IMG/VR virus record: IMGVR_UViG_2541047705_000011
From: a virus
Lineage: Duplodnaviria; Heunggongvirae; Uroviricota; Caudoviricetes
Direction: 5' to 3' (one strand)
Length of the DNA stretch: 42,469 nt
Shown: one piece after another, positions 1-42,469 of the stretch
Layout of the letters: each line of letters begins with the position of its first letter
How positions within the stretch are numbered: position 1 is the stretch's first letter
Program-made: the position numbers and the translations under genes
Notes under the pieces: generated by a model
What the model saw: only the letters and a program-made list of their open reading frames with translations
Database searches by the model: none
Told to the model about the DNA's origin: nothing

Positions 1-516
1 ATGAAATTTAAAAAATGTCTTCTGCCTGTGGCAATGTTAGCGTCATTCACTCTGGCAGGATGCCAGTCAAATGCTGATGATCATGCCGCCGATGTTTATC
101 AAACCGATCAACTGAATACCAAACAAGAAACTAAAACCGTTAATATTATTTCCATTCTTCCCGCAAAAGTTGCCGTAGACAACGCCCAAAATAAACGGAA
201 CGCACAAGCCTTCGGCGCGCTTATTGGCGCTGTCGCTGGCGGTGTTATCGGCCACAACGTCGGGTCTGGCAGCAATTCCGGAACGACGGCAGGTGCAGTT
301 GGCGGCGGAGCTGTAGGCGCGGCAGCGGGTTCTATGGTGAATGATAAAACCTTAGTGGAAGGTGTTTCTTTAACATATAAGGAAGGCACCAAAGTGTATA
401 CCTCCACCCAGGTGGGTAAAGAGTGCCAGTTTACGACAGGTTTAGCCGTTGTTATTACCACGACGTATAACGAAACGCGTATTCAGCCAAATACCAAATG
501 TCCTGAAAAGAGCTAA
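1..516 (+). CDS. Glycine-zipper outer-membrane lipoprotein (YcfJ/17-kDa-antigen-like); host or conversion gene
   Basis: ORF track; signal peptide with lipobox LAGC; Gly/Ala-rich GAxxGxxxG zipper; starts at window edge. Confidence 0.6.
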   Translation: MKFKKCLLPVAMLASFTLAGCQSNADDHAADVYQTDQLNTKQETKTVNIISILPAKVAVDNAQNKRNAQAFGALIGAVAGGVIGHNVGSGSNSGTTAGAVGGGAVGAAAGSMVNDKTLVEGVSLTYKEGTKVYTSTQVGKECQFTTGLAVVITTTYNETRIQPNTKCPEKS

Positions 517-531
517 TAATCAGGAGGAGTC

Positions 532-1071
532 ATGAAGAAAGTTTTTCTTTGCGCCATCTTAGCCTCCTTAAGCTATCCGGCTATCGCCTCATCATTGCAG
601 GATCAACTCTCGGCTGTCGCAGAAGCGGAACAGCAAGGTAAAAATGAAGAGCAAAGGCAGCATGACGAATGGGTCGCGGAGCGCAACAGGGAAATCCAGC
701 AAGAGAAGCAACGTCGCGCAAACGCCCAGGCCGCGGCTAATAAAAGAGCGGCAACGGCAGCAGCGAATAAGAAAGCTCGTCAGGATAAACTGGACGCCGA
801 AGCCACTGCGGACAAAAAACGCGATCAAAGTTATGAAGATGAGCTACGTAGCTTAGAGATTCAGAAACAAAAACTGGCGCTGGCGAAAGAAGAAGCCCGC
901 GTCAAGCGCGAAAACGAATTTATCGATCAGGAACTGAAGCACAAAGCTGCGCAAACCGATGTGGTGCAATCTGAAGCTGACGCAAACAGAAATATGACTG
1001 AAGGCGGTCGCGATCTGATGAAAAGCGTGGGTAAAGCAGAAGAGAATAAATCAGATAGCTGGTTTAACTAA
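532..1071 (+). CDS. Secreted charged coiled-coil protein, unknown function
   Basis: ORF track; RBS AGGAGG 6 nt upstream; N-terminal signal peptide; Lys/Glu/Ala/Gln-rich. Confidence 0.55.
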   Translation: MKKVFLCAILASLSYPAIASSLQDQLSAVAEAEQQGKNEEQRQHDEWVAERNREIQQEKQRRANAQAAANKRAATAAANKKARQDKLDAEATADKKRDQSYEDELRSLEIQKQKLALAKEEARVKRENEFIDQELKHKAAQTDVVQSEADANRNMTEGGRDLMKSVGKAEENKSDSWFN

Positions 1072-1109
1072 ACGATGTTAGTAACTTCAAACCTATAATT
1101 CTTTAGGAT

Positions 1110-1143
1110 AAAAAAACCCTCTGTAGTAACAGAGGGTTTTGTT
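1110..1143. terminator. Bidirectional rho-independent terminator between convergent genes
   Basis: A7 run, stem CCCTCTG/CAGAGGG with 6-nt loop, then T-run; lies between the 532-1071 gene and the lysis operon. Confidence 0.7.
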
Positions 1144-1289
1144 CATTCATAGTGCAGGGTCAAATCATTCCCACTCAATTATTTACGATAACCATAACCA
1201 ATTGAGTGATAACATTTTTCCAAATCTCAATTTTTCCCGTACCGTTTTATATACCGTCACCGGAAATCAGTACCATGAAAAATGCCATG

Positions 1290-1772
1290 CTATCTGGTCA
1301 AAGTGTCGTACTGTTTTTCGCAGACTCTTCCGGCTTCGGCTGCCCGGTCAGCATACTCTGCCAGTTGTCTGTTTCTCTCGAGAGATTTGCTGAGCACGTC
1401 GGCAAGCAAAACTCCGGTGTCTGCGGCTGACGACCCAGCGCCGACAATGGCGTTATACTGCCTGAGCTGCTCACGGATGGCAAAGAGTTGTTGCTGCAAC
1501 CGGCCAGCGCTAGCGGCAGCATCAAGAGCATCATTGCGCGCCTGGTCGATCCTCTGCTGAGCTTCACGTTCATTGGTCACTTTCTCCTGTTCGTAGTACT
1601 GACGAACTTTGTCTTCTTCGGCTTTGCGGTCTTCTTCCGCCTGAGCATACCCGGCATCGTACTGGCGACTGCCGTGTATATTCCAGGCAACCACTCCTGA
1701 TATGACCAGAACAGCAAGCACTGCCACGATAAGAAACTGTTTCCAGTATGCTTTTACGAATGCCCAGATCAT
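1290..1772 (-). CDS. Rz-like i-spanin
   Basis: N-terminal TM helix then charged coiled-coil; directly downstream of endolysin with ATGA overlap; contains embedded lipoprotein ORF. Confidence 0.7.
1298..1534 (-). CDS. Rz1-like o-spanin lipoprotein embedded in Rz (+1 frame)
   Basis: Start at [13 protein letters not shown] (lipobox) wholly inside the Rz ORF; Pro/Ser-rich mature part. Confidence 0.55.
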   Translation of the reverse strand: MMLLMLPLALAGCSNNSLPSVSSSGSITPLSALGRQPQTPEFCLPTCSANLSRETDNWQSMLTGQPKPEESAKNSTTL

Positions 1773-2398
1773 ACCGCCAGCACCTTACTGGCAGTGATGT
1801 ACCGCGCTCGCCGGTCGTCGATGCCGTTCCGGCCACCATTGATAATCAGAGTTACACGTGCAATATCGCCGGTATACTTCATGCATCCTTTGCTGGCGAA
1901 GAACCACGCCGCGCTACGAGCCGCATATTCGTCCTGCGCCAGCAGTTCAGGGCTCTCCAGCAGGTCAACCTTCAGACCGTTTCCGCAATCACGATAGTTA
2001 TTCAAACCGGTAATCTGGATAAGTCCGCGCCCTCGGTAATTCCAGCCATCACCAGGGGCATTGTTCCCCATGCGTTTGCTGTATACCAGATTTGCGATCG
2101 CGCGCTGGCGCTCAAGTGGCAATGGTGGTTCACCAGCACGGCGCCCCAGTGCATTAGCCTGCCCCTGAGTGAGACGCCCAGCCAGAACGAAGTTAGCCAG
2201 TCCGCTGACACTGTAGTTGAAATTCTCCTGCAACCTGGTGAAGCCCCCAGACTCATGCCCGACTTGAGCAATAAACATTGCCTGATCTTCTGCTTTGCTG
2301 ATACCAAACTCTTTCATCGCAGAAGTTATATGCGAGAACCAGCGTGCGGCCAGTGCCTCGCTGATACCAGCAGCTCGCTGGAATTGTTTAATCTCCAT
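1769..2398 (-). CDS. Endolysin, glycoside hydrolase family 19 (chitinase-like)
   Basis: Motifs GHESGGF and [12 protein letters not shown]; start trimmed to ATG at 2398 (MEIKQF); ORF-track N-terminal extension discarded. Confidence 0.8.
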
Positions 2399-2696
2399 GT
2401 TTAGACCTCGATACTTTAAAAATTTGAACGACGTTACCGCGCGTTTTAATAACCGCAGCCAGCATGACAGCGTTGATAATGACCTCAGATAAATCCACAG
2501 CCATTGGCGTACGTAACCAGATTGCATAGGCGACTCGAACAGGAATACTGGCCGCAGCAACAATCAGGAAATAAGCAAGCCATCCTCCCCACCTTCGATG
2601 TTGAGAGCCGTTACGCCGGAATGTGACAACGCGAATTGCTATGCCAGTGCAAATAACTGCATTAGTGATAAGCAAAAAAAACTCATGCGTTACCAT
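2388..2696 (-). CDS. Small lysis-associated membrane protein (second holin or antiholin candidate)
   Basis: About 102 aa with 2-3 hydrophobic segments between holin and endolysin; overlaps both neighbours. Confidence 0.5.
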
Positions 2697-3087
2697 CGTC
2701 TTTTCTCCCCGGAATTAACTCGCGTGGATTATCGGAACGGTGATAGAGCCATATACCAATACGCACAGCGACAATTGCTGACACGAATGCGCCTGCAGAG
2801 AAAACAATCCCTTTTTCAAAAGAGTCCTGCGTGATGGTAGGGATCAGGCTGGCTATGCCGATAAGAATTGATGCTGCTGGTTTGTAAAAGAGAAGGCCGC
2901 AAAGAAAGCTGAGCATCGACAGGAGCACCCGGCGACGGATGGGGTACTCTACTGCAGAGGTAACAAAAATTACCGCCCCAGCCAAAGCCCCTAAAGCAAC
3001 CTCCGGAGGGACACCTGCAATAACTGCAGCAAGAGAACCAAAACTAAGCAACTGATTTAATTGCTCACTTGTTACTTGAGCAGACAT
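2683..3087 (-). CDS. Holin
   Basis: 134 aa, multiple TM segments, charged C-terminus; RBS AGGAG 6 nt upstream; first gene of lysis cassette. Confidence 0.65.
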   Translation of the reverse strand: MSAQVTSEQLNQLLSFGSLAAVIAGVPPEVALGALAGAVIFVTSAVEYPIRRRVLLSMLSFLCGLLFYKPAASILIGIASLIPTITQDSFEKGIVFSAGAFVSAIVAVRIGIWLYHRSDNPRELIPGRKDDGNA

Positions 3088-3147
3088 ACTTTCTCCTGTT
3101 TACTATCTATAAGCCAGTCAATTATTGATGACTAAACCCGCATAGTA

Positions 3148-3159
3148 AACCATATATGA
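3148..3159 (-). promoter_or_regulatory. Copy of conserved late-unit motif CATATRTGGTT, upstream of lysis operon
   Basis: Minus-strand TCATATATGGTT about 60 nt upstream of holin start; related copies at 6578-6589 and 27269-27280. Confidence 0.35.
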
Positions 3160-3368
3160 ATCATTATTGTTCCATATCATATATCTCAATAAAAGTACTA
3201 ATGATTTTACAGAACGAGCCAGCAGAGTGGGGGCAGTTGTACAGGAACCATAGACTTAATTTTGTATTTAATAATGCTATGGTGTAATAAACCTGAACAT
3301 GTATTTAAAATACGTACTGATTCATGATAGAATTCAAAGATAACTTTTCACCAACTCCGTTTTTGATA

Positions 3369-3395
3369 CCCGCAATATTTTGCGGGCTTTTTTTT
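3369..3395 (+). terminator. Hairpin plus T8, canonical only in plus orientation, at tailspike 3' end
   Basis: CCCGCAA-TATT-TTGCGGG then C and T8; the T-run overlaps the tailspike stop codon; no plus-strand CDS upstream. Confidence 0.45.
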
Positions 3396-6300
3396 AACGT
3401 TCTTCCAGAGACTGAACCCGCTCTTTTATCTTATCCATTTCTCTGCGCTGCCATGCTGCCTCGATATAGAATAAGAGATCAGGTCTGACCCCCCATCTAG
3501 ATCCTGCTGGCGTTATTTCAACGCGCTCAATGATGTCTTCCATTACCATCACTGGATTATCATCCTCATCAACAATGATGCTCCCGTCATTATCAGTCAG
3601 CGGCATTTCCCTTTGGCCAGTAATGACGTCATCATATACTGCGGGATAATCGTCATAGCAAAGAAAGGCATAGCGGCATGTTGTGCTTTCTTCTTCCATG
3701 AGTCCGTGAGAAATAAGAACATCACGAAGTTGCTGCGCGATTACACCATGATGTATCCTCGCCCCTTCTTCCCCCTTTATAGCGACAGCGTTCAGCCATT
3801 TATAAGCGATATACCTGACGTCACCCCAGGCATCCAGCAATGCTTCGTCAGGAGAGACCGGCTCTGTCTTTAATGTTCCGTCACTGGTAACCACAGGATT
3901 GGAGCCAAGATAAACTGTCGAGAACCTGTTTCCCGGACCACCAAGAGCATTTACATTATCAAGATAAGGTTTAACATCTCCGTTCTCAAAAAGATGTTCG
4001 AGTGCGTTATATACCGCGCGACGTGGAGTACTGCTTCCGGAACCATGCAACGTTATCATTGCACCATCTGCTGAAGACGTTGTTTCACCTCCGCTAACGA
4101 TTAATCTCTGAGCGGTAACATCATCAGACGGTACTTTCTTCGCAATAATGGCGTAATTACCCTCAAGTTTGACTTCCGCGCGAACTTGTCCTGATGTACC
4201 TGCATGGACAGTCAGTGACTGGACGGCAACATCATCTGTGAAATCAACGGGTACAGGAACCGTCCTCACGCCTGACGTCGACATAAAAGTAGGAAGCGTT
4301 CTGTTAGGAGTGGCTCCGTAGACAAAATCCCTTGAAACAAATTCTTCCTGTTTAATTTTCACCCTGAAACAATACAAATCAGCCGGGTGACCATCGTGAA
4401 CATAAGGATATTTTCTGTTGTTATCCCCTATGCTCCATGGGTTTAGAAAGTCTTCCCCACCGAAAATGTAGTACAGCCAGTTGTCTTTGATACAAACTGA
4501 ACCAACACCAACCGCAGAGTTAACTATTCCGCCCTGATAAATCTGATCAGTAACATTAACCCACTCTACATTATCCAGACTCCACTCATTGACGTTAACT
4601 CTGGTCATAAATGTTCTTGGATAATTTCCTGCATAACGGTTATCAGGTTCTCCTCCTTCCCACTCACCAAATGCGCGCTCACTGCCAAAAATAATCAGCT
4701 CATCGCCAACTTTGGCAAAAGGAAGGTTTGAGTGATGAACATTATTTGGGAAGCGAAGAGAATTCCATGATGTACCTAAATCAGAGCTTCTGTGCAATGA
4801 ACTACCGGGTTGAGTACTTAATGTCCCCCTGGTCGTCAGATACAGAATGCCATCATAATATTTTACACATGGCTCAGATGCATTCGCCTCATATTCTGCA
4901 GGTATGCGTCTGCGAACAAAGCTACCAGGAGAACCGAAAGCATCAGAGAAATAGAGTATCCCAAGCTCGCGTGGACCAATATCACCATTATGGTAGCCAA
5001 CAGCAAAACTGTTATCGCTAATCGTCGCAAAACTGTGAATCTCAGTAACAGGAGTGCTTCCGTCAACAAAAGAAGGAATAGTTCCAAGACTGGTTTTTCT
5101 CCATGGTGACGAGTGAAATGATGTACCAAAACTCCAGTATCTACCCTCGTTATTCTGATCCACATCCTGGGTATTTTGCGTCGTAACTGTAAAAGTATTT
5201 TTATCAATAACAGTAGTCACCGTCATATTCCCGGTAACACCTGTAACACCAGAGTTTGAGAAGTTGACAAAATCACCAGCAAATAATCCGTGATCAGTAA
5301 TGCGAATATAAGCGACTTGCTGATTTGCTGCTTTCGTTATACCACCATAAACGCGAAGGCTGCGACTCATTGGGCGATCCCACAACTCTGCAACCTGCAG
5401 TTTATTTCCGCTCACGGTCCGCGTCTCAATTACAGCAAAAAGGCGATTTCTGACAACCCCCATACTCATGCAGTGATAGTTAACTGTGGGATAGTTTTCA
5501 TGTAAATCTGTAAGCCATTCCGGCGTTGTCCAGGTCTTCCCGTCATCTCCTGAGCGAACCCATGCAACATGGAGGTTATTTACACCATGGCGGTCTCCAG
5601 CCATAAAAGGCGCATAGATGACATTGTCATATACAAACGTTTTATCCTGCGTCCAGGCGTTGTACCACGGTGTATCTGTAATTTTAAATAACTCTCCCTG
5701 GATAAAATCTTCAGAAGCATAAAAAAGAGGCTGGCCCGGTATTCTCTCAAATAAAAAACGAGCATTTTTAAATCGACTGACATCCGGAAGAGTTGATACT
5801 TTAAAAGTAAGCCCTAATCCGTCAATTTTATAACCTGGAGATGAGGCTTCAAGGCACGCGCTTATTGCAGTGGAATCGTCATTTATACCATCACCAACAG
5901 CTCCAAAATCTTTGGGGCTAATAGCATCACGCATTTTATCCTGGAACGTTCGGTACACAGCCCCAGAACCATACTGAATAAACCAACCAAAACCACCAAC
6001 AACCCCGGCGATTGCAGCATCGACATAATTACGCATTGAGCGATTATTTACAGCGTCCTGCTCAAATGATGGATCTGCAAGGTTAGAAATTTTGTTTTGC
6101 TTTGCATCGTAATATTTTGCAAGCAAAGATGGTTTCATCAATGCACGTCTGAACCACCCAAAACATTGCTGGATCAGCATCGTCAGGTAGTCAAAGGCAT
6201 CTTCATGCACTTCGGGGAAAAATTTTCCCTGATTGCGAAGGTCTGTCTCCTGCACTACATCAAGCACACGATCTATCGTAATTCGCCATCCAGTAGCAAG

Positions 6301-6513
6301 CGGAGACGGAAGAACCACAGAACCGCCACTATAAGTGCCCGCCCCAGTTACCGTATAACCGGTATCCAGAACCAATTCTGTTACGTTCCCGTTCAGGTCA
6401 GACACCTGAACAACCAGGTCTGATTTTCTGAAAATTCGAAAAGTATACGGAAACGATGTCGTAACGCCGTTACCGGTGTATTCGTTGTGGTCAACTTCGG
6501 TTGAGACCGTCAT
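3394..6513 (-). CDS. Tailspike, endosialidase-like (endo-N-acetylneuraminidase) with C-terminal intramolecular chaperone
   Basis: 1039 aa; N-terminus has T7 tail-fibre-like pattern YxGxG..F..F..LVV; two Asp-boxes SGDDGKTW and SSDLGTSW; C-terminal SDGTLK and HHGVIAQQLRDV resemble the autocleaving chaperone of endosialidases. Confidence 0.7.
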   Translation of the reverse strand: MTVSTEVDHNEYTGNGVTTSFPYTFRIFRKSDLVVQVSDLNGNVTELVLDTGYTVTGAGTYSGGSVVLPSPLATGWRITIDRVLDVVQETDLRNQGKFFPEVHEDAFDYLTMLIQQCFGWFRRALMKPSLLAKYYDAKQNKISNLADPSFEQDAVNNRSMRNYVDAAIAGVVGGFGWFIQYGSGAVYRTFQDKMRDAISPKDFGAVGDGINDDSTAISACLEASSPGYKIDGLGLTFKVSTLPDVSRFKNARFLFERIPGQPLFYASEDFIQGELFKITDTPWYNAWTQDKTFVYDNVIYAPFMAGDRHGVNNLHVAWVRSGDDGKTWTTPEWLTDLHENYPTVNYHCMSMGVVRNRLFAVIETRTVSGNKLQVAELWDRPMSRSLRVYGGITKAANQQVAYIRITDHGLFAGDFVNFSNSGVTGVTGNMTVTTVIDKNTFTVTTQNTQDVDQNNEGRYWSFGTSFHSSPWRKTSLGTIPSFVDGSTPVTEIHSFATISDNSFAVGYHNGDIGPRELGILYFSDAFGSPGSFVRRRIPAEYEANASEPCVKYYDGILYLTTRGTLSTQPGSSLHRSSDLGTSWNSLRFPNNVHHSNLPFAKVGDELIIFGSERAFGEWEGGEPDNRYAGNYPRTFMTRVNVNEWSLDNVEWVNVTDQIYQGGIVNSAVGVGSVCIKDNWLYYIFGGEDFLNPWSIGDNNRKYPYVHDGHPADLYCFRVKIKQEEFVSRDFVYGATPNRTLPTFMSTSGVRTVPVPVDFTDDVAVQSLTVHAGTSGQVRAEVKLEGNYAIIAKKVPSDDVTAQRLIVSGGETTSSADGAMITLHGSGSSTPRRAVYNALEHLFENGDVKPYLDNVNALGGPGNRFSTVYLGSNPVVTSDGTLKTEPVSPDEALLDAWGDVRYIAYKWLNAVAIKGEEGARIHHGVIAQQLRDVLISHGLMEEESTTCRYAFLCYDDYPAVYDDVITGQREMPLTDNDGSIIVDEDDNPVMVMEDIIERVEITPAGSRWGVRPDLLFYIEAAWQRREMDKIKERVQSLEER

Positions 6514-6577
6514 GTTAAATCTCCAGATAGTCGCAGCACCCGTTGCGCCGCATACCTGGTTATTCTATTACCTGGAA

Positions 6578-6589
6578 AACCACATATGG
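6578..6589 (-). promoter_or_regulatory. Copy of conserved late-unit motif CATATRTGGTT, upstream of tailspike
   Basis: Minus-strand CCATATGTGGTT then N5 and GGTAATA, 65-76 nt upstream of tailspike start. Confidence 0.35.
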
Positions 6590-6616
6590 ATAGAAAGGCT
6601 GTAAATACGAATAGAT

Positions 6617-6633
6617 ATTACCTTTCAGGTAAT
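6617..6633. promoter_or_regulatory. Operator-like palindrome ATTACC-TTTCA-GGTAAT (perfect)
   Basis: Perfect 6-bp inverted arms, 5-bp spacer; between tailspike start and the LexA-box gene. Confidence 0.6.
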
Positions 6634-6669
6634 TTGCAAAACGTGCTGGATAGCAAACAAATTATTTGA

Positions 6670-6689
6670 TACTGTATAAATATACAGTT
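6670..6689. promoter_or_regulatory. LexA box (SOS operator)
   Basis: TACTGTATAAATATACAGTT, 18/20 to consensus TACTGTATATATATACAGTA (CTGT-N8-ACAG); 20 nt upstream of the 6709 start; possible -35 TTGATA overlaps. Confidence 0.75.
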
Positions 6690-6708
6690 ATTGCATGGAG
6701 AAGATAAG

Positions 6709-6966
6709 ATGCAGCAGTATCACTATCCACTGGAAGACGGATTTACCGAAAGGATTCACACGCCGGGAGGCGTCAGGTCACTGGTGGAGGGATCGCACTT
6801 GATGAAATTACTCCGGGATCTCGATAAGGATGGATTTAATGTCGATGGCCCACTTGCCGAACTGACTGCACTGATTAACTACGTCACCAGCTCACAGATG
6901 TCTATGCAGGATCTGCAAACACATCTCGACTATTGTGCCGAACAATTACGAAAACAAACCCGGTAA
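6709..6966 (+). CDS. Small antirepressor-like protein (homologous to C-terminal domain of the BRO antirepressor at 8113-8805)
   Basis: 85 aa from ATG 6709 (track ORF starts at TTG 6691); RBS GGAGAAG; aligns with the last ~60 aa of the BRO protein. Confidence 0.6.
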   Translation: MQQYHYPLEDGFTERIHTPGGVRSLVEGSHLMKLLRDLDKDGFNVDGPLAELTALINYVTSSQMSMQDLQTHLDYCAEQLRKQTR

Positions 6967-6972
6967 ATTTAA

Positions 6973-6990
6973 AGGCCGCAAGAGCGGCCT
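6973..6990 (-). terminator. Hairpin terminator between convergent genes
   Basis: AGGCCGC-AAGA-GCGGCCT; T-rich on minus strand downstream; overlaps the 6989-7717 stop codon. Confidence 0.45.
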
Positions 6991-7717
6991 ATCGTTTCGC
7001 TTTGTGCTCGTCCCAGCACGTTTTGCACCATGCCATTAAGCCGTCCGCATTTTGATTATTAGGGTAAAAGCTGGTCCGTTTTCTGCGGACATTACAAATT
7101 GGGCACCACTTCATATGGCGTGTATTCTTTGGACCATCGAGACACCTTGCACACCACTTAGTCAATCCATCTGGATTTTTTGACGATTTCCGGAATTTGT
7201 CATATGGAAGGTTTATTCTGCATCGCAAACACTGCTTGCGGCCACTTGAAACTCTGTTAGCTGATTCTTCTTTTGGCGGCGATACAGAAGGTATTCTTGC
7301 TGGCTCTGATACTGCCTGAGGTGCTTTTTTAGATGACTGAGACGATATGTCATCACCAGGGAATCTTCCATGATATGCCGGACGCGTTGACACTCCAGGT
7401 GGAAGCTCAGCTGTAAACGGCTTTGGCTGAATCAGTTGCCTCTCTTTTGCTAACTCCTGCTGTTTATAATATGTCTGGATTACCGCACTATCATAAGCAG
7501 GAGGTACGGAAATATCAGGCGCGTTACCTCCAGTTTTTTGAAACTGAGTAGATGTGTGTTCTATCACCTGTGTACGACTAATCGTTACCTCCCCATCTTC
7601 GGTCTTTATCGTTTTGTTCTGATTAACGACCGTACGATCAGAGATCTTAGTCTTGTTCTGGTTGATAACGTAAATAATCACCGCAACCACACCAACAACT
7701 ATCCAGAAAACTTCCAT
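6989..7717 (-). CDS. Membrane-anchored protein with two C-terminal zinc-ribbon repeats, unknown function
   Basis: N-terminal TM helix, Pro/Ser-rich linker, then CLRC..x22..WCARC and CPIC..x21..WCKTC; RBS GAGGAAAAG. Confidence 0.6.
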   Translation of the reverse strand: MEVFWIVVGVVAVIIYVINQNKTKISDRTVVNQNKTIKTEDGEVTISRTQVIEHTSTQFQKTGGNAPDISVPPAYDSAVIQTYYKQQELAKERQLIQPKPFTAELPPGVSTRPAYHGRFPGDDISSQSSKKAPQAVSEPARIPSVSPPKEESANRVSSGRKQCLRCRINLPYDKFRKSSKNPDGLTKWCARCLDGPKNTRHMKWCPICNVRRKRTSFYPNNQNADGLMAWCKTCWDEHKAKR

Positions 7718-7736
7718 TGCTTTTCCTCACAATAAC

Positions 7737-7753
7737 ATTACCTTAAAGGTAAT
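7737..7753. promoter_or_regulatory. Operator-like palindrome ATTACC-TTAAA-GGTAAT (perfect)
   Basis: 20 nt upstream of the 7717 start codon; possible -35 TTGATC 17 nt from TACCTT on minus strand. Confidence 0.6.
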
Positions 7754-7785
7754 ATCTTGCTTTCAGGTGATCAAGCGTTAAACGC

Positions 7786-7807
7786 AATCAACCAAATACG
7801 GTTGATT
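7786..7807. promoter_or_regulatory. Second-type palindrome AATCAACC-N6-GGTTGATT
   Basis: Perfect 8-bp inverted repeats with 6-bp spacer, between two ATTACC/GGTAAT sites. Confidence 0.4.
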
Positions 7808-7829
7808 TTAATATTTCTTCGCGTTTATC

Positions 7830-7846
7830 ATTACCTTTGCGGTAAA
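7830..7846. promoter_or_regulatory. Operator-like palindrome ATTACC-TTTGC-GGTAAA (11/12 arms)
   Basis: Same motif family; upstream of structured leader and BRO gene. Confidence 0.5.
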
Positions 7847-7864
7847 TTTACATCGCACTCCTCT

Positions 7865-7958
7865 TGTGCCATAGTAATCGGGCACTGGCAAAATCCAGTG
7901 CCGGGATTGGTCTCCCGGATTACTACAGAGGCACATATGCCGCATAAGCGGTTTTTTT
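7865..7958 (+). other. Candidate structured RNA/leader: three-way junction fold followed by short hairpin and T7 run
   Basis: Nested complementarity TGTGCC/GGCACA, GTAATC/GATTAC, GGCACTGG/CCAGTGCC, GGGA/TCCC; then CCGC-ATAA-GCGG plus TTTTTTT; about 155 nt upstream of BRO start. Confidence 0.3.
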
Positions 7959-8112
7959 ATGTGTAAAGCGCACCTATTCTATGGTGGGCTGTGTGGGGGC
8001 ACCGAAAGGTGCGCCGGGTTCCTTTGTAGCCGGTAAGACCAACTCTGCACAGTTCACCACCATCTGATTGGTCTCAGCGGTGGTGATTAACCTAACTACA
8101 AAGGTGATCGCT

Positions 8113-8805
8113 ATGAATACCAAACCTTCCATCTTTTCCTTTGAGTCATCCTGCCAGATCCGTATGTTCATGATTGACGGAGAACCTTGGTTTGTCACCA
8201 AAGATGTGTGCAATGCTTTGAATATTGATGTTACACAAGCGAGAAAACTTGATAAAAAAGGCTGGAACAAAAAGGGGCTGTATTCAATACAGACCCCTGG
8301 TGGAATACAAGAACTATCCATCGTTTCAGAATCAGGTCTCTACATCCTTATTCTGCGTTGCAAAGAGGCAATGACTGAGGGAACGAGAGCATTCAGATTT
8401 CTTGAATGGGTTACAGGTGAGGTTCTTCCTCAGATCCGCCGCACCGGAAGTTACATTAAAAACTCGCTCCCGCAGGAAGAACGCATAAAGATGGTTGCCG
8501 ACCAGGTAGCCAACGCCACGGCGTCAGCAGTAATGCAGGCGATGAAGATAGAGAACAAAACCTACAGTGCCCCACTGAAGCCCGGCTACCGTAGCCTGAT
8601 TCATTCGCCGTCTGGTGTTCTCGGCCTGACGGAGAACTCACTGCTGATGAATCTGCTGAACCAGTTACAGGACGACGGGCACGACGTATCGGGCGCGGCG
8701 GCGGAGCTGACCACCATGTTCTGCTACATCGTCGGTGTGAGCAAATGCCTGCGTGATATCCAGACCCACGCGGAGTACATCAACGACAAGGCAGGGTTCT
8801 TCTGA
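8113..8805 (+). CDS. BRO-N domain antirepressor
   Basis: BRO-N motif FSFESSCQIRMFMIDGEPWFVTKDVCNAL; RBS AAGGTGA; start trimmed to ATG 8113; C-terminal domain homologous to the 6709-6966 protein. Confidence 0.75.
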   Translation: MNTKPSIFSFESSCQIRMFMIDGEPWFVTKDVCNALNIDVTQARKLDKKGWNKKGLYSIQTPGGIQELSIVSESGLYILILRCKEAMTEGTRAFRFLEWVTGEVLPQIRRTGSYIKNSLPQEERIKMVADQVANATASAVMQAMKIENKTYSAPLKPGYRSLIHSPSGVLGLTENSLLMNLLNQLQDDGHDVSGAAAELTTMFCYIVGVSKCLRDIQTHAEYINDKAGFF

Positions 8806-8875
8806 CGGCGGCGGCACAGGGACGTGCCTTTAAATAATTCTGTACAGATTGCAGACTGGGGGTGAATAGCGTACT

Positions 8876-8892
8876 ATTACCTCAAGGGTAAG
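8876..8892. promoter_or_regulatory. Operator-like palindrome ATTACC-TCAAG-GGTAAG
   Basis: 11/12 arm match; 59 nt upstream of the 8951 start. Confidence 0.5.
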
Positions 8893-8950
8893 AAAGCATT
8901 TTTAATCTTCCCTTCAAAACGCGTCCTGTAGCCAAACATGGGAGGACGAA

Positions 8951-9583
8951 ATGAGAACAAATACAACAAGAAAAGCGATGCCATACATTATCCCAGAAGC
9001 AGATTTCGATAGAAAACTGAACATGTCTGAGAAGAACACTAGTCACACCGAAAGCTACTTAGCGAAAGGTGTGGTTGATTTCGTTCTTCCGGGATTCACA
9101 ACACCTTATGGTTATCGCCTTGTAAAATCTTGTAATGGCGATCATTACAGAATGATTACTACCAGCGATACTCCAGAAACGGTGTATGCGGTTAAGTTAA
9201 TCTTTCGGGAAGATATCGTCGAAGCCAAAAGAACATGTACGCAGATCATGGTATGGCGTACGCCTAATGTTATTCATGACCGTGCTGTTCATGGTTTGCC
9301 TCAGATTTTTTTTCAGTTCTTCCTAGAGCAATATGCGATCGTTGTATCTGATGAGCAACAAACAATCGATGGGAGAAGATTCTGGGAAAGAATGATTTCT
9401 TGGGCTATAAACACCCCGGGATATAATGTATACGTTTCAGATGGCTCTGAAGAAGATAGACCTCTTAGCTTCATGACATCATGGGATGATTTCTATAGCC
9501 AGTGGGCTGATTTCTGTTGGGGCAGTGATAAAGATGTGCATACCCACAGACTACTGGTTATAAGCAAAGATAAACTGCATTAA
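8951..9583 (+). CDS. Hypothetical protein (210 aa), accessory/moron gene, no recognisable family
   Basis: ORF track; RBS GGGAGG; AT-rich; flanked by operator-like site upstream and terminator downstream. Confidence 0.6.
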   Translation: MRTNTTRKAMPYIIPEADFDRKLNMSEKNTSHTESYLAKGVVDFVLPGFTTPYGYRLVKSCNGDHYRMITTSDTPETVYAVKLIFREDIVEAKRTCTQIMVWRTPNVIHDRAVHGLPQIFFQFFLEQYAIVVSDEQQTIDGRRFWERMISWAINTPGYNVYVSDGSEEDRPLSFMTSWDDFYSQWADFCWGSDKDVHTHRLLVISKDKLH

Positions 9584-9588
9584 TAGAA

Positions 9589-9609
9589 GCCCGCAGCGCG
9601 GGCTTTTTT
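9589..9609 (+). terminator. Rho-independent terminator
   Basis: GCCCGC-AGC-GCGGGC followed by T6. Confidence 0.75.
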
Positions 9610-9681
9610 GTGGACGAAACAAAAGTCAGTGCTACACTCATTGACGCCACATTGAGGTGGCTTATAGATGGAAATTTCACA

Positions 9682-9843
9682 ATGAAAAAAGCATTTGCTG
9701 CACTGTTCGTTTTGTTGTCTCTGGTAGCTTCAACTCAGGCCTTTGCCGGTCGTTGTCAGCACGACAGCGATACTGCCGCTGACGGCTCCCGCTGCGGTGG
9801 GCGTTCTGCGGATTCCCGCCCGGGTGGCGGTGGCATTCGTTAA
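9682..9843 (+). CDS. Small secreted Gly/Arg-rich peptide (53 aa)
   Basis: Start at MKKAFAALFVLLSLVASTQAFA (signal peptide); putative promoter TTGACG-N16-TATAGA upstream; ORF-track N-terminal extension discarded. Confidence 0.45.
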   Translation: MKKAFAALFVLLSLVASTQAFAGRCQHDSDTAADGSRCGGRSADSRPGGGGIR

Positions 9844-9849
9844 AAACAA

Positions 9850-9865
9850 GGCCGCGAAAGCGGCC
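9850..9865 (-). terminator. Hairpin GGCCGC-GAAA-GCGGCC, terminator for lipoprotein gene (minus), weaker for plus
   Basis: GNRA-type loop; on minus strand followed by TTGTTTTTA. Confidence 0.55.
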
Positions 9866-9866
9866 T

Positions 9867-9878
9867 GTGACATGTCAC
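9867..9878. repeat. Perfect 12-bp palindrome GTGACATGTCAC (copy 1 of 3)
   Basis: Overlaps lipoprotein stop codon; identical copies at 28357-28368 and 30808-30819. Confidence 0.8.
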
Positions 9879-10255
9879 GCAACGCAATTATTACCGCGCC
9901 ATGTAACATTTTTAATAATCTTATCAGCACCAAACTCAACGTAAACAGAGCAACTGAAATGGAGTGTATAACCGCCATCAGTTGTTGCGTATGTGTTTGA
10001 ATATATAGTATTACCAATTAGATTAGACGTAGTATTATACGTTGTGGTTTGTGGTACGTTATAACTACCAGAGCTTGAGTAAACATACACTCTGTTTCCA
10101 TCTGGAGATGTAAGCTCTCCCTGAGGATACCCCCACTGCTGAACCATTGCGTCTATACTCTGCCCGCGCCACGTAAGCATATTTCTTTCAAACTGTGCAA
10201 CTGACTGGCATCCAACGAGAAGCATAAATCCAAAAATCAAAAATACTTTTCTCAT
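9875..10255 (-). CDS. Lipoprotein (126 aa), candidate superinfection-exclusion/moron protein
   Basis: Start MRKVFLIFGFMLLVGC (lipobox); RBS AGGGG; Thr/Ser/Tyr/Asn-rich mature part; IS1 lies 66 bp upstream of its start. Confidence 0.6.
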   Translation of the reverse strand: MRKVFLIFGFMLLVGCQSVAQFERNMLTWRGQSIDAMVQQWGYPQGELTSPDGNRVYVYSSSGSYNVPQTTTYNTTSNLIGNTIYSNTYATTDGGYTLHFSCSVYVEFGADKIIKNVTWRGNNCVA

Positions 10256-10375
10256 AATTACCCCTATCATGGAAAAACAGCACCAATCCACAAATTAACT
10301 AGTTATTTTATTATTCTTCCGGTGATGCTGCCAACTTACTGATTTAGTGTATGATGGTGTTTTTGAGGTGCTCCA

Positions 10376-10651
10376 GTGGCTTCTGTTTCTATCAGCTGTC
10401 CCTCCTGTTCAGCTACTGACGGGGTGGTGCGTAACGGCAAAAGCACCGCCGGACATCAGCGCTATCTCTGCTCTCACTGCCGTAAAACATGGCAACTGCA
10501 GTTCACTTACACCGCTTCTCAACCCGGTACGCACCAGAAAATCATTGATATGGCCATGAATGGCGTTGGATGCCGGGCAACCGCCCGCATTATGGGCGTT
10601 GGCCTCAACACGATTTTACGTCACTTAAAAAACTCAGGCCGCAGTCGGTAA
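10376..10651 (+). CDS. insA: IS1 InsA
   Basis: Sequence recognised as IS1 InsA ([32 protein letters not shown]...). Confidence 0.95.
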
Positions 10652-11073
10652 CCTCGCGCATACAGCCGGGCAGTGACGTCATCGTCTGCGCGGAAATGGA
10701 CGAACAGTGGGGCTATGTCGGGGCTAAATCGCGCCAGCGCTGGCTGTTTTACGCGTATGACAGTCTCCGGAAGACGGTTGTTGCGCACGTATTCGGTGAA
10801 CGCACTATGGCGACGCTGGGGCGTCTTATGAGCCTGCTGTCACCCTTTGACGTGGTGATATGGATGACGGATGGCTGGCCGCTGTATGAATCCCGCCTGA
10901 AGGGAAAGCTGCACGTAATCAGCAAGCGATATACGCAGCGAATTGAGCGGCATAACCTGAATCTGAGGCAGCACCTGGCACGGCTGGGACGGAAGTCGCT
11001 GTCGTTCTCAAAATCGGTGGAGCTGCATGACAAAGTCATCGGGCATTATCTGAACATAAAACACTATCAATAA
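10570..11073 (+). CDS. insB: IS1 InsB reading frame (expressed as InsAB' fusion by -1 frameshift)
   Basis: Sequence recognised as IS1 InsB; slippery TTAAAAAACTC upstream in the InsA frame. Confidence 0.9.
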
Positions 11074-11117
11074 GTTGGAGTCATTACCTATTCTTCCGAA
11101 CAATACAATTCCGAATA

Positions 11118-11240
11118 CTACAAAGCCGAACCATGCCGCTGCACGCAACAGAGATTCCAATTGAAACCCATTTTTATCAAAATGTATGAATAGCATAAAA
11201 ACGCTGCACATATTAGTACAATAAAAGTTATTTGAACCAT
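11118..11240 (-). CDS. Small hydrophobic peptide (40 aa) with strong RBS, candidate membrane peptide
   Basis: AAGGAG 5 nt before ATG, directly after stop of upstream virion gene; MVQITFIVLICAAFLCYSYILIKMGFNWNLCCVQRHGSAL; below the ORF-track size cutoff. Confidence 0.4.
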   Translation of the reverse strand: MVQITFIVLICAAFLCYSYILIKMGFNWNLCCVQRHGSAL

Positions 11241-11251
11241 CATATCTCCTT

Positions 11252-13726
11252 TTATTGCGGAGTGACATCCTGTGGTCGCCACCAGTATGTCTGGTTAAAC
11301 TCTTTCTTCGAACGTTGCTCCATTTTACGCAAATAGCCTGGTGAAAAATACTCCTGCATCTGGTTAAAGATCATGTGATCGAGAGCCGCCTTCAAGTACC
11401 AGAGATTCGCACCAGGCATCAAACCTTTCCCCAGCTTCACCAGATCACCACCAGTCTGCTCACTCTTCCCTTCCACAGCATTTAACGGTATGCCCTGAGC
11501 AATCTTCACTACGTCATCAACCAGACCAGCTACCGGGCCAAGCATCGACGCCAGCGCGCCGCTTCCGTACCTAGTGTGATCTGACAATAAAAAGTCACCG
11601 TAAAGGCCAAGACCACCACCTTTCAGTAGAGCACCAAGCCAGAATTTTGCGGCATCTTCTCCTGTCATCTCTCGAGAATTACGACCAGACGCAAGGTCGT
11701 TAAGTTGCTGCGACAAAGCGCCAAGAATGGTCGTACTGGCAATAAACGTCGCAATATATGCCGCACGCCCACCAGCAGACGGCATACCCATAGCGCGTGA
11801 CCAGTGACGCATAACAACCGAGATAGGGAACGATTTAAACAGGAAAACACTTCTCGTTAATTCACCTTTCCATGTTCCACGCTGAATACCAGAACCGGTT
11901 ATCAGTTGCTCACGTGCTCCCGGTGTAATAACAGCCATATCAACTTCTTCAGTTACGGCACCGAGCAGTTTACGCATTGCCTCAAATTTCACGCGTTCAG
12001 GCTCACCAAGATGTTTAACTGCTGAATCAGGGATACGCATAATGCTTTCCGGTGTCAGCATCGTATTATTACCGTTCCCCCAGTCCTCCTGTTTCGCCAG
12101 CTTCCATACGCTCCAGTCTGTGTCAGTAATCCCTTTGCTTTTCAGGATACGAAAATCAGAGTCATCGAGGCTACGAAGGTCTGGTGTCCGTGACACTACT
12201 TCTCCCAGGCTTCCCATCATGGTTACGCCATAGGCGCGCTTGTGCGCATCTGACCATGCTGTAAGCCCACTGGCACGCATTACCGCCGTTGCCGCCCAAC
12301 GAGACACTGACGGCCCCATATTATCCATCGCCCAGCGGTTAACGCTGCCAAGTAGAGATTCCATCGCCAGACCAGCGCGGCGCGCCCGCGCAAGTTCTGT
12401 ACGGTTCGTTGGGTCCATAGCTTCAAGCTGGTTGCGGAATAACTGGTTCATTGGAAGGTTGGTAACCTTCGCAGACAGATACATGGTTCCAAGATCAGAG
12501 AACGATGACAGCAACGCGGATCCGAGTCTGCTGGCAACCAGCCAGTTGCGGATATTGTCAGACCATCGCGCGATGTGCGGATTCGCTACAGGCTGTGTCT
12601 TTCCGGAAATAAAGTTGTACAGATTCTCTGTGTTGTTCGCCAGCCGCTCGACTTTACCGGTTTTACTCGGGTTAGCTGTTGCCGTTTCTGCCTTCACCTG
12701 ATCAAGAAGAGAGCGGAAAACATGATCGGGGTTTGGGCCATATGTTTCCACCAGTGCAATATCTTTACTGATACCTTCCAGGTGACCGACCATGATTTCC
12801 CATAGAGAGCGATCGCCATAAAGTTGCTGATATTGCAGATAGGAATCTGCATCTTTGAAATGTATCTGTCGTGATGCATTACCACGGTTAGCACGTGCGC
12901 CGGAAATTCGCATTCCGGTATCAGTAAGCTTATTCAGCCCACCAGTAGCGATCGTGTTATAAGCCTCTCCAAGAAATGAAGACAACTCGGCATCGTTCAT
13001 CAGTTGTCCATCGGCTCGGATATAATATTTGCGATCCAGCTTACCTATAACATCGCTAACCCACTTATCCTTTGATACTGCCCCAACCTTTTCCATAGAA
13101 TGATGTTGAGGGATCCCCCAGTTTTCGAGATAGCCAATGTCCCCACCAGCATCATTAAACCGGCGGCGCAGCAGCTCTGTAACTTCTCTCCACGCCTTAG
13201 CACCGTTTCTTGCTTTAGCATTGCCAGTATTTTGCCCCCGCATTTCATATACCAGGTCACGTACGCCCGCTTCATCTTCAAACAGACCAAAAAAGCGAGG
13301 ATCAACTGCTTCGAATGCCTCCTGCAATTGACTCAATGCATAATCACGAGTGGCTTTTGTTCTGGACTCAACAGAGAGGAAATTCGATTTACCGTCTGCA
13401 TTAAAAGCAATAGTACGGTTAAGAGCGCCAAGTTTCCCATCAGCCCCTTGATAGCTATTGATAAATTTATCCAATCTCTGACGCGCGGCTATAGTGAGAG
13501 CCACACGACGTTTCTTTAATGCCGCTTCTCGCTGTAATTCTTCAGATGCCAATTGTGCTGCTCGATATAGCCGCTCTGATTCGGAAAGTTGTCGCCACGA
13601 CATAGGGTCATCACGAGCAATGGAGCGCATATTTCGATAAATGCGGTCTTCAATGTTCTGTATTTCTCGCGCCGTTAACATGCGCTGCGCCGCCTGCTGA
13701 ACCGCTTGTATACATTCCTGTCTCAT
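11252..13726 (-). CDS. Large internal virion/ejection protein (824 aa)
   Basis: ORF track; last large gene of virion operon, in the position of podovirus injection proteins. Confidence 0.6.
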   Translation of the reverse strand: MRQECIQAVQQAAQRMLTAREIQNIEDRIYRNMRSIARDDPMSWRQLSESERLYRAAQLASEELQREAALKKRRVALTIAARQRLDKFINSYQGADGKLGALNRTIAFNADGKSNFLSVESRTKATRDYALSQLQEAFEAVDPRFFGLFEDEAGVRDLVYEMRGQNTGNAKARNGAKAWREVTELLRRRFNDAGGDIGYLENWGIPQHHSMEKVGAVSKDKWVSDVIGKLDRKYYIRADGQLMNDAELSSFLGEAYNTIATGGLNKLTDTGMRISGARANRGNASRQIHFKDADSYLQYQQLYGDRSLWEIMVGHLEGISKDIALVETYGPNPDHVFRSLLDQVKAETATANPSKTGKVERLANNTENLYNFISGKTQPVANPHIARWSDNIRNWLVASRLGSALLSSFSDLGTMYLSAKVTNLPMNQLFRNQLEAMDPTNRTELARARRAGLAMESLLGSVNRWAMDNMGPSVSRWAATAVMRASGLTAWSDAHKRAYGVTMMGSLGEVVSRTPDLRSLDDSDFRILKSKGITDTDWSVWKLAKQEDWGNGNNTMLTPESIMRIPDSAVKHLGEPERVKFEAMRKLLGAVTEEVDMAVITPGAREQLITGSGIQRGTWKGELTRSVFLFKSFPISVVMRHWSRAMGMPSAGGRAAYIATFIASTTILGALSQQLNDLASGRNSREMTGEDAAKFWLGALLKGGGLGLYGDFLLSDHTRYGSGALASMLGPVAGLVDDVVKIAQGIPLNAVEGKSEQTGGDLVKLGKGLMPGANLWYLKAALDHMIFNQMQEYFSPGYLRKMEQRSKKEFNQTYWWRPQDVTPQ

Positions 13727-13731
13727 TTAAT

Positions 13732-15534
13732 TTAACCTCTCAAGAAACACGCCACAGCGACATCAAACAGGCTGGAATCCTGTATTGCCTGCTCACTTTC
13801 CCTGTTCGCTTCATCCAGTGCTTCACGCGCACTGCGCGATTGTGGATTACCATCATCATCCAGCACGGTGATTATCATGTCAGGTGATTCAAGCAGCGAG
13901 TCTTCAGCTATGCGCAGATCAATATCTCCTGCCTTATCTGACATCATTTTTTGTTCTGCCTGTTGCAATATTTTATCAGGCTCAAAAGGAGCTACTTCGT
14001 CTGGCGTCCTGACCTCTGCTGTTTTATAGAATGAAACAGCCTGAGCATTAAGTTCACTTTCTGCCTGCTGTCTCCGAGCCAGTTCTGCTCGAGCTTCAAA
14101 AAGCTGACCGCCAGGCTCGTGCGGTGCCAACGCGTTACGGGAAAATTCCAGGCGTTCTTGTGCCTGCCGGATTCGTTGATCAATATCGCGAAGTCTGGCC
14201 TGTTTATCTGATCGAGCACGAGACAAAGCTTTACCGCTACCGGTTGGCTCTTCTGCAAGAATTTGTGCACGCTGTTCAGTGAGATTTTCAATAATTCGTT
14301 GGCTATTAGCGATTTCAGACTGGTAAACCTGTCTATCTCCACGCGGCAAAAGCTGCGCGGCCTGTTCTTCAAGCAACCGATTTTCTATAGCACGCGCCGT
14401 TACTCCATCATCTACAGATGACAGAGCCTCATTAACTGCCTGAGACAGCAGACTCTTGCGCCCAGGAATTTCACTGAAAGATGCAGACTCAACAATGCTG
14501 GCAACGTCTACAGGTCTCCCCTGGCTAACATCAGACATAGCTTTTCGCAGAGCCTGAATGTGAGAATTGCGCGAAAGCACGTTGATCGGCACGCCGGGCG
14601 CAATATCAATTTCAGCATGATGAGCGGCATTCGCCGCCAGTGCAGCATCGATATCAACTGGTGAAAAATTTGGTGCGTTTGTAGACTCGCCGCGAGAGTT
14701 AATAAATCTGCCGACACCACCAAACGCCACCCCAAGAACAGCATCAATAGCAATTGCCTGTCGATCCAACACATCATACTGGTTAGCCATTTCGCTATAG
14801 CCACCATCACGAAGTGTTTTTGCAGTAAGCCCACGCTGTGCCATACCGAACGCAATATTTGTACCTGCGGCATAGGCAATATCTGGCGTTGCACGTACTG
14901 CTGTTGCTGCGGCGCGTCGCACTGAACTCTCACCCGTCCGCGCAAGCTGAGCCGCCACACCTTCCGCCAGCGCACCACCAGCACGTAACCCGAGGCTCAT
15001 AGGGATCAGTGTTCCGGCACCAGCAGTAATGCCCTGCACTAATCCCGCTTCCTGCGCCGTCCTGAAATCAACACCCTGTGCTGTCAGCCGTTCAAACTCA
15101 GAAAAACCCTGTAGCGAAGTTACCGCCGCCGCACCTCCGACAGGACCACCGAGCGTTGTACCGACAACAGCCTGCCCGCCCATATCGAACAACCCATAAA
15201 GAACCTGCCCGGCGGTTCCGGTTGTCGCGGCATCAGGCGTCAGCCGCTTAACCTGCTGCTCTGCTAGTTTTCTCTGCTCGGCAATGTATGAAACTGAAGT
15301 ATCATTGAGCGAGGTGTTTTCGTTAATAAACTGAGCAATCGGGGATACGATTTTATCCATCCCTGCCCATAGCAACTGATCTGGCTTTGCCACCAGCCCG
15401 GAGTACAAACCAGACAATGCCGCTCCTACAGCATTGTCGAAAAAACCAACATCGCTGTTAAAGCCCGCTGGATTTGATGCTGCTTCGTCAAGTTGCTGAT
15501 TCTGGTTTACTGGATTAAGGCCAAAGTAACTCAT
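13732..15534 (-). CDS. Internal virion protein (600 aa)
   Basis: ORF track; Gly/Ala-rich N-terminal half and coiled-coil C-terminal half; ATGA overlap with upstream gene. Confidence 0.6.
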   Translation of the reverse strand: MSYFGLNPVNQNQQLDEAASNPAGFNSDVGFFDNAVGAALSGLYSGLVAKPDQLLWAGMDKIVSPIAQFINENTSLNDTSVSYIAEQRKLAEQQVKRLTPDAATTGTAGQVLYGLFDMGGQAVVGTTLGGPVGGAAAVTSLQGFSEFERLTAQGVDFRTAQEAGLVQGITAGAGTLIPMSLGLRAGGALAEGVAAQLARTGESSVRRAAATAVRATPDIAYAAGTNIAFGMAQRGLTAKTLRDGGYSEMANQYDVLDRQAIAIDAVLGVAFGGVGRFINSRGESTNAPNFSPVDIDAALAANAAHHAEIDIAPGVPINVLSRNSHIQALRKAMSDVSQGRPVDVASIVESASFSEIPGRKSLLSQAVNEALSSVDDGVTARAIENRLLEEQAAQLLPRGDRQVYQSEIANSQRIIENLTEQRAQILAEEPTGSGKALSRARSDKQARLRDIDQRIRQAQERLEFSRNALAPHEPGGQLFEARAELARRQQAESELNAQAVSFYKTAEVRTPDEVAPFEPDKILQQAEQKMMSDKAGDIDLRIAEDSLLESPDMIITVLDDDGNPQSRSAREALDEANRESEQAIQDSSLFDVAVACFLRG

Positions 15535-18044
15535 TGCGGAATATCTCCGGAGAATCTCTGACGCTTCTGTGTCAGATCAAGAACAACAGGAGAACCATCA
15601 TCTTTCAGCAGATAACCAGTACCAAGTTTCACCAGGTACTGACTATCGCCGTAACTTTGCAAACCATACTGACCAGGCGGTGTTTTTATCCCGGTGCCGA
15701 CCACTTGTTCATTCCAAGCCTGATTAACCTGCTTATCGAATTGCTCTGCAGACATTCCCCACGGCAAAAGGACATTCCCCATTCCGTTATAGTCATGCAC
15801 GCCACCTGTAGCTACGTTAACAGCCTGCTTCCAGATATCAGTGTCAATTTCGCCTGATATCACGCCTTTTTTCGCCATCACACCAGCGTAATAGTCCTTT
15901 GCGATCTCGTATGCCATTGATGCCCCCTGAGCATCACCAGCAAATGCATCCTTCACCATGTCAGAAAACTCAAGGCGAAGATCAGCATCTTTAGGCATCG
16001 GAATACCTTTCGCATCATCAGTACCTTTACGAGCCGCCGCGCCAGTAAGAATTGTCTGCGCAGCGGTTTCAGGAGACACGGAAACATCCGGATTAAACCA
16101 GTTTTTTTCTGCCAAAATACCACCAGGCTTGTCCATCAGTATCCCGGCAACGGCAGCAGATGGAGCGTTGGCACTGATCTGCTGTAGTGCTGACATATAC
16201 ACCTGCCCACCACCAGTGCTCTGCCTGATGGTATCGAGATATGCTGCCTGTTGGGAAACTGGAGCATCACGAAAGAAAACACCGATCTGATTGGCCTCGT
16301 CTTTGGAAAAGAACGTCAGTGGAGTGCCATATGACTTAGCAAGGTCACTGACCTGAGCAGCACGCAAGGCAACGCTCTGTCCAAAGTTATCCTTATTGCT
16401 CATGTCGATAGGCTTTGCCTGTCCGGCGGCAAGAGAGAACTGTACAGGATCAGCCTGTCGCTGCTTTATCACCTGGCTTGCAGCCGACACAACGTTGTCA
16501 TAAAGAGCGGCTCGTGCCGCATAACCCTCCCCTGTCTCACCAGTATCCGGGCGTAATTGCTCAACATATGCTGTAATGCTGCTTGTCGGCATGTTGCGGA
16601 AAGAGCCTATATACTGTCCGGCGATTTGCGTATTTCTGAACTCGGTATATCGCAGGTTTCCTTCTCTGACTCCATAAGCTGCAATAAAATCAGCCTCACC
16701 AGGTGGGTTAGGAAATTCAACGCCCCGCATATACGCAGCTGTCGCATCGCGAACCTTGCTGTCAATCATCGTTTTATATTCAGCCTGCTGCTGCCGACGC
16801 AGTTGATCCGCCTGTCGCATAAAACTTGCCTGCGCCTCAGGAGATGCCGCATCGAATGCTGCATTACCGGTATAGCGTTTGGTGTTGGTTGGAATTGTTG
16901 ATAAACCAAGTGCTGCACTGACACCAGCAGTTAACTGCTGATCACTGTATGGCTGGCTACCGTTCTCATGATGGATAATGGCTGCACAAAGCGCCTTCAG
17001 GGTATCAGGATTAGATGCATCGAGAGGCTCATCAGCAGAAACGCCAAGTTGTTCGCACACTGCTTTGATATACGACATAGTGTCATTTTTATCAGTAGGC
17101 GGTGCCCAGCGATTAATTATCTCGCTGACGGTATCAATACCCTGCCTCTGATACGACATCAGGTTCCGCCCTAATGCACGAATCCCGTGTTCAGGTGTTT
17201 CGAATTTAGCAAATCGACCATCATCACCGGTCTGGCCTACCCACGGATTAGTTTTGCTGTATTCGAGATTTCCTGGGTTATTGTTGCGTATGCCACGGGC
17301 ACGCTCGGAAGAGTCACTATCTGCTACAGCACGGCGAGCTCCAGCAGCAGTATCACTTAACTCGCCATTACTTTGGATGAATGCGGTCGCATTGTTTGCC
17401 GACCACTGGGACAATGCAGCATCAGCAACCTTCTCTTTAAACTCGATTTTCTTGGCCTGGATTTGCTCGTCACTCCAGCCATGTGCAATGCCGTAATCCT
17501 CAATTTGCTGGAAAGTTTGCTTATTAGCCAATACGTATGCGGCGTTGTCGCCATACAATGCTGCGGCATTTTTACCATTGTTCAGCAGCGTAGCCTGAAA
17601 CTGGCCTTCTTCGTAGGCATTTATTTGCCCTATCTCGTGCCGCCCTGCCTGCGTAGTGAACTGAATGCGCTGCTGCTGCGCCTGCTGCATGAAAGCATTA
17701 CGAGCCTGTTCATCCGGCAGCGACATAGCCAGTTGTTCGACCTGAGCATCAAACTGCTGCGTATACTCCTGACCTTTTCCAATAGCATTTTTCCCTTTCA
17801 GGTTAAGCAATCCTGTTTCAGGATTATTCAGCAGATCACTGCTTATCTGACTGAGGTTAAGAGATGCCTCCTGAGCCAGAGCGATATTGGCACGCTGTTT
17901 TGCCTGACCAAAAACATCAATTGCCTCTGTCCCTGCCCGAACAAAAGCATCACCAATACCTGGCTGAGAAAACGTCTGCAAGCCTGCTGACTGAACTCCA
18001 CGGCTCTGAACCTGACGGCCGGATACTGTTGGTACGACTGGCAT
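15531..18044 (-). CDS. Internal virion protein (838 aa)
   Basis: Start trimmed to ATG 18044 (MPVVPTVSG) with RBS GGAGG; one-base overlap with stop of upstream gene. Confidence 0.6.
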   Translation of the reverse strand: MPVVPTVSGRQVQSRGVQSAGLQTFSQPGIGDAFVRAGTEAIDVFGQAKQRANIALAQEASLNLSQISSDLLNNPETGLLNLKGKNAIGKGQEYTQQFDAQVEQLAMSLPDEQARNAFMQQAQQQRIQFTTQAGRHEIGQINAYEEGQFQATLLNNGKNAAALYGDNAAYVLANKQTFQQIEDYGIAHGWSDEQIQAKKIEFKEKVADAALSQWSANNATAFIQSNGELSDTAAGARRAVADSDSSERARGIRNNNPGNLEYSKTNPWVGQTGDDGRFAKFETPEHGIRALGRNLMSYQRQGIDTVSEIINRWAPPTDKNDTMSYIKAVCEQLGVSADEPLDASNPDTLKALCAAIIHHENGSQPYSDQQLTAGVSAALGLSTIPTNTKRYTGNAAFDAASPEAQASFMRQADQLRRQQQAEYKTMIDSKVRDATAAYMRGVEFPNPPGEADFIAAYGVREGNLRYTEFRNTQIAGQYIGSFRNMPTSSITAYVEQLRPDTGETGEGYAARAALYDNVVSAASQVIKQRQADPVQFSLAAGQAKPIDMSNKDNFGQSVALRAAQVSDLAKSYGTPLTFFSKDEANQIGVFFRDAPVSQQAAYLDTIRQSTGGGQVYMSALQQISANAPSAAVAGILMDKPGGILAEKNWFNPDVSVSPETAAQTILTGAAARKGTDDAKGIPMPKDADLRLEFSDMVKDAFAGDAQGASMAYEIAKDYYAGVMAKKGVISGEIDTDIWKQAVNVATGGVHDYNGMGNVLLPWGMSAEQFDKQVNQAWNEQVVGTGIKTPPGQYGLQSYGDSQYLVKLGTGYLLKDDGSPVVLDLTQKRQRFSGDIPQ

Positions 18045-18589
18045 TATAATCCTCCGGGTAATCTGGTTCCTGCTGCTGCCCCGATTGGCGCAGGGGTGCT
18101 TTGAGTAAACGGACTCCACGTCCCACCAAACATCTGGTACGCACCGTATGCCTTCAGAGGCGCAGTGAGCAATGTTGTTGCTGCTCCCACATTCCCCTGT
18201 TTACGGGCTGAACTGGCTTCTGCTTTATAGTTGGCAGCCTGAACCTGATAACCGTAAGCCTCGCGTTGCGCGTTATTCACCGTCGTCAGAGAATCAAGAG
18301 CGCCAAACTGGGCAGTGTCGCCAAATATATCCAGCGCGTTACCTGTAGATAAATCAGCGCCGGTAGCCCCCATTGTCGCCGCCTGTGTACCAAGCCGCTG
18401 TCGGGTCTCTCTGCGCCGTTGCTCAGCTTCAGCGTTACCTCTGTTTATTGCATCATTTGCCTGAGCTGTGGCTATATCTGTGTTCGCTTCTGCAACCTTC
18501 GAGACATACTTTCCCTGTTGGTACTGGGTGTATGCCTGAATGCCACTCATGGCGAGCATTGCGCCACCAGCAATAACCGGATCGCACAT
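18044..18589 (-). CDS. Internal virion protein (181 aa)
   Basis: ORF track; Ala/Gly/Gln-rich; coupled to flanking genes. Confidence 0.55.
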   Translation of the reverse strand: MCDPVIAGGAMLAMSGIQAYTQYQQGKYVSKVAEANTDIATAQANDAINRGNAEAEQRRRETRQRLGTQAATMGATGADLSTGNALDIFGDTAQFGALDSLTTVNNAQREAYGYQVQAANYKAEASSARKQGNVGAATTLLTAPLKAYGAYQMFGGTWSPFTQSTPAPIGAAAGTRLPGGL

Positions 18590-19053
18590 TATTTTCTCTC
18601 CATGTGAAATCTGTGGAAATTAAGACCAAGAGCACCATAAGGCGCGGCTTCTTCAAGCCTGAATCCAAGCCAGTGCAGCCATGCTTTGGCAACATGGTTT
18701 CGCTCGTCGACGTAGTTTTCCAGGCGCGGATAAACTGCCAGCATCTGCTGCAATACAGGGCGGCAGTGGCGAAGAAATGTCTTCTGATATTTTTCAATAC
18801 GGCTGGTTCCTACCAGCCAGGGCGTACCATTGCCACCGATCATTGACGCCGGAGATACGCCAAACATGGTTACCAGTTCTCCGTTCGCAAATCCTGACCA
18901 GGCCATAGTCGCAGTGCGAAGACCAACACGCAGCGCATCTTCGGTAGTCATCAGCGATACCGCATACAGTTCGTCAATATCAGCCTGACGAACATCCGGC
19001 AAAATCATCTGAAGATGCTCTTCGGTAGCGGGAATAATTTGAACGTCAATCAT
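18589..19053 (-). CDS. Virion assembly protein (154 aa), unknown function
   Basis: ORF track; start overlaps stop of the 823-aa gene. Confidence 0.5.
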   Translation of the reverse strand: MIDVQIIPATEEHLQMILPDVRQADIDELYAVSLMTTEDALRVGLRTATMAWSGFANGELVTMFGVSPASMIGGNGTPWLVGTSRIEKYQKTFLRHCRPVLQQMLAVYPRLENYVDERNHVAKAWLHWLGFRLEEAAPYGALGLNFHRFHMERK

Positions 19054-21524
19054 CAGAATCCCCCAACAGTAAGGCGAGGAATAACGGCAAGAACAGACAG
19101 CGGCAACGGGTCAAGCTGACGGATTTTTACACGTCCGTTTTTGCCCCAGTTACTGTCCAGTTTCACTTCTACTTTTCCGGTAGCATCATCAACAGGATCA
19201 TCGTAGAACTCGAATTCACGCTGTGGATATTCGTACCATTTACCGCCGGGCGTAGTCGCCCAGATGCCGCGACTGGCATTCACAACCAGAGTAACGGACG
19301 GGATCACCTGTTTTTTGTCCAGCAGCGTTTCCTGTCCGTTAATGTTGATATCCAGTGTTTCGAATTCAGCAGTTATTGGCAGGCCGATGTGCACTACAGC
19401 CCCCGGTGATTCCAGCGTGACGGCACCTCCGGAAACCACTTTCTGTGGTTCCACGTTCGCATCAGAGAGGATGTTTACGGTCTGGCCTTCAAGATGAGAC
19501 AAGCCGCCAAATGTCCGGCGCGCCATCTGCCAGTTCGTGGTGGCCACATTCCTGAGGGATGGCGGGACGTTCCTGTTAGCACGAACCACTACAGCGGTAT
19601 TGCTGGTTACAGAAATAATGTCGCAACGTAATTCTTTTGACACCTCATCGCCAGTATCAGGATCAGTTCCGGTATAAGGGAACTGTAGTTGCGCGCCGAC
19701 ATCACTACTGGTGAAGTACGCACCACCAGAAACACTGATTGTATATTCCGCGCGGTAATCCCATTCGCCAGAACCACCAGTGATGGTCATCGTTCTGTCA
19801 GACGTATTTCTTCCATCATAGCTAAGGCCAGAATCAACAAAGAAAGCATCTTCATCGCTGGTAAATAAACGGCTGGACAGTCGCTCGATGTATCTCACTG
19901 TTTGCCCGTTAACGGTTCGGTTAATGACGAAATACACCGCATCTTCATTGCCTTCGCTGATACTGCATGTGCTTTCATATTTTCCGGTACTGGACTGTGG
20001 TGCCCATGCAAAAACCTGTTGATCACGCAAATAGGTCATCACCAGTAATTTACCGTCATCACGAATGCAGAAGGCGCTGGAGTAAGGGACTATCGAGAAG
20101 CACCAGTCAACAATGCTGTGCTTCTGAAAAAGATGATTGGCAAGGATGGTCAGGTCGTTCCCCTGATAGCCGTCAACATCGAATGAGTAGGCCAGATCAC
20201 GGACAACGCTGCCTTTCTCCTGGACGAACAGAGCAATATTCGCCACGGCAATTGGCGGGACGTTGCTTGAGCCATTTGATCCCTGAGAGCTGAATGCAAA
20301 TGATGATGGGGTTAACACTTTGTTCTGGTCGCCGGTGATGACGTACTCACCTCCGGAAGTCAGCGCCACCAGAGAACCAACATCAATCAGGTGGCGGATC
20401 TCATTAACCTGACGTCCGGCATAGGTGTAGATAATTCTGTCGTCATCCTGCGTAGGATTGCTTTTGCCAAAATCCTTATAATCCCCGGTACGGCTGGCCC
20501 AGATAGTCTGAGGAAACGCAGTCGATGCGGCGAAGTAAAGACGTTGTTGATAATAAACAACAGTGCCAGGATAACCATTAACACTGTTCCAGGCATATTT
20601 AGCCCATTTATAGCTGGCATTATCCTCGCCCACGACCTGCGAAGGGATATAGGAAATCACCTCGGCAGTTGCAGTAGTTCCATTTGCAGCAGTGATACGG
20701 GCAATGCCAAAACCACTGTGCAGATATTCCCACTCAATGCCAGTATCATCATCACCGGATCCGCCCCAGCCATCCCATGATGTGCCTTCTGTATGCGAAG
20801 GGCGCAAAGTACCTGTTTTGCCTGCTGTAACGGCGCGATAGTAGTTACTGTCTGCACGGCGAATATCGCCAATCGACGTACTCTTACTGGTTTCCCATAC
20901 CGGCACAGAATCCACTGCAGGCTGTTCCAGATAGAACAATTTGCCTACCTGCTCCGCGCCAAAAATAGAGGCGCTTGCCGTTAGCGTAATTGTCCCGGTG
21001 CTGGCGCTGGCATAAACCGTCACTGACTCGTCAATATTGATATCTTCAAATGGCCCGTTCTTCGTTACCACATCAACCAGTTGCCAGTTGTCATGCGCAT
21101 AGCGGCGCAACTCTTTCGGCGGGTATGCCGGATGAACCAGCGTAAGCACGTCTGCGCTTTGCGTGAATTTAATTCGGAACAGATCGGCTTCAGTATATGG
21201 CGTGGCAATTTCATAAATAACATTGCTGCTGTTCAGCACCAACGCACCATCTTTGATAACGCGCATGTACTGGTGTCCAAACTCCAGAGCATAAGTCTGA
21301 ACCGTCGAGAACTGGAACGGGATCAGGCGGCATTTCCGATTTGGGTATTTGGCGGCACCGACAAAACGCGTACCAGGTCGATTCTCAACGCCGCCATACT
21401 GCCGCACGATAAAGTTATCGCACTTGCGCAATGCCACCTGGTACTTAGCCATGTCAATACGCCCGTACAACGACGGTCCAATCTCACCACCGGCAAAGCT
21501 GGGCTGGATCCAACTGATAGCCAT
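19053..21524 (-). CDS. Tail tubular protein B-like (nozzle)
   Basis: 823 aa directly downstream of tubular-A-like gene; size and position match podovirus tail-tube protein B. Confidence 0.55.
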   Translation of the reverse strand: MAISWIQPSFAGGEIGPSLYGRIDMAKYQVALRKCDNFIVRQYGGVENRPGTRFVGAAKYPNRKCRLIPFQFSTVQTYALEFGHQYMRVIKDGALVLNSSNVIYEIATPYTEADLFRIKFTQSADVLTLVHPAYPPKELRRYAHDNWQLVDVVTKNGPFEDINIDESVTVYASASTGTITLTASASIFGAEQVGKLFYLEQPAVDSVPVWETSKSTSIGDIRRADSNYYRAVTAGKTGTLRPSHTEGTSWDGWGGSGDDDTGIEWEYLHSGFGIARITAANGTTATAEVISYIPSQVVGEDNASYKWAKYAWNSVNGYPGTVVYYQQRLYFAASTAFPQTIWASRTGDYKDFGKSNPTQDDDRIIYTYAGRQVNEIRHLIDVGSLVALTSGGEYVITGDQNKVLTPSSFAFSSQGSNGSSNVPPIAVANIALFVQEKGSVVRDLAYSFDVDGYQGNDLTILANHLFQKHSIVDWCFSIVPYSSAFCIRDDGKLLVMTYLRDQQVFAWAPQSSTGKYESTCSISEGNEDAVYFVINRTVNGQTVRYIERLSSRLFTSDEDAFFVDSGLSYDGRNTSDRTMTITGGSGEWDYRAEYTISVSGGAYFTSSDVGAQLQFPYTGTDPDTGDEVSKELRCDIISVTSNTAVVVRANRNVPPSLRNVATTNWQMARRTFGGLSHLEGQTVNILSDANVEPQKVVSGGAVTLESPGAVVHIGLPITAEFETLDININGQETLLDKKQVIPSVTLVVNASRGIWATTPGGKWYEYPQREFEFYDDPVDDATGKVEVKLDSNWGKNGRVKIRQLDPLPLSVLAVIPRLTVGGF

Positions 21525-22129
21525 CAGGACAACCTCGCAATGGTAAACTCATCAACCGGTGGCTGTGGTTCCTGTGATTCATTCTGGCTATGCGAGCCAG
21601 CACTAAGAATCACGCGATTGTACATATTGAGGGCAAACGTACCGAGGTCTTCATTCCCAGTCAGCGCCATGTTAATAGCTGCCGCAAGACGCCAGGCCAA
21701 CGCCTCCATAAAAATGGCATCAAACATGTTCACATCTGAAACGCGAGAGACATACTTGAGCCATGCCTGCGGCTGGTCTGTGTAGATCAACTTTCCTGTT
21801 CCGTTGGTGTCTGCACCAACTTCGTACTGAACGCGCATTGCTGCTGTTGGATTGCGTACACCAGGAAGCATAATTTCAGTAATGCGCAGACAATCGGACG
21901 GGTACTGATACGCATATTCCCAGTCAGGCGGTGGATTGCTCGTATCTGCAAGCGCCACGCGTTTGGTAGCAAAGTTCCAGTCAAAATCAGAAAGCACAGC
22001 ATCACGGCAGGCCTCAAAGTGCAGCGAACATTCCCCCGCTTCCTTGCTGGCTTCCGTCAGGCTGTTAATGCTGCGGCTATTGCCAATATTGGACAGCGCA
22101 CGATTGCAGATCTCTACTACAGAGGCCAT
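21524..22129 (-). CDS. Tail tubular protein A-like
   Basis: 201 aa; N-terminal EICNRALSNIGNS resembles the T7 gp11 N-terminus (recalled, not searched). Confidence 0.5.
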   Translation of the reverse strand: MASVVEICNRALSNIGNSRSINSLTEASKEAGECSLHFEACRDAVLSDFDWNFATKRVALADTSNPPPDWEYAYQYPSDCLRITEIMLPGVRNPTAAMRVQYEVGADTNGTGKLIYTDQPQAWLKYVSRVSDVNMFDAIFMEALAWRLAAAINMALTGNEDLGTFALNMYNRVILSAGSHSQNESQEPQPPVDEFTIARLS

Positions 22130-22452
22130 TACTCACCCCCATTGCCGTACAGGGTTTCAGCCGCTGATTTTTCTACATCCCCGGAAACAGGAGCGATCGC
22201 CATATCAGTGATCTGCAGATCGGCGCTGCGATTAACACCATCGTCAGTTTCTCTGGCAGACAGGCCTCGAATAACAGCTTTTGCAGTTATCATCACTTCT
22301 GTTCCGACGCCCTGAGGTTGCGCCTTCAGCTTATTCAATGTGTCGTTATTAAGAGTGATGCACAGCCCCCACGGGTATTCATCGCGAGTTCTGGTTTCTC
22401 CGCTCTCATCCTGGTAGCTGTCAGTGCCGGTTTTGAGGTTTACGAGTTCCAT
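22129..22452 (-). CDS. Hypothetical virion protein
   Basis: Track ORF starts at GTG 22458; internal ATG 22452 has RBS AGGAG at 5 nt. Confidence 0.5.
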   Translation of the reverse strand: MELVNLKTGTDSYQDESGETRTRDEYPWGLCITLNNDTLNKLKAQPQGVGTEVMITAKAVIRGLSARETDDGVNRSADLQITDMAIAPVSGDVEKSAAETLYGNGGE

Positions 22453-22463
22453 ATACACTCCTG

Positions 22464-22484
22464 CAATAAAGGGGCCGAAGCCCC
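22464..22484 (-). terminator. Intra-operon hairpin GGGGC-UUCG-GCCCC plus U-tract (partial terminator or mRNA stabiliser)
   Basis: UUCG tetraloop hairpin then TTTATTG on minus strand, just before next gene's RBS. Confidence 0.4.
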
Positions 22485-22502
22485 TTGTCGGATTCGCGAG
22501 GC

Positions 22503-22847
22503 TTACACGCCTAGTTCTTTACGCTTATCTGCGATCTTCTCGCGGAGCGTTTCGGCTTTAGCGTTATGGTGTGGCTTCTCGTTAAAGAGCAATTCGTACT
22601 CTTCACGGAGCTTATCCAGTTCACCATCATCTGACACATCGTTGATGATTTTGGTGCTGGTTGCTGCCATTGACACCTTTCCTGCAACTTTTGCTTTTGC
22701 CTGTCTGGCTGCATCGTTAACAGGTTCCAGTGCGCTACCAGGCTCACCTTCGTATTCGATTTCTGCCCCCTCCGGCCACAGAGTGTTATGGATATGAGAG
22801 AGGCGCAGAACGCGGTATCTTGGTTTCTCACCTGACATCGATATCAC
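22503..22847 (-). CDS. Hypothetical virion-module protein (114 aa)
   Basis: ORF track; within capsid-proximal cluster. Confidence 0.5.
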   Translation of the reverse strand: MISMSGEKPRYRVLRLSHIHNTLWPEGAEIEYEGEPGSALEPVNDAARQAKAKVAGKVSMAATSTKIINDVSDDGELDKLREEYELLFNEKPHHNAKAETLREKIADKRKELGV

Positions 22848-22848
22848 C

Positions 22849-23286
22849 TTAACCAGTTACTTTTGAGCGGATCGGATACGGCGTATTGGCATCAACATCA
22901 AGACTGATACCAGCAGTGAATTCGCCAGCCGTTAGTGGGCCAGTTGCGACGGAGTAGTTAACACGCAGATATCGCTGAACACCGGCAGGCACCTTTGCAG
23001 AAACAACTCGTTTACCTGCTGTCAGGGCGGTCTTTGCCAGTGCGCCACTATCATAAATAGTGGTCCATGAGCTGTTATTCTCACTCGTCTGCAACTGGAT
23101 GTTTACAGTTGCATCACCGCTTGCTGAGGCGGCTGCGTTAACCAGCACCCAAAACTCAAGCGGGTAACCCACGCCGATATCGCGATGGTTTCCATCAATT
23201 GGACCGAGATCGATTACGTCAGTAGAAGCCGCGGTATCAGTTACCGCCTGTGCTTCGGAGAACATCAACAGTTTGTCGGTGATCAT
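22849..23286 (-). CDS. Putative capsid decoration/structural protein (145 aa)
   Basis: ORF track; directly downstream of major capsid gene; RBS GGAGAAAG. Confidence 0.5.
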   Translation of the reverse strand: MITDKLLMFSEAQAVTDTAASTDVIDLGPIDGNHRDIGVGYPLEFWVLVNAAASASGDATVNIQLQTSENNSSWTTIYDSGALAKTALTAGKRVVSAKVPAGVQRYLRVNYSVATGPLTAGEFTAGISLDVDANTPYPIRSKVTG

Positions 23287-23337
23287 CTTCTTTCTCCATT
23301 AGTGGGTCTGTTACGACCCACAGGTTAATAACAGGCG

Positions 23338-24330
23338 TTACACCACGCGGGCTTCTGTTTCCAGAAGCGCATCAGTTTCACGGATTGGTACACCACGGAA
23401 TGAAGTCCACCACTCGCCTTCTGTCTCTTTTACGCTGATCGCCAGAGATGTTTTCTCCAGAGATTGCAGATCAAGAGCCTGGCCTACAGTGCGGTTCATG
23501 TAGAACACCGGGCGACCCATGCCACGATTTGGAATGCGATGCAGTGCTTTAACCATCAACTTCGCAATATTTGCGGCAGAGGATGGTTCTGAAAGATTGC
23601 TGACATCGATGTTTGCAATGCGAACAACATAACGCCAGTCACGCAGAGCAAGTCCGTTATCCCATTTGTAATGGGTACGGTAGCCTTCGTACTTGCCGCC
23701 ATTAGCATCTTCCAGTGTCACCTGGCCTTTATCTTCCATCTGAATGCCAGCCTTCTGCCCTTTCGGGAAGATGCCATGCACGGTGTTTTCGCCCCACACC
23801 ACTAACCAGATTGAGGTGTTATCTGTACCCGTGCCACCAGCATCAATGATGTTCTGAGCATTACCTGCAGACAGGCTGGAATAGCGGGAGGACAGTCCCA
23901 TAAACTGCTGAGGGTTAACGCTGGAATCACCATAAAACAGCGTCTGCGCCATCTGCTGATTCATCGCTTCAATAAATGCGCGGTCTTCAGACAGGCGGAA
24001 TTCGGCGGTATTGCCGTTCAGATCAGCCAGTGACTTATCGACTTCAGCATAGGTTTCCAGCATGCCCACGTAATCGGTTACCTGCACTGTGGTTGATTTG
24101 CTTGGCTGTACGCCATAGTTCAGCAAACGCCAGGTAGCTGAAGGTAAACCAGAACGAATGGTGGTTCGGTGTCCGGTAGGAAGGTTCCCTTCGACAAAAG
24201 GCATATCCTGAAGGATCGGGTTAGTTTGACCGAGAAGCTCGATAATCTTATCGACTTTCCCGTTTTGATCGACGCGCTTACCCCAGTCAGCCAGCGTCAG
24301 CGCAGTTAAGCCTTTAACAGCCATTGTCAT
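23338..24330 (-). CDS. Major capsid protein
   Basis: 330 aa; follows the acidic scaffold gene; size and position typical. Confidence 0.7.
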   Translation of the reverse strand: MTMAVKGLTALTLADWGKRVDQNGKVDKIIELLGQTNPILQDMPFVEGNLPTGHRTTIRSGLPSATWRLLNYGVQPSKSTTVQVTDYVGMLETYAEVDKSLADLNGNTAEFRLSEDRAFIEAMNQQMAQTLFYGDSSVNPQQFMGLSSRYSSLSAGNAQNIIDAGGTGTDNTSIWLVVWGENTVHGIFPKGQKAGIQMEDKGQVTLEDANGGKYEGYRTHYKWDNGLALRDWRYVVRIANIDVSNLSEPSSAANIAKLMVKALHRIPNRGMGRPVFYMNRTVGQALDLQSLEKTSLAISVKETEGEWWTSFRGVPIRETDALLETEARVV

Positions 24331-24338
24331 TTCCTCTC

Positions 24339-25040
24339 TTATTTGCCATAGAGCACTTCGGCCGCACTACGCTGGCCTTCATTACCACCGGTGACCATGC
24401 CATCTTCAGACATCGCCTTTCCGATTTTCACGAACGTTTTGACCAGATCAGGGTGATTACCCAGCCCGGTGGTGTTCAGATATTCTTTGAGTTCAGGTGT
24501 CCCGAACTGGTCAAGCGCACGCTGTGCGGCGCTAAGGTTAGAAATCAACTTGTCGCCACCGATTTCTTTGTCGGCTTTTACATCCGCAGCCCACTGCTCG
24601 GTTGTTTTCTGCCAGGCTTCTGCCTGGCGCTGCTGAACACCTGCCAGAATCTTCGGATAAGCATCAACCAGCTTTTGCGCTTGCTCGTTGGTCAGGTTTA
24701 GTTCTCGCGCCACCGGCTCGAATTCCTTCAATGCTTCTGTATCCAGCTCTACGCCTTCGGCAGCCTGAAACTCGTACTTTTCAGGCGCACCCTCTGGTTT
24801 ATCGCCGTCCTTTTTTTCATCCTGCTTATCGTTTTCAGGCTTTTTGTCATCAGCAGGTTTATCGCCATCAGCAACAGGTTGTGGCTTATCACCTTCCTGT
24901 TGTGATGGATCACCAACTGGAGCAGGGTTATCACCTGCAGGCGCTGACGGTTCTGACGCAGCCGGAGCTGCTCCACCATCGACTGGTTGCTCATTGCAAA
25001 GACGGCGATACAGCAAACGCTCAAATAAATTCATGATCAC
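24339..25040 (-). CDS. Scaffolding protein
   Basis: Acidic, Pro/Asp/Lys-rich low-complexity N-terminal half; between portal and capsid. Confidence 0.6.
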   Translation of the reverse strand: MIMNLFERLLYRRLCNEQPVDGGAAPAASEPSAPAGDNPAPVGDPSQQEGDKPQPVADGDKPADDKKPENDKQDEKKDGDKPEGAPEKYEFQAAEGVELDTEALKEFEPVARELNLTNEQAQKLVDAYPKILAGVQQRQAEAWQKTTEQWAADVKADKEIGGDKLISNLSAAQRALDQFGTPELKEYLNTTGLGNHPDLVKTFVKIGKAMSEDGMVTGGNEGQRSAAEVLYGK

Positions 25041-25333
25041 TCCTGTTCACTGGCCTCTTTGGCCATCTTCAAATACTGTTCAGGGCAATGCGCCATAACG
25101 CGCTGAAACAGTTCCAGCGCCAGATTGCGTTGCCCCTCATTAAATGCCATTGCCATAGCATCCATCGGTGAGATAGCGGAAAACACACGGCCTTTCTCCA
25201 GCACCGACCAGACAACGCGACGCCCCTGTTCACTGCTCATGACAAAGCGAATGTCATCAATTTCACGCTGTGCCATGTCACGTTGCTTACGGGCGTTTTC
25301 TTCTTTCAGTTGATCGTCTTCATAATCTGTCAT
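25037..25333 (-). CDS. Small head-assembly-module protein (98 aa)
   Basis: ORF track; overlaps portal stop and scaffold start. Confidence 0.45.
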   Translation of the reverse strand: MTDYEDDQLKEENARKQRDMAQREIDDIRFVMSSEQGRRVVWSVLEKGRVFSAISPMDAMAMAFNEGQRNLALELFQRVMAHCPEQYLKMAKEASEQE

Positions 25334-27009
25334 TGTGATAGCCCACCCTGACCACTAACTGCATTCGCCATAGCTGACAACACACTCGGATCCGAAGTTT
25401 TAGCTTCGCTTAGCGTCTTGGCCCCCTGTGCCGCCGCCATCCCCATCGCCATCATTTGTTGCTGCTGTTGTTGCTGTGCCCGTTGCTGGCGAGCCTGCTC
25501 AACCTGTTCCTGCGGAACAATGACGGTTGGAGACACTCCGGACATATCAGCGAATGCATCGATCGCCTGATCAACGTTGAGTTTGTCGAGAGCTTCTGGT
25601 TTCGCTTGCGCAAGTTGACCAATGAAGTTAACCGTGGACGCCAGACTGGACAGGCCGATAGACTTCTGCGCCTGAGCCATGACGGAAATGTATTCGACCT
25701 TCAGGGGCATACCTTCCATCGCGTCAGGCGGTGGCGGCAGCATGTTTTTACGCACCATCATCGAGAAAGCGCGGTCAATGAGAGGATTAAGACATTCGTC
25801 GTTCAGACGCTCCAGAACCGGCCCCAACATCAGAAGTTTTTCTTCTTTCATTTCGATCACCGCTTCAACAGGCATCGAGCGGGTATTGATGTTCTGCAAC
25901 ATCATGAACAGATCGACAAAGTAGGCGCTGTTAATGATTTGACGGGTGTCCTGAATGTCTGCCACCAAATCTGCTGTACTGGGGTTAACCAGATAAGCAG
26001 GCCTGAAACCATCCTGACCAGTAATCTGATCGATATACGTGATGTCGCCAGGAAGAAGGGAGGCACGCTGATTCTTGAGGGAAGTCGGAGCAACCATCGG
26101 CGGATTGGTGGCTTTATCAATCAACTGCGACTTGCGCTTCTGGAGAAGCTGCAATGCCTTAACAGGTCCAAGCGCCAGCATACCCGGGCATGATGATCCA
26201 TAAACATCTTCGCCGTTAACTTCCCAGCGCGGAGCCATAATTGGAAACTCATCGAATCCGGACTCACGCAACAACTTGTCGTTATCGCCACCAACCTCGT
26301 AATAAACCGATTTGAATGGCTTGTTCTTGCTATCCAGCTTCGATGTATCGCGGTCAATGTTCGGGTAAACCGAATGCATCACTTCAATCCACTTCTCGTA
26401 GGTGCCGCTTTCCCACATGCTTTTTACGGATTCGCTGACGTTATTTAGTCCGAACTCCTGAACAAGCTGACGAACAGTCATAGAGAACTTGCGAAAACAG
26501 GTGTCCACACTGCCACGAGGTGAGTTAGCCAGGTAGTAACTTCCTATCGGGAATGGCATTGTACGAATGATGTCCTCGTCATCCTCCAGCACCGCCATTG
26601 CGCCAGTGCTGTATGTGCCGAGGCTTCCGTATAACTGCGGCAGCGACTGATAGAGATTCGACTTATTGAACATATCGTTCATGCGGTTCTGCACCGCCTC
26701 AAGCCACAACTTAACAGGGCCATAATCCATCATTTCAGGATCTGGCGTAGCCAGGCGAAACCACGGACGCGCGGGGCTTGTGATGCCTGACATCATGCCG
26801 CTGGCGAGAGTGCGCGCCGCCATAGTCCCGGTCGAATCAATAATGCGTGTATTGCGTCGATCGTTACGGTTGACCTCAGAAGTCAGAAAGCGGGAACCAC
26901 GCGGGTTGATGTAATCACTCAACTCGCGCCAGTGCGGCTCGAACGACTGACGCTCGCTTTCAAGTTGTGCGAACTGTTTGTTCAATCGCTCTTTAGTTGT
27001 TTCCGCCAT
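25330..27009 (-). CDS. Portal protein
   Basis: 559 aa; Gln-rich C-terminal tail (QQRAQQQQQQQMMAMGMAAAQ) like podovirus portals; RBS GGAG. Confidence 0.75.
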   Translation of the reverse strand: MAETTKERLNKQFAQLESERQSFEPHWRELSDYINPRGSRFLTSEVNRNDRRNTRIIDSTGTMAARTLASGMMSGITSPARPWFRLATPDPEMMDYGPVKLWLEAVQNRMNDMFNKSNLYQSLPQLYGSLGTYSTGAMAVLEDDEDIIRTMPFPIGSYYLANSPRGSVDTCFRKFSMTVRQLVQEFGLNNVSESVKSMWESGTYEKWIEVMHSVYPNIDRDTSKLDSKNKPFKSVYYEVGGDNDKLLRESGFDEFPIMAPRWEVNGEDVYGSSCPGMLALGPVKALQLLQKRKSQLIDKATNPPMVAPTSLKNQRASLLPGDITYIDQITGQDGFRPAYLVNPSTADLVADIQDTRQIINSAYFVDLFMMLQNINTRSMPVEAVIEMKEEKLLMLGPVLERLNDECLNPLIDRAFSMMVRKNMLPPPPDAMEGMPLKVEYISVMAQAQKSIGLSSLASTVNFIGQLAQAKPEALDKLNVDQAIDAFADMSGVSPTVIVPQEQVEQARQQRAQQQQQQQMMAMGMAAAQGAKTLSEAKTSDPSVLSAMANAVSGQGGLSQ

Positions 27010-27023
27010 TTCAATGACTCCGG

Positions 27024-27230
27024 TTACTGACCAAGCAGTGTTTTACCGCTGGTATTAGCGGTTGATGTGTCGCCCTGAGAACCGGTAAGCAGCGTAGAAC
27101 TACGACCAGCAGCAGCGCGACGGCGACGAGTTTCTTCGTCGCGGGCATCAACAACGGCGGCATCCTGCTCCTGTGGTGCTGCCTGAACTTCTGGTGTTGC
27201 AGGCACTGACGGTGAGCTACCCATGCACAT
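27024..27230 (-). CDS. Small low-complexity protein upstream of portal (68 aa)
   Basis: RBS GGAGTCATTGAT identical in context to the portal RBS. Confidence 0.4.
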   Translation of the reverse strand: MCMGSSPSVPATPEVQAAPQEQDAAVVDARDEETRRRRAAAGRSSTLLTGSQGDTSTANTSGKTLLGQ

Positions 27231-27268
27231 ATCAATGACTCCGTACGCAATTAAATTATTACCAATTT

Positions 27269-27280
27269 AACCACATATGA
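27269..27280 (-). promoter_or_regulatory. Copy of conserved late-unit motif CATATRTGGTT, upstream of portal unit
   Basis: Minus-strand TCATATGTGGTT then N5 and GGTAATA, 39-50 nt upstream of the 27230 start. Confidence 0.35.
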
Positions 27281-27298
27281 TTTATTTATCGTAGATAG

Positions 27299-27327
27299 TT
27301 GACATTTAACGCACAAATTATTACCTT
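27299..27327 (+). promoter_or_regulatory. Sigma70-like promoter directed toward tRNA-Arg
   Basis: -35 TTGACA, 17-bp spacer, -10 TACCTT, overlapped by an operator-like palindrome. Confidence 0.5.
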
Positions 27328-27336
27328 TCAGGTAAG
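27320..27336. promoter_or_regulatory. Operator-like palindrome ATTACC-TTTCA-GGTAAG
   Basis: 11/12 arm match; overlaps the -10 of the promoter above. Confidence 0.55.
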
Positions 27337-27657
27337 CAAAGGGTTCATTCCGGTTATTAACCTGACTGGCTTGTCGTTAAATTGAACAGGTGGAGTGAGC
27401 TTTTATTTTGAGCAGTACGGCGTATGGCACATGCGCCGATAGCGGTCTGGATACGTTTAAGGGGCACCCTCCCTTGCTCGGGCAAACGAACCAGGTAGCC
27501 GGAATGTGCAAGTCGAGCGGTTTTATTCCGCGCACGGGGATTCACCATCCCGGCGATTCGGTGTGACGCCTCGGAAGAGACGAGGGTACAACGATGAGAG
27601 CATTTATGGAGCCGCGACAAAGTGTGGCGCCTTAACAGGCTAAGTGCTCTCAGCGTT

Positions 27658-27734
27658 GTGGCATTAGCTCAGTCGGACAGAGCAACCGCCTTCTAAGCGG
27701 TTGGTCGCAGGTTCGAATCCTGCATGCCACGCCA
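27658..27734 (+). tRNA. Phage-encoded tRNA-Arg (anticodon UCU)
   Basis: 77-nt cloverleaf: acceptor GTGGCAT/ATGCCAC, D-stem GCTC/GAGC, anticodon stem ACCGC/GCGGT with loop CTTCTAA, T-arm GCAGG-TTCGAAT-CCTGC, discriminator G, encoded CCA. Confidence 0.9.
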
Positions 27735-27777
27735 GAATCACGCCTAAGGACCGTGATGCCAGAAGTTCCAGGGGCTT

Positions 27778-27819
27778 GGCGGTGATGGTTTCCCTTGAAG
27801 GACTATCACCGCCCTTTTT
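27778..27819 (+). terminator. Terminator after tRNA
   Basis: 9-bp stem GGCGGTGAT/ATCACCGCC with 18-nt loop, then CTTTTT. Confidence 0.55.
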
Positions 27820-27897
27820 ACAGCAGGACGCCATTGCGATGACTTCATGCTGTAAACCAGTACAGCCACGGAAGGCATAACTCATTGCTTCCAGTTC

Positions 27898-27921
27898 GCC
27901 CGGTTCGCCGGGCATTTTTTT
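27898..27921 (+). terminator. Strong hairpin plus T7 immediately upstream of moron RBS (terminator or attenuator)
   Basis: GCCCGG-TTCG-CCGGGC, A, then TTTTTTT; RBS AAGGTGAG begins at the next base. Confidence 0.6.
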
Positions 27922-27932
27922 AAGGTGAGATC

Positions 27933-28352
27933 ATGAAAACAATTGATATGTTGGCTAAGTATCTAAATGAATGGCCATTAAAATATTCTCGTATCGTTCA
28001 GGCTGAAGACTGCGTTTTTTATGGCGTTTTTGCTGGTAATGAAATGCATTACGAAGTAATTCAGAGTGAGGGACTGGCCGGGTTAACTCTTAGCGAAGAC
28101 CATGGTACTAGCGTTACGTTCCATGACTGGATAACAGCACAACGTTCTGAAATGGAAAAAGGCGATGTGTTTGATATTTCTCGCGCTGTTTACGCTAAAG
28201 CAAAAAGTGATAATGATTACATGAGCGAACACTTATACAACATGAAGTTACAATGCCTGCATGCGGCGCTTATTCAGAATGGGTACTTCGATAAAACAAG
28301 TGCCATCAATATTGCGGAAGCCATCAACACTGGATTTAATGCCATTAAGTAA
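27933..28352 (+). CDS. Hypothetical moron protein (139 aa), no recognisable family
   Basis: ORF track; only plus-strand gene inside the minus-strand late region; RBS AAGGTGAG; terminator downstream. Confidence 0.6.
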   Translation: MKTIDMLAKYLNEWPLKYSRIVQAEDCVFYGVFAGNEMHYEVIQSEGLAGLTLSEDHGTSVTFHDWITAQRSEMEKGDVFDISRAVYAKAKSDNDYMSEHLYNMKLQCLHAALIQNGYFDKTSAINIAEAINTGFNAIK

Positions 28353-28356
28353 CACC

Positions 28357-28368
28357 GTGACATGTCAC
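28357..28368. repeat. Perfect 12-bp palindrome GTGACATGTCAC (copy 2 of 3)
   Basis: 5 nt after moron stop codon, before its terminator. Confidence 0.8.
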
Positions 28369-28372
28369 AAAC

Positions 28373-28399
28373 AGCCAGCCGATGAGCTGGCTTTGTTTT
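28373..28399 (+). terminator. Rho-independent terminator for moron gene
   Basis: AGCCAGC-loop-GCTGGCT then TTGTTTT. Confidence 0.65.
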
Positions 28400-28442
28400 A
28401 TCCTCATCAGAGGATATCAACGACATTATCCCCACCAGCGGA

Positions 28443-29918
28443 TTAAGCATAGGGATCGTAATCTGTGATGGCCTTGCCTTGCTGGTTCTGCTGCCCGGGA
28501 ATTCGCAGACGCTTCGACACAGGGAACGCAAACGTCAGCAGTAGCGCATCGCCTTTACCCGGCGAACGCCCAAGCCGCTCCTTGATATCCTCCTTCGGTT
28601 CGATAACGATTTTACCGTCCACGCGAACTTTGTACTCTGCCGCCGACAGGTCGTCTGCAGTTTCCTGGTCATCCAGCATGCCGCCCAGCCTCAGCCATGT
28701 CTTACATGAGTTGAACATCTCCCCACGCTTGTTAAGCATCTGCGGGTCAGTGGACGCACCGCCGAACGGAACAAGTTGCCATGTGCGCCCCCAGCCGTCA
28801 CCGATTGACTTCAGACCAGTTCCGTAACCGAAGTCGATGAACACTGCGTCAGCCTGGTACTGGTCTTCAAAGTCAGCGATACGCTTCGCCATAATCAGAT
28901 CGTCAGTGGTCTTGTTGCCAGTCCATAGCACCTTACTGTGCAGCCCCTGCCGCAGGTATATCACAGCGTCATCAACGCCGGAGTACGCCGGGTCAACGCC
29001 GATTATCACCGGAGCATGTGCAACCTGCGCAGCGGTTACCACCCGTTTCATTGCCTCGTCAGTAAGACCGGTAGGGATAAACTGCAATTCAGATGCATCA
29101 GGGAATATGCCGCGCACACGGATTTTAACGAAGTCGCTGTCTTCCCCGTAGTCATCAACCCATTTCTGCAACTGCTGTTTGTTAGTGCCTTCCACCGTCC
29201 GGCTGTCAATCTGCGCACACTTCCAGCGGTGTTTGTACTTGCGGAAACATTCACGGAAACGCCCGGTGTTACGCGTCGGGTTCCCGAACGCCACCCAGAT
29301 GATTTCGGTGTCTTCGTCCGTAAGCGCACCCTCAGCAACTTCCCACACCAGATCCGCAATGTTCGACGCTTCATCGAATACCACGATGATGCGTTTGCGC
29401 TCGTTGTGTAGTCCGGCGAATGCCTCAGTGTTGTGCTCAGACCAGGGGATTGCGTCAGCTCGCCACCGCTTGTCGTGCCCAGGATCATTGCTGTACATCG
29501 CAGTAGCGGTACAGGTAAACCAGTCTTTCGTGATAGCAAGGTTCGACCACTTGATAATTTCCGGCCAGGTCTTCGTTCGTAGCTGGTTGTCGGTGTTGGC
29601 GGTCACCACGACCTTACAATCCTCGCAAGTGGACATGCCCCAGTTGATCAGCATTGAGATGAATGCGGATTTACCAATACCGTGACCAGAAGCGCGTGCC
29701 AGCATAAGCGGCTGATAGCGCGTCTCTGGATTCTGCAGGTGATCACGTATCTCTCGGAACGCATCAGCCTGCCACTGACGTGGGCCGGTAGCATGTGCCA
29801 GTTCAGTACCCTCTTCCCCCCACGGGAACGCATAGAGGGCATAGCCAAGCGGATCGTGAGTGAACCCTGCAATATCCTCGATTAACTGCTCTTCAGGAGA
29901 TAACGCTGTATCTGTCAC
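28443..29918 (-). CDS. Terminase large subunit
   Basis: 491 aa; Walker A ASGHGIGKS near N-terminus; nuclease-type C-terminal half; follows small subunit. Confidence 0.85.
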   Translation of the reverse strand: MTDTALSPEEQLIEDIAGFTHDPLGYALYAFPWGEEGTELAHATGPRQWQADAFREIRDHLQNPETRYQPLMLARASGHGIGKSAFISMLINWGMSTCEDCKVVVTANTDNQLRTKTWPEIIKWSNLAITKDWFTCTATAMYSNDPGHDKRWRADAIPWSEHNTEAFAGLHNERKRIIVVFDEASNIADLVWEVAEGALTDEDTEIIWVAFGNPTRNTGRFRECFRKYKHRWKCAQIDSRTVEGTNKQQLQKWVDDYGEDSDFVKIRVRGIFPDASELQFIPTGLTDEAMKRVVTAAQVAHAPVIIGVDPAYSGVDDAVIYLRQGLHSKVLWTGNKTTDDLIMAKRIADFEDQYQADAVFIDFGYGTGLKSIGDGWGRTWQLVPFGGASTDPQMLNKRGEMFNSCKTWLRLGGMLDDQETADDLSAAEYKVRVDGKIVIEPKEDIKERLGRSPGKGDALLLTFAFPVSKRLRIPGQQNQQGKAITDYDPYA

Positions 29919-30511
29919 TGATTGCCATCCTGACGTTCTTTCAGTCTCTTCCTGGCTGCCGCTATGCGATCAGCAATTGTCACATTCACATTAACATCCA
30001 GGCGTTCTTTGAATGCGTTGACGTCGACGTGCTTACCAATCAGTTCGAGGTTCTTCACCTTGTCAGGCCATTTAATTTTTTTGAGGATTGTCTCTATCGA
30101 ATCCTCGTTCATGTTCATGATGGTCGATGACAGATCAAAGCCGCTAAGCGTAGTGCGCCAGATTTTCGGCCACTCTCGGATTGGCTTAAGGCTACCATCG
30201 TCGTTGAGGATGTCGATCACGTCCATCTGGTCGATCTCCACCAGGCGCATGAGAACGTAATCAGCACTGACGCGCATTCGTTTGTTGCGCTCCTCCATCA
30301 ACTCGGCAATCCGTTTCTGAATGCGTTCATCGCGCATCATGACACTGGCTTTAACTGCCGCTGTATTTGGGGAGAATCCTGCATTAATCGCTGCCTGAGT
30401 CTGGTTTTCAGGCGTTTTGATGTATGACTGGCAATAAGCCTCCTGCATTGCTGTTAGTGGCTTAAATTGCGTTGATTTGCGTTTATAGGTTTTAGGTTCA
30501 GCAGGCATCAT
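29915..30511 (-). CDS. Terminase small subunit
   Basis: Start trimmed to ATG 30511 (MMPAEPKTYKRK); track ORF starts at TTG 30589 with no RBS; overlaps large-subunit start. Confidence 0.65.
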   Translation of the reverse strand: MMPAEPKTYKRKSTQFKPLTAMQEAYCQSYIKTPENQTQAAINAGFSPNTAAVKASVMMRDERIQKRIAELMEERNKRMRVSADYVLMRLVEIDQMDVIDILNDDGSLKPIREWPKIWRTTLSGFDLSSTIMNMNEDSIETILKKIKWPDKVKNLELIGKHVDVNAFKERLDVNVNVTIADRIAAARKRLKERQDGNQ

Positions 30512-30518
30512 AACCACC

Positions 30519-30547
30519 GTGGTAATAGTTACCGTTGTGGTAATAGT
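30519..30547 (-). repeat. Direct repeats GTGGTAATAGT x2 (18-bp period) upstream of terminase small subunit
   Basis: Copies at 30519-30529 and 30537-30547; contain the GGTAAT half-site; lie between an upstream terminator and the TerS start. Confidence 0.5.
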
Positions 30548-30553
30548 ACCATG

Positions 30554-30580
30554 CAAAATAAAGCCGCCATAGTTGGCGGC
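30554..30580 (-). terminator. Rho-independent terminator preceding the late operon
   Basis: GCCGCCA-ACTA-TGGCGGC then TTTATTTTG on minus strand, just after the 30586 stop. Confidence 0.6.
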
Positions 30581-30585
30581 AGTAT

Positions 30586-30798
30586 TCAAAGTCCATCAAA
30601 TTCATCGTAAAAACTCTCGTCAAGATACCCTTCCCATTTACCGCGAATGAAAATTACATCCTCGCCGCAAGGGTGCTGACTGTCGATAACTATATCCCTC
30701 CTGACGCAACCATACTTATGCATGAGAAATTTAACCTCTTTCGGAAAATTTGCTGAGTTATCTCTCATATCTTCAAGGTCGTAGCGTATTTTTGGCAT
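30586..30798 (-). CDS. Hypothetical small protein (70 aa)
   Basis: Start trimmed to ATG 30798 with RBS GAAGGTG; the track start at 30819 is the ATG inside the palindrome. Confidence 0.45.
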   Translation of the reverse strand: MPKIRYDLEDMRDNSANFPKEVKFLMHKYGCVRRDIVIDSQHPCGEDVIFIRGKWEGYLDESFYDEFDGL

Positions 30799-30807
30799 AA
30801 CACCTTC

Positions 30808-30819
30808 GTGACATGTCAC
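30808..30819. repeat. Perfect 12-bp palindrome GTGACATGTCAC (copy 3 of 3)
   Basis: Overlaps stop codon of the 30816-31157 gene. Confidence 0.8.
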
Positions 30820-31157
30820 ACTATTAATTTCGTTTCATGCCAGCCTTTGGTCACCCAGCATTGCGAGTCACCATTACACGGGCATGAATTAACTGGAACT
30901 CTCTCGCCGCACTTACCGCAACGTTTTCTGCTGATCGATTTTATACGCCCGCGCACGCGTGCATCATCCTGGCGGATCAGTAACGCTATATACTCACCAA
31001 ATTCGTAAGGTGCACGCCCGGGGCGACGCGTGGCGCAGTTCCGCTCCAGCATTTCAATTTCCTGAGCATCAAGCACAATTTCCAGCTTACGCACACCAGA
31101 TGCAGCTTGTCTGGCTCTCTGAGCGGCTTTGCGCTCTGCTGCTGATTTAGCCATCAA
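30816..31157 (-). CDS. Small basic protein with N-terminal RHH-like segment and C-terminal Cys cluster (zinc-ribbon-like)
   Basis: 113 aa; AERKAAQRARQAASGVRKLEIVLDAQEIEMLE then CGKCGERVPVNSCPCNGDSQC. Confidence 0.5.
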   Translation of the reverse strand: MMAKSAAERKAAQRARQAASGVRKLEIVLDAQEIEMLERNCATRRPGRAPYEFGEYIALLIRQDDARVRGRIKSISRKRCGKCGERVPVNSCPCNGDSQCWVTKGWHETKLIV

Positions 31158-31428
31158 TATTCACCTTTATCGCGAACACCTTTACCGGTTTATCTCCGAA
31201 GTGCGGATGTGTGATTGTCTTGATTTCATATCCACCATACGGAACATCAATTCTGCGGCTGGAATCGTCGCGCTTCGGATATCCCTTCGTGATAATCAGG
31301 CGGTCATACTCGCGGAACATAATTCGCTTATTCCAGTAGTCATTACACAGGCGATACTCTTCCGTTTTCTCTCCGCGAATCATGGCATCGAAGTATTCAC
31401 CTTTGACGGCAAGTTGCAGGTTAGCCAC
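31147..31428 (-). CDS. DUF3850/ASCH-like small protein
   Basis: 93 aa; family assignment recalled from sequence pattern, not searched. Confidence 0.45.
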   Translation of the reverse strand: MANLQLAVKGEYFDAMIRGEKTEEYRLCNDYWNKRIMFREYDRLIITKGYPKRDDSSRRIDVPYGGYEIKTITHPHFGDKPVKVFAIKVNIDG

Positions 31429-31705
31429 GACCTTCCTCCTTTGGCTTGTGAATTTGTATCGTCATGCCGCTTTGAGTGGTGACTACAACGACAGAACCAG
31501 GCTTAAGGCTGTTAAGATTGAATGCTTCGTAAAACGAATCCAAGGCCAGCGCTTTTTTATTCTTCCGGTTCCACCAACGCCATCCCTTGCTACAGGCTAC
31601 ACTGACAATCCACTGTCCACTCCTGTAAGCCATATAAAACCAGATGAGCAAAACCTGAAGGAATGCTATCCAGTAAATAATCGTATATTTAGCGAAGGAG
31701 TCCAT
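31421..31705 (-). CDS. Small membrane protein (94 aa)
   Basis: Start trimmed to ATG 31705 (MDSFAKYTIIYWIAFLQVLLIWFYMAY); ATGA overlap with upstream stop. Confidence 0.5.
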   Translation of the reverse strand: MDSFAKYTIIYWIAFLQVLLIWFYMAYRSGQWIVSVACSKGWRWWNRKNKKALALDSFYEAFNLNSLKPGSVVVVTTQSGMTIQIHKPKEEGRG

Positions 31706-32592
31706 CACTTCACCTCCTGCGGCGGTTCTGGTAGCGGCATCCAGAACAAGGCGTTCCCTAACCACGATAAAGTGCCGTCGCTCAACTCCACGTATTCCCC
31801 TTGTACCTGTCCTGCCATATACTCGCCGTGCTTTGAATAAATTAAAATCCAATCATCTTGAGGGGGCATTCGCTCACTACAGCTTATCCAACCATCCGGA
31901 GTTACCGGATAGTTGCCAGCCAGTCTACACAAAACAGTCTTAACCGCCTCAATACGGTCATCATCGCAACTTTCCAGCGTATCTATGCGATCGAGCATGA
32001 TGATGGCGTTATCAATATCAGGATTGCCGGTCCACTCATTACCGCGATTGGATTCGGCAGCCTGGTTGCCGCGTACTGGTTGATTCTCGGCTTTACCCTG
32101 TCTGTCGTCGCTGCATGAATGCCCTTCCAGCCAGACCAGTGCTTGTCGCATGAAATACGCAATATGCTTGCCGTGGTAATCGTCTTCATCGATGTGAAAA
32201 GCGATACTGCGGATATATTCAATTGCGTTTTCAATGGCCTCCGGCGTTATCGGAGTTGGTCCATCGAATTCGGGCATGTCAGGACCTTTTCTGATAGCTT
32301 TAGCCAGCTCCAGCGGGTCATCGTAAAGCCAGTCGCCAGTTTGTGGGTGATTTGCTTCTGCAAGCTGCGCAGCCCATTCAAGACCATCTTTTTGACCTTG
32401 GAGATAATCAAGCGGCAACTCTTCATGATTACTTGCAGGTTCTGCACTATCAGCTTCGCGCCGCTTCTGTAGCTCTGCTGCCATCGCTCTCACGACTTCA
32501 ACTGGTGCCCTTGCAGCAAACTCTATGTTGGTGATTAGCTCATTAAGATATTGCTCGCCTGGATACTGTTTCTTATCGGTTATAGTGGTCAT
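31705..32592 (-). CDS. DUF551-like C-terminal domain protein
   Basis: Start trimmed to ATG 32592 (MTTITDKK), adjacent to upstream stop; C-terminus WISCSERMPP..WLGNALFWMPLPEPP. Confidence 0.5.
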   Translation of the reverse strand: MTTITDKKQYPGEQYLNELITNIEFAARAPVEVVRAMAAELQKRREADSAEPASNHEELPLDYLQGQKDGLEWAAQLAEANHPQTGDWLYDDPLELAKAIRKGPDMPEFDGPTPITPEAIENAIEYIRSIAFHIDEDDYHGKHIAYFMRQALVWLEGHSCSDDRQGKAENQPVRGNQAAESNRGNEWTGNPDIDNAIIMLDRIDTLESCDDDRIEAVKTVLCRLAGNYPVTPDGWISCSERMPPQDDWILIYSKHGEYMAGQVQGEYVELSDGTLSWLGNALFWMPLPEPPQEVK

Positions 32593-32593
32593 A

Positions 32594-33184
32594 TCACTCT
32601 CCTTTGATGCGAATGCCAGCGGTGCGTGGCACATTAACTTCCACGATGCGCACAGTTGGTTTGTACATCTCAATCGCTGTCAGCCAGTCAGCGCCAGTCA
32701 TGCGCTTTTCTGCATCGCCATTAGTCCAATTAACCGGTACACCAATAGCCTTCATCGCGATTTCTATTTCCCCGGCAATGGCGCTTTTCCCGCAACCAGT
32801 AAAACCAGATACAACGACCAGAACTTCACCTTTGGCTGGTTTTATTTCCCGCGCTTCCAGTTCTGCTATGCGCTTACTTCCATCCGAGATAACACCTTCG
32901 TAATACTCACGCTGCTCGTTGAGTTTTGATTTTGCTTTCTCAAGCTCAACTCTCAGCTTCCCTACCGTTAGCGCAATTTCCTCGTTCTCCTGGTCGCGGG
33001 ATTTGATGTATTGCTGGTTCCTTTCCAGTTCATCCAGCAGTGCCAGCGCGATATCTGGCGAAAAGTGCTTCATAAAATCGTTAAGCGCATTAATTCGCTG
33101 ATCGAAGGGCATTACAGGTGCTTCACCAGCAATTTTTGTTTTTTCAGCGATTTCACGAAGCTTTTGATAATCAATCTTGCTCAC
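32594..33184 (-). CDS. Hypothetical coiled-coil protein with Walker-A-like GFTGCGKS motif
   Basis: 196 aa; N-terminal coiled coil; C-terminal VVVSGFTGCGKSAIAG. Confidence 0.45.
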   Translation of the reverse strand: MSKIDYQKLREIAEKTKIAGEAPVMPFDQRINALNDFMKHFSPDIALALLDELERNQQYIKSRDQENEEIALTVGKLRVELEKAKSKLNEQREYYEGVISDGSKRIAELEAREIKPAKGEVLVVVSGFTGCGKSAIAGEIEIAMKAIGVPVNWTNGDAEKRMTGADWLTAIEMYKPTVRIVEVNVPRTAGIRIKGE

Positions 33185-33681
33185 TGGTTGCCTCCTTTGC
33201 GAAGCTCAGCGGCGAAGGCTACTGCGTGATCATGATGTTCAAGCGTGTATGCACACTCCGCAAACATCTCCACGCCCTGCGCCCGTACTTCAGCCAGGAA
33301 AGCATCGGTGGCTGGAGTTTCGCTGTGGTGCAGGGCATCATTAATAATCATCGCAGCAACTCCGGCCTGCCCTGCATCCGTGACCGACACATGCTCAAGA
33401 GTTACGGCCATTGCGTGTTTCAGCCCCGCATTCTCCGCCGCCAGCGCCGAAAACGTCTCGTGTGCCAACTTAACAGCTGCATCAGCCTGCTTAATTGACT
33501 CAATCGCTTTCTGCTGGTCTTCGGCCAGCGCATTAGCACGCGCCAGTTGCACTTCCAGTTGCGTTGCCAAATCGCTGATCAGCTTTGCCACACTACGCAT
33601 ATCAACTGCACCACATTCTGCTTTCAGTTCCGAAGCCATCTCATGCCCGGCGGAAACTAACCCTTTGATATTACTTTCCAT
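33181..33681 (-). CDS. Hypothetical protein (166 aa)
   Basis: ORF track; Ala-rich helical; overlaps downstream start. Confidence 0.45.
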   Translation of the reverse strand: MESNIKGLVSAGHEMASELKAECGAVDMRSVAKLISDLATQLEVQLARANALAEDQQKAIESIKQADAAVKLAHETFSALAAENAGLKHAMAVTLEHVSVTDAGQAGVAAMIINDALHHSETPATDAFLAEVRAQGVEMFAECAYTLEHHDHAVAFAAELRKGGNQ

Positions 33682-33742
33682 CTTTACCCTCGCTTATCCA
33701 CATAACTTATTGATTACATTGATAACTAAAAAGATCGTCGAT

Positions 33743-34087
33743 TCAGAACTCTTCGATGTTCCAGCCACCACCTGCTTTCTTTGGTTTAACCGTTACCCCG
33801 ATGATTCGGAACGGATACTGATCTGCGGCGACTTTGGTTTTCACCCTGGCGTCGTCGGTCCAGAAACCTTTCACTTCGTGCAGTTCCATCTCGCCGGTGG
33901 CGAGCATCACAGCAAAATCGGGCGTATAGAACGTGTTGTCAGCTAACCGCAGCTTGATACCCTCGAATCGATACCAGGCGATTTCCCCTGCACGTTTACG
34001 CTGCTCAAGGTGCTGGCAATACGCAGATTCTGTTTTGTTCATCTGGCCTGTTTTGAGTCGACCAAGAGCCTGTATCTGTTTTCTCAT
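33743..34087 (-). CDS. DUF1064 family protein
   Basis: 114 aa; pattern YRFEGIKLRLADNTFYTPDF..HEVKGFWTDDARVK recalled as DUF1064. Confidence 0.55.
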   Translation of the reverse strand: MRKQIQALGRLKTGQMNKTESAYCQHLEQRKRAGEIAWYRFEGIKLRLADNTFYTPDFAVMLATGEMELHEVKGFWTDDARVKTKVAADQYPFRIIGVTVKPKKAGGGWNIEEF

Positions 34088-34089
34088 GA

Positions 34090-34106
34090 TTTACCCATGA
34101 GGTAAT
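34090..34106. promoter_or_regulatory. Operator-like palindrome TTTACC-CATGA-GGTAAT
   Basis: 3 nt upstream of the DUF1064 start codon. Confidence 0.5.
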
Positions 34107-34151
34107 TAAAAACCACATAAGACACGAAATCAATAGATTTCAGAATATTTT

Positions 34152-34168
34152 ATTACCCAGCAGGTAAT
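34152..34168. promoter_or_regulatory. Operator-like palindrome ATTACC-CAGCA-GGTAAT (perfect)
   Basis: In the P/DUF1064 intergenic region. Confidence 0.6.
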
Positions 34169-34204
34169 CATCGAGACGTAAAAAAATGCGCTATCGCGCT
34201 GGTA

Positions 34205-35005
34205 TTACTTGATAAATCCTGCCGCCTTTCCCCGCCTGTATTCCTCCATCAGCCACTGCGCCGGTGTTATTCCCCCCAGGGTGGCGGCGTTAGGCATGCA
34301 CCCGAAACTTCGCCCTGGTGGATGGTAAACGTCTCTCCCTGTGTCCGGAGGCGTACTCATGGGTTCTGGCTTTGCCTGTATGCTGATCACCGGATCGGGT
34401 ATCTGCTGTCCGGAAGCCACCTTTTTCGCCCAATCATCGAGCAGCCTGCGCGCGTGTTTCTCAACCTCAATCTCGCTAAGCTGGCGCTGATACATTGCAC
34501 GGCGGGTATCACATACGACCCAGTACATAACCGGATGCCGCCACGGGAATCTTTCGGGACCACCAGGATATAAACTTTTTTCCTTGCTGTACCGGTGAAA
34601 CTCCGTCATCACATCGTCAATGGTGACGCCAAGAACCATCTTGCTGTCTTTGCACCACTTGATGAATTGCCCTGGCGACGGCCAGAACGGAGAATCACTG
34701 GCGCGGGCGTGGCGCATACCAGCAGAAACCTGTTCACGGGTTCGGATCCCACCTTCGGCAAACGCAGCAATCCACTGCTGTTTTGCAGCAACTTCCTGCT
34801 CTGGCGTCTTCAGGTTGGTTACCACTGCCGCCGGAAACAGTTGTTTCAACTGTTTGAAAAGGGCATCAACAAGCCTCTCTGCTGACATGTTCACTACGTT
34901 GTCATTGTTGGTGTACTGATGCTCATAACCTGACATGCGAGAAAGGGCTTCTCCGTCACGGTTTTGTATTGCGGTAAAAACGTTGTTCACAAGAAATCCT
35001 CCCAT
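34205..35005 (-). CDS. Replication protein P-like (helicase loader)
   Basis: Lambda-P-like core SAGMRHARASDSPFWPSPGQF; overlaps O-like stop. Confidence 0.8.
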   Translation of the reverse strand: MGGFLVNNVFTAIQNRDGEALSRMSGYEHQYTNNDNVVNMSAERLVDALFKQLKQLFPAAVVTNLKTPEQEVAAKQQWIAAFAEGGIRTREQVSAGMRHARASDSPFWPSPGQFIKWCKDSKMVLGVTIDDVMTEFHRYSKEKSLYPGGPERFPWRHPVMYWVVCDTRRAMYQRQLSEIEVEKHARRLLDDWAKKVASGQQIPDPVISIQAKPEPMSTPPDTGRDVYHPPGRSFGCMPNAATLGGITPAQWLMEEYRRGKAAGFIK

Positions 35006-35802
35006 GCTTCAGGGCTGTTCCAGTGCGGAACGTTGTTATCAGGTAATGTTGATTGCTTCTGTCTGCTAATCTGCAGCCGCCTTGCCAGCTTCTGCTCCCA
35101 CTGTGCCTGATGGTATGCCTTACCCTCAGCCATCCAGTAAATTCTGAACTCTGCAAGTTCCTGTGCCGTTGGCAGACTGTCCAGGTAGATTCCCTGCAAT
35201 GAGCTTTTCCGAAGAAAGTCATCTGATGGCTGCCATTGTTCATGCATGACAAATTTGCCTAATTGCCCTGGCCCACCAGGAGGAACAAAGTTATTCATCA
35301 CGGCGTTGTTTGCGCCGGGGTCATGAGGCACAGAATCCCCGGTTTTTGTCCTGCTCTCCCTCTCTTGGTTAAATGACTGGTTATATGACTGGTTCTGGAT
35401 CCCGTTTTTGGGATCATTCAACATCCCGTTTTTGGGATCATTCAACATCCCGTTTTTGGGTATATTCCCGTTTTCGGTAACATTACCGTTTTCGGGTTCA
35501 TTACCCCCTTCCCGGTTGCCTTTAATGTTCCCGTTTTTGGTTATATTAAGAGAGAAAACCCGCACTCTTTTCGTCGCTCCCTTTCTCTCTCCGGTATCTG
35601 AAATAAGCCCCATTTTCATGAGCGATATAAGCCCGGCCTGCACGGTTTTTTTATTCAGGCAAGTGTCTTTAACGAGGCGTTCTATGCTGGGGTAGCAGAG
35701 GTTATATTCATCGGCTCTGTCAGCCATCGAGAGCAGTATGAGCTTTAATGACGAGCTACCTGGATCTGTCTCCCAGGCCCAATCTGTTGCATGTCTGCTC
35801 AT
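34987..35802 (-). CDS. Replication initiator O-like protein with internal ori iterons
   Basis: RBS GGAG; HTH-like N-terminus; repetitive KNGxxNDPKNG middle encoded by DNA iterons. Confidence 0.75.
   Translation of the reverse strand: MSRHATDWAWETDPGSSSLKLILLSMADRADEYNLCYPSIERLVKDTCLNKKTVQAGLISLMKMGLISDTGERKGATKRVRVFSLNITKNGNIKGNREGGNEPENGNVTENGNIPKNGMLNDPKNGMLNDPKNGIQNQSYNQSFNQERESRTKTGDSVPHDPGANNAVMNNFVPPGGPGQLGKFVMHEQWQPSDDFLRKSSLQGIYLDSLPTAQELAEFRIYWMAEGKAYHQAQWEQKLARRLQISRQKQSTLPDNNVPHWNSPEAWEDFL
35401..35541. repeat. Iteron array (candidate origin) inside the O-like gene
   Basis: About six copies of CCCGTTTT(T/C)GG at 18-24 bp spacing, two as perfect 24-bp tandem ATCCCGTTTTTGGGATCATTCAAC. 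Confidence 0.65.
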
Positions 35803-35817
35803 GATTAATCTCCGCTA

Positions 35818-36018
35818 TCAGCTTGAATGTTGTGGGGAGGAATTAATCATGATCTGCTTAATCTCTGCCCTGATGCGACGGTTTGATTCCATGGTGCACT
35901 CAACACAGTGTCCGTTGTAAACCCAGCGTTCACTGTCATGTCCGTGCTTACATGGTTTTCCGGTGTAGTAGCGTTTAAGTCCGCGCTTTGCGGCATCAAT
36001 ACGTGTAATGATTTCCAT
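35818..36018 (-). CDS. Small zinc-finger protein in the CII position (66 aa)
   Basis: CKHGH..x10..CVEC motif; start ATG 36018 or 36054, both with weak RBS. Confidence 0.45.
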   Translation of the reverse strand: MEIITRIDAAKRGLKRYYTGKPCKHGHDSERWVYNGHCVECTMESNRRIRAEIKQIMINSSPQHSS

Positions 36019-36097
36019 GGTAAGCCCTGTTATTAGTATTGGGATTACGGTCATTTTGTGCTGACACAAAAAAAAGATCAACCAGATTTGGTTTTTT

Positions 36098-36114
36098 ATT
36101 ACCTTTGAGGTGCG
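36098..36114. promoter_or_regulatory. Degenerate operator-like site ATTACC-TTTGA-GGTGCG
   Basis: Perfect left arm, 3/6 right arm; just downstream of the Cro-side terminator. Confidence 0.3.
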
Positions 36115-36128
36115 AATAGATATGAAAA

Positions 36129-36146
36129 GACCGCCGGATGGCGGTC
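36129..36146 (-). terminator. Rho-independent terminator after Cro-like gene
   Basis: GACCGCC-ATCC-GGCGGTC then TTTTCAT on minus strand. Confidence 0.65.
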
Positions 36147-36168
36147 TACAGAGGGTTGTGGCTGGATA

Positions 36169-36399
36169 TCATGAGTAGAAGAAGTATGCCAGTTCTGCTT
36201 TTGAGCGCAACCATTGTCTTGATTTACAGGCTTTAAAAAGCCCATTCATCAATACCTTACCTGGCATTTTGCGCTTACCTGTTAAGTGAGTCTGGATATA
36301 GTGACTCGTCGTTCCGGCTTCCTGTGCGAAGGCTTCACGCTCATCCGGAGTGAGTGCAAGCCAGTGCTTTTTGAAATCGAAATGTCCGTTATCGCTCAT
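36169..36399 (-). CDS. Cro-like HTH regulator
   Basis: 76 aa; HTH FAQEAGTTSHYIQTHLTG; divergent from CI-like gene, points toward O/P. Confidence 0.65.
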   Translation of the reverse strand: MSDNGHFDFKKHWLALTPDEREAFAQEAGTTSHYIQTHLTGKRKMPGKVLMNGLFKACKSRQWLRSKAELAYFFYS

Positions 36400-36434
36400 A
36401 GCTATTGCCTGATATTTATTTCAGATAATAAATA

Positions 36435-36499
36435 TTCACCCATAAGGTAACAAAAATCAAGGATAGTTACCTATGAGGTGCATTTACCTGTTGGGTAAT
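36435..36499. promoter_or_regulatory. Immunity-region operator cluster (three sites)
   Basis: 36435-36451 TTCACC-CATAA-GGTAAC; 36466-36482 GTTACC-TATGA-GGTGCA; 36483-36499 TTTACC-TGTTG-GGTAAT; candidate Cro-side promoter -35 TTGTTA / -10 TATTAT on minus strand. Confidence 0.6.
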
Positions 36500-36553
36500 A
36501 TTGCTTTAAATTGAATCATCTACTGATTCATATATGAGGCGATTTTCCAGAAA

Positions 36554-37138
36554 ATGAAAAGTATCCAGGACGTCCGCAGGCAAAATCTCAACGACTTGAT
36601 CGACCGTGAATTCAATGGTGTTCAGACGCGGATGGCAGAAAAACTTGGAACTCAGGCAAATCTGGTAAACCGCTGGGCTCTTGGCAAGAAGGTTATCGGC
36701 GACCAGGTTGCGCGAAAAATTGAAGCTGCCGCCAATAAACCCCGTAACTGGCTTGATATCGATCGCTCGCTTTCTCAGGAAGGTTTTCAGCCTGTCGGCC
36801 CAAGCGACATTGGTCAGCTGGCGGCTCACAACCTGGAACGCTGGATGAGCGAAAGCCGCGACCTTTCAACACAGGGAAAACTTCACCGCGCATCCGGCGT
36901 CGCCCAGGTGACAATCAGCCGCCTGTTAAACAATGAGGTCAGCGTTTCCATTTCCACCCTGGAGAATGTTGCATCCGCATTCGGGCGTCACGGATATGAA
37001 CTACTGATTCACCCGCACGACCCTGCGACTATCAACTATGACCGCTCGCGCTACGCATTGTTACCCGAAACCGAGAAAGCAAAGATCGAAAGTTACATTG
37101 AATTTGTCATCAACCAGAACGAAAAAAACAAACAATAA
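36554..37138 (+). CDS. CI-like repressor with two HTH domains and no recognisable S24 peptidase domain
   Basis: 194 aa; HTH segments TRMAEKLGTQANLVNRW and LHRASGVAQVTISRLLN; no Ser-Lys autocleavage module seen; weak SD. Confidence 0.65.
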   Translation: MKSIQDVRRQNLNDLIDREFNGVQTRMAEKLGTQANLVNRWALGKKVIGDQVARKIEAAANKPRNWLDIDRSLSQEGFQPVGPSDIGQLAAHNLERWMSESRDLSTQGKLHRASGVAQVTISRLLNNEVSVSISTLENVASAFGRHGYELLIHPHDPATINYDRSRYALLPETEKAKIESYIEFVINQNEKNKQ

Positions 37139-37160
37139 AATCATATTTTTCAGTAAGTAA

Positions 37161-37182
37161 GCCGCCTTCTGGCGGCTTTTTT
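37161..37182 (+). terminator. Rho-independent terminator after CI-like gene
   Basis: GCCGCC-TTCT-GGCGGC followed by T6. Confidence 0.8.
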
Positions 37183-37194
37183 ATTGCCTGTTCG

Positions 37195-37211
37195 ATTACC
37201 TAATGGGTAAT
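37195..37211. promoter_or_regulatory. Operator-like palindrome ATTACC-TAATG-GGTAAT (perfect)
   Basis: 19 nt upstream of the early promoter -35. Confidence 0.6.
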
Positions 37212-37229
37212 TTTTTTAACTCATATCTA

Positions 37230-37258
37230 TTGACATCAAACCAGATACGCATAATTAT
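37230..37258 (+). promoter_or_regulatory. Early promoter for the plus-strand early operon
   Basis: -35 TTGACA, 17-bp spacer, -10 AATTAT; flanked by operator-like palindromes. Confidence 0.55.
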
Positions 37259-37273
37259 TACCTCAACGGTAAC
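37257..37273. promoter_or_regulatory. Operator-like palindrome ATTACC-TCAAC-GGTAAC
   Basis: Overlaps -10/+1 of the early promoter. Confidence 0.55.
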
Positions 37274-37291
37274 AGACCGAGGTAACAAGTT

Positions 37292-37444
37292 ATGCAGTGG
37301 AAAATCATCAACGGTTGGTACTGCGTTACTGCATGCGGATTCATGAGCTGGAAGTTCCGCACCTTACAGGAAGGCATTAAGTGGGCTTTCGTCAGCAAAG
37401 AAGCTCGCGATGTGGCCAACGATAACGAGATATGGGAGGGCTGA
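37292..37444 (+). CDS. First early-operon small protein (50 aa), Trp-rich, unknown function
   Basis: Found by reading; RBS GAGGTAA; MQWKIINGWYCVTACGFMSWKFRTLQEGIKWAFVSKEARDVANDNEIWEG; below ORF-track cutoff. Confidence 0.45.
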   Translation: MQWKIINGWYCVTACGFMSWKFRTLQEGIKWAFVSKEARDVANDNEIWEG

Positions 37445-37446
37445 TA

Positions 37447-37746
37447 ATGAAAGTTAATCAGCAGAAAAATCTTCAAAAAATCATGCTGGCATTCGACAAG
37501 GACTACCGCCTGTCAGAACAGCTATATGACCGACAAGTTGAACTGATTGAGAGCATCCGACTTCATCAACTGTCCTCAACTTTCGACGTTGTAACAGGCA
37601 AAGGCGTTCGTCAGGAAGTGCTGGAAGCAGCTAAAGACAGCCCTGAGTTCGAAGAACTGATGGATTCCTACCGGCGCGAGGCAATGGCAATTATCGCCCG
37701 CTGGGATCTGGCGGATCGGATTGATGGACAGAAGGACGCGGCATGA
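37447..37746 (+). CDS. Early-operon hypothetical protein (99 aa)
   Basis: Start trimmed to ATG 37447 (MKVNQQ); coupled to upstream stop. Confidence 0.5.
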   Translation: MKVNQQKNLQKIMLAFDKDYRLSEQLYDRQVELIESIRLHQLSSTFDVVTGKGVRQEVLEAAKDSPEFEELMDSYRREAMAIIARWDLADRIDGQKDAA

Positions 37747-38642
37747 TGCAGAACGCTGGAATCATGGATAGAACAAAATACATCGGAGGAAGCGATGTTG
37801 CAGGGATTCTTGGAATTAGCCCATGGCGCACCCCGCTTGAGGTTTATCTGGATAAGGTCCAGCCACGTGTCAAACCAGTAGACCCAAGCAAGCAGAAAGT
37901 TTTCACGCGTGGCCAGCGTATGGAGCCATACGTAATAGACCTGCTTTCTGAGGAAACAGGGATGGAAATCGTTCATCGCGGAAACCGCTATATCCACCGT
38001 GATTACGATTTTATTGCAGCTGAGATCGATGCAGAAGCAGCGTCAGGCGAGAACATTGAGATCAAAACAGTTAGTCCGTTCAAAGCCAAAGAATGGGGAG
38101 AAATCCAGACAGATGCAATTCCTGTGCATTACACGGCACAGGCCATGCACGGGTTGATGGTTACAAACAAACAGGTATGCGTTTTCGGTGTGCTTATCGG
38201 TGGCGACGACTTCCGAATCTATCGGGTTGAGCGTGATGAAGAAACTATCCAGGCGATCTTAGAAAAAGAAATCGCTTTCTGGGACCGAGTGAAAAATCTT
38301 AACCCGCCGGAAGCTACCAGCGTAAGCGATGTATCGCTGATGTTTGAGAAAGATGCCGGGACAAGTATCGAGGCTGACGGAAAGGCACTCGCACTATTCA
38401 ACGATCTACGAGACATGAAGTCACGCAGAAAATCACTGGAAGAAGAAATAGCTATATCAGAAGAGAAGCTGAAGATGTACATGCAAGAGCACTCAGTCCT
38501 GACCCTGGACGGAAAGCCGCTCTGCACATGGAAATCTCAGATCAGCAACAGATTCGACCAGAAGCTATTCCAGTCAGTACACCCTGAGTTATTCGAAAAA
38601 TTCAAAACAACAACGACACAACGCGTCTTCAGAATGAAGTAA
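37743..38642 (+). CDS. YqaJ-like recombination exonuclease
   Basis: YqaJ-type N-terminus YIGGSDVAGILGISPWRTPLEVY; adjacent to RecT. Confidence 0.8.
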   Translation: MMQNAGIMDRTKYIGGSDVAGILGISPWRTPLEVYLDKVQPRVKPVDPSKQKVFTRGQRMEPYVIDLLSEETGMEIVHRGNRYIHRDYDFIAAEIDAEAASGENIEIKTVSPFKAKEWGEIQTDAIPVHYTAQAMHGLMVTNKQVCVFGVLIGGDDFRIYRVERDEETIQAILEKEIAFWDRVKNLNPPEATSVSDVSLMFEKDAGTSIEADGKALALFNDLRDMKSRRKSLEEEIAISEEKLKMYMQEHSVLTLDGKPLCTWKSQISNRFDQKLFQSVHPELFEKFKTTTTQRVFRMK

Positions 38643-38651
38643 GGAGAAAAA

Positions 38652-39674
38652 ATGTCTATCAATGCACTTAAGGCAGCGGCTACCGGTAACCAAGTTGCAC
38701 ATCATAATGAGAAACCAACAACTCTGGCCGGACTTCTGGCAGACCCAAAAATTAAAGCTCAGATGGCTTTGGCACTTCCAAAGCACATGACAGCAGACCG
38801 TCTGGCGCGCATAGCAACCACAGAGATCCGAAAGGTTCCAAAACTTGCATCATGCGACCAAGCCAGCTTCCTGGGGGCAATTATGCAATGTGCCCAATTG
38901 GGTCTTGAACCAGGCGGAGCTCTTGGACACGCTTACCTGATACCGTTCGACAAACGCCAGAAAGTAAATGGAAGATGGGAAACCGTATCTACAGAAGCAC
39001 AGCTGATTATCGGCTATCGCGGAATGATTGACCTTGCCCGCCGCTCTGGGCAGATCCTGAGTATCTCGGCTCGTACCGTACATACAAACGACAAATTCAG
39101 CTACTCATACGGCCTGGAAGAAACGCTCGAGCATTTACCTTGCGAAACAGGTGACCGCGGAGAATTAACGCACGTTTACGCCGTTGCACGACTGAAAGAT
39201 GGCGGAGTCCAATTTGAAGTTATGAGCCGGGCAGACATTGAGAAAGTTCGTGCACTGAGCAAAGCCGGTAGCAGTGGCCCATGGGTTGATCACTTCGATG
39301 AGATGGCTAAAAAAACAGTAATTCGCCGACTATTCAAATATCTTCCTGTTTCTATTGAAATGCAGAAGGCTGTTGTTATGGATGAGCACGCTGAAGCTGG
39401 ACTTAGCCAAGATAACGCAGCTGTTATCACTGGTGAATATTCCGTAGTTGACGATGAGCGTCAACACCTGTCGCCAATTTCAGATTCAGAACGAGAAGAA
39501 GCTCGAGAATATATCATCGCGATACTTAATAGCCTGGATCCATCTGCTGAAGATGCAAAAACGATGTTCAAGCGCGCTGAAAATGAGATTAACACCATGG
39601 CTGAAAAGCTCGGTGATGAATATCACCAAAAATTCATGATGACGCTTAACGATATGCGTCCAGAATTCGAGTAA
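38652..39674 (+). CDS. RecT-family single-strand annealing protein
   Basis: RBS AAGGAG; typical RecT-family length and position after the exonuclease. Confidence 0.8.
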   Translation: MSINALKAAATGNQVAHHNEKPTTLAGLLADPKIKAQMALALPKHMTADRLARIATTEIRKVPKLASCDQASFLGAIMQCAQLGLEPGGALGHAYLIPFDKRQKVNGRWETVSTEAQLIIGYRGMIDLARRSGQILSISARTVHTNDKFSYSYGLEETLEHLPCETGDRGELTHVYAVARLKDGGVQFEVMSRADIEKVRALSKAGSSGPWVDHFDEMAKKTVIRRLFKYLPVSIEMQKAVVMDEHAEAGLSQDNAAVITGEYSVVDDERQHLSPISDSEREEAREYIIAILNSLDPSAEDAKTMFKRAENEINTMAEKLGDEYHQKFMMTLNDMRPEFE

Positions 39675-39723
39675 CCACCACCGCGGTGCCACACGCGCCG
39701 CACTGCAACCAAGAGAGGTATTT

Positions 39724-39972
39724 ATGAAAGGTGCATTAGGTAAGAAGGAACTCCTGGCGGTGGTGCCACTGTCATGGAGCACTATCGACCGTATGGAGCG
39801 CGCAGGGGAATTTCCTAAACGCTGGTATATCACTGACAAACGCTGCGCATGGAACCGTGACGAAGTTGAGCGTTGGCTTGATGAACGTCAGGCAGCAAGC
39901 CCGGCAGAGTTCCAGGGTAAAAAACCTCCTGTTCAGCAACGTGTATATCGTCCCGTGAGCAACGCTGCATGA
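39724..39972 (+). CDS. AlpA-family regulator / excisionase-like protein
   Basis: 82 aa; LSWSTIDRMERAGEFPKRWYITDKRCAWNRDEVERWL matches AlpA/Xis-type HTH pattern. Confidence 0.65.
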   Translation: MKGALGKKELLAVVPLSWSTIDRMERAGEFPKRWYITDKRCAWNRDEVERWLDERQAASPAEFQGKKPPVQQRVYRPVSNAA

Positions 39973-40081
39973 GTGCGCTGCTAAGGCACTGGAGCAAATG
40001 GTCAGGATGGTACTTATTCCTGGCCTCTGTTTCAGCATGGCTTTATCTGCTGGCATTAATTTTCAGAGAGGGTTGGATTAA

Positions 40082-40381
40082 GTGAGAAAGTTAAGCCGAC
40101 TTGAAAAATATCACATGAATAAGGTTTCAATGCGCAGTCCGTCAAAGATTGTCGCCGTTACTCCTGCGGCGATAGAGATCGAAAAACGCGCGATTGAAAG
40201 AGAGAAAAAAGGGCAATTCCGCATTGCCGCTCACCTTTGGCTTCAGTGTATGGATGTTGCTTCTGGTGATGTTGAACGTGCAAGGATCGCGGTTCGCAGG
40301 GACCAATGTATCACAAAAGGTAACGGCCTTCGCCGTGGCGACTATAGCGGCATAGGATGTTGCGGGGTGGTTTATGACTAA
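40082..40381 (+). CDS. Hypothetical protein (start uncertain: GTG 40082 or ATG 40130)
   Basis: ORF track; ATG 40130 has RBS AAGG. Confidence 0.4.
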   Translation: MRKLSRLEKYHMNKVSMRSPSKIVAVTPAAIEIEKRAIEREKKGQFRIAAHLWLQCMDVASGDVERARIAVRRDQCITKGNGLRRGDYSGIGCCGVVYD

Positions 40382-41024
40382 GAAATACACACTAATCTAT
40401 GCAGATCCACCCTGGGTATACCGGGACAAAGCCGCAGATGGTAATCGCGGTGCCGGTTTTAAATATCCGGTTATGAGTGTGCTGGATATCTGCCGCCTTC
40501 CTGTGTGGGATTTGGCCGATGAAAACTGTCTGTTGGCCATGTGGTGGGTGCCAACACAACCACTCGAAGCACTAAAAGTTGTTGAAGCCTGGGGATTCCG
40601 TCTGATGACGATGAAGGGCTTCACGTGGATAAAATGTGGTAGTCGACAACCAGATAAACTGGTTATGGGTATGGGACACATGACTCGCGCCAATAGTGAA
40701 GATTGCCTGTTTGCGGTAAAGGGAAAACTACCTACGCGCATTAATGCAGGGATCGTTCAGTCATTTACCGCACCGCGGCTTGAGCATTCAAGAAAGCCAG
40801 ATGTCGTTCGTGAAAAACTTGTGCAATTGTTAGGCGATGTTTCTCGCATTGAACTGTTCGCCCGCCAGTCGTCTCATGGTTTCGATGTTTGGGGTAATCA
40901 GTGCGAAGACCCGGCAGTGCAACTACACCCTGGATACGCGTTGGATATTGCCAGATTAACAAATGCATTCAGCAATTCTCCGCTGTCACCAACAGACAAC
41001 CAGGGGCGGGAGCGTGCTGCATGA
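40374..41024 (+). CDS. MT-A70 family DNA N6-adenine methyltransferase
   Basis: Catalytic DPPW motif in IYADPPWVY; 216 aa. Confidence 0.8.
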   Translation: MTKKYTLIYADPPWVYRDKAADGNRGAGFKYPVMSVLDICRLPVWDLADENCLLAMWWVPTQPLEALKVVEAWGFRLMTMKGFTWIKCGSRQPDKLVMGMGHMTRANSEDCLFAVKGKLPTRINAGIVQSFTAPRLEHSRKPDVVREKLVQLLGDVSRIELFARQSSHGFDVWGNQCEDPAVQLHPGYALDIARLTNAFSNSPLSPTDNQGRERAA

Positions 41025-41215
41025 ACAGGGCATCACCAGCAGATTTAAGAAAATGCCTTGAAACTGCAAACATGCTTGCACACAGCGGGATCAGGTTTGT
41101 TCCAATTCCCGCTGTCACTGATGCTGAATTTGCAACACTGTCAGCAATATTCGAAAACAAAATTGAATCACTGGCAGCAGAAGCAGAGATGGAAGAAAAT
41201 CAGCAGAACTATTAA
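41021..41215 (+). CDS. Small integrase-adjacent protein (DUF1382-like, tentative)
   Basis: Start trimmed to ATG 41021 overlapping methyltransferase stop; 64 aa. Confidence 0.4.
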   Translation: MNRASPADLRKCLETANMLAHSGIRFVPIPAVTDAEFATLSAIFENKIESLAAEAEMEENQQNY

Positions 41216-41218
41216 ACG

Positions 41219-42469
41219 TTATTCCCCCGCCATCCACTTCTCAAACGTCGACGGGGAGAACGGAATCAGATCCGTATGCTCCCCGTCAATCCATGAATCA
41301 ATCATATCGGCCCACTGCTGCAACATGTAGGCGCGCTGTCTGGCGTATTCCGCTTTGTTATATACGGCGCGCACACCTTTCTGCTCATGTGCCAGAGCCT
41401 TTTCAATCCAGTCTGAAGGATAACCAGCCTCATGCAACAACGTACTGGCTGTACGGCGCATATCATGTACAGTGAAGTCCTGAATATGCTCACCATCTTC
41501 ATTTATTATTTTCACCGTTCTGTCGATCAGAGAGTTCAGCGCGGCATTAGATAATGGCTTCCGGAAATTGTAACGACCAGGAACCAGATATTCACTTCCA
41601 CCAGCGCACATCTGCAACCCGACCAATATATCCTGTGCCTGTTTAGGCAGGTAAATAACGTGCGCCCGGCTTCCCTTCATGCGGTCTGGAGGAATTGTCC
41701 ATGTCCATTTTTTAAAATCTATTTCATCCCACGTTGCATTGGTGAATTCGCCCTTACGAACCATAGTGATAAGCACCAGTTTTAAAGCCATTTTCATAGT
41801 GCCCATAGCACCAATGGCATCCAGCGTGCGGAAGAATAGGCCAATTTCTTCTGGTGTCAGTGTTCGCTCTCGTGGTTTAAATATGGCGATAGACGAAGGT
41901 TTAATGTCAGCCGCAGGATTAAACAAACCATGACCACGGTCATTGGCGTGACGGTATACGCTACTGATGATCTCCCTGGCCTGCACTGCTGTTGCCCGGC
42001 CACCGCGTTCGACAATCCGGTCACACAAATCACGAACCATCGATGTGGTAATTTCAGCCATCATTTTATTGCCAAGAACCGGAAGTATGTCACGGTCGAT
42101 CACCGCCTGTTTCATTGCGCGGGTACTGTCAGCCAGGATGACGTGTTTCATATAACTGTCGGTATGTACCGCAAACGTCTCGGCACCACGAATCTTTTTG
42201 ATACCGTCACGTTTAGCCGCAGCCGGTGACTGGCCTGCTTTAAGCAGCTTCTTTGCAGCAATCAGTTCTTCTCGCGCTTCTGCCAGGCTGATACCGTCAC
42301 GCCCATACTGCCCGATTACCAGTGTTTCGCGGCGACCGTTGATACGGTAGTCATAGCGAAACGAGACCGTGCCTGACGTAAGCACAGCTACATACAGCCC
42401 GTCACGATCGGAGACCTTGTACAGTTTGTCCTGCGGCTTGAGGTTTTTTAATTTTGTATCGGTAAGCAC
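41219..42469 (-). CDS. Tyrosine integrase (P4-like), N-terminus at window edge
   Basis: N-terminal LTDTKLKNLKPQDKLYKVSDRDGLYV; catalytic HDMRRTAST and C-terminal Tyr region; first codon GTG at 42467-42469, true start may lie outside the window. Confidence 0.85.
   Translation of the reverse strand: MLTDTKLKNLKPQDKLYKVSDRDGLYVAVLTSGTVSFRYDYRINGRRETLVIGQYGRDGISLAEAREELIAAKKLLKAGQSPAAAKRDGIKKIRGAETFAVHTDSYMKHVILADSTRAMKQAVIDRDILPVLGNKMMAEITTSMVRDLCDRIVERGGRATAVQAREIISSVYRHANDRGHGLFNPAADIKPSSIAIFKPRERTLTPEEIGLFFRTLDAIGAMGTMKMALKLVLITMVRKGEFTNATWDEIDFKKWTWTIPPDRMKGSRAHVIYLPKQAQDILVGLQMCAGGSEYLVPGRYNFRKPLSNAALNSLIDRTVKIINEDGEHIQDFTVHDMRRTASTLLHEAGYPSDWIEKALAHEQKGVRAVYNKAEYARQRAYMLQQWADMIDSWIDGEHTDLIPFSPSTFEKWMAGE

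Follow-up and report, generated by a model that had tools for sequence, protein, structure and literature searches.

Gene content and lineage of a Uetakevirus prophage with T7-like tail genes beside yfgI

Prophage boundary, lysis genes and accessory region

The window, as we call the whole stretch of 42,469 nucleotides that was analysed, opens in bacterial DNA. A glycine-zipper lipoprotein gene (1-516) and yfgI/DUF5384 (532-1071), both on the plus strand and both identified with Pfam, the latter also by the E. coli "yfgI" annotation under its RefSeq matches, make up a host flank (1-1071) that lies outside the phage. Matches to phage genomes start at 1163, and exactly there, beside host yfgI, sits the att core ATTGAGTGGGAATGATT (1163-1179, minus strand; one exact match, 0 expected), which marks the left prophage junction. 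The same 17-mer is the attP of phiV10, epsilon15, and ZX5, the last of which is described as temperate and short-tailed, with the 3' end of guaA as its insertion site (PMC9782041). Since guaA and the right-hand att copy lie beyond the window, the site of integration is deduced from a single junction. At its other end the window stops at the start codon of a tyrosine integrase of 416 aa (41219-42469, minus strand; PF13356, PF22022, PF00589), with amino acid identities of 98-99% to the integrases of phiV10 and ZX5 and 87% to that of epsilon15.

A lysis cassette (1290-3087, minus strand) contains, by Pfam, a DUF2514 Rz-like spanin (1290-1772), a GH19 endolysin (1769-2398), a holin (2388-2696), and a holin-like membrane protein (2683-3087), which are 81-100% identical at the amino acid level to their ZX5, phiV10, and epsilon15 counterparts. 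The accessory/antirepressor region (6691-9583), annotated with PHROGs, holds a gp19-like gene (6691-6966, plus), a 242-aa protein of unknown function (6989-7717, minus), a Bro-N antirepressor-like gene (8068-8805, plus; Pfam Bro-N) whose product is 80% identical to the ORF4 antirepressor of ZX5, and a 210-aa protein of unknown function (8951-9583, plus). A small lipoprotein-like gene read from the sequence (MRKVFLIFGFMLLVGC..., 9875-10264, minus; phrog_3716) has a ZX5 counterpart at 99% amino acid identity. It is followed by an IS1 of 768 bp (10321-11088, plus; Pfam DDE_Tnp_IS1) flanked by a 9-bp target duplication, TATTCTTCC. This element has inserted at the very 3' terminus of a small hypothetical ORF, 57 bp upstream of the non-conserved lipoprotein gene, and is not present in ZX5 and phiV10.

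Virion genes and tailspike

The virion genes run along the minus strand from the terminase. TerS (29915-30511) and TerL (28443-29918) were assigned by phrog_2, Pfam Terminase_2, and 95-100% amino acid identity to epsilon15 and phiV10; for TerS the ATG at 30511 is the likelier start, because a TTG start would give a longer ORF that encloses a terminator and two operators. Between TerL and the portal are an antisense insert (27658-28352, plus strand) and a small gp3-like gene (27024-27230). The insert consists of a tRNA-Arg(UCU) found by ARAGORN (27658-27734) and a 139-aa ORF of unknown function (27933-28352; phrog_4846) with no counterpart in ZX5 or phiV10.

The portal (25330-27009; PF12236, E 1.6e-187) is followed within 24339-25333 by a gp5-like 98-aa Bbp19-family protein (PF25181) and a gp6-like 233-aa protein. 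The latter occupies the place where the earlier note had put a scaffold, a role that its position suggests; searches of Pfam and PDB with it gave no match, and its PHROG, phrog_458, is labelled "protease". The major capsid protein of 330 aa (23338-24330) belongs to PF20911 "GP7", the epsilon15 capsid protein family (E 8e-149). Three head genes separate it from the tail adaptor, which had been described as following the capsid gene directly: a Bbp16-like cement protein (22849-23286), a gp9-like small head protein (22503-22847), and a Gp10-like capsid staple (22129-22458), the small head proteins being covered in Pfam by PF21628 and PF21190.

The adaptor (21524-22129, 201 aa), a tubular tail A-like protein, was modelled with AF2 (pLDDT 87), and its Foldseek matches include the Carin-1 connector (E 2.5e-17), T7 gp11 (E 1e-6, TM about 0.6), and the KP32 tubular protein A. 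The tubular tail B-like nozzle (19053-21524, 823 aa) matches PDB 8CK1_A, the "Tail Nozzle" of phage Carin-1 (E 6e-218), and is 88% identical to epsilon15 gp12, which is listed as a homologue of the T7 tubular tail B protein (PMC4819975). Two small proteins rather than the single one of the earlier note come next after the nozzle: a gp13-like assembly protein or internal virion protein A (18589-19053, 154 aa; phrog_308, E 9e-63), which reaches only E 0.088 with PF11090, and a gp14-like internal virion protein (18044-18589, 181 aa; PF24072 T7_gp14, 31.2 bits against a cut-off of 27). The three large internal virion proteins then complete the gene order of the earlier note, which is real. The gp15-like protein (15531-18044, 837 aa; PHROG) carries a lytic transglycosylase domain, its residues 274-423 matching endolysin/Gp29 in PDB; its start is the ATG at 18044, where PHROG matches begin at residue 26 of a longer ORF and where the sequence overlaps the upstream stop as TAATG. 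The gp16-like protein (13732-15534, 600 aa; phrog_1145) is 97% identical to phiV10 and 32% to epsilon15 gp16, and a structure search returned no solved relative for it. The gp17-like ejection protein (11252-13726, 824 aa; phrog_684 "virion structural protein") is 99% identical to phiV10 p20 and 28% to epsilon15 gp17, which is listed as a homologue of T7 IVP-D (PMC4819975).

The tailspike (3394-6513, minus strand, 1039 aa; PF12218, PF12217, PF12195, PF12219, PF13884) lies about 4.7 kb past the last internal-protein gene, with about six accessory genes and the IS1 in between, and not within 11252-30511, where the earlier note had counted it. It comprises a virion anchor (about residues 1-170), an endosialidase (205-876), and a self-cleaving chaperone domain (877-937), and is 100% identical to ORF7 of the published K1 phage ZX5. 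The proposed T7-type N-terminus is supported by its predicted fold, which matches the Carin-1 fibre and the N-terminus of T7 gp17, and not by PF03906, where it scores 15.9 bits, below the Pfam cut-off of 25.2. The N-terminal 16% of the spike is 68-72% identical to those of phiV10 and epsilon15. Against the CUS-3 endosialidase the spike has 96% amino acid identity across 82% of its length. Receptor destruction in this lineage falls to the endosialidase part of the spike, which cuts the K1 polysialic-acid capsule. Because this part is nearly identical to its counterpart in CUS-3, a P22-like prophage, it was most likely gained by module exchange.

From homology with studied relatives, we expect a capsid of GP7-type coat protein with gp10 staple and Bbp16-like cement, a T7-type portal, and a short tail built of a 12-fold gp11-like adaptor and a 6-fold gp12-like nozzle, with trimeric spikes held by their T7-gp17-like N-terminal part. 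The gp14- to gp17-like proteins, one with a transglycosylase, would form an internal core that leaves the particle on infection and spans the cell envelope.

Immunity and early genes

The immunity switch (36169-37272) has the CI/Cro-type arrangement claimed for it, with an HTH repressor (36554-37138, plus; Pfam HTH_3, phrog_35) and a divergent Cro-like gene (36169-36399, minus). The repressors of phiV10 and ZX5 are 100% identical to this one, and Pfam finds no S24 or LexA-like cleavage domain in it. Predicted operators from a motif scan flank the repressor gene (36436-36498 and 37196-37272). Their motif, TTACC-N5-GGTAA, is identical to that of the repressor sites in the RefSeq annotation of epsilon15 and occurs at 13 sites against 0.82 expected, a count reached in 0 of 100 shuffles. 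Sites are found at 6618, 7738, 7831, and 8877 in the accessory/antirepressor region and also in front of the late operons.

The replication pair (PF17948, PF13730, PF06992) consists of a DnaT-like/HTH_36 initiator (34987-35802, minus) and a lambda-P-family protein (34205-35005, minus) with 31% amino acid identity to lambda P. The reported O/P pair therefore holds for P, and the "O" gene matches DnaT plus HTH_36, not the lambda O family. The end of the early-right operon (30586-34087, minus) contains small accessory genes (DUF4752, DUF551, Ead/Ea22, and DUF1064 in Pfam) and a gp49-like regulator (30816-31157, minus); some match CUS-3 genes at 92-97% amino acid identity and lambda ea22 at 61%. 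The early-left operon (37432-41024, plus; Pfam) encodes a YqaJ exonuclease (37743-38642), RecT (38652-39674), and AlpA-like (39724-39972), PerC-like (40082-40381), and MT-A70 methylase (40374-41024) proteins. Exonuclease and RecT, whose presence along with the integrase had been noted correctly, are 91-92% identical to their epsilon15 counterparts and have none in phiV10 and ZX5.

The repressor keeps the prophage in lysogeny by binding these palindromes, whose places are the divergent switch, an OL-like site, and the stretches immediately before the operons of the late genes, the tailspike, and the antirepressor. Escape would probably proceed through the Bro-N antirepressor and not through repressor self-cleavage; in ZX5 the lytic-lysogenic switch is controlled by its repressor and antirepressor (PMC9782041).

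Lineage and relation to T7, P22 and lambda

The window holds a prophage of the genus Uetakevirus, the epsilon15/phiV10-like temperate podoviruses, at the usual site of the genus, where the 3' end of guaA adjoins yfgI, a reading to which we give a probability of about 0.95. The hallmark families PF20911 (GP7), PF21628 (Gp10-like), PF21190 (Bbp16), and PF12236 (portal) are all present. Positions 11252-30511 have 97.5-98.4% DNA identity over 98-100% coverage to HEMP4, PAS61, ZX5, phiv142-3, and phiV10, and about 77% identity to epsilon15. All genes from terminase to integrase are collinear with phiV10 and epsilon15, and gene by gene the order matches ZX5 and phiV10 at 95-100% and epsilon15 at 28-95% amino acid identity. 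Genome-wide similarity is 81% to ZX5, 75% to phiV10, and only about 40% to epsilon15, so that phiV10 and ZX5 carry the genus assignment. Over 68% of its length the early region has about 98% identity to phiV10, and when the early and late halves were compared in full both were nearest to phiV10 and ZX5.

These comparisons bear directly on the view that a lytic T7-like virion module was joined in a recent event to the backbone of a lambdoid prophage, a reading implied by the earlier note. T7-type tail and ejection proteins at the family or fold level, a lambda P homologue, and early-region parts that hundreds of lambdoid and Stx phages share at 90-99% nucleotide identity would all fit such a chimera. 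However, both halves are collinear with epsilon15, phiV10, and ZX5, G+C is even (0.47-0.52) over the supposed junction, the terminase differs from that of T7 in type and position, and the nozzle-to-capsid block is found in 509 of 5,426 complete E. coli genomes (about 9%). Genus-wide collinearity refutes a recent fusion, which we regard as very improbable; a T7-like tail with a lambda-like early region is the standard, known layout of Uetakevirus. The P22-like alternative, a Lederbergvirus K1 prophage like CUS-3, had rightly been set aside in the earlier note and has a negligible chance of being correct. The endosialidase part (99.5% nucleotide identity to CUS-3 siaK1), three small early genes shared with CUS-3, and the succession of ejection genes, antirepressor region, tailspike, att, and int recall P22, but tblastn, blastp, and phmmer found no homologue of the P22/CUS-3 portal, coat, gp4, gp10, gp26, gp7, gp20, or gp16. 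The spike N-terminus is moreover of the epsilon15 type, and the genome is 8.5% similar to CUS-3 and 0.8% similar to each of P22 and lambda; with a portal of a different family, this refutes P22-like identity. The structural proteins thus belong to neither a P22-like nor a siphovirus lineage, and their own lineage is nonetheless a standard one.

That the same Uetakevirus prophage is a defective, decaying remnant, in which the IS1 or other lesions block particle production, seems unlikely, yet deserves more weight. The IS1, between the internal-protein operon and the lipoprotein gene, has a fresh duplication, is absent from sequenced phages, and might impair the prophage; related prophages elsewhere carry IS2/IS3 elements in the same region. 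Against this, the IS1 lies outside any known essential gene, and all genes with phiV10/ZX5 counterparts are full length at 95-100% amino acid identity.

For the Uetakevirus prophage, the T7 likeness of the tail and ejection genes, already published by Hardies et al. 2016, is real but remote. The portal shares PF12236 with T7 gp8, while the P22 portal is PF16510; the gp14-like protein shares PF24072 with T7 gp14 and the gp13-like protein phrog_308 with T7 gp13; and by predicted fold the adaptor resembles T7 gp11 and the spike anchor the gp17 N-terminus. These genes are therefore T7-type and not P22-type, as had been claimed. No BLAST-level similarity to any T7 protein was found, so any shared origin with T7 is ancient. 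No test here linked the nozzle or any of the three large internal proteins to T7 proteins, and that link rests on the literature. The terminase genes precede the portal, an arrangement shared with P22 and lambda, whereas those of T7 are at the far end, and their type is also not T7-like. Regulation is only loosely lambdoid, and the earlier "lambdoid regulation" overstated: Pfam finds no N, Q, cII, or lambda-O family in the window, the repressor lacks a LexA-like cleavage domain, and operators lie at late promoters. What is shared with lambda is the layout and a P homologue, next to an initiator that is DnaT-like and not lambda O.

Affiliation with Uetakevirus and the integration junction

Across 98-100% of its length, the structural block (11252-30511) shares 97.5-98.4% identity with the Escherichia phages HEMP4, PAS61, ZX5, phiv142-3, and phiV10, and its identity to Salmonella phage epsilon15 is approximately 77%. 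The early region matches phiV10 at approximately 98% identity across 68% of its length. Gene-by-gene tblastn searches found the same terminase-to-integrase order in ZX5, phiV10, and epsilon15, with 95-100% amino acid identity to both coliphages, and collinearity with all three runs through the terminase, virion, tailspike, lysis, att/int, recombination, immunity, and replication genes. In a VIRIDIC-like calculation, genome-wide similarity was 81% to ZX5, 75% to phiV10, 40% to epsilon15, 8.5% to CUS-3, and 0.8% to both lambda and P22. Under the current ICTV rule, a phage belongs to a genus when its nucleotide similarity to one of the members is 70% or more across the genome, and the values for ZX5 and phiV10 lie above this threshold. 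Database records assign ZX5, phiV10, and epsilon15 alike to the genus Uetakevirus. The GP7-type capsid protein (PF20911, E 8e-149) and the gp10 staple (PF21628, E 1e-51) are both present.

The window is a common and already named prophage type. Counting the nozzle-to-capsid block as present when coverage was at least 80%, we found it in 509 of 5,426 complete E. coli genomes, including the K1 strains CE10 and APEC O1. The pairing of virion genes in T7 order with a lambda-like early region, which the earlier note had read as a mosaic fusion, is the standard published architecture of Uetakevirus, shared collinearly by ZX5, phiV10, and epsilon15. Published work on epsilon15 and ZX5 shows particles with a short tail, six tailspikes, and an internal core, and such a particle is predicted here by homology.

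Host DNA, with yfgI (DUF5384) and a gene for a glycine-zipper lipoprotein, makes up the first 1,162 bases, and similarity to phage genomes sets in exactly at base 1163. In the K-12 gene order, yfgI is the neighbor of guaA. The 17-mer ATTGAGTGGGAATGATT lies at this junction beside yfgI, with 1 exact copy in the window and 0 expected by chance. This sequence is the attP core of phiV10, epsilon15, and ZX5, whose integration site is the 3' end of guaA (PMC9782041). Since the right edge of the window is the start codon of the tyrosine integrase, the window contains one junction and nearly the whole prophage. Both edges coincide with the first base of a gene, a host gene on the left and the integrase on the right, so the window looks to have been trimmed at gene boundaries, leaving the right att copy and guaA outside. 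G+C content is fairly even across the window (0.43-0.52), and there is a single tRNA gene.

Virion genes and their relationship to T7

The virion genes run along the minus strand from 30511 to 11252, beginning with the small and then the large terminase, followed by a small gp3-like gene, the portal (PF12236), and a Bbp19-like protein. A 233-aa protein next occupies the scaffold position and precedes the major capsid protein, which belongs to PF20911, the epsilon15 GP7 family. A Bbp16-like cement protein, a gp9-like protein, and a Gp10-like staple lie between the capsid gene and a 201-aa protein, after which come an 823-aa protein, 2 small proteins of 154 and 181 aa, and 3 large proteins that end the series. 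For the first of these large proteins, the ATG at 18044 is the most likely start and yields a length of 837 aa. The longest TerS ORF (29915-30589) starts with a TTG at 30589, and its first 26 codons hold a terminator-like hairpin and 2 predicted operators; the ATG at 30511, where the earlier note had ended the block, is the likelier start. The gene list in that note holds in outline, though it missed 1 small protein and 3 head proteins. Its scaffold is the 233-aa protein, a call made by position for a protein with no Pfam hit and the PHROG label "protease". Its placement of a tail fiber directly after the internal proteins does not hold, as this gene (3394-6513, minus strand) lies outside the block, with an IS1 element and approximately 6 accessory genes in between.

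Pairwise comparison of all window proteins with the virion proteins of T7 and P22 by tblastn, blastp, and phmmer gave nothing significant, so the likeness to T7 was judged by family membership and predicted fold. The portal and T7 gp8 both belong to PF12236 (624 bits and 379 bits, respectively), while the P22 portal belongs to PF16510. The 181-aa protein scores above the cut-off of PF24072, the family of T7 gp14, and the 154-aa protein matches the same PHROG as T7 gp13 (phrog_308). An AlphaFold model of the 201-aa protein (mean pLDDT 87) matched the connector of phage Carin-1 (E 2.5e-17, TM 0.85), T7 gp11 (E 1e-6, TM ~0.6), and the KP32 tubular protein A; P22 gp4 was not among the fold matches of this model. 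The fold search took the place of a profile comparison, since a 37-sequence adaptor profile was too shallow (Neff 2.1) and hhalign found nothing with it against T7 gp11 and P22 gp4.

The 823-aa protein matches the solved "Tail Nozzle" of Carin-1 (E 6e-218) and is 88% identical to epsilon15 gp12, which has been described as a homolog of the T7 tubular tail protein B, just as epsilon15 gp17 has been described as a homolog of the T7 internal virion protein D (Hardies et al., PMC4819975). The link between the nozzle and T7 comes only from that study. In Pfam searches at E-values up to 10, no T7 families were found in the adaptor, nozzle, gp16-like, or gp17-like proteins; the gp11 and gp12 families PF17212 and PF25675 were thus missing from the adaptor and nozzle, whose PHROGs also differ from those of T7. 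Sequence searches of the PDB found no solved relatives of the gp6-, gp14-, gp16-, and gp17-like proteins. The fiber N-terminus scored 15.9 bits against PF03906 (Phage_T7_tail), where the cut-off is 25.2. A model of fiber residues 1-204 (mean pLDDT 65) is confident only for a beta-sandwich at residues 10-85; this anchor matched the Carin-1 fiber (E 7e-12) and the T7 gp17 N-terminus (E 1e-4 to 3e-3, probability 1.0, with low TM-scores).

With the portal, gp13, and gp14 families in common with T7, a predicted adaptor fold that matches, and a fiber-anchor fold that matches at low TM-scores, the T7-type tail proposed earlier is borne out: tail and ejection proteins are of the T7 type, though very distant in evolution, a conclusion that is already published. 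As in the T7 module (gp8, gp11-gp17), the order is portal, putative scaffold, capsid, adaptor, nozzle, gp13, gp14, and large internal proteins. The differences are that the capsid belongs to another Pfam family and is joined by extra head proteins, that there are 3 large internal proteins versus 2 in T7, that terminase genes of the P22/Sf6 type (Terminase_2) lie upstream of the portal, and that the fiber gene is displaced. The lifestyle is temperate, and no phage RNA polymerase gene was seen, in contrast to T7; Pfam scans of all early- and accessory-region ORFs found no single-subunit RNA polymerase domain, and the only ORFs longer than 420 aa encode virion proteins, TerL, and the tailspike. 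Because P22 gp4, gp10, and gp7 have also been related to this same protein set (Hardies et al., PMC4819975), the "T7 order" is a general podovirus order. The closest solved tail is that of Carin-1, a marine phage of Cobetia marina (PDB 8CK1), which is matched in the connector (E 3e-26) and fiber anchor (E 7e-37) as well as the nozzle; its own spike body is a different one, the Dpo31 depolymerase, and the likeness is read from tail proteins.

Early region and predicted operators

Pfam and PHROG assignments in the early region include an HTH repressor with a divergent Cro-like gene, a DnaT-like initiator with a lambda-P-family protein, a YqaJ exonuclease with RecT, AlpA-like and PerC-like regulators, an MT-A70 methylase, and the integrase. 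The layout resembles that of lambda in its divergent repressor/Cro pair, in the OL-like operators before a leftward operon of recombination genes that runs up to the integrase, and in a rightward operon whose replication genes precede small Ea/Nin-like genes. The P protein (PF06992, E 2e-57) is 31% identical to lambda P at the amino acid level, and there is an Ea22-like protein with 61% identity to lambda ea22. Segments of the early region are common to hundreds of Stx and other lambdoid phages at 90-99% DNA identity, and the lambdoid gene pool does feed this region.

The "lambdoid regulation" of the earlier note holds only in part, for the layout and the P homolog. Pfam found none of the N, Q, cII, or lambda-O families in the early-region ORFs, where very divergent analogs are possible. 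The initiator belongs to DnaT/HTH_36, outside the lambda O family, and in the 194-aa repressor Pfam found only HTH domains and no S24 (LexA-like) cleavage domain.

The palindrome TTACC-N5-GGTAA, which is annotated as a repressor site in the RefSeq record of epsilon15, occurs at 13 sites with at most 1 mismatch, compared with 0.82 expected, and none of 100 shuffles reached 13. Predicted operators lie at 36436 and 36484 in the divergent switch (36436-36498) and at 37196 and 37258 just past the repressor gene (37196-37272). Others precede TerS (30511 and 30529, directly after a terminator-like hairpin), gp3 and the portal (27321), the tailspike (6618), and the DUF1064 gene (34091 and 34153), and 3 are found in the antirepressor region (7738, 7831, and 8877). 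This arrangement of predicted sites suggests that the repressor may act directly on the late operons, which would then be shut by the repressor itself and not by way of an antitermination cascade. Induction would proceed through the Bro-N antirepressor, which is 80% identical to its ZX5 homolog; overexpression experiments in ZX5 point to the same role for that homolog (PMC9782041).

The exonuclease and RecT (37743-39674) are 91-92% identical at the amino acid level to those of epsilon15; tblastn matched neither gene in phiV10 or ZX5, both of which carry another RecE/RecT allele. These sequences suggest that alleles were swapped between members of the genus.

Tailspike, accessory genes, and known relatives

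The tailspike is a 1039-aa protein with an N-terminal part, 4 endosialidase domains, and an S74 chaperone domain. Its N-terminal ~166 residues are 68-72% identical to the spikes of phiV10 and epsilon15, and from approximately residue 233 on its DNA is 99.5% identical to siaK1 of CUS-3. The whole protein is 100% identical to ZX5 ORF7, already described as a T7-like fiber N-terminus joined to an endosialidase and a chaperone (PMC9782041). It is this spike body, common to CUS-3, that gives rise to the thought of a P22-like K1 prophage. Membership in the P22-like group (Lederbergvirus) was rejected, as tblastn, blastp, and phmmer found no counterparts of the P22 portal, coat, gp4/gp10/gp26, or gp7/gp20/gp16, and the P22 portal and coat fall in other Pfam families than those of the window; the earlier dismissal of such a prophage was correct. 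Three small ORFs at 31147-32673 are 92-97% identical at the amino acid level to genes at the right end of CUS-3, so that two unrelated K1 prophage types share accessory genes besides the spike body. The tailspike is followed by a 306-bp gap (3088-3393) without a capsule- or O-antigen-modifying gene, as in ZX5.

A complete IS1 element of 768 bp (10321-11088, InsB ORF 10570-11073) is flanked by a 9-bp target duplication, TATTCTTCC. It closely follows the gp17-like gene, with a lipoprotein-like gene 57 bp downstream of it, and sits at the last 2 codons of a small hypothetical ORF, which rules out disruption of a virion gene. This IS1 is missing from ZX5 and phiV10, and IS2 or IS3 is found in this region of related prophages in other E. 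coli genomes. The lipoprotein-like ORF (9875-10264), with the signal MRKVFLIFGFMLLVGC, is 99% identical to a ZX5 hypothetical protein and missing from phiV10 and epsilon15; its product may serve in superinfection exclusion or in conversion.

Two further ORFs, 6989-7717 (242 aa, phrog_6762) and 8951-9583 (210 aa, phrog_1349), have no counterpart in ZX5, phiV10, or epsilon15. The C-terminus of the 242-aa protein weakly matches endonuclease VII and Lar-like zinc-finger PHROGs, and PADLOC reported no defense-system hits among 10 accessory ORFs, with none for these 2. Between TerL and the portal, on the strand opposite the virion genes, 27658-28352 holds a tRNA-Arg(UCU) and a 139-aa ORF (phrog_4846), an ORF that ZX5 and phiV10 lack. 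Synechococcus phage S-RIM2 has a tRNA-Arg with approximately 91% identity to this one, and the tRNA-Arg gene by itself accounts for the 65 "Synechococcus phage" matches in the structural block.

The only lineage-specific features are the epsilon15-type exonuclease/RecT, a few swapped accessory genes, the antisense tRNA-Arg/ORF insert, and the IS1 with its 9-bp duplication. Because the closest phage genome is approximately 81% similar, one could go beyond membership in Uetakevirus and see a previously unsequenced species-level recombinant within the genus, uniting the CUS-3-shared K1 spike, epsilon15-type recombination genes, new accessory genes, and an IS1, which we regard as a tentative and rather doubtful reading. 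If still active, the prophage would be a second, independent type of K1-capsule-specific temperate phage living in K1 strains, and a natural case of spike-body exchange between podovirus lineages with its junction after the T7-type anchor. Most of this picture is already evident in ZX5. As a discovery the Uetakevirus assignment carries little weight: the genomes of epsilon15 (2007) and phiV10 (2009) already showed the architecture, Hardies et al. (2016) related its tail and internal proteins to those of T7, and ZX5, characterized in 2022, has the same endosialidase spike. Its value lies in annotation, since it cleanly maps the genes of a prophage type carried by about 1 in 11 complete E. coli genomes, with predicted repressor operators before late operons that set the group apart from true lambdoid phages.

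The P22-like K1 prophage CUS-3 (Enterobacteria phage, CP000711) shares the endosialidase catalytic and chaperone regions (99.5% nucleotide identity), a few early accessory genes, and an occurrence in K1 strains, but differs in all virion genes save the spike body and in its integration site, immunity, N/Q, and replication genes; it carries neuO at the place after the spike. Salmonella phage epsilon15 (NC_004775; Kropinski et al. 2007; cryo-EM by Jiang et al. 2006 and Chang et al. 2010) has the same architecture, gene order, operator palindrome, att core, and integrase type, along with the 91-92% identical exonuclease and RecT. Its capsid and large internal proteins, however, are only 28-59% identical at the amino acid level, tblastn found no lambda-P homolog in it, and its spike is an endorhamnosidase followed by serotype-conversion genes. 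The type member of Uetakevirus phiV10 (NC_007804; Perry et al. 2009) agrees in the TerS-to-integrase order and has virion, replication, and immunity proteins 97-100% identical at the amino acid level. Unlike the window it has a fused RecE-RecT gene, and its spike, directed against the O157 antigen, has the O-acetyltransferase gene oac after it, while no modifying gene comes after the endosialidase here. The closest relative is Escherichia phage vB_EcoP_ZX5 (MW722083, Uetakevirus; Li et al. 2022, PMC9782041), with virion proteins 95-100% identical at the amino acid level, an identical endosialidase tailspike and repressor, and the same integrase, att core, and lysis cassette. The window departs from ZX5 in its epsilon15-type exonuclease and RecT alleles, in another initiator allele (46% amino acid identity across 31% of its length), in the accessory genes at 6989-7717, 8951-9583, and 27933-28352, and in having an IS1.

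Follow-up and report, generated by a model that had tools for sequence, protein, structure and literature searches.

The DNA analysed here is a stretch of 42,469 nucleotides from a virus of the class Caudoviricetes (IMG/VR record IMGVR_UViG_2541047705_000011), hereafter called the window. It carries a tRNA-Arg gene at some distance behind a promoter-like sequence, and the question is what the stretch in between encodes. Transcription is expected to start around position 27334, approximately 324 nt ahead of the tRNA, and the longest plus-strand ORFs between promoter and tRNA are 52 aa and 45 aa. A preliminary description, made from the sequence alone, had spoken of about 330 nt of GC-rich non-coding sequence with no plus-strand ORF of 60 aa or more; this holds, and the RNA core described below has a G+C content of 60%. 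The accompanying guess that the stretch may hold an additional RNA element is strongly borne out by a conserved, covarying fold. What has to be given up is the idea of a tRNA leader: the stretch is instead an independent mobile RNA module, found mostly without any tRNA, and in 104 of the 152 scanned loci (of which one was a chance hit) no tRNA lies closer than 1.5 kb.

The candidate promoter is of the sigma-70 type and was read from the sequence of the plus strand at 27299-27327, where a -35 box TTGACA (27299-27304) and a -10 box TACCTT (27322-27327) are separated by a 17-nt spacer, as previously described. The -35 box matches the consensus at six of six positions and the -10 box at three of six (T1, A2 and T6); because the -10 box matches at just three positions, the promoter is missing from the list produced by our consensus scan. 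An alignment of upstream regions shows that the TTGAC of the -35 box is kept, together with a palindrome, in about 15 diverged epsilon15-like (Uetakevirus) loci, the spacer being variable. This palindrome, TTACCTttcAGGTAA at 27321-27335 (no strand assigned), covers the -10 box and the expected transcription start. Counted with at most two mismatches, the window has 18 copies of the 15-mer where 0.84 would be expected, and none of 100 shuffled sequences reaches 18. The palindrome, earlier called operator-like, is a member of a genome-wide operator set. The copies cluster at regulatory regions; they are found on both sides of the gene for an HTH_3 protein (repressor-like, 36554-37138) and upstream of the isrK/C4/Bro-N antirepressor region. 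Furthermore, the homologous palindrome is annotated as a repressor binding site in the GenBank record of epsilon15. Operator and promoter motifs together with the record annotations point to 27299-27335 as a putative repressor-controlled promoter, which would transcribe the RNA element and the tRNA-Arg together.

ARAGORN recovers a single tRNA in the window, a tRNA-Arg(UCU) at 27658-27734 on the plus strand with the anticodon TCT at position 35. Rfam agrees with the assignment (RF00005, 73.3 bits at a gathering score of 29), and the CCA end is encoded, being read from the sequence at 27732-27734; the tRNA is the one proposed initially. An excess of AGA codons had been set beforehand as a test. 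Per 1000 codons, AGA is used 8.3 times in the ORFs of the window and 1.6 times in the 50-kb host sample that served as codon reference (odds ratio 5.2, p = 2e-16), an approximately 5-fold excess. Since AGA is enriched over the host sample, the outcome that was to speak against the preliminary description, namely no such excess, is not what was found. The AGA codons are concentrated in the tailspike, tail and early/accessory genes and are nearly absent from those for head, portal and terminase. The tRNA-Arg would be a separate passenger, supplying AGA decoding.

What the stretch between promoter and tRNA encodes is a structured RNA from a family not classified before. The structured core lies on the plus strand at 27416-27588 (173 nt in the window, about 170 nt in the family) and is supported by a covariance model, R1, by covariation counts and by homologues from phages, plasmids and genomes. 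Its fold consists of four covarying helices and a covarying pseudoknot, and about 50 bases of the core are invariant. Helix P1 (27418-27426 with 27430-27438) is followed by helix P2 (27442-27450 with 27491-27499), which encloses a variable hairpin P3, and by an invariant strand at 27500-27514. After a variable hairpin P4 comes helix P5 (27537-27540 with 27548-27551), the pseudoknot pairs 27543-27546 with 27560-27563, and helix P6 (27569-27573 with 27581-27585) closes the loop GAAGAGA, all on the plus strand.

These helices were derived by hand from covariation and counted afterwards, because RNAalifold on a MAFFT alignment mis-paired the invariant blocks. Across 34 diverse sequences 95.6% of the cells are paired, and 13 pairs have changes on both sides, spread over 76 cells. 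The covariation score is 0.273 compared with 0.119 in shuffles, where none out of 500 reaches it; sliding the partners against each other yields 0.071 at most. The coding strand is the plus strand, as G-U pairs fit only there. R1 defines a family member by the CACC/GGUG pseudoknot, the invariant GGUAGCCGGAAUGUGCAAG strand and the helices P1, P2, P5 and P6; with all helices present, the window matches the whole length of the model at 143.5 bits and thereby belongs to the family. Searching Rfam 15, by gathering score as well as by E-value, gave no match within 27230-27657 at E-values up to 10 and none for the copy in P1; for the copy in mEp460 the sole match was a chance-level one to CC0196 on the opposite strand (14.6 bits, gathering score 35, E = 1.5). 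No description of the element was found in the literature searched on HK639, mEp460, the P1 ban operon and antiterminator RNA.

Two hairpins bracket the core. The 5' part of the transcript (27336-27415, plus strand) contains, according to the upstream-region alignment, a degenerate copy of hairpin P0. In relatives, P0 reads CAAC..AAAGCGCGC ... GCGCGCUUUCAGGUGUGA, and the intact P0 of epsilon15 is annotated as an 'RNaseIII mRNA processing' site by the annotators of that record. Hairpin P7 (27589-27658, plus strand), identified by its MFE fold and arm pairing, has the arms CAACGAUGAGAGCAU (27589-27603) and GUGCUCUCAGCGUUG (27644-27658) around a 40-nt insert, and it ends on base 1 of the tRNA-Arg. 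P7 usually, not always, follows the core, and the conserved RNA as a whole measures about 170-240 bases. Duplex energies were used for P7 because register shifts left the gapless alignment given to RNAalifold without pairs. The arms pair in 16 out of 16 sequence variants with -10 to -21 kcal/mol, and cognate arms average -11.9 kcal/mol compared with -8.7 kcal/mol for non-cognate arms. The first 6-8 nt of the 3' arm often match a boxA, yet the arm covaries, and we do not claim a boxA here.

The 3' foot of P7 coincides with a mapped RNA end in a mEp460-type prophage. The small RNA sRNA-17 of E. coli K1 RS218 is 193 nt long, starts with CGTTGTGGTGA and ends at the next terminator (PMC7719688), and its 5' end, mapped by RACE, is the 3' foot of the P7 homologue. 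Element and sRNA-17 share the same locus in mEp460-type prophages, but sRNA-17 is the neighbouring segment downstream, which is replaced by the tRNA-Arg in the window; in mEp460 the element accordingly lies upstream of sRNA-17. The window element was also considered as sRNA-17 itself (CGTTGTGGTGAATGCG... to the GGTACCGCTCTTTT terminator), but only GCGTTGTGG is shared and then the tRNA follows. In one locus, L132, a sRNA-17-like piece is located upstream of the core. The qPCR amplicon of the sRNA-17 study covers the element as well as sRNA-17, and the 'promoter fragment' in that paper is the RNA element, taken as promoter DNA (PMC7719688).

The RNA module is shared by temperate phages of three unrelated kinds. 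Epsilon15-like phages have it between the genes for portal and terminase, lambdoid and Stx phages without N have it directly after the cI-controlled leftward promoter, and P1-like phage-plasmids have it between trnI and ban; in P1 itself it begins 13 nt after trnI, a tRNA other than tRNA-Arg. Judged from motifs and record annotations, the module is on the coding strand of a probable repressor-controlled early unit in all three kinds. Among complete E. coli genomes it is present in 1836 of 5426 (34%), and it is annotated nowhere. In the metagenome scan, 86 of the 120 pattern-match loci were chance matches and were removed with R1.

In mEp460, cdtI and Stx2 phages the order is the cI gene, its terminator, the promoter and the element, and the leftward promoter has TTGC-N7-GCAA operators, the same as oR. 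In 68 lambdoid loci the element consistently follows the leftward early promoter directly and precedes the terminators. The mEp460, cdtI and Stx2 phages have no N-like first gene, and R1 detected no second copy in 3 kb of the rightward operon of mEp460 or Stx2a_1447. Two loci, L030 and L086, have opposite-strand genes on both sides of the element.

At least one terminator-like hairpin is located between the core and the first same-strand downstream ORF in 89 of 109 distinct loci, and in mEp460-type prophages the terminator downstream of the element is a mapped RNA 3' end. The window has two such hairpins on the plus strand. Hairpin t1 (27778-27821), with a 14-bp stem and then CTTTTT, was found by the consensus scan and by a separate scan at -22 kcal/mol; t2 (27898-27921), GCCCGGTTCGCCGGGC followed by ATTTTTTT, was found by both terminator scans. 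The end of t2 is 11 nt upstream of the start codon of the next ORF, and the hairpin abuts the ribosome-binding site of this ORF, therefore leaving no room for a separate promoter. In epsilon15 the t2 stem is GCCCAC..GTGGGC, with two stem positions changed and pairing preserved, and the hairpin likewise abuts the ORF. The ORF itself (27933-28352, plus strand, 139 aa, known from the ORF list and from relatives) belongs to phrog_4846, whose function is unknown. We refer to it as cargo; the slot is variable among relatives, which have Tad2-like or membrane coiled-coil proteins there.

Our best guess, which we hold tentatively and give somewhat less than even chances, is that the element is an RNA-only processive antiterminator or anti-Rho element. 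The RNA would fold while emerging and act on its own RNA polymerase, alone or with host Nus factors, and so confer resistance to intrinsic termination as well as to Rho; in function, though not by descent, it would correspond to HK022 put RNA or Bacillus EAR. Transcripts from the repressor-controlled promoter would then pass t1 and t2 into the cargo gene, and in lambdoid phages without N they would pass the terminators between the leftward promoter and the early-left genes, while stray transcription would stay blocked. RNase P cleavage at the 5' end of the tRNA (27657/27658) would set the 3' end of the element. In favour of this reading, the position of the element in lambdoid phages matches that of nutL in lambda and putL in HK022 (PMC9378689), and such phages have been reported without an N homologue, a put-like RNA mechanism being suggested (PMC12315714). 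The strong covariation, the missing Rfam match, the terminators ahead of the downstream ORFs, the probable repressor control in all three settings and the boxA copies behind the core in L086, L030 and L043 (see below) likewise speak for it. The wider proposal of a new class of self-sufficient antiterminator or Nus-recruiting RNA, which replaces N in the large group of N-less lambdoid and Stx phages and was co-opted by P1-like and epsilon15-like phages, we regard as rather unlikely.

Several observations count against antitermination. Each phage has a single copy, with no counterpart on the pR side, whereas HK022 has both putL and putR. In the window, read-through would enter the terminase gene antisense approximately 90 nt past the cargo ORF. 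Transcripts over the element in the RS218 lysogen extend no further than the terminator that follows (sRNA-17), yfdP being silent. The element is dispensable in epsilon15, because it is truncated there while t2 and the ORF remain. The stretch from the element to ban in P1 contains no predicted terminator. Finally, the boxA-like part of P7 covaries instead of being conserved, and the arrangement in L030 and L086 resembles a stand-alone RNA gene.

The last of these observations is equally an argument for a stable trans-acting RNA, cut from a polycistronic 'RNA operon', that would bind a conserved host component or a defence factor early in infection or induction. Excision would be carried out by RNase P at the tRNA and by RNase III or RNase E at P0 and P7, followed by 3' trimming. 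The neighbours of the element fit such an RNA, being the tRNA-Arg in the window, sRNA-17 in mEp460-type prophages, and tRNA-Ile, other tRNAs and a dicF-like region in the P1 ban operon. So do its ends, which coincide with processing points (the tRNA 5' end at the last base of P7, the 13-nt distance from trnI, and the 5' end of sRNA-17), and the repeated bracket hairpins P0 and P7, which have the same design, P0 being the annotated RNase III site of epsilon15. Modules are shuffled, as L132 illustrates, and accessory, defence or anti-defence genes such as Tad2-like and SieB are nearby. A trans-acting RNA would not, however, require the fixed place behind the promoter and before the terminators in the 68 lambdoid loci, and we consider this reading unlikely, though a serious one. 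Processing as such is compatible with a cis role, because put RNA remains active untethered (PMC9378689).

Three other readings are improbable to different degrees. The element could be a scaffold for processing or stability only, a 5' block with RNase III hairpins that matures the downstream tRNA, sRNA-17 or mRNA with neither an effect on RNA polymerase nor a target in trans. Phage early transcripts commonly contain RNase III sites, and the bracket hairpins and the mapped or expected cleavage points are in line with such a scaffold; approximately 50 invariant bases and a pseudoknotted core kept in three lineages far exceed the needs of a stabiliser, however, and the downstream RNAs are mutually unrelated, which makes this an improbable reading. 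Quite improbable is a riboswitch-like leader that senses a ligand or factor and sets early expression by two alternative folds, the candidate switch being P1 against a pairing of GCACAU (27427-27432) with the invariant AUGUGC (27504-27509). The many invariant unpaired bases and the pseudoknot would suit it, and the complementary invariant 6-mers overlap the top of P1, where the A9-U17 pair is broken in 6 of the 34 sequences. This alternative pairing is without covariation: as a pseudoknot, GCACAU/AUGUGC has invariant strands, and the sole variant, AUGCGC in L269, is uncompensated, so the pairing is kept merely as a possibility. Of an aptamer with a coupled platform and a recurring gene class, the latter two were not found; no expression platform adjoins the core, the terminators are 60-500 nt off and unrelated between contexts, and the downstream genes (tRNA, ban, yfdP-like, varied cargo) have no common class. 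Highly improbable is a small protein gene, for instance the 87-aa minus-strand ORF at 27357-27620, or a DNA-level site. That ORF exists and overlaps a stretch called hypothetical protein in some records, the phiV10 and mEp460 records annotate hypothetical proteins at the element, and one minus-strand frame has no stops in 21 of the 34 cores. The same frame contains stops in the remaining 13, core lengths vary from 147 to 179 nt over all three residues modulo 3, and compensatory changes preserve the helices with G-U pairs that fit the plus strand alone, on which grounds the protein-coding reading was rejected. Against a DNA-level site, no common DNA function fits all three genomic positions.

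Very few examples are known of polymerase processivity being controlled by RNA only, HK022 put and Bacillus EAR among them, and here a well-supported large fold is located where read-through of early terminators is expected in N-less lambdoid phages. The RNA is carried without annotation by Stx2-converting phages, by the standard laboratory phage P1 and by the third of E. coli genomes counted above. If the wider antiterminator proposal is true, it would account for delayed-early expression, including excision functions, in phages without N, and an RNA that modifies the polymerase would have gone unrecognised in one E. coli genome out of three. Even with another function, for example as a host-directed or anti-defence RNA acting in trans, this is a widespread new RNA family for which experimental systems are ready. 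Additionally, a published virulence-linked sRNA locus has to be re-read, as its 'promoter DNA' is a structured RNA element.

Known systems resemble the element in different respects. The T4 species 1 and 2 RNAs are stable RNAs encoded in a tRNA cluster. Like the RNA genes of the P1 ban operon, they are co-transcribed with tRNAs, and release by tRNA-processing enzymes is expected; to our knowledge they have no sequence relation to the element, and their function in T4 is also unknown. EAR (eps-associated RNA) of the Bacillales is a large, pseudoknotted, conserved operon RNA that promotes read-through of terminators. It is a precedent for the mid-operon position of the element in P1, but is unrelated in sequence and fold (no Rfam match), belongs to another phylum and is not phage-borne.

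Lambda nutL, considered together with the boxB-boxA of the rrn leader, has the same genomic place as the element, and its boxB loop GAAGA resembles the nearly invariant GAAGAGA loop over the covarying P6 stem. We treat this as a lead only. The resemblance of P6 and boxB is confined to the loop, and the element-bearing phages have no N-like gene. A lambda-type nut site, consisting of boxA CGCUCUUA / UGCUCUUUAACAA, boxB and N, is not present in this form, no N-like ORF being found, and R1 with filters off scores at most 0.7 bits on the lambda N leader. A boxA after the core is limited to a minority of loci, with a perfect rrn-type copy, TGCTCTTTAACAAT, in L086 and near-perfect ones in L030 and L043, whereas the corresponding window stretch TGCTCTCAG retains only TGCTCT of boxA and is buried in P7, where it covaries.

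The put RNA of HK022 acts in cis on RNA polymerase, via the zinc-binding domain of beta', and suppresses termination. Homology to it was rejected, as R1 with filters off gives at most 0.9 bits on positions 27,500-33,500 of the HK022 sequence L275, the region expected to hold pL and pR; put is without annotation in that record. Also the put-type layout of one copy per early promoter differs from what was found, a single copy on the leftward side only. Whereas put is approximately 70 nt with two stem-loops in the copies putL and putR (PMC9378689), the core of the element, at about 170 nt, folds into four helices and a pseudoknot. The two are alike in their place after a repressor-controlled leftward early promoter and before terminators in phages without N, and each has a conserved fold to which a likewise conserved host machine could bind.

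The window represents an epsilon15/phiV10-type (Uetakevirus) phage or prophage, and positions 27230-27940 are 98-99.9% identical to phiV10, TL-2011b and the O157 typing phages 9 and 10. ARAGORN reported a single tRNA in the window, a tRNA-Arg(TCT) at 27658-27734 (+), and Rfam concurs (73.3 bits), so the tRNA-Arg(UCU) of the preliminary description is real. That description had the tRNA decode rare AGA codons, and the phage genes do carry the corresponding excess over the host: the 44 window ORFs contain 8.3 AGA and 4.4 AGG per 1000 codons, against 1.6 and 0.87 in a 50-kb sample of the host core genome given the same treatment (AGA odds ratio 5.2, p = 2e-16). The AGA codons are mostly located in tailspike, tail and early or accessory genes, and the head, portal and terminase genes are nearly free of them. 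The tRNA, which several records annotate, and the operator, marked in epsilon15, are both already known in this phage group.

The candidate promoter upstream, read from the sequence, consists of TTGACA (27299-27304), a 17-nt spacer and TACCTT (27322-27327). It was unlisted by a consensus scan because the -10 fits just 3 of 6 positions. As described earlier, a palindrome, TTACCTTTNAGGTAA (27321-27335), overlaps the -10, and the interval from promoter to tRNA holds no plus-strand ORF of at least 60 aa. About 15 diverged relatives keep the -35 and the palindrome with a variable spacer between them. This 15-bp operator, TTACC-N5-GGTAA, has 18 copies in the window (up to 2 mismatches; 0.84 expected), dispersed over 6618, 7738, 7831, 8877, 27321, 34091, 34153, 36436-36498, 37196 and 37258 and flanking the gene of an HTH_3 protein (36554-37138). 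Such dispersal suggests that a single repressor, probably the HTH_3 protein, governs many scattered promoters, like C1 in phage P1. The epsilon15 GenBank record labels the homologous site a repressor binding site and marks an IHF site beside it (record 2918-2940, overlapping the operator); in the window, a shared motif, AACCACATATG(A/G), is found at 27260-27298 and 6578-6617, some 30-40 nt upstream of two operator copies. The copies at 7738 and 7831 precede isrK (74.7 bits) and C4 antisense RNA (78.6 bits) in tandem at 7882-8064 (+), directly followed by a Bro-N antirepressor gene (ORF 8068-8805). The arrangement amounts to an immunity circuit like P1 immI, here carried by an epsilon15-like phage.

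Between promoter and tRNA lies a structured RNA, hereafter the element, with a core at 27416-27588. Its helices were deduced from compensatory changes in an alignment of 34 sequences (A2). Hairpin P1 (27418-26/27430-38) is followed by P2 (27442-50/27491-99), which surrounds the variable hairpin P3, by an invariant strand, GGUAGCCGGAAUGUGCAAG (about 27494-27512), and by a further variable hairpin, P4. P5 (27537-40/27548-51) has CACC in its loop, which forms a pseudoknot with GGUG (27543-46 with 27560-63; AACC/GGUU in five lineages), and P6 (27569-73/27581-85) has a nearly invariant GAAGAGA loop. In this alignment 95.6% of the cells are paired, and both partners have changed in 13 pairs (76 cells). 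Covariation scored 0.273 against 0.119 for shuffled data (0 of 500 reached 0.273), and slid partners gave at most 0.071. Frequent G-U pairs identify the plus strand as the structured one. R1, the covariance model built for the element, scores 143.5 bits on the window and finds one copy per locus.

In most copies a long hairpin, P7 (27589-27603/27644-27658), follows the core. Its arms vary by lineage with pairing always retained (-10 to -21 kcal/mol), and its insert varies from 40 to 170 nt; it is absent from phage P1 and close relatives and short in D6-type P1-like loci (L040). Uetakeviruses have a second hairpin of this design upstream of the core, P0, which is degenerate in the window and which the epsilon15 annotators labelled an RNase III site. 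P7 and P0 may bracket exchangeable RNA cargo. The P7 inserts of two loci, L005 (SPN1S) and L101, hold T-arm-like pieces (CTGGTTCAATTCCAG, GTTCGATTC, AAGGTTCGATTCCTT) with no ARAGORN tRNA call.

A search of Rfam 15, permissive E-values included, gave zero matches to the element, whether in the window, in mEp460 or in P1. Homology shows a conserved module. The stretch 27417-27660 shares about 83% identity with unannotated DNA immediately 3' of cI in lambdoid phages (mEp460, cdtI, 2H10) and in Stx2a and Stx2c phages, about 80% with a stretch in P1, P7, D6, SJ46 and RCS47, and about 70% with other Uetakeviruses and Klebsiella and Enterobacter phages. The element occurs in 590 plasmid records, chiefly P1-like, and the core alone is found in 1836 of 5426 complete E. 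coli genomes, as many as 4 times in a single one. Pattern scans added loci in viral contigs, metagenomes, and genomes of Kosakonia, Citrobacter, Klebsiella, Enterobacter, Kluyvera, Buttiauxella, Erwinia and others. Two metagenome contigs (L220, L216) carry short divergent variants (65-66 bits) without P6 and the pseudoknot 3' strand, and with GGUC in place of CACC in the P5 loop. Epsilon15 (NC_004775, 2634-2723, minus strand) retains just the opening third of it (R1 35.7 bits), joined to the sequence directly before t2, the second of two terminator-like hairpins 3' of the tRNA; everything else of the element is deleted, as are the tRNA and the first hairpin, t1, so the module is dispensable there.

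Three settings recur among 151 loci. In 40, of Uetakevirus type, the element lies between portal and terL, antisense to both; in 68 lambdoid loci it follows, in the same orientation, an ORF of cI size; in 12 of P1 type it lies between trnI and ban, within the ban operon under C1 control, alongside tRNAs and a dicF-like region. The other 31 are in other settings or at contig edges. Operator and promoter motifs and record annotations indicate repressor control of the transcription unit in each of the three settings. A tRNA adjoins the element in the Uetakevirus setting (tRNA-Arg, immediately 3') and the P1 setting (tRNA-Ile(CAT), ending 13 nt upstream) only, and at 104 of 152 loci scanned there is none within 1.5 kb. 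Thus the suspected additional RNA element within the leader exists, with a conserved fold, but it is an independent module rather than the tRNA's own leader. In the P1 ban operon, between upl and tciA (1558-1677), there is also a sub-threshold Rfam STnc100 match (33.4 bits, E = 6.6e-5).

In mEp460 the cI stop and cI terminator are followed by operators and promoter, the element, about 190 nt, a strong terminator, a second terminator-like hairpin and a yfdP-like gene, the first early-left gene. The operators are two TTGC-N7-GCAA palindromes of the cI-cro type, with a TTGCAT-N17-TATCTT promoter. No N-like first gene was found in these lambdoid element-bearing phages; a recent study of the same phage type noted the absence of N and suggested a put-like mechanism (PMC12315714). 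At least one terminator-like hairpin separates core and first same-strand ORF at 89 of 109 distinct loci, and none does so in P1-type loci. In the window these are t1 (27778-27821) and t2 (27898-27921), the latter ending 11 nt before the start codon of a 139-aa cargo ORF. Tad2 is an anti-Thoeris factor. In relatives the cargo slot is variable, holding Tad2-like or membrane coiled-coil proteins, and a Tad2-like (DUF2829) protein is the first ORF 3' of the element on two unrelated backbones, L080 (Uetakevirus) and L040 (P1/D6-like). SieB adjoins a lambdoid copy (L024). In three loci a short hairpin and then a boxA stand where P7 would be: a perfect rrn-type TGCTCTTTAACAAT about 34 nt 3' of the core in L086, and near-perfect versions in L030 and L043.

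The mEp460-type locus corresponds to that of sRNA-17 of E. coli K1 RS218, a 193-nt RNA defined by RACE and Northern blot (PMC7719688). From the published primers, the RNA starts at CGTTGTGGTGA, which is the 3' foot of P7, and ends at the terminator (PMC7719688); the element lies upstream and is not sRNA-17. The 'promoter fragment' that the authors took for ArcA gel shifts coincides with the element, and the amplicon of their qPCR covers element and sRNA-17 (PMC7719688), so a transcript over the element exists in the RS218 lysogen. Expression in the deletion mutant rose most for yfdP (96-fold) and yfdR (PMC7719688), the cis genes directly 3' of the locus (mEp460, 2989-3429). The sRNA-17 locus may need reinterpretation. 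P7 and the tRNA share one nucleotide in the window, the hairpin's final base being tRNA base 1, so that RNase P, acting at the tRNA 5' end, would set the element's 3' end.

The role that we tentatively rank first is that of an RNA-based processive antiterminator or anti-Rho element working in cis. This is suggested by the nutL/putL position held in N-less phages, the terminators ahead of genes, repressor-controlled transcription, a fold conserved enough for binding a conserved host machine, and the boxA linked to the core at some loci. It is weakened by the single copy per phage, the short window cassette converging on terL, termination at the sRNA-17 end in the lysogen, dispensability in epsilon15, the lack of a terminator before ban in P1, and the resemblance of L030 and L086 to stand-alone RNA genes. 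The main rival, a processed, stable RNA acting in trans, is only slightly less likely; RNA-operon neighbourhoods, element ends that coincide with processing sites, and the accessory genes around the element speak for it. These two roles are mutually compatible. Less likely than either are a sensor resembling a riboswitch, a scaffold for processing alone, and a protein-coding or DNA-level role; a protein-coding reading is rejected, since the core measures 147-179 nt with all residues modulo 3 and many members have stops in every frame.

The structured RNA lies outside Rfam and was unannotated in 12 of 12 E. coli matches sampled evenly down the ranking; the most fitting description is a new RNA family. 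In mEp460-type phages it occupies the same position as lambda nutL and HK022 putL. It has no homology to HK022 put or to the lambda N leader, and is possibly a new variant within the small class of RNA antiterminators.

Follow-up and report, generated by a model that had tools for sequence, protein, structure and literature searches.

A 139-amino-acid plus-strand ORF in the late region of a tailed phage genome (IMG/VR record IMGVR_UViG_2541047705_000011; the window below is the whole stretch of 42,469 nucleotides) is a genuine accessory gene. It occupies a hypervariable slot of the temperate podophages related to epsilon15 and phiV10 (Uetakevirus), and is referred to here as the cargo of that slot. 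The best explanation of the locus as a whole, towards which we lean on balance, is that the cargo has no promoter of its own and is expressed by attenuated read-through from an upstream promoter controlled by the prophage repressor (Rep).

Organization of the locus

A preliminary description of this DNA had reported a 139-aa gene on the plus strand, and the ORF was recovered with an ATG start. Its placement between terminase and portal was broadly right, the exact site being between terL and a 68-aa gp3-like gene in front of the portal gene. The description had also called it the only forward gene of the late region. Between ~11.2 and 35.8 kb, all other phage-gene ORFs of at least 90 aa lie on the minus strand, but the cargo ORF is not alone on its strand, which also carries a tRNA-Arg(UCU) gene at 27658–27734. 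The whole cargo unit is antisense to the late operon. Read along the plus strand, it consists of promoter and operator, leader, structured RNA, tRNA-Arg, terminator T1, spacer, terminator T2, Shine-Dalgarno sequence (SD), ORF, palindrome and terminator T3. The features of the region are:

25330–27009, minus: portal gene (Pfam)
27024–27230, minus: gp3-like ORF, 68 aa, preceding the portal gene (Pfam)
27299–27327, plus: candidate sigma70 promoter with −35 TTGACA (27299–27304), 17-nt spacer and −10 TACCTT (27322–27327), read from the sequence
27321–27335, unstranded: probable Rep operator, a TTACCT-N3-AGGTAA palindrome over the −10 and the start site (motif count and epsilon15 annotation)
27417–27588, plus: conserved structured RNA core of seven helices, including a pseudoknot candidate (covariation; no Rfam family)
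27589–27658, plus: module whose closing stem, of 14 bp (CAACGATGAGAGCA ... TGCTCTCAGCGTTG), runs to base 1 of the tRNA, read from the sequence
27658–27734, plus: tRNA-Arg, anticodon UCU, CCA encoded (ARAGORN; Rfam RF00005, 73.3 bits)
27778–27819, plus: T1, intrinsic terminator with a 14-bp hairpin (27778–27813) and U5 (terminator scan)
27816–27892, plus: conserved spacer between the terminators, with stem-loops SL-A (27816–27856) and SL-B (27870–27892) (fold; sequence conservation)
27898–27921, plus: T2, terminator/attenuator GCCCGG-UUCG-CCGGGC (27898–27913), A, U7 (27915–27921) (sequence, scan, fold)
27922–27929, plus: SD, AAGGTGAG, directly after U7 and followed by ATC and ATG; common to most alternative cargos (sequence)
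27933–28352, plus: cargo ORF, 139 aa (ORF call; PHROG 4846)
28356–28369, unstranded: perfect palindrome CGTGACATGTCACA at the right cargo junction (copy count)
28373–28399, plus: T3, terminator with a 7-bp stem and UUUGUUUU, back-to-back with the end of terL at 28443 (terminator scan)
28443–29918, minus: terL, large terminase subunit (TerL; Pfam)
29915–30589, minus: terS, small terminase subunit (TerS; Pfam)

Related genomes annotate a tRNA-Arg at the equivalent place. The module in front of it is closed by a type of stem that recurs around variable inserts in the lambdoid and P1-like copies and in other Uetakevirus copies. The tRNA and all elements 5' of it were absent from the preliminary description. 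A service of the tRNA to the cargo gene was considered and rejected, the cargo ORF having neither AGA nor AGG codons; the tailspike gene has 16 AGA codons. A minus-strand ORF at 27664–27915 (phiV10p04) was likewise rejected as a gene, being antisense to the tRNA and overlapping a spacer whose length variants are not multiples of three.

Cargo swapping and distribution

Where TerL was at least 99% identical, loci differed in the content of the slot, which held one of at least eight unrelated cargos or was empty. The left swap junction fell right after U7 or after the common SD, and the right junction at the stop codon. The cargo has a GC content of 0.40–0.44, compared with 0.54–0.57 in its flanks. 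In this respect the term moron used in the preliminary description was apt for an inserted accessory gene of low GC content, with other genes in the same place in close relatives, but it does not extend to a promoter of the gene's own.

Equivalent layouts were found in phiV10, PAS61, HEMP4 and epsilon15. The closest parallel is phiV10 gp03 and epsilon15 ABK13674, members of the 'Gp49 family' resembling N4 gp49 and Sf6 gp66, which have the same slot, strand, upstream tRNA or leader, T2 hairpin with U7, SD and T3. The proteins themselves are unrelated to the cargo (phrog_322 versus phrog_4846), the swap extending from start codon to stop codon. A literature search for the phiV10 slot returned nothing relevant. 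The unit was present in 515 of 5426 complete E. coli genomes (~10%), with the PHROG 4846 cargo in 59 of them. E. coli 04-00955 (NZ_CP035498) is one lysogen with this prophage, its slot being 99.3% identical to that of the window.

The cargo protein

The preliminary description saw no recognizable family in the protein. This agrees with the absence of NCBIfam matches, of Pfam matches at E up to 1 and of PADLOC families at E up to 0.1 (none found). PHROG 4846, however, matches the protein over its full length (E=6.5e-89; residues 1–139 on profile positions 1–139 of 140), and 97 homologues were found in enterobacteria. When the family profile was searched against 1.84 billion representative sequences, the 28 matches all belonged to the same small family, except for one repetitive chance match. 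Neither a PDB sequence search nor a fold comparison gave an informative match. The ORF is under coding selection, with dN/dS values of 0.17–0.41.

In the AF2 model (pLDDT 83.6), an N-terminal domain (residues 1–76) is followed by a disordered linker and a C-terminal helical hairpin (93–137). The C-terminal module also exists as a stand-alone form of 61 aa. The protein is acidic (pI 5.1) and soluble, with no transmembrane segment. Such a small, acidic, two-domain protein would most likely work by binding a second protein, in early counter-defence or host takeover. This role is suggested only through guilt by location, by a neighbouring allele: the slot of one relative (L009) carries a gene similar to Tad2, the anti-Thoeris sponge (PF11195, E=3e-24). 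The resemblance to Tad2 lies in occupying exactly this slot, in the small, acidic and soluble protein, and in a unit that is probably early. It does not extend to the protein itself, whose 139 aa resemble neither Tad2 nor any known anti-defence family in sequence or fold; PF11195 matched only the L009 allele.

Terminators and the expression platform

As the preliminary description had it, a UUCG-loop hairpin followed by seven T residues adjoins the ribosome-binding site: T2 ends at 27921 and the SD begins at 27922. The two terminators are also spaced about as it stated (~75 nt), with 78 nt from the T1 tail to the T2 stem. T1 has a fold energy of −20 to −31 kcal/mol (z=−2.6) and is read as the terminator of the tRNA/RNA gene, because tRNA-Arg lies upstream on the same strand. 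The T2 hairpin, of six G-C pairs, folds at −12.7 kcal/mol and fits the pattern of an intrinsic terminator, a GC-rich hairpin followed by a U-tract of at least six, here with one A between. In the epsilon15 GenBank record this hairpin is annotated as a rho-independent terminator before the ORF, with 12 nt between the annotated features. In the phiV10 record, the equivalent of T3 is likewise labelled a putative rho-independent terminator, but assigned to the strand that carries the terminase genes.

The loose terminator scan as a whole did not exceed chance (4 found; 3.2 ± 2.0 expected). T2 and T3 are nevertheless considered real features because their stems show compensatory changes in relatives. 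The T2 stem occurs as GCCCGG/CCGGGC in 71 loci and as GCCCAC/GTGGGC in 9, two pairs being changed on both sides, and in Leclercia the T3 stem GCCAGC/GCTGGC is replaced by GCCCGC/GCGGGC. The U-tract of T2 is essentially invariant, with substitutions in one of the eight A+U7 columns across 86 near-identical loci. Weakened T2 variants, from −10.5 down to −1.9 kcal/mol, exist among near-identical prophages, natural examples being GCCAAG and a deletion of the 5' arm; they could reflect a loss of constraint and not tuning. Read on the minus strand, the terminator hairpins have no U-run behind them. At the right junction, the palindrome is present in three perfect copies in the window (0.39 expected), two of them arranged in the order stop codon, palindrome, terminator.

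Candidate promoter and probable Rep operator

Both a consensus scan and inspection by eye revealed no sigma70-like promoter between T1 and the ORF. The candidate TTTACA-17-TGACTT was rejected, its −10 matching at two of six positions. The spacer may hold a promoter for a phage-specific factor. The sole credible promoter for the cargo was found 630 nt upstream, before the structured RNA and the tRNA. It was missed by the consensus scan because its −10 agrees with the consensus at only three of six positions. Leclercia (L004), E. coli (L005) and epsilon15 share its −35, a spacer of 17 nt and TACC(T/C)T, but differ in the sequence of the spacer.

A perfect copy of the operator motif covers the −10 of this promoter. 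The window contains 18 matches to the motif with at most two mismatches, three of them perfect, versus 0.84 expected. Clusters of the motif flank an ORF at 36554–37138 that is homologous to SPC32H Rep (PDB 5D50, E=4e-42), and the equivalent of the operator site in epsilon15 carries the GenBank annotation 'repressor; lysogeny'. These motifs suggest that Rep controls the whole unit directly, and the cargo is predicted to be silent in a lysogen because the operator covers the −10 of its sole credible promoter. The operator could instead serve a divergent promoter for gp3 and portal.

The preliminary description had offered two possibilities, read-through into the gene or a separate small RNA. The former is now the better supported, as the stretch from T1 to the ORF is free of sigma70-like promoters, and the platform of T2, U7 and SD is common to unrelated cargos. 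Given this promoter-free stretch, we favour read-through by polymerases from the repressor-controlled promoter upstream. The cargo would then be the last element of a single plus-strand transcription unit starting from the 27299–27327 promoter, and would be transcribed solely by polymerases that start upstream and pass both T1 and T2. Its output would be attenuated, and probably restricted to times when Rep is absent, that is, to infection or induction. T2 and the SD would serve as a fixed expression platform, behind which recombination between related phages exchanges unrelated ORFs. T1, T2 and T3 would stop only plus-strand transcription, limiting antisense transcription into terL and leaving the late operon unblocked.

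The upstream structured RNA and possible antitermination

Two strong terminators in series would allow very little read-through unless it is assisted. Assistance could come from the structured RNA core at 27417–27588, if it acts in cis on its own polymerase in the manner of HK022 put, carrying it through T1 and T2 so that the cargo is expressed efficiently whenever the promoter fires. We regard this as unlikely, and the evidence on it is mixed. It would account for a promoter-less gene behind two terminators, and the structure of the core is strongly supported. In an alignment of 39 diverse homologues, 98.3% of the cells were paired, versus 25–43% when the partners were slid. Compensatory changes occurred at 10 pairs, with a covariation score of 0.219 versus at most 0.04, and the G-U pairs fall on the plus strand. 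The core had no Rfam match at E<10, and a literature search for its sequence returned nothing relevant; it appears to be undescribed so far.

The position of the core also fits such a role, as it always lies just 3' of a repressor-controlled early promoter. In 61 of 120 loci it directly follows a lambdoid repressor gene, at the start of the PL/early-left operon, the position of nutL/putL, and the lambdoid promoters in front of it bear the operator half-sites of the respective phage. In most homologous loci a strong T1-like intrinsic terminator and then protein genes follow the core. HK022 put is a processive antitermination element of ~70 nt with two stem-loops. Like put and lambda nut, the core directly follows a repressor-controlled early promoter and has terminators and genes behind it. 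It differs in being ~170 nt long (150–180 nt) with about seven helices and in having no detected sequence similarity, and its put-like activity is hypothetical; the comparison with HK022 covered 22–29 kb of that genome, a stretch that may not include putL. Furthermore, in P1 the core precedes ban with no terminator between, and epsilon15 retains T2 and a cargo gene although most of its core is gone. The core might just as well act in trans or in RNA processing, in connection with the tRNA or tRNA-like modules.

An extended form of this proposal is just as doubtful. It posits an undescribed class of repressor-controlled structured-RNA operon in Uetakeviruses, many lambdoid phages and P1-like phages, in which the core acts put-like in cis, the cargo is a 3' passenger, and T2 is a conditional gate rather than a leak. 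A pairing that competes with T2 as an antiterminator was not noticed in a non-exhaustive search, and the MFE and centroid folds of 27814–27921 gave three independent hairpins with T2 isolated.

The spacer between the terminators

The spacer is non-coding because its length variants are not multiples of three. Its sequence is kept across E. coli, Salmonella epsilon15 and Leclercia, and SL-A has an invariant 12-nt hairpin loop, CCATTGCGATGA, at 27831–27842 (also written CCAUUGCGAUGA). This conservation, together with a terminal GC hairpin and U7 typical of small RNA 3' ends, is what would be expected if the segment at ~27820–27921 were a functional sRNA ending at T2, produced by read-through of T1, by processing of the tRNA 3' trailer or by both, with the cargo as a minor by-product of leakage. 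sRNAs derived from tRNA 3' trailers are an established class, of which 3'ETS-leuZ of E. coli is an example. The likeness to them consists in a structured, conserved segment 3' of a tRNA and a terminator at the end, but here T1 stands between tRNA and spacer, and the search for targets yielded no conserved one.

Several observations make the sRNA improbable, to about the same degree as antitermination. The segment has no promoter of its own, and SL-B is removed by a natural 33-nt deletion in PAS61-type phages. The best Rfam match, to RyhB, reached 18 bits, far below the gathering score of 55; this and other weak matches at T2 (at most 18 bits, with gathering scores of 50–55) were rejected as noise from terminator look-alikes. 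The single candidate target was the portal translation initiation region, complementary to the SL-A loop seed at 11 of 13 positions in the window. It was discarded as probably a chance match, since the complementarity is lost in epsilon15, Leclercia and Klebsiella relatives even though the loop is kept. Finally, T2 adjoins a conserved SD used by many cargos, which speaks for a read-through product that matters.

Comparison with classic morons

The morons described by Juhala and Hendrix in lambdoid and HK97-type phages are extra genes between conserved genes, with their own promoter and terminator. The cargo is similar in that it is found in only some relatives, at a gene boundary, with a deviant GC content and a terminator of its own (T3). 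It differs in having no promoter of its own and in lying behind two terminators that end an RNA/tRNA operon with a repressor operator. As a classic moron, the gene would be constitutively active in the prophage, driven by a promoter of its own or by a leaky one, and would protect the lysogen as a lysogenic-conversion or superinfection-exclusion gene. The orientation opposite to the late genes, the low GC content and the dedicated terminator agree with this, as do some other slot alleles, which encode proteins with transmembrane segments and coiled coils resembling exclusion or Abi proteins. We consider it slightly less probable than the two preceding alternatives: no promoter adjoins the gene, a perfect Rep operator lies on the upstream promoter, the protein is soluble and acidic and has no PADLOC match, and one of the alternative alleles of the slot is a Tad2-like counter-defence gene.

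Least probable is that T2 mainly serves as a 5' stabilizer and translational enhancer, RNase P/E/III cuts near the tRNA or its trailer leaving a cargo mRNA that starts in a stable hairpin, followed by U-rich sequence as a standby site for ribosomes; the hairpin and U7 immediately 5' of the SD, the long processing-type stems and tRNA upstream, and an RNase III site annotated in the corresponding intergenic region of epsilon15 are in its favour, but a hairpin with U7 is a textbook terminator, and an essentially invariant U7 with a stem weakened in variants fits termination tuning better. A stabilizing role of T2 would be compatible with attenuation.

Implications

The terminator in front of the ORF is already present in the epsilon15 record, and the cargo alone is an accessory gene of phages that are well known as a group. 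The slot, with T2, SD, ORF, palindrome and T3, is a clean natural expression cassette. Because at least eight cargos, including a Tad2-like gene, are swapped in it among near-identical prophages, PHROG 4846 and the other slot alleles are good candidates for counter-defence and host-takeover screens. Read-through from a Rep-controlled promoter would make the cargo an accessory gene of early infection or induction, and not a classic moron expressed in the lysogen; with Rep apparently in direct control, the unit is better classed with early accessory genes than with genes of lysogenic conversion.

The 139-aa gene is fairly ordinary, and the upstream core RNA is the more noteworthy element. With no Rfam family or literature match, it also starts the early-left operon in many lambdoid phages. 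If the core controls read-through, it would represent a new kind of antitermination or leader element in phages.

Phage identity and gene neighbourhood

The region was 94-99% identical to Escherichia phages HEMP4, PAS61 and phiV10 (genus Uetakevirus, epsilon15 group). An ORF at 36554-37138 was homologous to the repressor (Rep) of the epsilon15-like phage SPC32H (PDB 5D50, E=4e-42). The late genes lie on the minus strand; a plus-strand unit, whose last gene is referred to as the cargo ORF, occupies the slot between terL and the gp3-like gene and portal.

25037-25333, minus: Bbp19-like gene
25330-27009, minus: portal (PF12236)
27024-27230, minus: gp3-like ORF, 68 aa
27299-27327, plus: candidate promoter, TTGACA-17-TACCTT
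27417-27588, plus: structured RNA (core)
27658-27734, plus: tRNA-Arg(UCU)
27778-27813, plus: terminator T1, hairpin followed by U5
27898-27913, plus: terminator T2, hairpin GCCCGG-UUCG-CCGGGC, followed by A and U7 (27915-27921)
27922-27929, plus: SD AAGGTGAG
27933-28352, plus: cargo ORF, 139 aa, ATG at 27933
28373-28399, plus: terminator T3
28443-29918, minus: TerL
29915-30589, minus: TerS (PF03592)

Elsewhere in the window, tandem Rfam matches to isrK (74.7 bits) and C4 antisense RNA (78.6 bits) at 7882-8064 (+) are followed by a 245-aa ORF (8068-8805), with operator-like palindromes at 7738 and 7831. This region resembles the P1 immI-type antirepressor control region.

Terminators and spacer

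The preliminary description had placed the ORF behind a terminator, as a moron reached by attenuation or preceded by a ~75-nt small RNA. The ORF, hairpins and spacing were located as it described them, and the observation is real. It was incomplete, having overlooked the tRNA-Arg(UCU) directly upstream on the same strand; T1 is therefore an RNA gene's terminator rather than one member of a self-contained pair. AGA and AGG codons number 16 and 8 in the tailspike gene (3394-6513) and are absent from the cargo ORF.

Conservation shows the predicted terminator hairpins to be real, despite a loose terminator scan whose count was not above chance (4 vs 3.2 ± 2.0). T2 reads GCCCAC-UUCG-GUGGGC in a Leclercia locus, epsilon15 and seven other loci, an allele in which two adjacent pairs are altered on both sides while the UUCG loop and U7 are unchanged. 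The T3 stem changes likewise in a compensatory manner, from GCCAGC/GCUGGC to GCCCGC/GCGGGC. Judged from these alleles, T2 is a maintained structure. In the epsilon15 GenBank record, the same hairpin is annotated as a rho-independent terminator, 12 nt away from the annotated cargo CDS that it precedes. No U-run follows T1 or T2 on the minus strand, and they should therefore not stop the late operon.

Among 86 near-identical loci, substitutions occurred in 56% of T1 and of T2 stem-loop columns, vs 13-24% in adjoining non-coding DNA. No other non-coding element of the unit is as polymorphic as the terminator stem-loops. Most T2 variants in these loci were rare and weakened the stem (from -12.7 to -10.5, -10, -6.5, -6.1, -4.0 and -1.9 kcal/mol), and U7 was essentially invariant (substitutions in 1 of the 8 A+U7 columns). 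Variants, including a 5′-arm deletion, were found in loci with TerL ≥99% identical (L035, L053, L055, L083, L025, L064, L038, L022 and L026). The pattern fits tuning of an attenuator, without proving it. A role for T2 in stabilising the 5′ end of a processed mRNA, which would be compatible with attenuation, is very unlikely.

The spacer between T1 and T2 folds as two stem-loops, SL-A and SL-B, followed by T2, and its sequence is conserved across genera. SL-A carries an invariant 12-nt loop, CCAUUGCGAUGA; SL-B is absent in PAS61-type phages through a 33-nt deletion. Other spacer variants differ in length by numbers not divisible by three, which argues against coding by an 83-aa minus-strand ORF (27664-27915, phiV10p04 in phiV10); this ORF, antisense to the tRNA and spacer and broken in frame by indels in relatives, is almost certainly not a gene. 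The SL-A loop is complementary to the portal translation initiation region at 11 of 13 positions in the window. We took this as chance, since it is missing in epsilon15, Leclercia and Klebsiella relatives that keep the loop. A processed or terminated small RNA from the spacer is possible but unsupported, and a separate one with its 3′ end at T2 is unlikely.

Candidate promoter and probable Rep operator

A scan found no sigma70-like site between T1 and the ORF, where the best candidate by eye matched the -10 at 2 of 6 positions. In Leclercia, a second E. coli lineage and epsilon15, the candidate promoter at 27299-27327 differs in spacer sequence but has the same -35, the same spacer length of exactly 17 nt and TACC(T/C)T. 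Its -10 sits within a perfect palindrome, TTACCT-TTC-AGGTAA (27321-27335). Allowing up to 2 mismatches, TTACCT-N3-AGGTAA had 18 matches in the window vs 0.84 expected, with clusters flanking the Rep homologue gene (36436-36498 and 37196-37272) and further copies at 6618-6632 and 7738-7752. The motif is probably the Rep operator; in the epsilon15 record (Kropinski), the equivalent site is labelled "repressor; lysogeny". The copy at 27321-27335 could serve a divergent gp3/portal promoter too.

From these sites we infer that the whole plus-strand unit would be repressed by Rep in the lysogen and fire on infection or induction. A classic moron expressed in the lysogen is quite unlikely, and the label "moron" was right in part only.

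Core RNA and downstream modules

The core is a conserved, non-coding RNA of ~170 nt. An Rfam search with the cut-off relaxed to E<10 gave no match to it, and no literature match was found by sequence. Homologous cores were present in other Uetakeviruses, Klebsiella phage SopranoGao, the lambdoid phages cdtI, 1720a-02, Stx2a_WGPS2 and mEp390, a Stenotrophomonas phage, and P1, P7 and D6 (between trnI and ban). In IMG/VR, scanning for an exact 19-mer gave at least 120 loci. Among the core matches listed, 61 directly followed a lambdoid repressor gene in the same orientation, 37 were in the Uetakevirus slot and 11 upstream of a P1-type ban. Copies in the compared loci include L095 1501-1671, L094 1501-1678, L100-L103 and L105-L224.

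The structure of the core was evaluated on 39 diverse sequences (alignment A4), with 31 pairs in 7 helices, including a pseudoknot candidate. Pairing was kept in 98.3% of cells, vs 25-43% with partners slid; 10 pairs showed compensatory change, the covariation score was 0.219 vs ≤0.04, and the G-U pairs were those of the plus strand.

The core is followed by stem-closed modules, the stem being long and conserved (ACAAC...AGAGCATT / GTGCTCT...GTTGT), and these by a tRNA-like unit (GTGGTGAAT-GCGCAGGCTGATGCGCG-...-GCCGGAGATCAGCACCGGC-CACCACAAC), replaced in the window by the genuine tRNA-Arg. Stem-closed modules were seen at 27589-27658, L098 1370-1640, L102 1290-1560 and L004 (Leclercia) 5400-5790, some with T-arm-like inserts. 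In most loci a strong terminator lies 240-650 nt after the core. Through a deletion, epsilon15 (L093 1790-1900) has lost the greater part of the core together with the modules, the tRNA and the T1 5′ arm; despite this, SL-A, SL-B, T2 and a cargo gene are kept.

In lambdoid copies, the promoter before the core bears the operator half-sites of the phage in question, which makes it PL-like and places the RNA at the nutL/putL position. This PL-leader position and the terminators downstream would suit a core that acts as a cis antiterminator, but the P1 and epsilon15 configurations speak against it, and we consider it improbable.

The slot as an exchangeable cassette

In an alignment of the window with phiV10, PAS61 and HEMP4 (A1), two stretches were near-identical: one running from the tRNA past T2 to the SD, the other from the stop codon past T3 into terL. 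In phiV10 an unrelated 123-aa gene (Sf6 gp66/"Gp49 family", phrog_322) sits exactly between the start and stop codons. Slots were surveyed in 80 IMG/VR loci with TerL ≥99% identical, and in E. coli genomes. They held Gp49-like genes (37 loci), PHROG 4846 (about 23 loci), related transmembrane and coiled-coil proteins of 246-303 aa (phrog_4780/13369/35327), a 110-113-aa protein, a 115-aa repeat protein, a Tad2-like protein (PF11195, E=3e-24), a 61-aa protein equal to the C-terminal module of PHROG 4846 alone, two-gene versions, and "empty" slots with an 8-codon remnant. Of 5426 complete E. coli genomes, 515 carried the unit and 59 the cargo seen in the window.

On the left, the cargo begins either right at the end of the T2 U-run (as in the L008 and L012 types) or behind the common SD; on the right, the stop codon is followed by CACCGTGACATGTCAC and T3. 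A perfect 14-bp palindrome, CGTGACATGTCACA, forms the right junction (28356-28369). It has 3 copies in the window vs 0.39 expected (the others at 9866-9879 and 30807-30820), two in the order stop codon, palindrome, terminator and one just before a minus-strand SD/ATG. A possible role is as a site of recombination or protein binding.

The 139-aa protein

The protein had been said to have no recognisable family. Pfam, NCBIfam and PADLOC indeed gave no match, but the protein belongs to PHROG 4846 over its full length. Its 97 homologues are all "hypothetical" and come from Enterobacterales wherever the source names an organism. With dN/dS of 0.17-0.41 against the PAS61, HEMP4 and Leclercia orthologues, the cargo ORF is a real gene.

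The protein is a mosaic: compared with HEMP4, the N-terminal half is near-identical (dN 0.014, dS 0) and the C-terminal third strongly diverged (dS about 1). In an AF2 model (pLDDT 83.6), residues 1-76 form an alpha/beta N-domain, joined through a disordered linker to a helical hairpin at the C-terminus (93-137). The C-terminal module is also found by itself as a 61-aa slot gene (L010 1795-1980), fused to another N-domain in two compared proteins (P0094, P0096), and between scaffold-like and major capsid genes in one other podophage (L226 5001-5573). It (window 28200-28352) behaves as an independent unit, with two divergent alleles recombined within the gene.

Fold and profile searches with the protein (15.8 kDa, pI 5.1, no transmembrane segment) gave no functional lead. 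Its probable early expression, small acidic nature and the Tad2-like allele in the slot suggest, with low confidence, a role in counter-defence or host takeover.

Proposed mode of expression

We lean towards a single Rep-controlled plus-strand operon, in which the cargo would be transcribed by read-through of T1 and T2. T2 and the SD would form a fixed platform, behind which ORFs would be swapped via recombination in the conserved flanks. The cargo is an exchangeable phage accessory gene, a kind already known; the structured RNA operon upstream is the more novel object.

Follow-up and report, generated by a model that had tools for sequence, protein, structure and literature searches.

A putative repressor-controlled promoter with two tandem operators between an intrinsic terminator and terS in an epsilon15-like Escherichia coli prophage

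The closest described systems are those of phages epsilon15 and SPC32H. Secondary sources describe SPC32H Rep (Rep/Ant; PDB 5D50, 5D4Z) as binding palindromic sites as a tetramer, by means of a looping-type tetramerization domain, and as being released by an antirepressor. The RefSeq record of epsilon15 (NC_004775.2) marks TTACCAAAACGGTAAT at 12..27, directly upstream of terS, as a protein_bind feature labelled 'repressor', an annotation which may itself be computational, together with seven further protein_bind 'repressor' sites and a terminator (39646..39672) just before the terS site. The locus described here shows the same order of terminator, palindrome, Shine–Dalgarno (SD) sequence and terS and the same 17-bp motif as epsilon15, and in both phages dispersed sites are also found upstream of the portal operon and the tailspike and beside the repressor gene. 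It differs in that a second site (O2) and a TGnTAnTAT element, both discussed below, are unannotated in the epsilon15 record. SPC32H has a homologous Rep and carries the motif in the same places, including positions 11–27 upstream of terS.

The DNA stretch analyzed (hereafter the window; 42,469 nucleotides) is an Escherichia coli prophage of the epsilon15/phiV10/TL-2011b type (genus Uetakevirus), whose close relatives are integrated next to guaA; the segment under study matches 1161 of 5426 complete E. coli genomes. All relevant genes around 30519–30580 lie on the minus strand, with terS and terL downstream and small early-right genes upstream, one of them encoding a PHROG-536 'transcriptional regulator'. 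Between terL and the portal operon, the opposite strand carries tRNA-Arg (anticodon TCT; 27658–27734, plus) and a Gp49-family gene (27933–28352, plus), and a plus-strand terminator is located at 28373–28392. A DnaT-like replication gene (34987–35802, minus) contains tandem-repeat arrays at 35366–35505, namely 2.6 copies of a 24-bp unit ATCCCGTTTTTGGGATCATTCAAC (100% identical) and arrays of 12-bp and 18-bp units, which are probably origin iterons. Since the annotation of near-identical E. coli prophages gives the tailspike (3394–6513, minus) as an endosialidase beta-propeller protein, the window prophage may target the K1 (polysialic acid) capsule.

In the minus-strand direction, the stop codon of a 77-aa open reading frame (30586) is followed by the terminator, the repeats, the SD sequence GGTGG (30518–30514) and the terS start codon. 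Read 5′ to 3′, this strand gives the hairpin, TTTATTTT, GCA-TGgTACTAT, TACCACAACGGTAAC-T-ATTACCACGGTGGTTAT and G-ATG at 30508, after which the terS coding sequence begins. The stem-loop GCCGCCA-ACTA-TGGCGGC (30580–30563, minus) starts 5 nt past the stop codon and is recovered by a consensus terminator scan, by minimum free energy (MFE) folding and as an inverted repeat. Its stem comprises seven pairs, six of them G-C, closed by a 4-nt loop, and the T-run TTTATTTT (30562–30555, minus) follows directly; it thus has the composition and the position at an operon end expected of an intrinsic (rho-independent) terminator, a G+C-rich stem-loop with an immediate T-run. The hairpin is present in the MFE fold of a 101-nt segment (−36.9 kcal/mol, z = −5.6), is orthologous to the terminator annotated in epsilon15 and is kept in other genera with G-U changes. 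The scan and the fold bear out the preliminary description, which had a 7-bp GC hairpin with a T-run closing the nin-like (early-right) gene string. Such a terminator would stop transcription arriving from the early-right genes and would thereby insulate a terS–terL unit.

Downstream of the terminator, GTGGTAATAGT occurs on the plus strand in exactly two copies, at 30519–30529 and 30537–30547, with a start-to-start spacing of 18 bp; its minus-strand (gene-strand) sequence is ACTATTACCAC. The preliminary description had reported these two 11-bp copies between the terminator and the TerS start and had pointed out that they contain the GGTAAT half-site of a dispersed palindrome. Both statements are accurate, the first to the exact coordinate. 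As a statistical signal the bare 11-mer repeat is only marginal: the expectation per window is 0.21 exact pairs within 30 bp, and 15% of Markov simulations contain one or more.

The palindrome itself is a far stronger signal. Searching the window for ATTACC-N5-GGTAAT with up to two mismatches gave 14 matches against 1.17 expected, a number reached by 0 of 100 shuffles. The motif is present in more than 12 places of the genome and precedes most transcription units, and all matches with no or one mismatch sit in gaps between real genes. Two such matches, each with one mismatch, lie in tandem upstream of terS. The first, O1 (30544–30528; ATTACCACAACGGTAAC on the minus strand), is the ortholog of the 'repressor' site of epsilon15, has GGTAAC as its right half in the window, overlaps a predicted −10 element and transcription start, and scores 16.4 bits with a position weight matrix (PWM) trained without O1. 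The second, O2 (30526–30510; ATTACCACGGTGGTTAT on the minus strand), covers the SD sequence and abuts the start codon; it scores below 8 bits in the window, compared with 11.2 in epsilon15, and is a weaker and less conserved site than O1.

Each 11-bp repeat consists of the left half-site ATTACC, its 5′ flank ACT and two spacer bases. Copy 1 (30537..30547) is made up of 3 nt of the −10 element, the left half of O1 and 2 nt of the spacer, and copy 2 (30519..30529) of the last 2 nt of the O1 right half, the linker T, the left half of O2 and 2 nt of its spacer, so that both copies belong to O1 and O2. The 18-bp period arises because two 17-bp sites are joined by one base. The distance of 18 bp between the operator centres places O1 and O2 on different faces of the helix, which counts against reading the site as a repressor-controlled promoter, as do the low score of O2, its degeneracy in a Klebsiella relative and the lack of a consensus-scan promoter at terS.

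Conservation was assessed in 80 loci encoding identical TerS (18 distinct 65-mers) and in relatives from nine host genera. Among the 18 E. coli variants, changes fall in the spacers of O1 and O2, in the one-base linker, at the 'n' of TGn and at position 3 of the −10 hexamer; the half-sites are changed in only two singletons, which alter the right half of O2. Substitutions at 30527 (T to A; 6 of 18 variants) and 30519 (C to A, G or T; 7 of 18) interrupt the 11-bp repeat, which shrinks to roughly 7 bp in other genera and is perfect in the E. coli lineage alone. Across 11 sequences from the nine genera, TG-n-TA-n-TAT-TAC(C)-N5-(G)GTAA is invariant, with variable spacers and a variable O1–O2 linker that also shows indels of 1–2 nt. 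Three sequences that have an unrelated upstream gene and lack the terminator still keep TGnTAnTAT and O1. The left half of O2 and GGTAA(C/T) are kept in most genera, even where the SD sequence is not conserved (Buttiauxella, Erwinia dacicola), and O2 is degenerate in the Klebsiella phage ST11-OXA245phi3.2.

This pattern indicates that the selected units are the palindromic half-sites and TGnTAnTAT, not the 11-bp direct repeat. The repeat is real, but the functional unit proposed here on comparative grounds would be a pair of tandem 17-bp palindromic operators, and in this respect the preliminary description, which treated the direct repeats as the element, requires amendment. The repeat would then be a by-product: the left half-site and the T preceding it would be functionally fixed, and the four extra flanking bases would match by chance in the E. 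coli lineage.

The distribution of the palindrome also bears on which protein binds it. The prophage repressor gene rep (36554..37138, plus) encodes a 194-aa protein, the presumed binder of O1 and O2, which is a full-length homolog of SPC32H Rep (PDB 5D50; E = 4e-42, about 50% identity). It is bracketed by operator motifs, with sites 36435, 36466 and 36483 upstream, between the Cro-like gene and the repressor gene, and sites 37195 and 37257 just downstream. Site 37257 overlaps the last two bases of the −10 element in a scan-detected, near-consensus PL-like promoter, TTGACA-17-AATTAT. The motif's presence on both sides of the repressor gene and on this −10 element makes a repressor the likeliest binder, not an activator. 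Bracketing of the repressor gene together with overlap of PL is the classical signature of immunity operators, and we infer that Rep would bind O1 and O2 as well; sequence alone cannot tell Rep, the Cro-like protein and another factor apart.

Several features expected of Rep operators are present, namely a 17-bp palindrome, synteny with relatives, a cognate Rep gene flanked by the motif, and half-sites that are kept around a free spacer. The motif upstream of terS is syntenic in epsilon15 (12..27), phiV10 (86–102), SPC32H (11–27), 65FD and Klebsiella phage ST11-OXA245phi3.2. In a scan of these five phages the motif occupied the same syntenic positions as in the window. All sampled relatives (65FD, the Klebsiella phage phi3.2 and SPC32H) share the same half-site and a conserved N-terminal domain of Rep, no heteroimmune relative being among them. 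No operator data were found in the ZX5 paper.

Of the remaining sites listed here, one precedes the tailspike (6617) and one the portal operon (27320), and two follow the replication genes, upstream of nin-region genes (34090 and 34152). A nin-region promoter, TTGATT-17-TTTAAT at about 34100, had been proposed by eye; the promoter scan did not call it, and we make no claim for it. Some operators are paired at exactly 62 bp centre to centre, or about six helical turns (34090/34152 and 37195/37257 in the window, 32554/32616 in epsilon15). Abutting pairs 17 bp apart, similar to the O1–O2 pair, also occur in the gap between rep and the cro-like gene (36466/36483 in the window, 33340/33357 in epsilon15). 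These spacings point to two favoured geometries of a tetrameric repressor, 62-bp pairs on the one hand and abutting pairs of 17–18 bp at terS and in the rep/cro gap on the other. The tetrameric state given for SPC32H Rep by a secondary source fits the paired operators of the window. A layout resembling that at terS, with terminator, T-run, operators and promoter in succession, is seen after the repressor gene, where a plus-strand terminator (37159–37178) is followed by the segment 37195–37273, leading into the PL-like TTGACA-17-AATTAT.

The wide dispersal of the motif also counts against a role in packaging. The preliminary description had offered a packaging-related site as one possibility. 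On this reading the repeats would be boxes for the small terminase subunit, similar to pacL of SPP1, marking the start of headful packaging. They do lie directly upstream of terS, and TerS belongs to Terminase_2, the family of SF6/SPP1 G1P according to the HHpred note in the epsilon15 record. The annotation likens TerL to headful terminases (P1 PacB, Sf6 gp2), so a pac site must be present somewhere. Moreover, ATTACC-N14-GGTAAC precedes terS in Aeromonas phage 51, the TerS of which shares 59% identity with that of the window. However, a pac signal is expected to be nearly unique in its genome, and the repeat is the half-site of a motif with 14 matches, spread over more than 12 intergenic positions, some of them on either side of the repressor gene. 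No such motif was found upstream of terS for four of the five TerS homologs from unrelated phages that were checked (Pseudomonas 15b, vB_EcoM-611R5, Morganella IME1369_01 and phi297). In the fifth, Aeromonas phage 51, the spacing differs and the motif is absent elsewhere in the genome, and we judge the resemblance to be due to chance. The region in question (KY290953.1, about 18500–18560) consists of a terminator followed by TATTGACATTACCGATTGACAGCACTAGGTAAC, with ATTACC and GGTAAC 14 nt apart and a repeated ATTGACA. A literature search found no data on genome termini of Uetakevirus. Taken together, we regard a packaging function of the repeats as very unlikely.

Database records disagree on whether the interval between the terminator and terS is coding. 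We place the start of terS (Terminase_2 family; 29915..30508, minus) at the second ATG, 30508, which is preceded by the conserved SD sequence at a distance of 5 nt and is the start used in the epsilon15, TL-2011b and SPC32H records; 2 of the 18 distinct E. coli variants no longer have the first ATG. RefSeq/PGAP (WP_001090120.1) and the phiV10 record (YP_512255.2) instead begin at TTG 30589, from which the frame is indeed open and which overlaps the upstream stop codon within TTGA. Starting 27 codons too far upstream (30509–30589, minus), this call puts the terminator and both operators inside the coding sequence. In the resulting 224-aa TerS the hairpin and repeats would be coding sequence, the latter specifying a TITT-TVTITT peptide repeat. 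This extension would contain a canonical terminator. Of 12 relatives, 6 have it interrupted by an in-frame stop 1–13 codons before the conserved ATG, and it also carries 1–2 nt frame-breaking indels. The short TerS matches Pfam PF03592 (E = 1e-29) from residue 18 onward. On the strength of the in-frame stops, the indels and the position of the domain we reject the TTG start, and a coding role of the repeats has hardly any probability left; the domain start and the stops in relatives likewise mark the region between the terminator and the terS ATG as non-coding.

Within this non-coding interval, TGgTACTAT (30551–30543, minus) is predicted to be an extended −10 element, with TG at 30551–30550 and the hexamer TACTAT at 30548–30543. 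It has the sequence features of a sigma-70 extended −10, in which TGn directly precedes a TATAAT-like hexamer carrying T1, A2 and T6, and its TG, TA and TAT belong to the positions invariant in the 11 sequences from nine genera. Transcription is predicted to start near A30536. The first base of O1 coincides with hexamer position 5, a register shared with the operator at the PL promoter. The consensus promoter scan called no −35/−10 promoter at terS, and there is no −35 element; an extended −10 promoter needs none. We consider it probable that the locus is a repressor-controlled promoter for terS–terL, insulated from the early operon by the terminator, with Rep binding, promoter activity and the start site all deduced from the sequence.

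A promoter devoid of a −35 element is often activator-dependent, and direct repeats are typical of some activators. The repeats could accordingly be bound by a positive regulator of the phage, such as the 113-aa regulator encoded a short way upstream at 31157–30816 or a PerC-like protein, which would switch on a late promoter; a gene for a PHROG 536 'transcriptional regulator' does lie two genes upstream. However, the 11-mer is not kept as a direct repeat, the palindromic half-sites alone being conserved, and the same palindrome brackets rep and overlaps the −10 element of a promoter close to consensus, for which no activator is required. The portal, tailspike and lysis units have in common the box CATATGTGGTT-N7-TA(A/T)nA(n), placed about 30–40 bp downstream of the operator in each; this box, which terS lacks on its upstream side, is the more plausible activator site. 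Activation through the direct repeats is therefore a reading to which we give little weight, although somewhat more than to packaging.

The CATATGTGGTT box is found at 27269–27279, 6578–6588 and 3148–3158 (all minus), and also at 34111–34121, and is kept in epsilon15, phiV10, SPC32H, 65FD and a Klebsiella phage. This box may serve as a late promoter dependent on an activator, or as a leader element, and appears better suited to the former role than the site at terS. The preliminary description had suggested the late-operon promoter or an activator site. A regulatory promoter site upstream of terS is retained from that suggestion; the activator role is not, and with the late box absent, the site is probably not 'the' late-operon promoter.

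The repressor-controlled promoter that we favour would work as follows. A weak extended −10 promoter lacking a −35 element, placed right after the terminator, would serve a two-gene terS–terL unit; the phiV10 record has a further terminator after terL, and for this reason terS–terL looks like a separate two-gene unit. In the lysogen, Rep on O1 would occlude RNA polymerase, and Rep on O2 would add a cooperative partner or a roadblock. Once an antirepressor removed Rep, the terminase genes would be transcribed.

O2 lies within a leader of about 28 nt, over the SD sequence. The tandem palindromes, when transcribed by read-through, could fold into a long hairpin that buries the SD sequence and the AUG, possibly besides their role in DNA. 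The predicted fold of the RNA 30556–30470 has −20.7 kcal/mol, with ACCAC paired to GGUGG and the AUGs paired, compared with only −6.6 to −9.3 kcal/mol for RNAs starting at 30536–30532. However, such a hairpin follows automatically from any tandem pair of palindromes, and linker indels shift its pairing. The paired bases are the conserved half-sites, which leaves no compensatory changes to test. Rfam gave no match, a single sub-threshold rseX hit (E = 0.96) being rejected. If the operators were dual, with the DNA binding Rep and the RNA of read-through transcripts hiding the terS ribosome-binding site, translation of terminase would be limited to transcripts starting at the Rep-controlled promoter inside O1. 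We consider such double duty unlikely, both as an RNA leader and as a joint function of DNA and RNA, while holding it the least improbable of the alternatives discussed here.

In sum, we regard the locus as an operator/promoter cassette of an ordinary kind, the ortholog of which already appears in the epsilon15 annotation, and its significance beyond annotation is small. The additions made here are modest: the second site O2, the conserved extended −10 element, a revised start for TerS and the lack of the late box at this site. They correct a common TerS start-codon call and present the terminase genes of a widespread E. coli prophage family as a terminator-bounded unit of their own. This unit is apparently silenced directly by the immunity repressor, not through a late antiterminator of the lambda type.

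In several respects the locus resembles OR and OL of lambda, where tandem 17-bp imperfect palindromes likewise overlap the −10 element and the +1 position and cooperative repressor binding is implied. It differs in that CI does not act at the packaging genes of lambda, where one late promoter together with Q antitermination serves the late genes, whereas in the window operators precede most units and each unit is closed by its own terminator. Short repeats beside the start of a Terminase_2-family terS also recall pacL and pacR of SPP1, small-terminase binding repeats located around the 5′ end of gene 1, but the repeats of the window are part of a genome-wide palindrome and are not unique to the terS region. 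The stoperators of cluster A mycobacteriophages (L5, TipsytheTRex) offer a further parallel, with many repressor sites across the genome, including structural genes, that silence the prophage beyond its early promoters. However, stoperators are asymmetric 13-bp sites bound by a monomeric repressor and block elongation in an orientation-dependent manner, whereas the palindromes of the window are symmetric, lie at unit starts, correspond to a Rep whose homolog is a dimer or tetramer, and are most simply regarded as classical operators. The dispersed-operator layout is thus a modest parallel to mycobacteriophage stoperators in a podophage of a Gram-negative host, and one already reflected in the epsilon15 record.

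Follow-up and report, generated by a model that had tools for sequence, protein, structure and literature searches.

The replication module

The stretch of DNA analyzed here (42,469 bp, called the window throughout) is a phiV10/epsilon15-like (Uetakevirus) E. coli prophage. Its immunity region, upstream of the replication module, is marked by a repressor-like gene that is transcribed divergently and encodes two HTH motifs (36554..37138, plus strand; Pfam HTH_3, E 1e-9; phrog_8, E 5e-27; phiV10 gp40). A cro-like gene (36169..36399, minus strand; phrog_35 transcriptional repressor, E 9e-13; phiV10 gp41) comes first in the early operon, which reaches through the replication initiator gene, and the initiator sits behind both the repressor-like and the cro-like genes. 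The promoter scan placed a promoter-like site upstream of the cro-like gene (36425-36453, minus strand) and the terminator scan a terminator-like hairpin downstream of it (36128-36147, minus strand), the latter being supported by the terminator annotated in phiV10.

The initiator gene (34987..35802, minus strand) encodes a protein of 271 amino acids that is homologous to phiV10 gp43, as identified from the list of open reading frames, Pfam and PHROG. Its DNA is 97-99% identical to that of phiV10, EC.W1-9 and phiv142-3, and the protein matches phrog_1032 'replication initiation protein' (E 1e-108). Immediately 3' of it and in the same operon lies the gene for a helicase loader of the lambda P family (34205..35005, minus strand; PF06992, E 1.7e-56; phrog_109 'P-like helicase loader', E 7e-92; phiV10 gp44). 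On the phiV10 annotation, this gene would instead start with a GTG at 34990 and overlap the stop codon of the initiator.

The initiator is laid out as an N-terminal HTH_36 winged helix (Pfam, aa 18-67, E 2e-10), a low-complexity linker that carries the repeats described below, and a DnaT-like C-terminal domain (Pfam, aa 184-252, E 1e-15). The N-terminal DNA-binding domain as a whole (aa 1-86; 35545..35802, minus strand), delimited by means of HTH_36 in relatives and PHROG, is the putative reader of the repeats. It is 47-59% identical to the N-domains of the initiators of Edwardsiella GF-2, Vibrio H20, Acinetobacter AP22 and PPompW, HTH_36 is present in 73/73 relatives scanned, and the domain ends in a conserved DTGERKG...V.V..L stretch whose residues D69, T70, G71, R73 and G75 are at least 90% conserved in alignments of relatives. 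The C-terminal domain (about aa 181-265; 35008..35262, minus strand), a predicted module for single-strand binding or loader contact, matched chains of E. coli DnaT/primosomal protein 1 in phmmer searches of the PDB (9zbt_D, 6aep_A, 4ou6_A and 2ru8_A; E 7e-21 to 2e-19), with initiator aa 181-265 aligning with DnaT residues 85-170. A P-like gene lies downstream in 7/7 cases with a DnaT-like domain, compared with 10/77 in the set of relatives. The linker between the two domains is probably disordered, judging from its composition and its tolerance of indels. A sequence search of the PDB yielded a solved structure of neither lambda O nor the HTH_36 N-domain.

Databases name this protein 'primosomal protein I' or 'DnaT-like ssDNA-binding domain-containing protein'. 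We rejected full-length homology with DnaT/primosomal protein I, its N-terminal domain included, since only about aa 180-265 match DnaT and the N-terminal half is HTH_36. Unlike the initiator of the window, E. coli DnaT has neither a sequence-specific winged helix nor iterons; in the host it works at stalled forks together with PriA and PriB. The name 'Primosomal protein I / DnaT' is misleading for what is a putative origin-binding initiator.

A repeat array inside the initiator gene

The repeat search identified a six-member family of direct copies (array 35399..35551, minus strand), located on the plus strand at 35399-35422, 35423-35446, 35447-35470, 35465-35488, 35483-35506 and 35528-35551, with start-to-start spacings of 24, 24, 18, 18 and 45 nt. 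The array, delimited by repeat searches and by the homologous position of arrays in relatives, occupies codons 88-134 of the gene, right behind the conserved N-domain (aa 1-86). A preliminary description of this DNA had reported about six copies of CCCGTTTT(T/C)GG at 35401-35541, repeated every 18-24 bp, including a perfect 24-bp tandem, and lying in coding sequence that yields a repetitive peptide. Six copies were indeed recovered, the first two 24-mers are identical, and the open reading frame at 34987-35802 (minus strand) encodes ...TKNGN...EPENGNVTENGNIPKNGMLNDPKNGMLNDPKNGIQ...; the motif is exact and the periodicity regular in five copies, the sixth differing by one mismatch and standing 45 nt off.

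On the plus strand the 12-nt core is CCCGTTTTTGGG in three copies (35401-35412, 35425-35436 and 35449-35460), CCCGTTTTCGGT in the fourth (35467-35478), ACCGTTTTCGGG in the fifth (35485-35496) and CCCGTTTTTGGT in the sixth (35530-35541). Read in gene sense, the copies at 35401-35541 are all on the same strand and take the form CC(C/G)AAAA(A)CGG(G/T), with the consensus (A/C)C(C/G)(A/G)AAAACGG(G/T). The three gene-downstream-most copies read GATCCCAAAAACGGGAT(C/G), in which 5+5 dyad arms ATCCC/GGGAT flank AAAAAC, and in the remaining three the arms are just 2-3 bp long (CCG/CGG or CC/GG). The motif is dyad-symmetric around an A-tract and resembles the lambda iteron, with clear 5+5 arms in only three of the six window copies. 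The 18-nt units, the 24-nt units and the isolated first copy have diverged from one another and kept the core.

A chance origin of the repeats is excluded. Scanning the 42,469 bp for CCCAAAAACGGG with at most 2 mismatches gave 7 matches, six of which fall within the 141-bp array, all on the minus strand, and a stricter degenerate pattern gave 4 matches against 0.11 expected, a count that was reached in 0/100 shuffles. The three highest-scoring tandem repeats of the window in Tandem Repeats Finder are the 24-nt array (score 124), the 18-nt repeat (70) and an adjacent 12-nt repeat (51). Past the 12-mer repeats there is a possible degenerate seventh copy of uncertain status (35333..35349, minus strand; ACAAAAACCGGGGAT in gene sense), read from the sequence; in phage BP9 the equivalent ATCCCCGTTTT pairs with an iteron in the repeat search.

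Conservation of the array in relatives of the initiator

Relatives were collected with a repeat-free N-domain query, yielding 80 loci of 41-87% identity from several bacterial orders, 77 of them scorable. Four or more copies of a 10-mer were present within nt 240-620 of the gene in 77% of these 77 relatives, compared with 0.4% of 673 control tiles. The copies occupied at least two reading frames in 58/69 loci, and all three frames in 36. In Vibrio salinus, for example, TCCCAAAAACGG is read as SPKNG and as PSQKR, with a one-mismatch copy read as IPKTE, and in Providencia CCCAAAAACGG is read as TQKR and as PKNG. Because copies fall in two to three frames in 58 of the loci, the repeat behaves as a DNA element and not as a peptide repeat, which argues for selection on the DNA. 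The six copies of the window itself all lie in a single reading frame, and the frame argument therefore rests on the relatives. The dyad is clear in the relatives, as in GTCCC-A-rich-GGGAC and TACCGAAAACGGTA, and a GTCC(C)AA..GG core is found among relatives with HTH_36 initiators.

The N-domain and the array remain constant in these loci while the C-domain varies between DnaT, Phg_2220_C, DnaA_N and, in GF-2, a lambda-O-type domain; the partner gene also varies (P, DnaB, IstB/DnaC-like or AAA_25). A constant N-domain and array combined with a variable C-domain follows the modular design already established in lambda O. We consider this comparative evidence, drawn from the sequences of relatives, to be decisive.

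Among close relatives the number of copies ranges from 4 to 9, the arrays inspected growing or shrinking by 18 or 24 nt at a time, according to a census of 80 viral-contig loci with N-domains 99-100% identical (a set used for the census only). Near-identical E. coli protein clusters have lengths of 279, 287, 291 and 311 aa. The initiator tolerates a variable linker, because copy number varies in this way among close relatives. Within the population, 5/72 core positions were variable versus 11/69 spacer positions in near-identical prophages, after removing genes of different structure, a difference that was not significant (p = 0.11).

The stretch flanking the array

The last iteron is followed immediately, in gene sense, by a 12-nt tandem repeat (35366..35394, minus strand; AACCAGTCATAT / AACCAGTCATTT in gene sense; period 12, 2.4 copies), present in 1-3 copies in close relatives and situated in the least stable stretch that adjoins the array on the lambda (gene-downstream) side. 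This stretch may be the unwinding region, its signal being weak: the 40-mer at 35360-35399 has a GC content of 0.40 and a dG of -49.1 kcal/mol (window mean -54.9, 95th percentile -48.2), and so it falls short of the 95th percentile of instability, and no AT-rich tract of lambda grade is present in the window. These values bear out the earlier remark on the lack of clear AT-richness in the flank. At the other end of the array a 40-mer is less stable than 35360-35399. On average over 60 relatives, GC is 9-13 points lower between 20 and 60 nt beyond the last iteron, on the side of the lambda AT tract; lambda itself, for comparison, dips by 20-35 points between 0 and +30 nt.

We rejected the minimum of the cumulative GC skew, close to the array at 35643, as evidence for an origin, since it falls where transcription changes direction and the divergent-transcription boundary near 36450 confounds it. 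No DnaA box was found within 1.7 kb of the array, the nearest being at 33694. The candidate origin has three GATC sites in 42 nt.

Comparison with lambda and other replicons

In lambda the origin lies in gene O, within the O/P module, and comprises four iterons and an AT-rich tract, compared with six copies and a weak AT tract in the window. Like the lambda sites, those of the window form a direct array, centre on an A-tract and show dyad symmetry of the pattern ATCCC...GGGA(T), clearly so in three of the six copies; the form is ATCCC-AAAAAC-GGGAT in the window and ATCCCTC-AAAAC-GAGGGA in lambda. In both, the array starts right behind the N-domain, at codon 117 in lambda (Phage_rep_O, aa 22-115) and at codon 88 in the window (aa 1-86). 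The polarity is also that of lambda, with the DNA-binding domain followed by the iterons and then, weakly in the window, by a lower-GC stretch on the gene-downstream side, and as in lambda the gene of a P-family loader comes next and the module follows a cro-like gene within the early operon. Unlike in lambda, the sites of the window are shorter (about 16 versus 18-19 nt) and spaced by 18/24 nt, the N-domain belongs to Pfam HTH_36 and not to Phage_rep_O (PF04492), and the C-domain is DnaT-like.

The relationship between the two proteins is distant. Pfam gave no match to Phage_rep_O in the initiator, and comparisons of the initiator or its family profile with lambda O by BLASTP and hhalign were not significant. 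The N-domains of both proteins match phrog_678 and phrog_345 over overlapping profile regions, which suggests that they are remote relatives, linked only transitively through these two families. Calling the initiator 'O-like', as had been done previously, is justified functionally and as a remote relationship (phrog_1032, phrog_678/phrog_345), but the protein falls outside Pfam Phage_rep_O.

The Stx phages 933W and P27 have six iterons in gene O (PMC7466680), and the window resembles these phages in having six, with a number that varies among close relatives. In Stx phages the sites nearest to the AT-rich side are the best conserved or bound, and in the window the three perfect copies adjoin the lower-GC stretch. 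Stx O proteins are close homologues of lambda O, whereas the initiator of the window belongs to a different family and has a different C-domain; binding to the Stx iterons was shown experimentally, whereas for the window it is predicted. The gene 18 proteins of P22 and L are likewise distantly related lambdoid initiators, each with its own intragenic set of iterons (PMC8022706). The origin of phage L was inferred in silico from six imprecise copies of TGTCCAACGGA (PMC8022706), a motif that resembles the GTCC(C)AA..GG core of the HTH_36 initiator relatives. In P22 and L the initiator is paired with a DnaB-type helicase (gene 12), whereas in the window it is paired with a P-type loader.

The 'O' protein of Edwardsiella GF-2 has an N-domain 59% identical to that of the window, and its gene carries five sites of the ATCCCAAAATTGGGAT type at the same position, spaced by 17, 18 and 24 nt, with a P gene downstream. 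Its C-terminal half is of the lambda O type (tblastn, E 1e-58 to the C-terminal part of lambda O), whereas that of the window is DnaT-like. These alignments make GF-2 'O' a natural chimera, joined in the iteron/linker region.

Iteron plasmids such as P1, F, RK2, R6K and pSC101 (PMC5043065, PMC4980987) also combine replicon-specific arrays of initiator sites beside an unwinding region with winged-helix initiators. Their iterons, however, are intergenic, bound by monomers, helically phased and accompanied by DnaA boxes, whereas the array of the window is intragenic and, in three of its six copies, clearly dyad-symmetric, with no DnaA box nearby. An origin of the iteron-plasmid type (RepA / pi / TrfA) was rejected in view of the intragenic position, the spacings of 18, 24 and 45 nt and the 1.7 kb free of DnaA boxes.

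A candidate origin and its alternatives

Taking these results together, there is good reason to think that the array consists of iterons for the phage's own initiator and that, with 35360-35398, it forms a replication origin inside the initiator gene, as ori-lambda does in O. The same inference has been accepted for lambda, Stx phages, P22 and L (PMC5043065, PMC7466680, PMC8022706). The ori-in-O reading given in the preliminary description is thus supported, every part of it that can be checked in silico holding.

It could be argued that the sites do bind the initiator but serve mainly in regulation (through roadblock-type autoregulation, through copy control or handcuffing, or by excluding related phages), and that opening and start take place elsewhere, for example in the AT-rich DNA at 36040-36125 or 36400-36550. 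Iteron arrays can act beyond initiation, because ectopic copies of ori-lambda interfere with lambda growth (PMC4488673, PMC3349717), and the flank of the array is just mildly AT-rich, while 36040-36130 and 36370-36550 drop to a GC content of 0.27-0.33. These AT-rich regions, however, are devoid of iteron-like copies and correspond to the operator region and the post-terminator spacer, whereas the GC dip seen in the 60 relatives directly adjoins the array on the lambda side; moreover, the minimal unwinding unit of lambda consists of two iterons and the adjacent tract (cited in PMC7466680). We therefore regard a mainly regulatory array as unlikely.

That the repeat was selected as protein, a flexible interdomain linker rich in N, G, P and K with no function at the DNA level, would fit the single frame of the six window copies, which encode (P/T)(K/E)NG, and the change of copy number by whole codons in 18- or 24-nt steps. 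It is made very improbable by the relatives, 58/69 of which translate the motif in two or three frames, giving unrelated peptides. From Escherichia to Vibrio and Acinetobacter the encoded residues change (PKNG, PKIG, PENG, TQKR) but the core is conserved, with its CCC and GGG at third-codon positions, and dyad symmetry has no rationale at the protein level. The perfect 24-nt duplication and the range of 4 to 9 copies among near-identical prophages could also be attributed to neutral slippage, with tandem duplications accumulating in a tolerant linker and having no function as DNA or protein. Arrays with related cores nevertheless recur at the same position of the gene at N-domain identities of 41-87% and in several bacterial orders, and neutral duplications would neither last that long nor keep a shared pattern of dyad and A-tract; in the window the core has been kept through the divergence of the 18-nt units, the 24-nt units and the isolated first copy. 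Neutral slippage with no function is accordingly hardly credible.

Under the preferred reading, of an origin within the initiator gene, derepression would set off leftward transcription at the early promoter near 36450, which would traverse the cro-like gene and a small open reading frame and enter the initiator gene. The N-terminal winged helix of the initiator would then bind the dyad-symmetric, A-tract-centred sites, probably as dimers, and occupation of several sites would wrap or bend the DNA into an O-some-like complex. The neighbouring stretch of lower stability with the 12-mer repeats (35360-35398) would open, and the DnaT-like C-domain may engage the single strands, the P-like loader encoded by the adjacent gene, or both, this loader bringing in host DnaB. 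The binding and bending of the DNA, its unwinding at 35360-35398, the part played by the DnaT-like domain and the firing of the origin are all predicted here.

A broader and tentative proposal is that the HTH_36 domain and the intragenic array travel together as a portable 'origin cassette' with lambda-like half-sites (CCC / A-tract / GGG), exchanging helicase-recruitment domains at the iteron/linker region, and that the phiV10 lineage recruited a DnaT C-domain in this manner. Such a cassette would be spread over Enterobacterales, Vibrionales, Alteromonadales, Moraxellales (Acinetobacter) and even Desulfovibrionaceae and Sphingomonadales. If this were true, the initiator would be a sequence-targeted replication-restart adaptor, delivering single-stranded DNA or DnaB to a P-type loader.

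Implications

The array is very probably a new, ordinary example of the textbook intragenic-origin arrangement, its repeats being binding sites that mark the origin, and it leaves the understanding of how such origins work unchanged. No origin is annotated in the phiV10 RefSeq record, and we found no description of one in the literature on phiV10/epsilon15 replication; literature searches with the motif strings gave no phage match, returning only papillomavirus E2 sites and unrelated primers. The results supply a rule for finding origins in phage and prophage replication modules of the HTH_36 type, namely a multi-frame repeat array right behind the winged helix, which may be of use in prophage annotation, in the design of mini-replicons and vectors, and in predicting replication incompatibility or exclusion between co-resident prophages. 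They also provide a concrete candidate origin, at 35.33-35.55 kb of the window, for phiV10/epsilon15-like prophages, which are present in approximately 8% of complete E. coli genomes (424/5,426).

An iteron array within the initiator gene

Six direct copies of one motif were found by repeat search of the window at 35399-35422, 35423-35446, 35447-35470, 35465-35488, 35483-35506 and 35528-35551 (+ strand coordinates), with start-to-start spacings of 24, 24, 18, 18 and 45 nt and with the 12-nt cores CCCGTTTTTGGG (three copies), CCCGTTTTCGGT, ACCGTTTTCGGG and CCCGTTTTTGGT. When up to two mismatches to CCCAAAAACGGG were allowed, six of the seven matches in 42,469 bp fell inside the 141 bp of the array, all on the minus strand, and a stricter degenerate pattern gave 4 matches against 0.11 expected, a number that 0 of 100 shuffles reached. 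The top three tandem repeats of the window according to Tandem Repeats Finder are three adjacent arrays at this locus, with units of 24 nt (35399-35460, score 124), 18 nt (35450-35505, score 70) and 12 nt (35366-35394, score 51). Repeat search, mismatch count, shuffles and ranking all confirmed the array that the preliminary description had claimed at 35401-35541. Its perfect 24-bp tandem was confirmed too, 24-mers 1 and 2 matching exactly. The claimed periodicity of 18-24 bp holds for the first five copies but not for the sixth, lying 45 nt from the fifth, and the proposed motif needs amending, as one core begins with A and not C.

The ORF enclosing the array (34987-35802, minus strand, 271 aa) encodes there the peptide ...TKNGN...EPENGNVTENGNIPKNGMLNDPKNGMLNDPKNGIQ..., between two Pfam domains, HTH_36 (aa 18-67, an N-terminal winged helix) and DnaT (aa 184-252, C-terminal). 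The protein matches phrog_1032 'replication initiation protein' (E 1e-108), its C-domain matches residues 85-170 of E. coli DnaT (E ~1e-20; PDB entries 9zbt, 6aep, 4ou6, 2ru8), and the product of the next gene (34205-35005, minus) belongs to the lambda P family of helicase loaders (PF06992, E 1.7e-56; phrog_109, E 7e-92).

DNA element or peptide repeat

Because all six copies in the window share one reading frame, the window alone leaves undecided whether the array is a DNA element or a repeat of the peptide linker. Relatives were therefore collected with a query free of the repeat, namely an alignment restricted to N-terminal residues 1-86, and the profile scan of genome contigs yielded 80 loci (N-domain identity 41-87%) from Enterobacterales, Vibrio, Pseudoalteromonas, Marinomonas, Acinetobacter, Desulfovibrionaceae, Sphingomonadales and others. 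Each locus was scored by its most recurrent 10-mer (one mismatch allowed) in gene nt 240-620, with 673 equal-size tiles from the same loci as controls. Such a 10-mer was present in at least four copies in 77% of the 77 scorable loci vs 0.4% of the control tiles, and in at least three copies in 88% vs 12%. Spacings in these arrays are typically 17 and 22 nt, and their common core, CC(C/G) / A-rich / (C/G)GG, is often lengthened to the dyad-symmetric GTCCC...GGGAC or TACCG AAAA CGGTA.

Among the 69 loci with at least three copies, 58 have them in two or three frames and 36 in all three. In Vibrio salinus (locus L089) the translations of TCCCAAAAACGG are S-P-K-N-G and P-S-Q-K-R, and that of the one-mismatch copy TTCCAAAAACGG is I-P-K-T-E. 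Providencia stuartii (L092) reads CCCAAAAACGG as T-Q-K-R and P-K-N-G, and at a Desulfovibrionaceae locus (L167) CCCCCGAA passes through all three frames. What selection keeps in the HTH_36 initiator family is therefore the DNA motif rather than the peptide. The multi-frame copies rule out the peptide-linker reading for the family, and homology does so for the window.

Variation in copy number points to a linker that tolerates variable length: among 80 near-identical IMG/VR prophages the iterons number 4-9, changing in 18- or 24-nt unit steps, with most initiator genes in frame and full-length. Protein clusters of 279, 287, 291 and 311 aa agree with this. The 27-nt spacer separating copy 1 from copy 2 holds most of the point variation; polymorphisms were not significantly fewer in cores than in spacers (5/72 vs 11/69, p = 0.11).

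Modularity of the initiator family

HTH_36 was present in 73 of 73 full-length relatives, whose C-terminal parts were assigned to DnaT (7), Phg_2220_C (5) or DnaA_N (2), the majority being without assignment. Downstream of the relatives' initiators we found lambda P (16) and, in the remainder, DnaB-type helicases, IstB/DnaC-like ATPases, AAA_25 and others. A P-like gene follows 7/7 DnaT-like C-domains vs 10/77 other C-termini, counts that are not phylogenetically independent because several of the loci are closely related.

The array accompanies the N-domain while C-domain and partner gene vary. In lambda O the N-domain reads the iterons, and recruiting the helicase machinery falls to the C-domain; were the same true here, by analogy, co-travel of array and N-domain would be the expected pattern. 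The 'O' protein of Edwardsiella phage GF-2 (L004, AP014629.1, 34168-35010) has a window-type HTH_36 N-domain (59% identical) and ATCCCAAAATTGGGAT-type copies at 24-nt spacing in its gene, joined to a lambda-O-type C-terminal half that ends in DWIYGVQL and is followed by a lambda-type P gene. This protein is a natural chimera, with its recombination joint in the iteron/linker region. Multi-frame copies across the family indicate that HTH_36 domain and array form a conserved cassette. The added value is modest and consists of this family-wide cassette, the strict pairing of DnaT-like C-domain with P-type loader, and the correction of the initiator's 'primosomal protein I / DnaT' label.

Comparison with lambda and evidence for a probable origin

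Ori-lambda maps within O and comprises iterons bound by O dimers and an A+T-rich region of 40 bp where the strands open (PMC5043065). The iterons number six in Stx phages (PMC7466680), gene 18 of P22 and of phage L each carry their own, and six imprecise copies of TGTCCAACGGA were the basis on which an origin was proposed for phage L (PMC8022706). Lambda's four iterons occupy codons 117-145, where the Phage_rep_O domain (aa 22-115) has just ended and an AT-rich tract comes next; the window array occupies codons 88-134, immediately past its own conserved N-domain block (aa 1-86). The form of the site is also common to both, being ATCCCTC AAAAC GAGGGA and ATCCCTC AAATT GGGGGAT in lambda, ATCCC AAAAAC GGGAT in the window and ATCCC AAAATT GGGAT in GF-2.

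Direct protein comparison of the initiator with lambda O was not significant, and the initiator, unlike lambda O, lies outside Pfam Phage_rep_O. Both N-terminal regions nevertheless match phrog_678 (lambda O 1.7e-35, window 2.5e-12) and phrog_345 (5e-17 and 8e-9) over overlapping profile regions, and the earlier term 'O-like' is therefore warranted in the sense of remote homology and of functional analogy, though not of family membership. The evidence supports iterons lying inside the coding sequence of an initiator that is lambda-O-like yet outside the lambda O family, and the array very probably marks the replication origin of this phiV10-like prophage, where we infer initiator binding, unwinding and origin firing. 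The literature searched, which may omit original genome papers, held no origin description for phiV10/epsilon15-like phages.

The 40-mer that follows the array in gene sense, 35360-35399 (GC 0.40), has a dG of -49.1 kcal/mol (window mean -54.9) and falls short of the 95th percentile (-48.2), in agreement with the preliminary statement that the flank is not clearly AT-rich. At the opposite end, the side not used by lambda, the 40-mer 35520-35559 spanning the isolated first copy is less stable (GC 0.30, dG -45.6). In 60 relatives mean GC falls 9-13 points (6-8 standard errors) 20-60 nt past the last iteron, with no comparable dip ahead of the first, and lambda's drop (20-35 points) is on the same side; we therefore place a probable unwinding element at 35360-35398, its signal being weak in the window phage. 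This comparatively low-stability stretch consists of a 12-nt tandem, AACCAGTCATAT / AACCAGTCATTT, adjoining the iterons at 35366-35394 (+ strand TGGTTAAATGAC / TGGTTATATGAC), which encodes QS(Y/F)N and has 2.4 copies in the window, 3 in phiV10 and 1-3 among close relatives. Beyond it, a degenerate iteron-like sequence with one extra base (35333-35349, ACAAAAACCGGGGAT in gene sense) might bracket the putative unwinding region.

Other signals at the locus

No DnaA box was found near the array. The cumulative GC-skew minimum of the whole window, at 35643 and ~100 nt from the array, was rejected as origin evidence because it coincides with the minus-to-plus gene switch near 36450. Three GATC (Dam) sites start at 35398, 35412 and 35436, within 42 nt (35398-35439; window average one per ~276 nt), in or adjoining the two iterons at that array end (GATCCC...GGGATC-type). 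GATCCC is kept in several enterobacterial relatives and absent from Vibrio and Acinetobacter arrays; the cluster may be linked to Dam/SeqA control.

The iterons are palindromic, so that adjacent copies make up inverted repeats able to fold into hairpins at 35409-35452 (TGGGAT-N8-ATCCCG, then a T run). A terminator scan flagged these on the + strand, antisense to the initiator gene, probably as an artefact arising from the repeats themselves. The two 18-nt-spaced copies ACCGAAAACGGG and CCCGAAAACGGT (35467-35496) are each at most one base from ACCGAAAACGGT, the origin-binding site of papillomavirus E2, which a literature string search brought up; the likeness is almost certainly convergent, both forms being a dyad around an A-tract.

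Upstream of the initiator lie a cro-like gene (36169-36399), a divergently oriented gene that is repressor-like and has two HTH motifs (36554-37138), a terminator-like hairpin and a small ORF (35818-36018, minus), the last a homologue of phiV10 gp42 (phrog_1081) that shows a CxH...CxxC pattern and weakly matches endonuclease VII-like families. Identity of the region to Escherichia phages phiV10, EC.W1-9, phiv142-3 and PAS61, each of them a Uetakevirus (epsilon15-like), is 97-99%, and 424 of 5,426 complete E. coli genomes contain it; in the phiV10 RefSeq record it bears annotated terminators and no origin. A phiV10-type repressor, initiator and P module with five iterons also stands near the end of the record of Escherichia phage BP9 (L002, PP488543.1, ~133.4-137.2 kb), classed as a 138-kb Vequintavirus; its presence there suggests chimeric assembly or contamination by a prophage fragment.

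Follow-up and report, generated by a model that had tools for sequence, protein, structure and literature searches.

Organization of the locus

The DNA analyzed here (the window) is a stretch of 42,469 nucleotides, and all positions are counted from its first letter. Two small plus-strand genes, located at 37292..37444 and 37447..37746, encode a Trp-rich protein of 50 amino acids and an acidic helical protein of 99 amino acids, respectively. The initial annotation had placed a 50-aa Trp-rich ORF and a 99-aa ORF at 37292–37746, and both are found at those coordinates. The repressor gene (36554–37138, plus strand), which ends in a terminator, lies upstream of them. Downstream are the plus-strand genes of a YqaJ-type recombination exonuclease (37743..38642; PF09588, E = 2.8e-23; phrog_434) and of a RecT single-strand annealing protein (38652..39674; PF03837, E = 3.3e-57).

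The window is a prophage of E. coli of the phiV10/epsilon15 type (Uetakevirus). Members of Uetakevirus are epsilon15-like temperate podoviruses. phiV10 and its relatives show 96–98% identity to the 651 bases around both genes, and the homology between the window and phiV10 ends exactly where the 99-aa gene ends. The stretch that carries both genes has matches in 559 of 5426 complete E. coli genomes, or about one in ten. In the annotations of phiV10 and of E. coli VE-T9, minus-strand replication genes are followed by plus-strand genes from the repressor on, and then by a minus-strand integrase gene. The plus-strand part comprises, in this order, a 194-aa double-HTH repressor, a terminator, the 50-aa and 99-aa hypothetical genes, the exonuclease, RecT, an AlpA-type excisionase, further small genes, and a methylase. 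Lytic growth of the sibling phage ZX5 is blocked when this repressor is overexpressed (PMC9782041).

The counterparts of the 50-aa gene are PhiV10p39, epsilon15 gp37, and PHROG 898, and those of the 99-aa gene are PhiV10p38, epsilon15 gp36, and PHROG 856. Both genes carry only hypothetical annotations, both PHROGs are listed with unknown function, the 99-aa family is labelled "hypothetical" in RefSeq, PHROGs, Pfam, and NCBIfam alike, and a literature search found no mention of the accession numbers of the two small proteins.

Both ORFs are real genes and not chance reading frames. The 50-aa protein matches phrog_898 end to end (E = 1.9e-38) and the 99-aa protein matches phrog_856 over its full length (E = 7.2e-54). 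By tblastn, the two genes co-occur in the same order in 36 of 36 phage records that contain either one (16 from Escherichia, 12 from Salmonella, 4 from Klebsiella, 3 from Enterobacter, and 1 unnamed). The 50-aa ORF starts with ATG and is preceded by GAGG at 37279–37282, 9 nt upstream. The 99-aa gene also has an ATG start, and a GGAGG (37435–37439) precedes it within the 3' end of the 50-aa gene. Its mechanical ORF call begins at 37432, and all homologs start at the Met encoded at 37447. Its stop codon and the start codon of the YqaJ exonuclease gene overlap in ATGA (37743–37746), and therefore the 99-aa gene, the exonuclease gene, and the RecT gene look translationally coupled.

Promoter and operators

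The two small genes are separated from the repressor gene by an intrinsic terminator on the plus strand (37159..37178) with an 8-bp stem, including 6 GC pairs, and a T run. The phiV10 annotation includes this terminator as well. An early-left (pL-like) sigma-70 promoter follows at 37230..37258, plus strand. It consists of a TTGACA −35 element at 37230, a 17-nt spacer, and an AATTAT −10 element ending at 37258, thus matching the consensus at 10 of 12 positions, and it is kept in phiV10, Tyrion, and BUCT554.

This promoter is bracketed by the repressor operators, two perfect occurrences of the palindrome TTACC-N5-GGTAA. The first, TTACCTAATGGGTAA (37196..37210), is located upstream of the −35 element, and the second, TTACCTCAACGGTAA (37258..37272), abuts the −10 element. 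The second operator is kept in Tyrion and BUCT554, and in epsilon15 and BUCT711 the equivalent site adjoins the Shine-Dalgarno sequence. With at most one mismatch allowed, the window contains 13 such sites versus 0.82 expected. The epsilon15 RefSeq record has repressor-binding sites annotated at equivalent places and elsewhere in the genome. The promoter scan and the bracketing palindromes bear out the proposal of the initial annotation that the two small genes lead an early operon behind an operator-flanked promoter.

The 99-aa protein and lambda Gam

The Gam protein of phage lambda blocks RecBCD, the host enzyme that degrades DNA ends, and is an accessory protein of the Red recombination module. 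The relationship of the 99-aa protein to Gam becomes apparent once distant members of its family are included. A word-indexed search returns close relatives only (at least 69% identity), and an exhaustive search of 1.8 billion representatives yields 32 proteins of the family, some of them 31–49% identical. Searching the PDB sequences with the family profile gives colinear matches to GamS chains with E = 0.065. The designer PPR proteins that rank at the top of the same search result from summed sub-threshold repeats and contain no individually significant stretch. One family member, P0085, matches the Pfam Gam profile PF06064 with E = 0.0042 and 17.7 bits, below the gathering score of 25 bits, with residues 31–94 aligned to profile positions 33–96 of 98. 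It is the only one among 21 family members to match PF06064. The 99-aa protein of the window itself has no Pfam or NCBIfam match at E ≤ 1 and no PHROG match to Gam.

Comparison of alignments gives a clearer signal. Using hhalign, the 99-aa family matches a 94-sequence Gam alignment with a probability of 80.9% and E = 1.2e-5 over 55 columns (32–86 to 34–90). The score of 32.9 can be compared with a mean of 11.4 (sd 2.4, maximum 20.9) for 200 column shuffles and with about 15.6 for reversed profiles. Of 21 small early proteins compared with the family, taken from lambda, phi80, and Rac, lambda Gam alone stands out as a match. No sequence similarity to Gam is detected by hhalign in the N-terminal third of the protein.

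The predicted structure leads to the same protein. With a shallow alignment of homologs of at least 69% identity, AlphaFold produces a model with pLDDT 64 that has no PDB matches. Adding the distant members to the alignment raises the pLDDT to 92.3, with pTM 0.77, and the top six Foldseek matches of this deeper model in the PDB are all GamS (probability 0.96–1.00, TM up to 0.77). By predicted fold and by profile, the 99-aa protein is a very divergent, unannotated relative of lambda Gam.

The two proteins share several properties. Lambda Gam/GamS (PF06064, phrog_259; PDB 2UUZ, 2UV1, 5MBV) is nearly equal in length (98 aa, compared with 99 aa), both are acidic, and their C-terminal two-thirds are colinear, including a G-x-[RS] loop and a [DE]-x-x-EF-[EQ]-E motif. 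In both phages, the gene lies directly upstream of the exonuclease/annealase genes in a repressor-controlled early-left operon. On the other hand, identity between the 99-aa family and Gam is only 18–25%, below the Pfam threshold, and the family forms a PHROG of its own. The 99-aa protein has an N-terminal helix unrelated to that of Gam in sequence and carries a smaller net charge (−4, with a pI of 4.99, versus −10 for GamS). Within the family, the net charge ranges from −4 to −9, and all members are acidic. Also, the partner proteins differ, with Exo and Beta in lambda, and YqaJ or RecE-type nucleases and RecT for the 99-aa family. Finally, the 99-aa gene is carried by a Chi-rich podovirus (Uetakevirus), unlike gam, which is carried by a Chi-free lambdoid phage.

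Other known early proteins have been considered as relatives. Comparison with phi80 GamL gives an hhalign probability of 0.4%, and the two proteins belong to separate PHROGs; by sequence, the 99-aa protein is therefore not GamL. There is no signal for RacC. Neither small protein matches P22 Abc2 (PF11043) at E ≤ 1, and 21 members of the 99-aa family have no match to it at E ≤ 10. A locus search with P0101 found nothing.

Recognition of the Gam fold in the 99-aa family closes an annotation gap across the Uetakevirus group. Divergent Gam proteins are also of interest for recombineering and for quinolone sensitisation.

Gene neighbourhood and the Mog connection

In lambda, the gene order is cIII, kil, gam, bet, and exo. 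In every phage and genome examined, the family-856 gene either adjoins the exonuclease gene on its upstream side or is separated from it by one small ORF, and RecT comes after the exonuclease. The genomes comprise six species representatives, namely Scandinavium, Pseudocitrobacter, Citrobacter braakii, Klebsiella pneumoniae, C. werkmanii, and Candidatus Erwinia dacicola. The neighbouring exonuclease is of three types (YqaJ, PD-(D/E)XK, or a RecE-RecT fusion). Since the slot is constant despite these three types, the 99-aa protein is not bound to any one nuclease partner, which fits a host target.

In several relatives of the window phage (phiv142-3 and loci L101, L105, L106, L109, and L111), a gene of 300–366 aa is found immediately upstream of the family-856 gene or its slot. 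The C. braakii locus, L109, ends inside this gene, before the family-856 gene. The 300–366-aa gene is a homolog of phi80 Agt/Mog, with 50–64% identity in full-length comparisons (E = 2e-97, 8e-76, and 5e-120). RefSeq describes Mog as an anti-toxin/modifier of Gam, and phi80 mog is immediately upstream of gamL. Loci L105 and L106 also contain a phi80 gp43-like gene. In the mog-bearing relatives, the family-856 gene fills the slot that is held by gamL in phi80.

Four anti-RecBCD types (Gam, GamL, Abc2, and MuGam) are distinguished among lambdoid phages in a 2025 survey, which also notes that Gam and GamL have the same fold with unrelated sequences (PMC12315714). Like phi80 GamL (phrog_1050), the 99-aa protein is a small acidic protein encoded just upstream of annealase/exonuclease genes, and in several relatives a Mog homolog precedes its gene as mog precedes gamL. 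It differs from GamL in that no sequence similarity is detectable and in that the window phage has no mog gene. The 99-aa family looks like a further sequence type of the Gam/GamL fold, and would extend the set of anti-RecBCD proteins known from temperate phages of enterobacteria (Gam, GamL, Abc2, MuGam).

Proposed role in RecBCD inhibition

The GamS dimer imitates duplex DNA on the RecB arm through its acidic surface, and it plugs the RecB single-strand channel with one of its N-terminal helices (PMC5218532). We consider it probable that the window carries an operator-controlled early-left operon encoding a Gam-family putative RecBCD inhibitor, the 99-aa protein, together with a lineage-specific early protein of 50 aa. 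When repression is lifted, the promoter at 37230–37258 would transcribe the 50-aa gene, the 99-aa gene, and the genes of the YqaJ exonuclease, RecT, and the AlpA-type excisionase. By analogy with GamS, the 99-aa protein would most likely act as an acidic helical dimer in the DNA-end binding site of host RecBCD. With RecBCD blocked, phage DNA in linear and rolling-circle form would be protected, and the processing of its ends would fall to the phage exonuclease and RecT. The 99-aa protein has the predicted fold, the remote homology, and the gene neighbourhood of a Gam-like protein. Dimerisation, RecBCD binding, and inhibition are expected from the behaviour of GamS.

The initial annotation had proposed that the two genes may encode anti-restriction or anti-defence proteins, and had named homology to a known recombination accessory factor as an outcome that would speak against this. 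For the 99-aa protein, such homology is found, since Gam is a Red accessory protein, yet Gam also inhibits RecBCD, a nuclease that degrades phage DNA. In the broad sense of a factor directed against a host nuclease, the proposal is supported for the 99-aa protein by its predicted Gam fold and by its profile. The narrower sense does not hold, as the protein is not of the Ocr/Ard/Ral type and is part of a recombination module.

Chi sites

The distribution of Chi sites complicates this picture. The window contains 8 copies of Chi (GCTGGTGG), all on the minus strand, versus 1.35 expected from dinucleotide shuffles. Codon-order shuffles predict 1.27 sites in the sense strand of genes, where 7 are observed (P ~0.001). 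The epsilon15 genome has 6 sites, all on the structural-gene strand, versus 1.3 expected. Phages that carry Gam or Abc2 tend to avoid Chi, and phages that are recombinase-positive and inhibitor-negative over-represent it (Bobay et al., PMC3784561). The avoidance expected with a RecBCD inhibitor is not seen in the window. This association is a statistical tendency and not a defining rule. Exceptions are reported, as 13 anti-RecBCD-positive phages have at least 6 Chi sites, and the vicinity of the Rec module is usually free of them (PMC12315714).

The Chi richness therefore lowers confidence in a simple and complete inhibition of RecBCD without refuting it, and it motivates the main alternative. 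According to this alternative, which we regard as rather unlikely, the 99-aa Gam-fold protein modulates RecBCD, acts only early, or targets another end nuclease or sensor, such as SbcCD, so that Chi-dependent protection and recombination persist. Besides the 5–6 fold over-representation and the uniform orientation of Chi in both the window and epsilon15, such a role would be consistent with the dissimilar sequence of the region that in Gam forms the RecB-channel plug, the N-terminal helix, and with the reported interaction of lambda Gam itself with SbcCD (PMC5218532). It is opposed by the location of the Chi sites, the nearest upstream site in the window being 9 kb from the recombination module. 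It is also opposed by the fold match and the shared Mog partner, which favour the same target as that of Gam and GamL. If the alternative is true, a partial, time-limited, or retargeted action of the 99-aa protein would represent a novel way of employing the Gam scaffold.

Surveys that rely on Pfam matches to Gam and Abc2 may misclassify phages with the 99-aa family as recombinase-positive and inhibitor-negative. Such misclassification would bear directly on the association that has been reported between Chi abundance and lack of an inhibitor.

Conservation and possible roles of the 50-aa protein

The 50-aa protein, which contains 5 Trp in its 50 residues, has a near-invariant N-terminus and a variable C-terminus. 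The first 25 residues (MQWKIINGWYCVTACG[FL]MSWKFRTL) hardly vary, whereas the C-terminal half is variable. A conservation analysis, which the initial annotation had suggested, has now been carried out for the gene. In six phages with E. coli, Salmonella, Klebsiella, and Enterobacter hosts, the differences fall mostly at third codon positions. Over codons 1–25, the window and Klebsiella phage BUCT711 differ by 3, 0, and 9 changes at the first, second, and third codon positions, with 8 synonymous and 2 non-synonymous changes. The predominance of third-position and synonymous changes places the 50-aa protein under clear purifying selection. Since third-position changes are frequent, the conservation acts on the protein and not on an overlapping DNA or RNA signal, and on the same grounds a constraint at the level of DNA or RNA is rejected for the conserved beginning of the gene.

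The N-terminus stays near-constant while the adjacent repressor falls to ~41% identity and the Gam-like protein to ~48% identity, and it is invariant across hosts from Escherichia to Erwinia. Such constancy among diverging neighbours is suggestive of a host target that is itself conserved.

The 50-aa gene invariably comes first behind the repressor and promoter, both in the phages examined and in the six species-representative genomes. When mog or other genes are inserted, they enter between the 50-aa gene and the Gam-like gene, and locus L106 has the Gam-like gene with no 50-aa gene within 4 kb upstream. These two observations indicate that the 50-aa gene is tied to the immunity region and promoter and not to the gam-like gene.

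No match to the 50-aa protein is found in Pfam or NCBIfam (E ≤ 1) or among the PDB sequences. Comparison with lambda Kil (PF06301), CIII, and Ral gives no Pfam matches and hhalign probabilities of 0.1–0.5%. The profile comparison probabilities with phi80 Kil and with Rac KilR, YdaE, YdaF, and YdaG are all below 5%. As a result, an assignment as Kil is rejected for want of similarity, and an assignment as Ral or a Rac small protein is rejected because Ral, RalR, KilR, YdaE, YdaF, YdaG, and RacC give no signal. For CIII, a likeness can be seen by eye (MQ[WY]xI..GW ... RxLx[ED]G), but the hhalign probability is only 0.5%, and this candidate has been rejected as well. A lipoprotein or spanin-like peptide has also been considered and rejected. 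The lipobox-like V-T-A-C15 is not conserved, C15 being replaced by Ser in the L091/L097 type, and the segment before C15 is short and weakly hydrophobic (GRAVY −0.29). The 50-aa protein is a genuine early protein that is specific to this phage lineage and has no detectable relative of known function.

Its position nevertheless invites comparison with known early proteins. Kil blocks FtsZ and cell division, and CIII inhibits the FtsH protease. The 50-aa gene resembles those of lambda Kil, CIII, and Ral, phi80 Kil, and Rac KilR in size and in its early leftward position upstream of a recombination module. It differs from them in being the very first gene after the promoter, with no N-type antiterminator gene before it, and in the lack of sequence or profile similarity of its product. 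The 50-aa protein could be a positional analogue of Kil or CIII, a modulator of host physiology rather than a counter-defence factor, but we give this only a small chance. In lambda, cIII (54 aa) and kil (47 aa) immediately precede gam, small kil genes likewise lie ahead of the recombination genes in phi80 and Rac, the 50-aa protein is close in size, and an N-terminus that does not change from Escherichia to Erwinia would fit a universally conserved host target. However, profile probabilities remain below 5% against everything tested, the likeness to CIII is unsupported by hhalign, and position by itself is weak evidence.

The same N-terminal conservation would be consistent with a conserved host target if both small proteins were dedicated to countering restriction or other host defences, as factors of the Ocr/Ard/Ral type or as inhibitors of newer defence systems, and were made first in infection. 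The first position behind the early promoter agrees with this idea, and proteins of the Gam type are indeed inhibitors of a host nuclease that acts against phages. We find the idea improbable, however, for both proteins together. The 99-aa gene is tied to the recombination module and not to the promoter, as seen from the mog and gp43-like insertions and from L106 without the 50-aa gene. Neither protein resembles Ral, and neither has a Pfam or NCBIfam match at E ≤ 1, curated anti-restriction families included. Also, both are core genes of the lineage, unlike the variable accessory genes that usually bear counter-defence functions.

Returning to the preferred reading, in which the 50-aa protein is a lineage-specific early protein, a host-directed role of either kind, as a takeover factor of the Kil/CIII type or as a counter-defence factor, is the best guess, but no more than a guess. 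Two less conventional possibilities can be added. The Gam-fold protein may coexist with Chi sites that are functional and correctly oriented because its action is time-limited, partial, or directed at another end-processing enzyme, and the N-terminus of the 50-aa protein may mark a new early peptide directed at the host. We give these possibilities a low likelihood. If the second is true, the N-terminus would be a takeover or counter-defence peptide with a target that is conserved across Enterobacterales. The 50-aa protein is a well-defined and strongly constrained orphan that is cheap to test.

Genes around the exonuclease

The similarity of the prophage to phiV10 ends at a mosaic joint (37746/37747) that coincides exactly with the end of the Gam-like gene. 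Beyond this joint, phiV10 encodes a RecE-RecT fusion, while the window prophage has YqaJ and RecT as two separate genes (37743-39674). These genes are ~88-92% identical to prophage genes of Klebsiella pneumoniae and Ca. Erwinia dacicola. Other relatives have yet a third arrangement, a PD-(D/E)XK nuclease with RecT.

In some relatives, the Gam-like gene is separated from the exonuclease gene by extra ORFs of 45-85 aa, located at 3297-3551 in Klebsiella phage BUCT711, 3303-3440 in Enterobacter phage Tyrion, and 4249-4506 in the bacterial locus L105. The two scanned against Pfam, those of BUCT711 and Tyrion, give no match.

On the other side of the Gam-like gene, a homolog of phi80 Agt/Mog (300-366 aa) sits between it and the 50-aa gene in some relatives. 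The phi80 protein is described as “modifier of Gam / anti-toxin for Gam”. The homolog is found in phiv142-3 (1959-2993) and in the bacterial loci L101 (3034-3993), L105 (2947-3993), L106 (2893-3993; this locus has no 50-aa gene), L109 of C. braakii (3647-4549; this locus stops short of the Gam-like gene), and L111 (3647-4639). Unlike these six, the window phage has no such homolog. The homologs have no Pfam match and consist of a Glu/Arg/Ala-rich central stretch flanked by conserved termini.

The 50-aa gene is intact and conserved in Tyrion (2850-2999, plus strand) but is absent from the record, which instead annotates gp39, a 70-aa antisense ORF (2754-2966, minus strand). The annotation of gp39 in place of the 50-aa gene is probably an error. 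The same spurious antisense ORF is present in the window at 37258-37476.

Repressor operators and the rightward operon

The operator palindrome TTACC-N5-GGTAA occurs 13 times in the whole prophage with ≤1 mismatch, compared to 0.8 expected (6618, 7738, 7831, 8877, 27321, 30511, 30529, 34091, 34153, 36436, 36484, 37196, and 37258). The sites extend beyond the immunity region, so that one repressor appears to govern several scattered promoters. A similar scatter of repressor sites is annotated in the epsilon15 RefSeq record.

The divergent rightward operon begins with genes at 36169-36399 and 35818-36081 (both minus strand). The 76-aa protein encoded at its start matches phrog_35 (transcriptional repressor) and is presumably Cro-like. 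The 87-aa ORF, of which the Pfam scan read 86 residues, has no family match.

Chi sites

Chi (GCTGGTGG) is 5-6 fold over-represented in both the window prophage and epsilon15, which is unusual for phages carrying a Gam-type gene. The sites are all on the minus strand in the window (11769, 13143, 14975, 15390, 18564, 23834, 28432, and 41598) and all on the plus strand in epsilon15 (6443, 15391, 19262, 21457, 27803, and 27911). In both phages, every site is on the strand that encodes the structural proteins or the integrase, and the majority encode Ala-Gly-Gly in frame.
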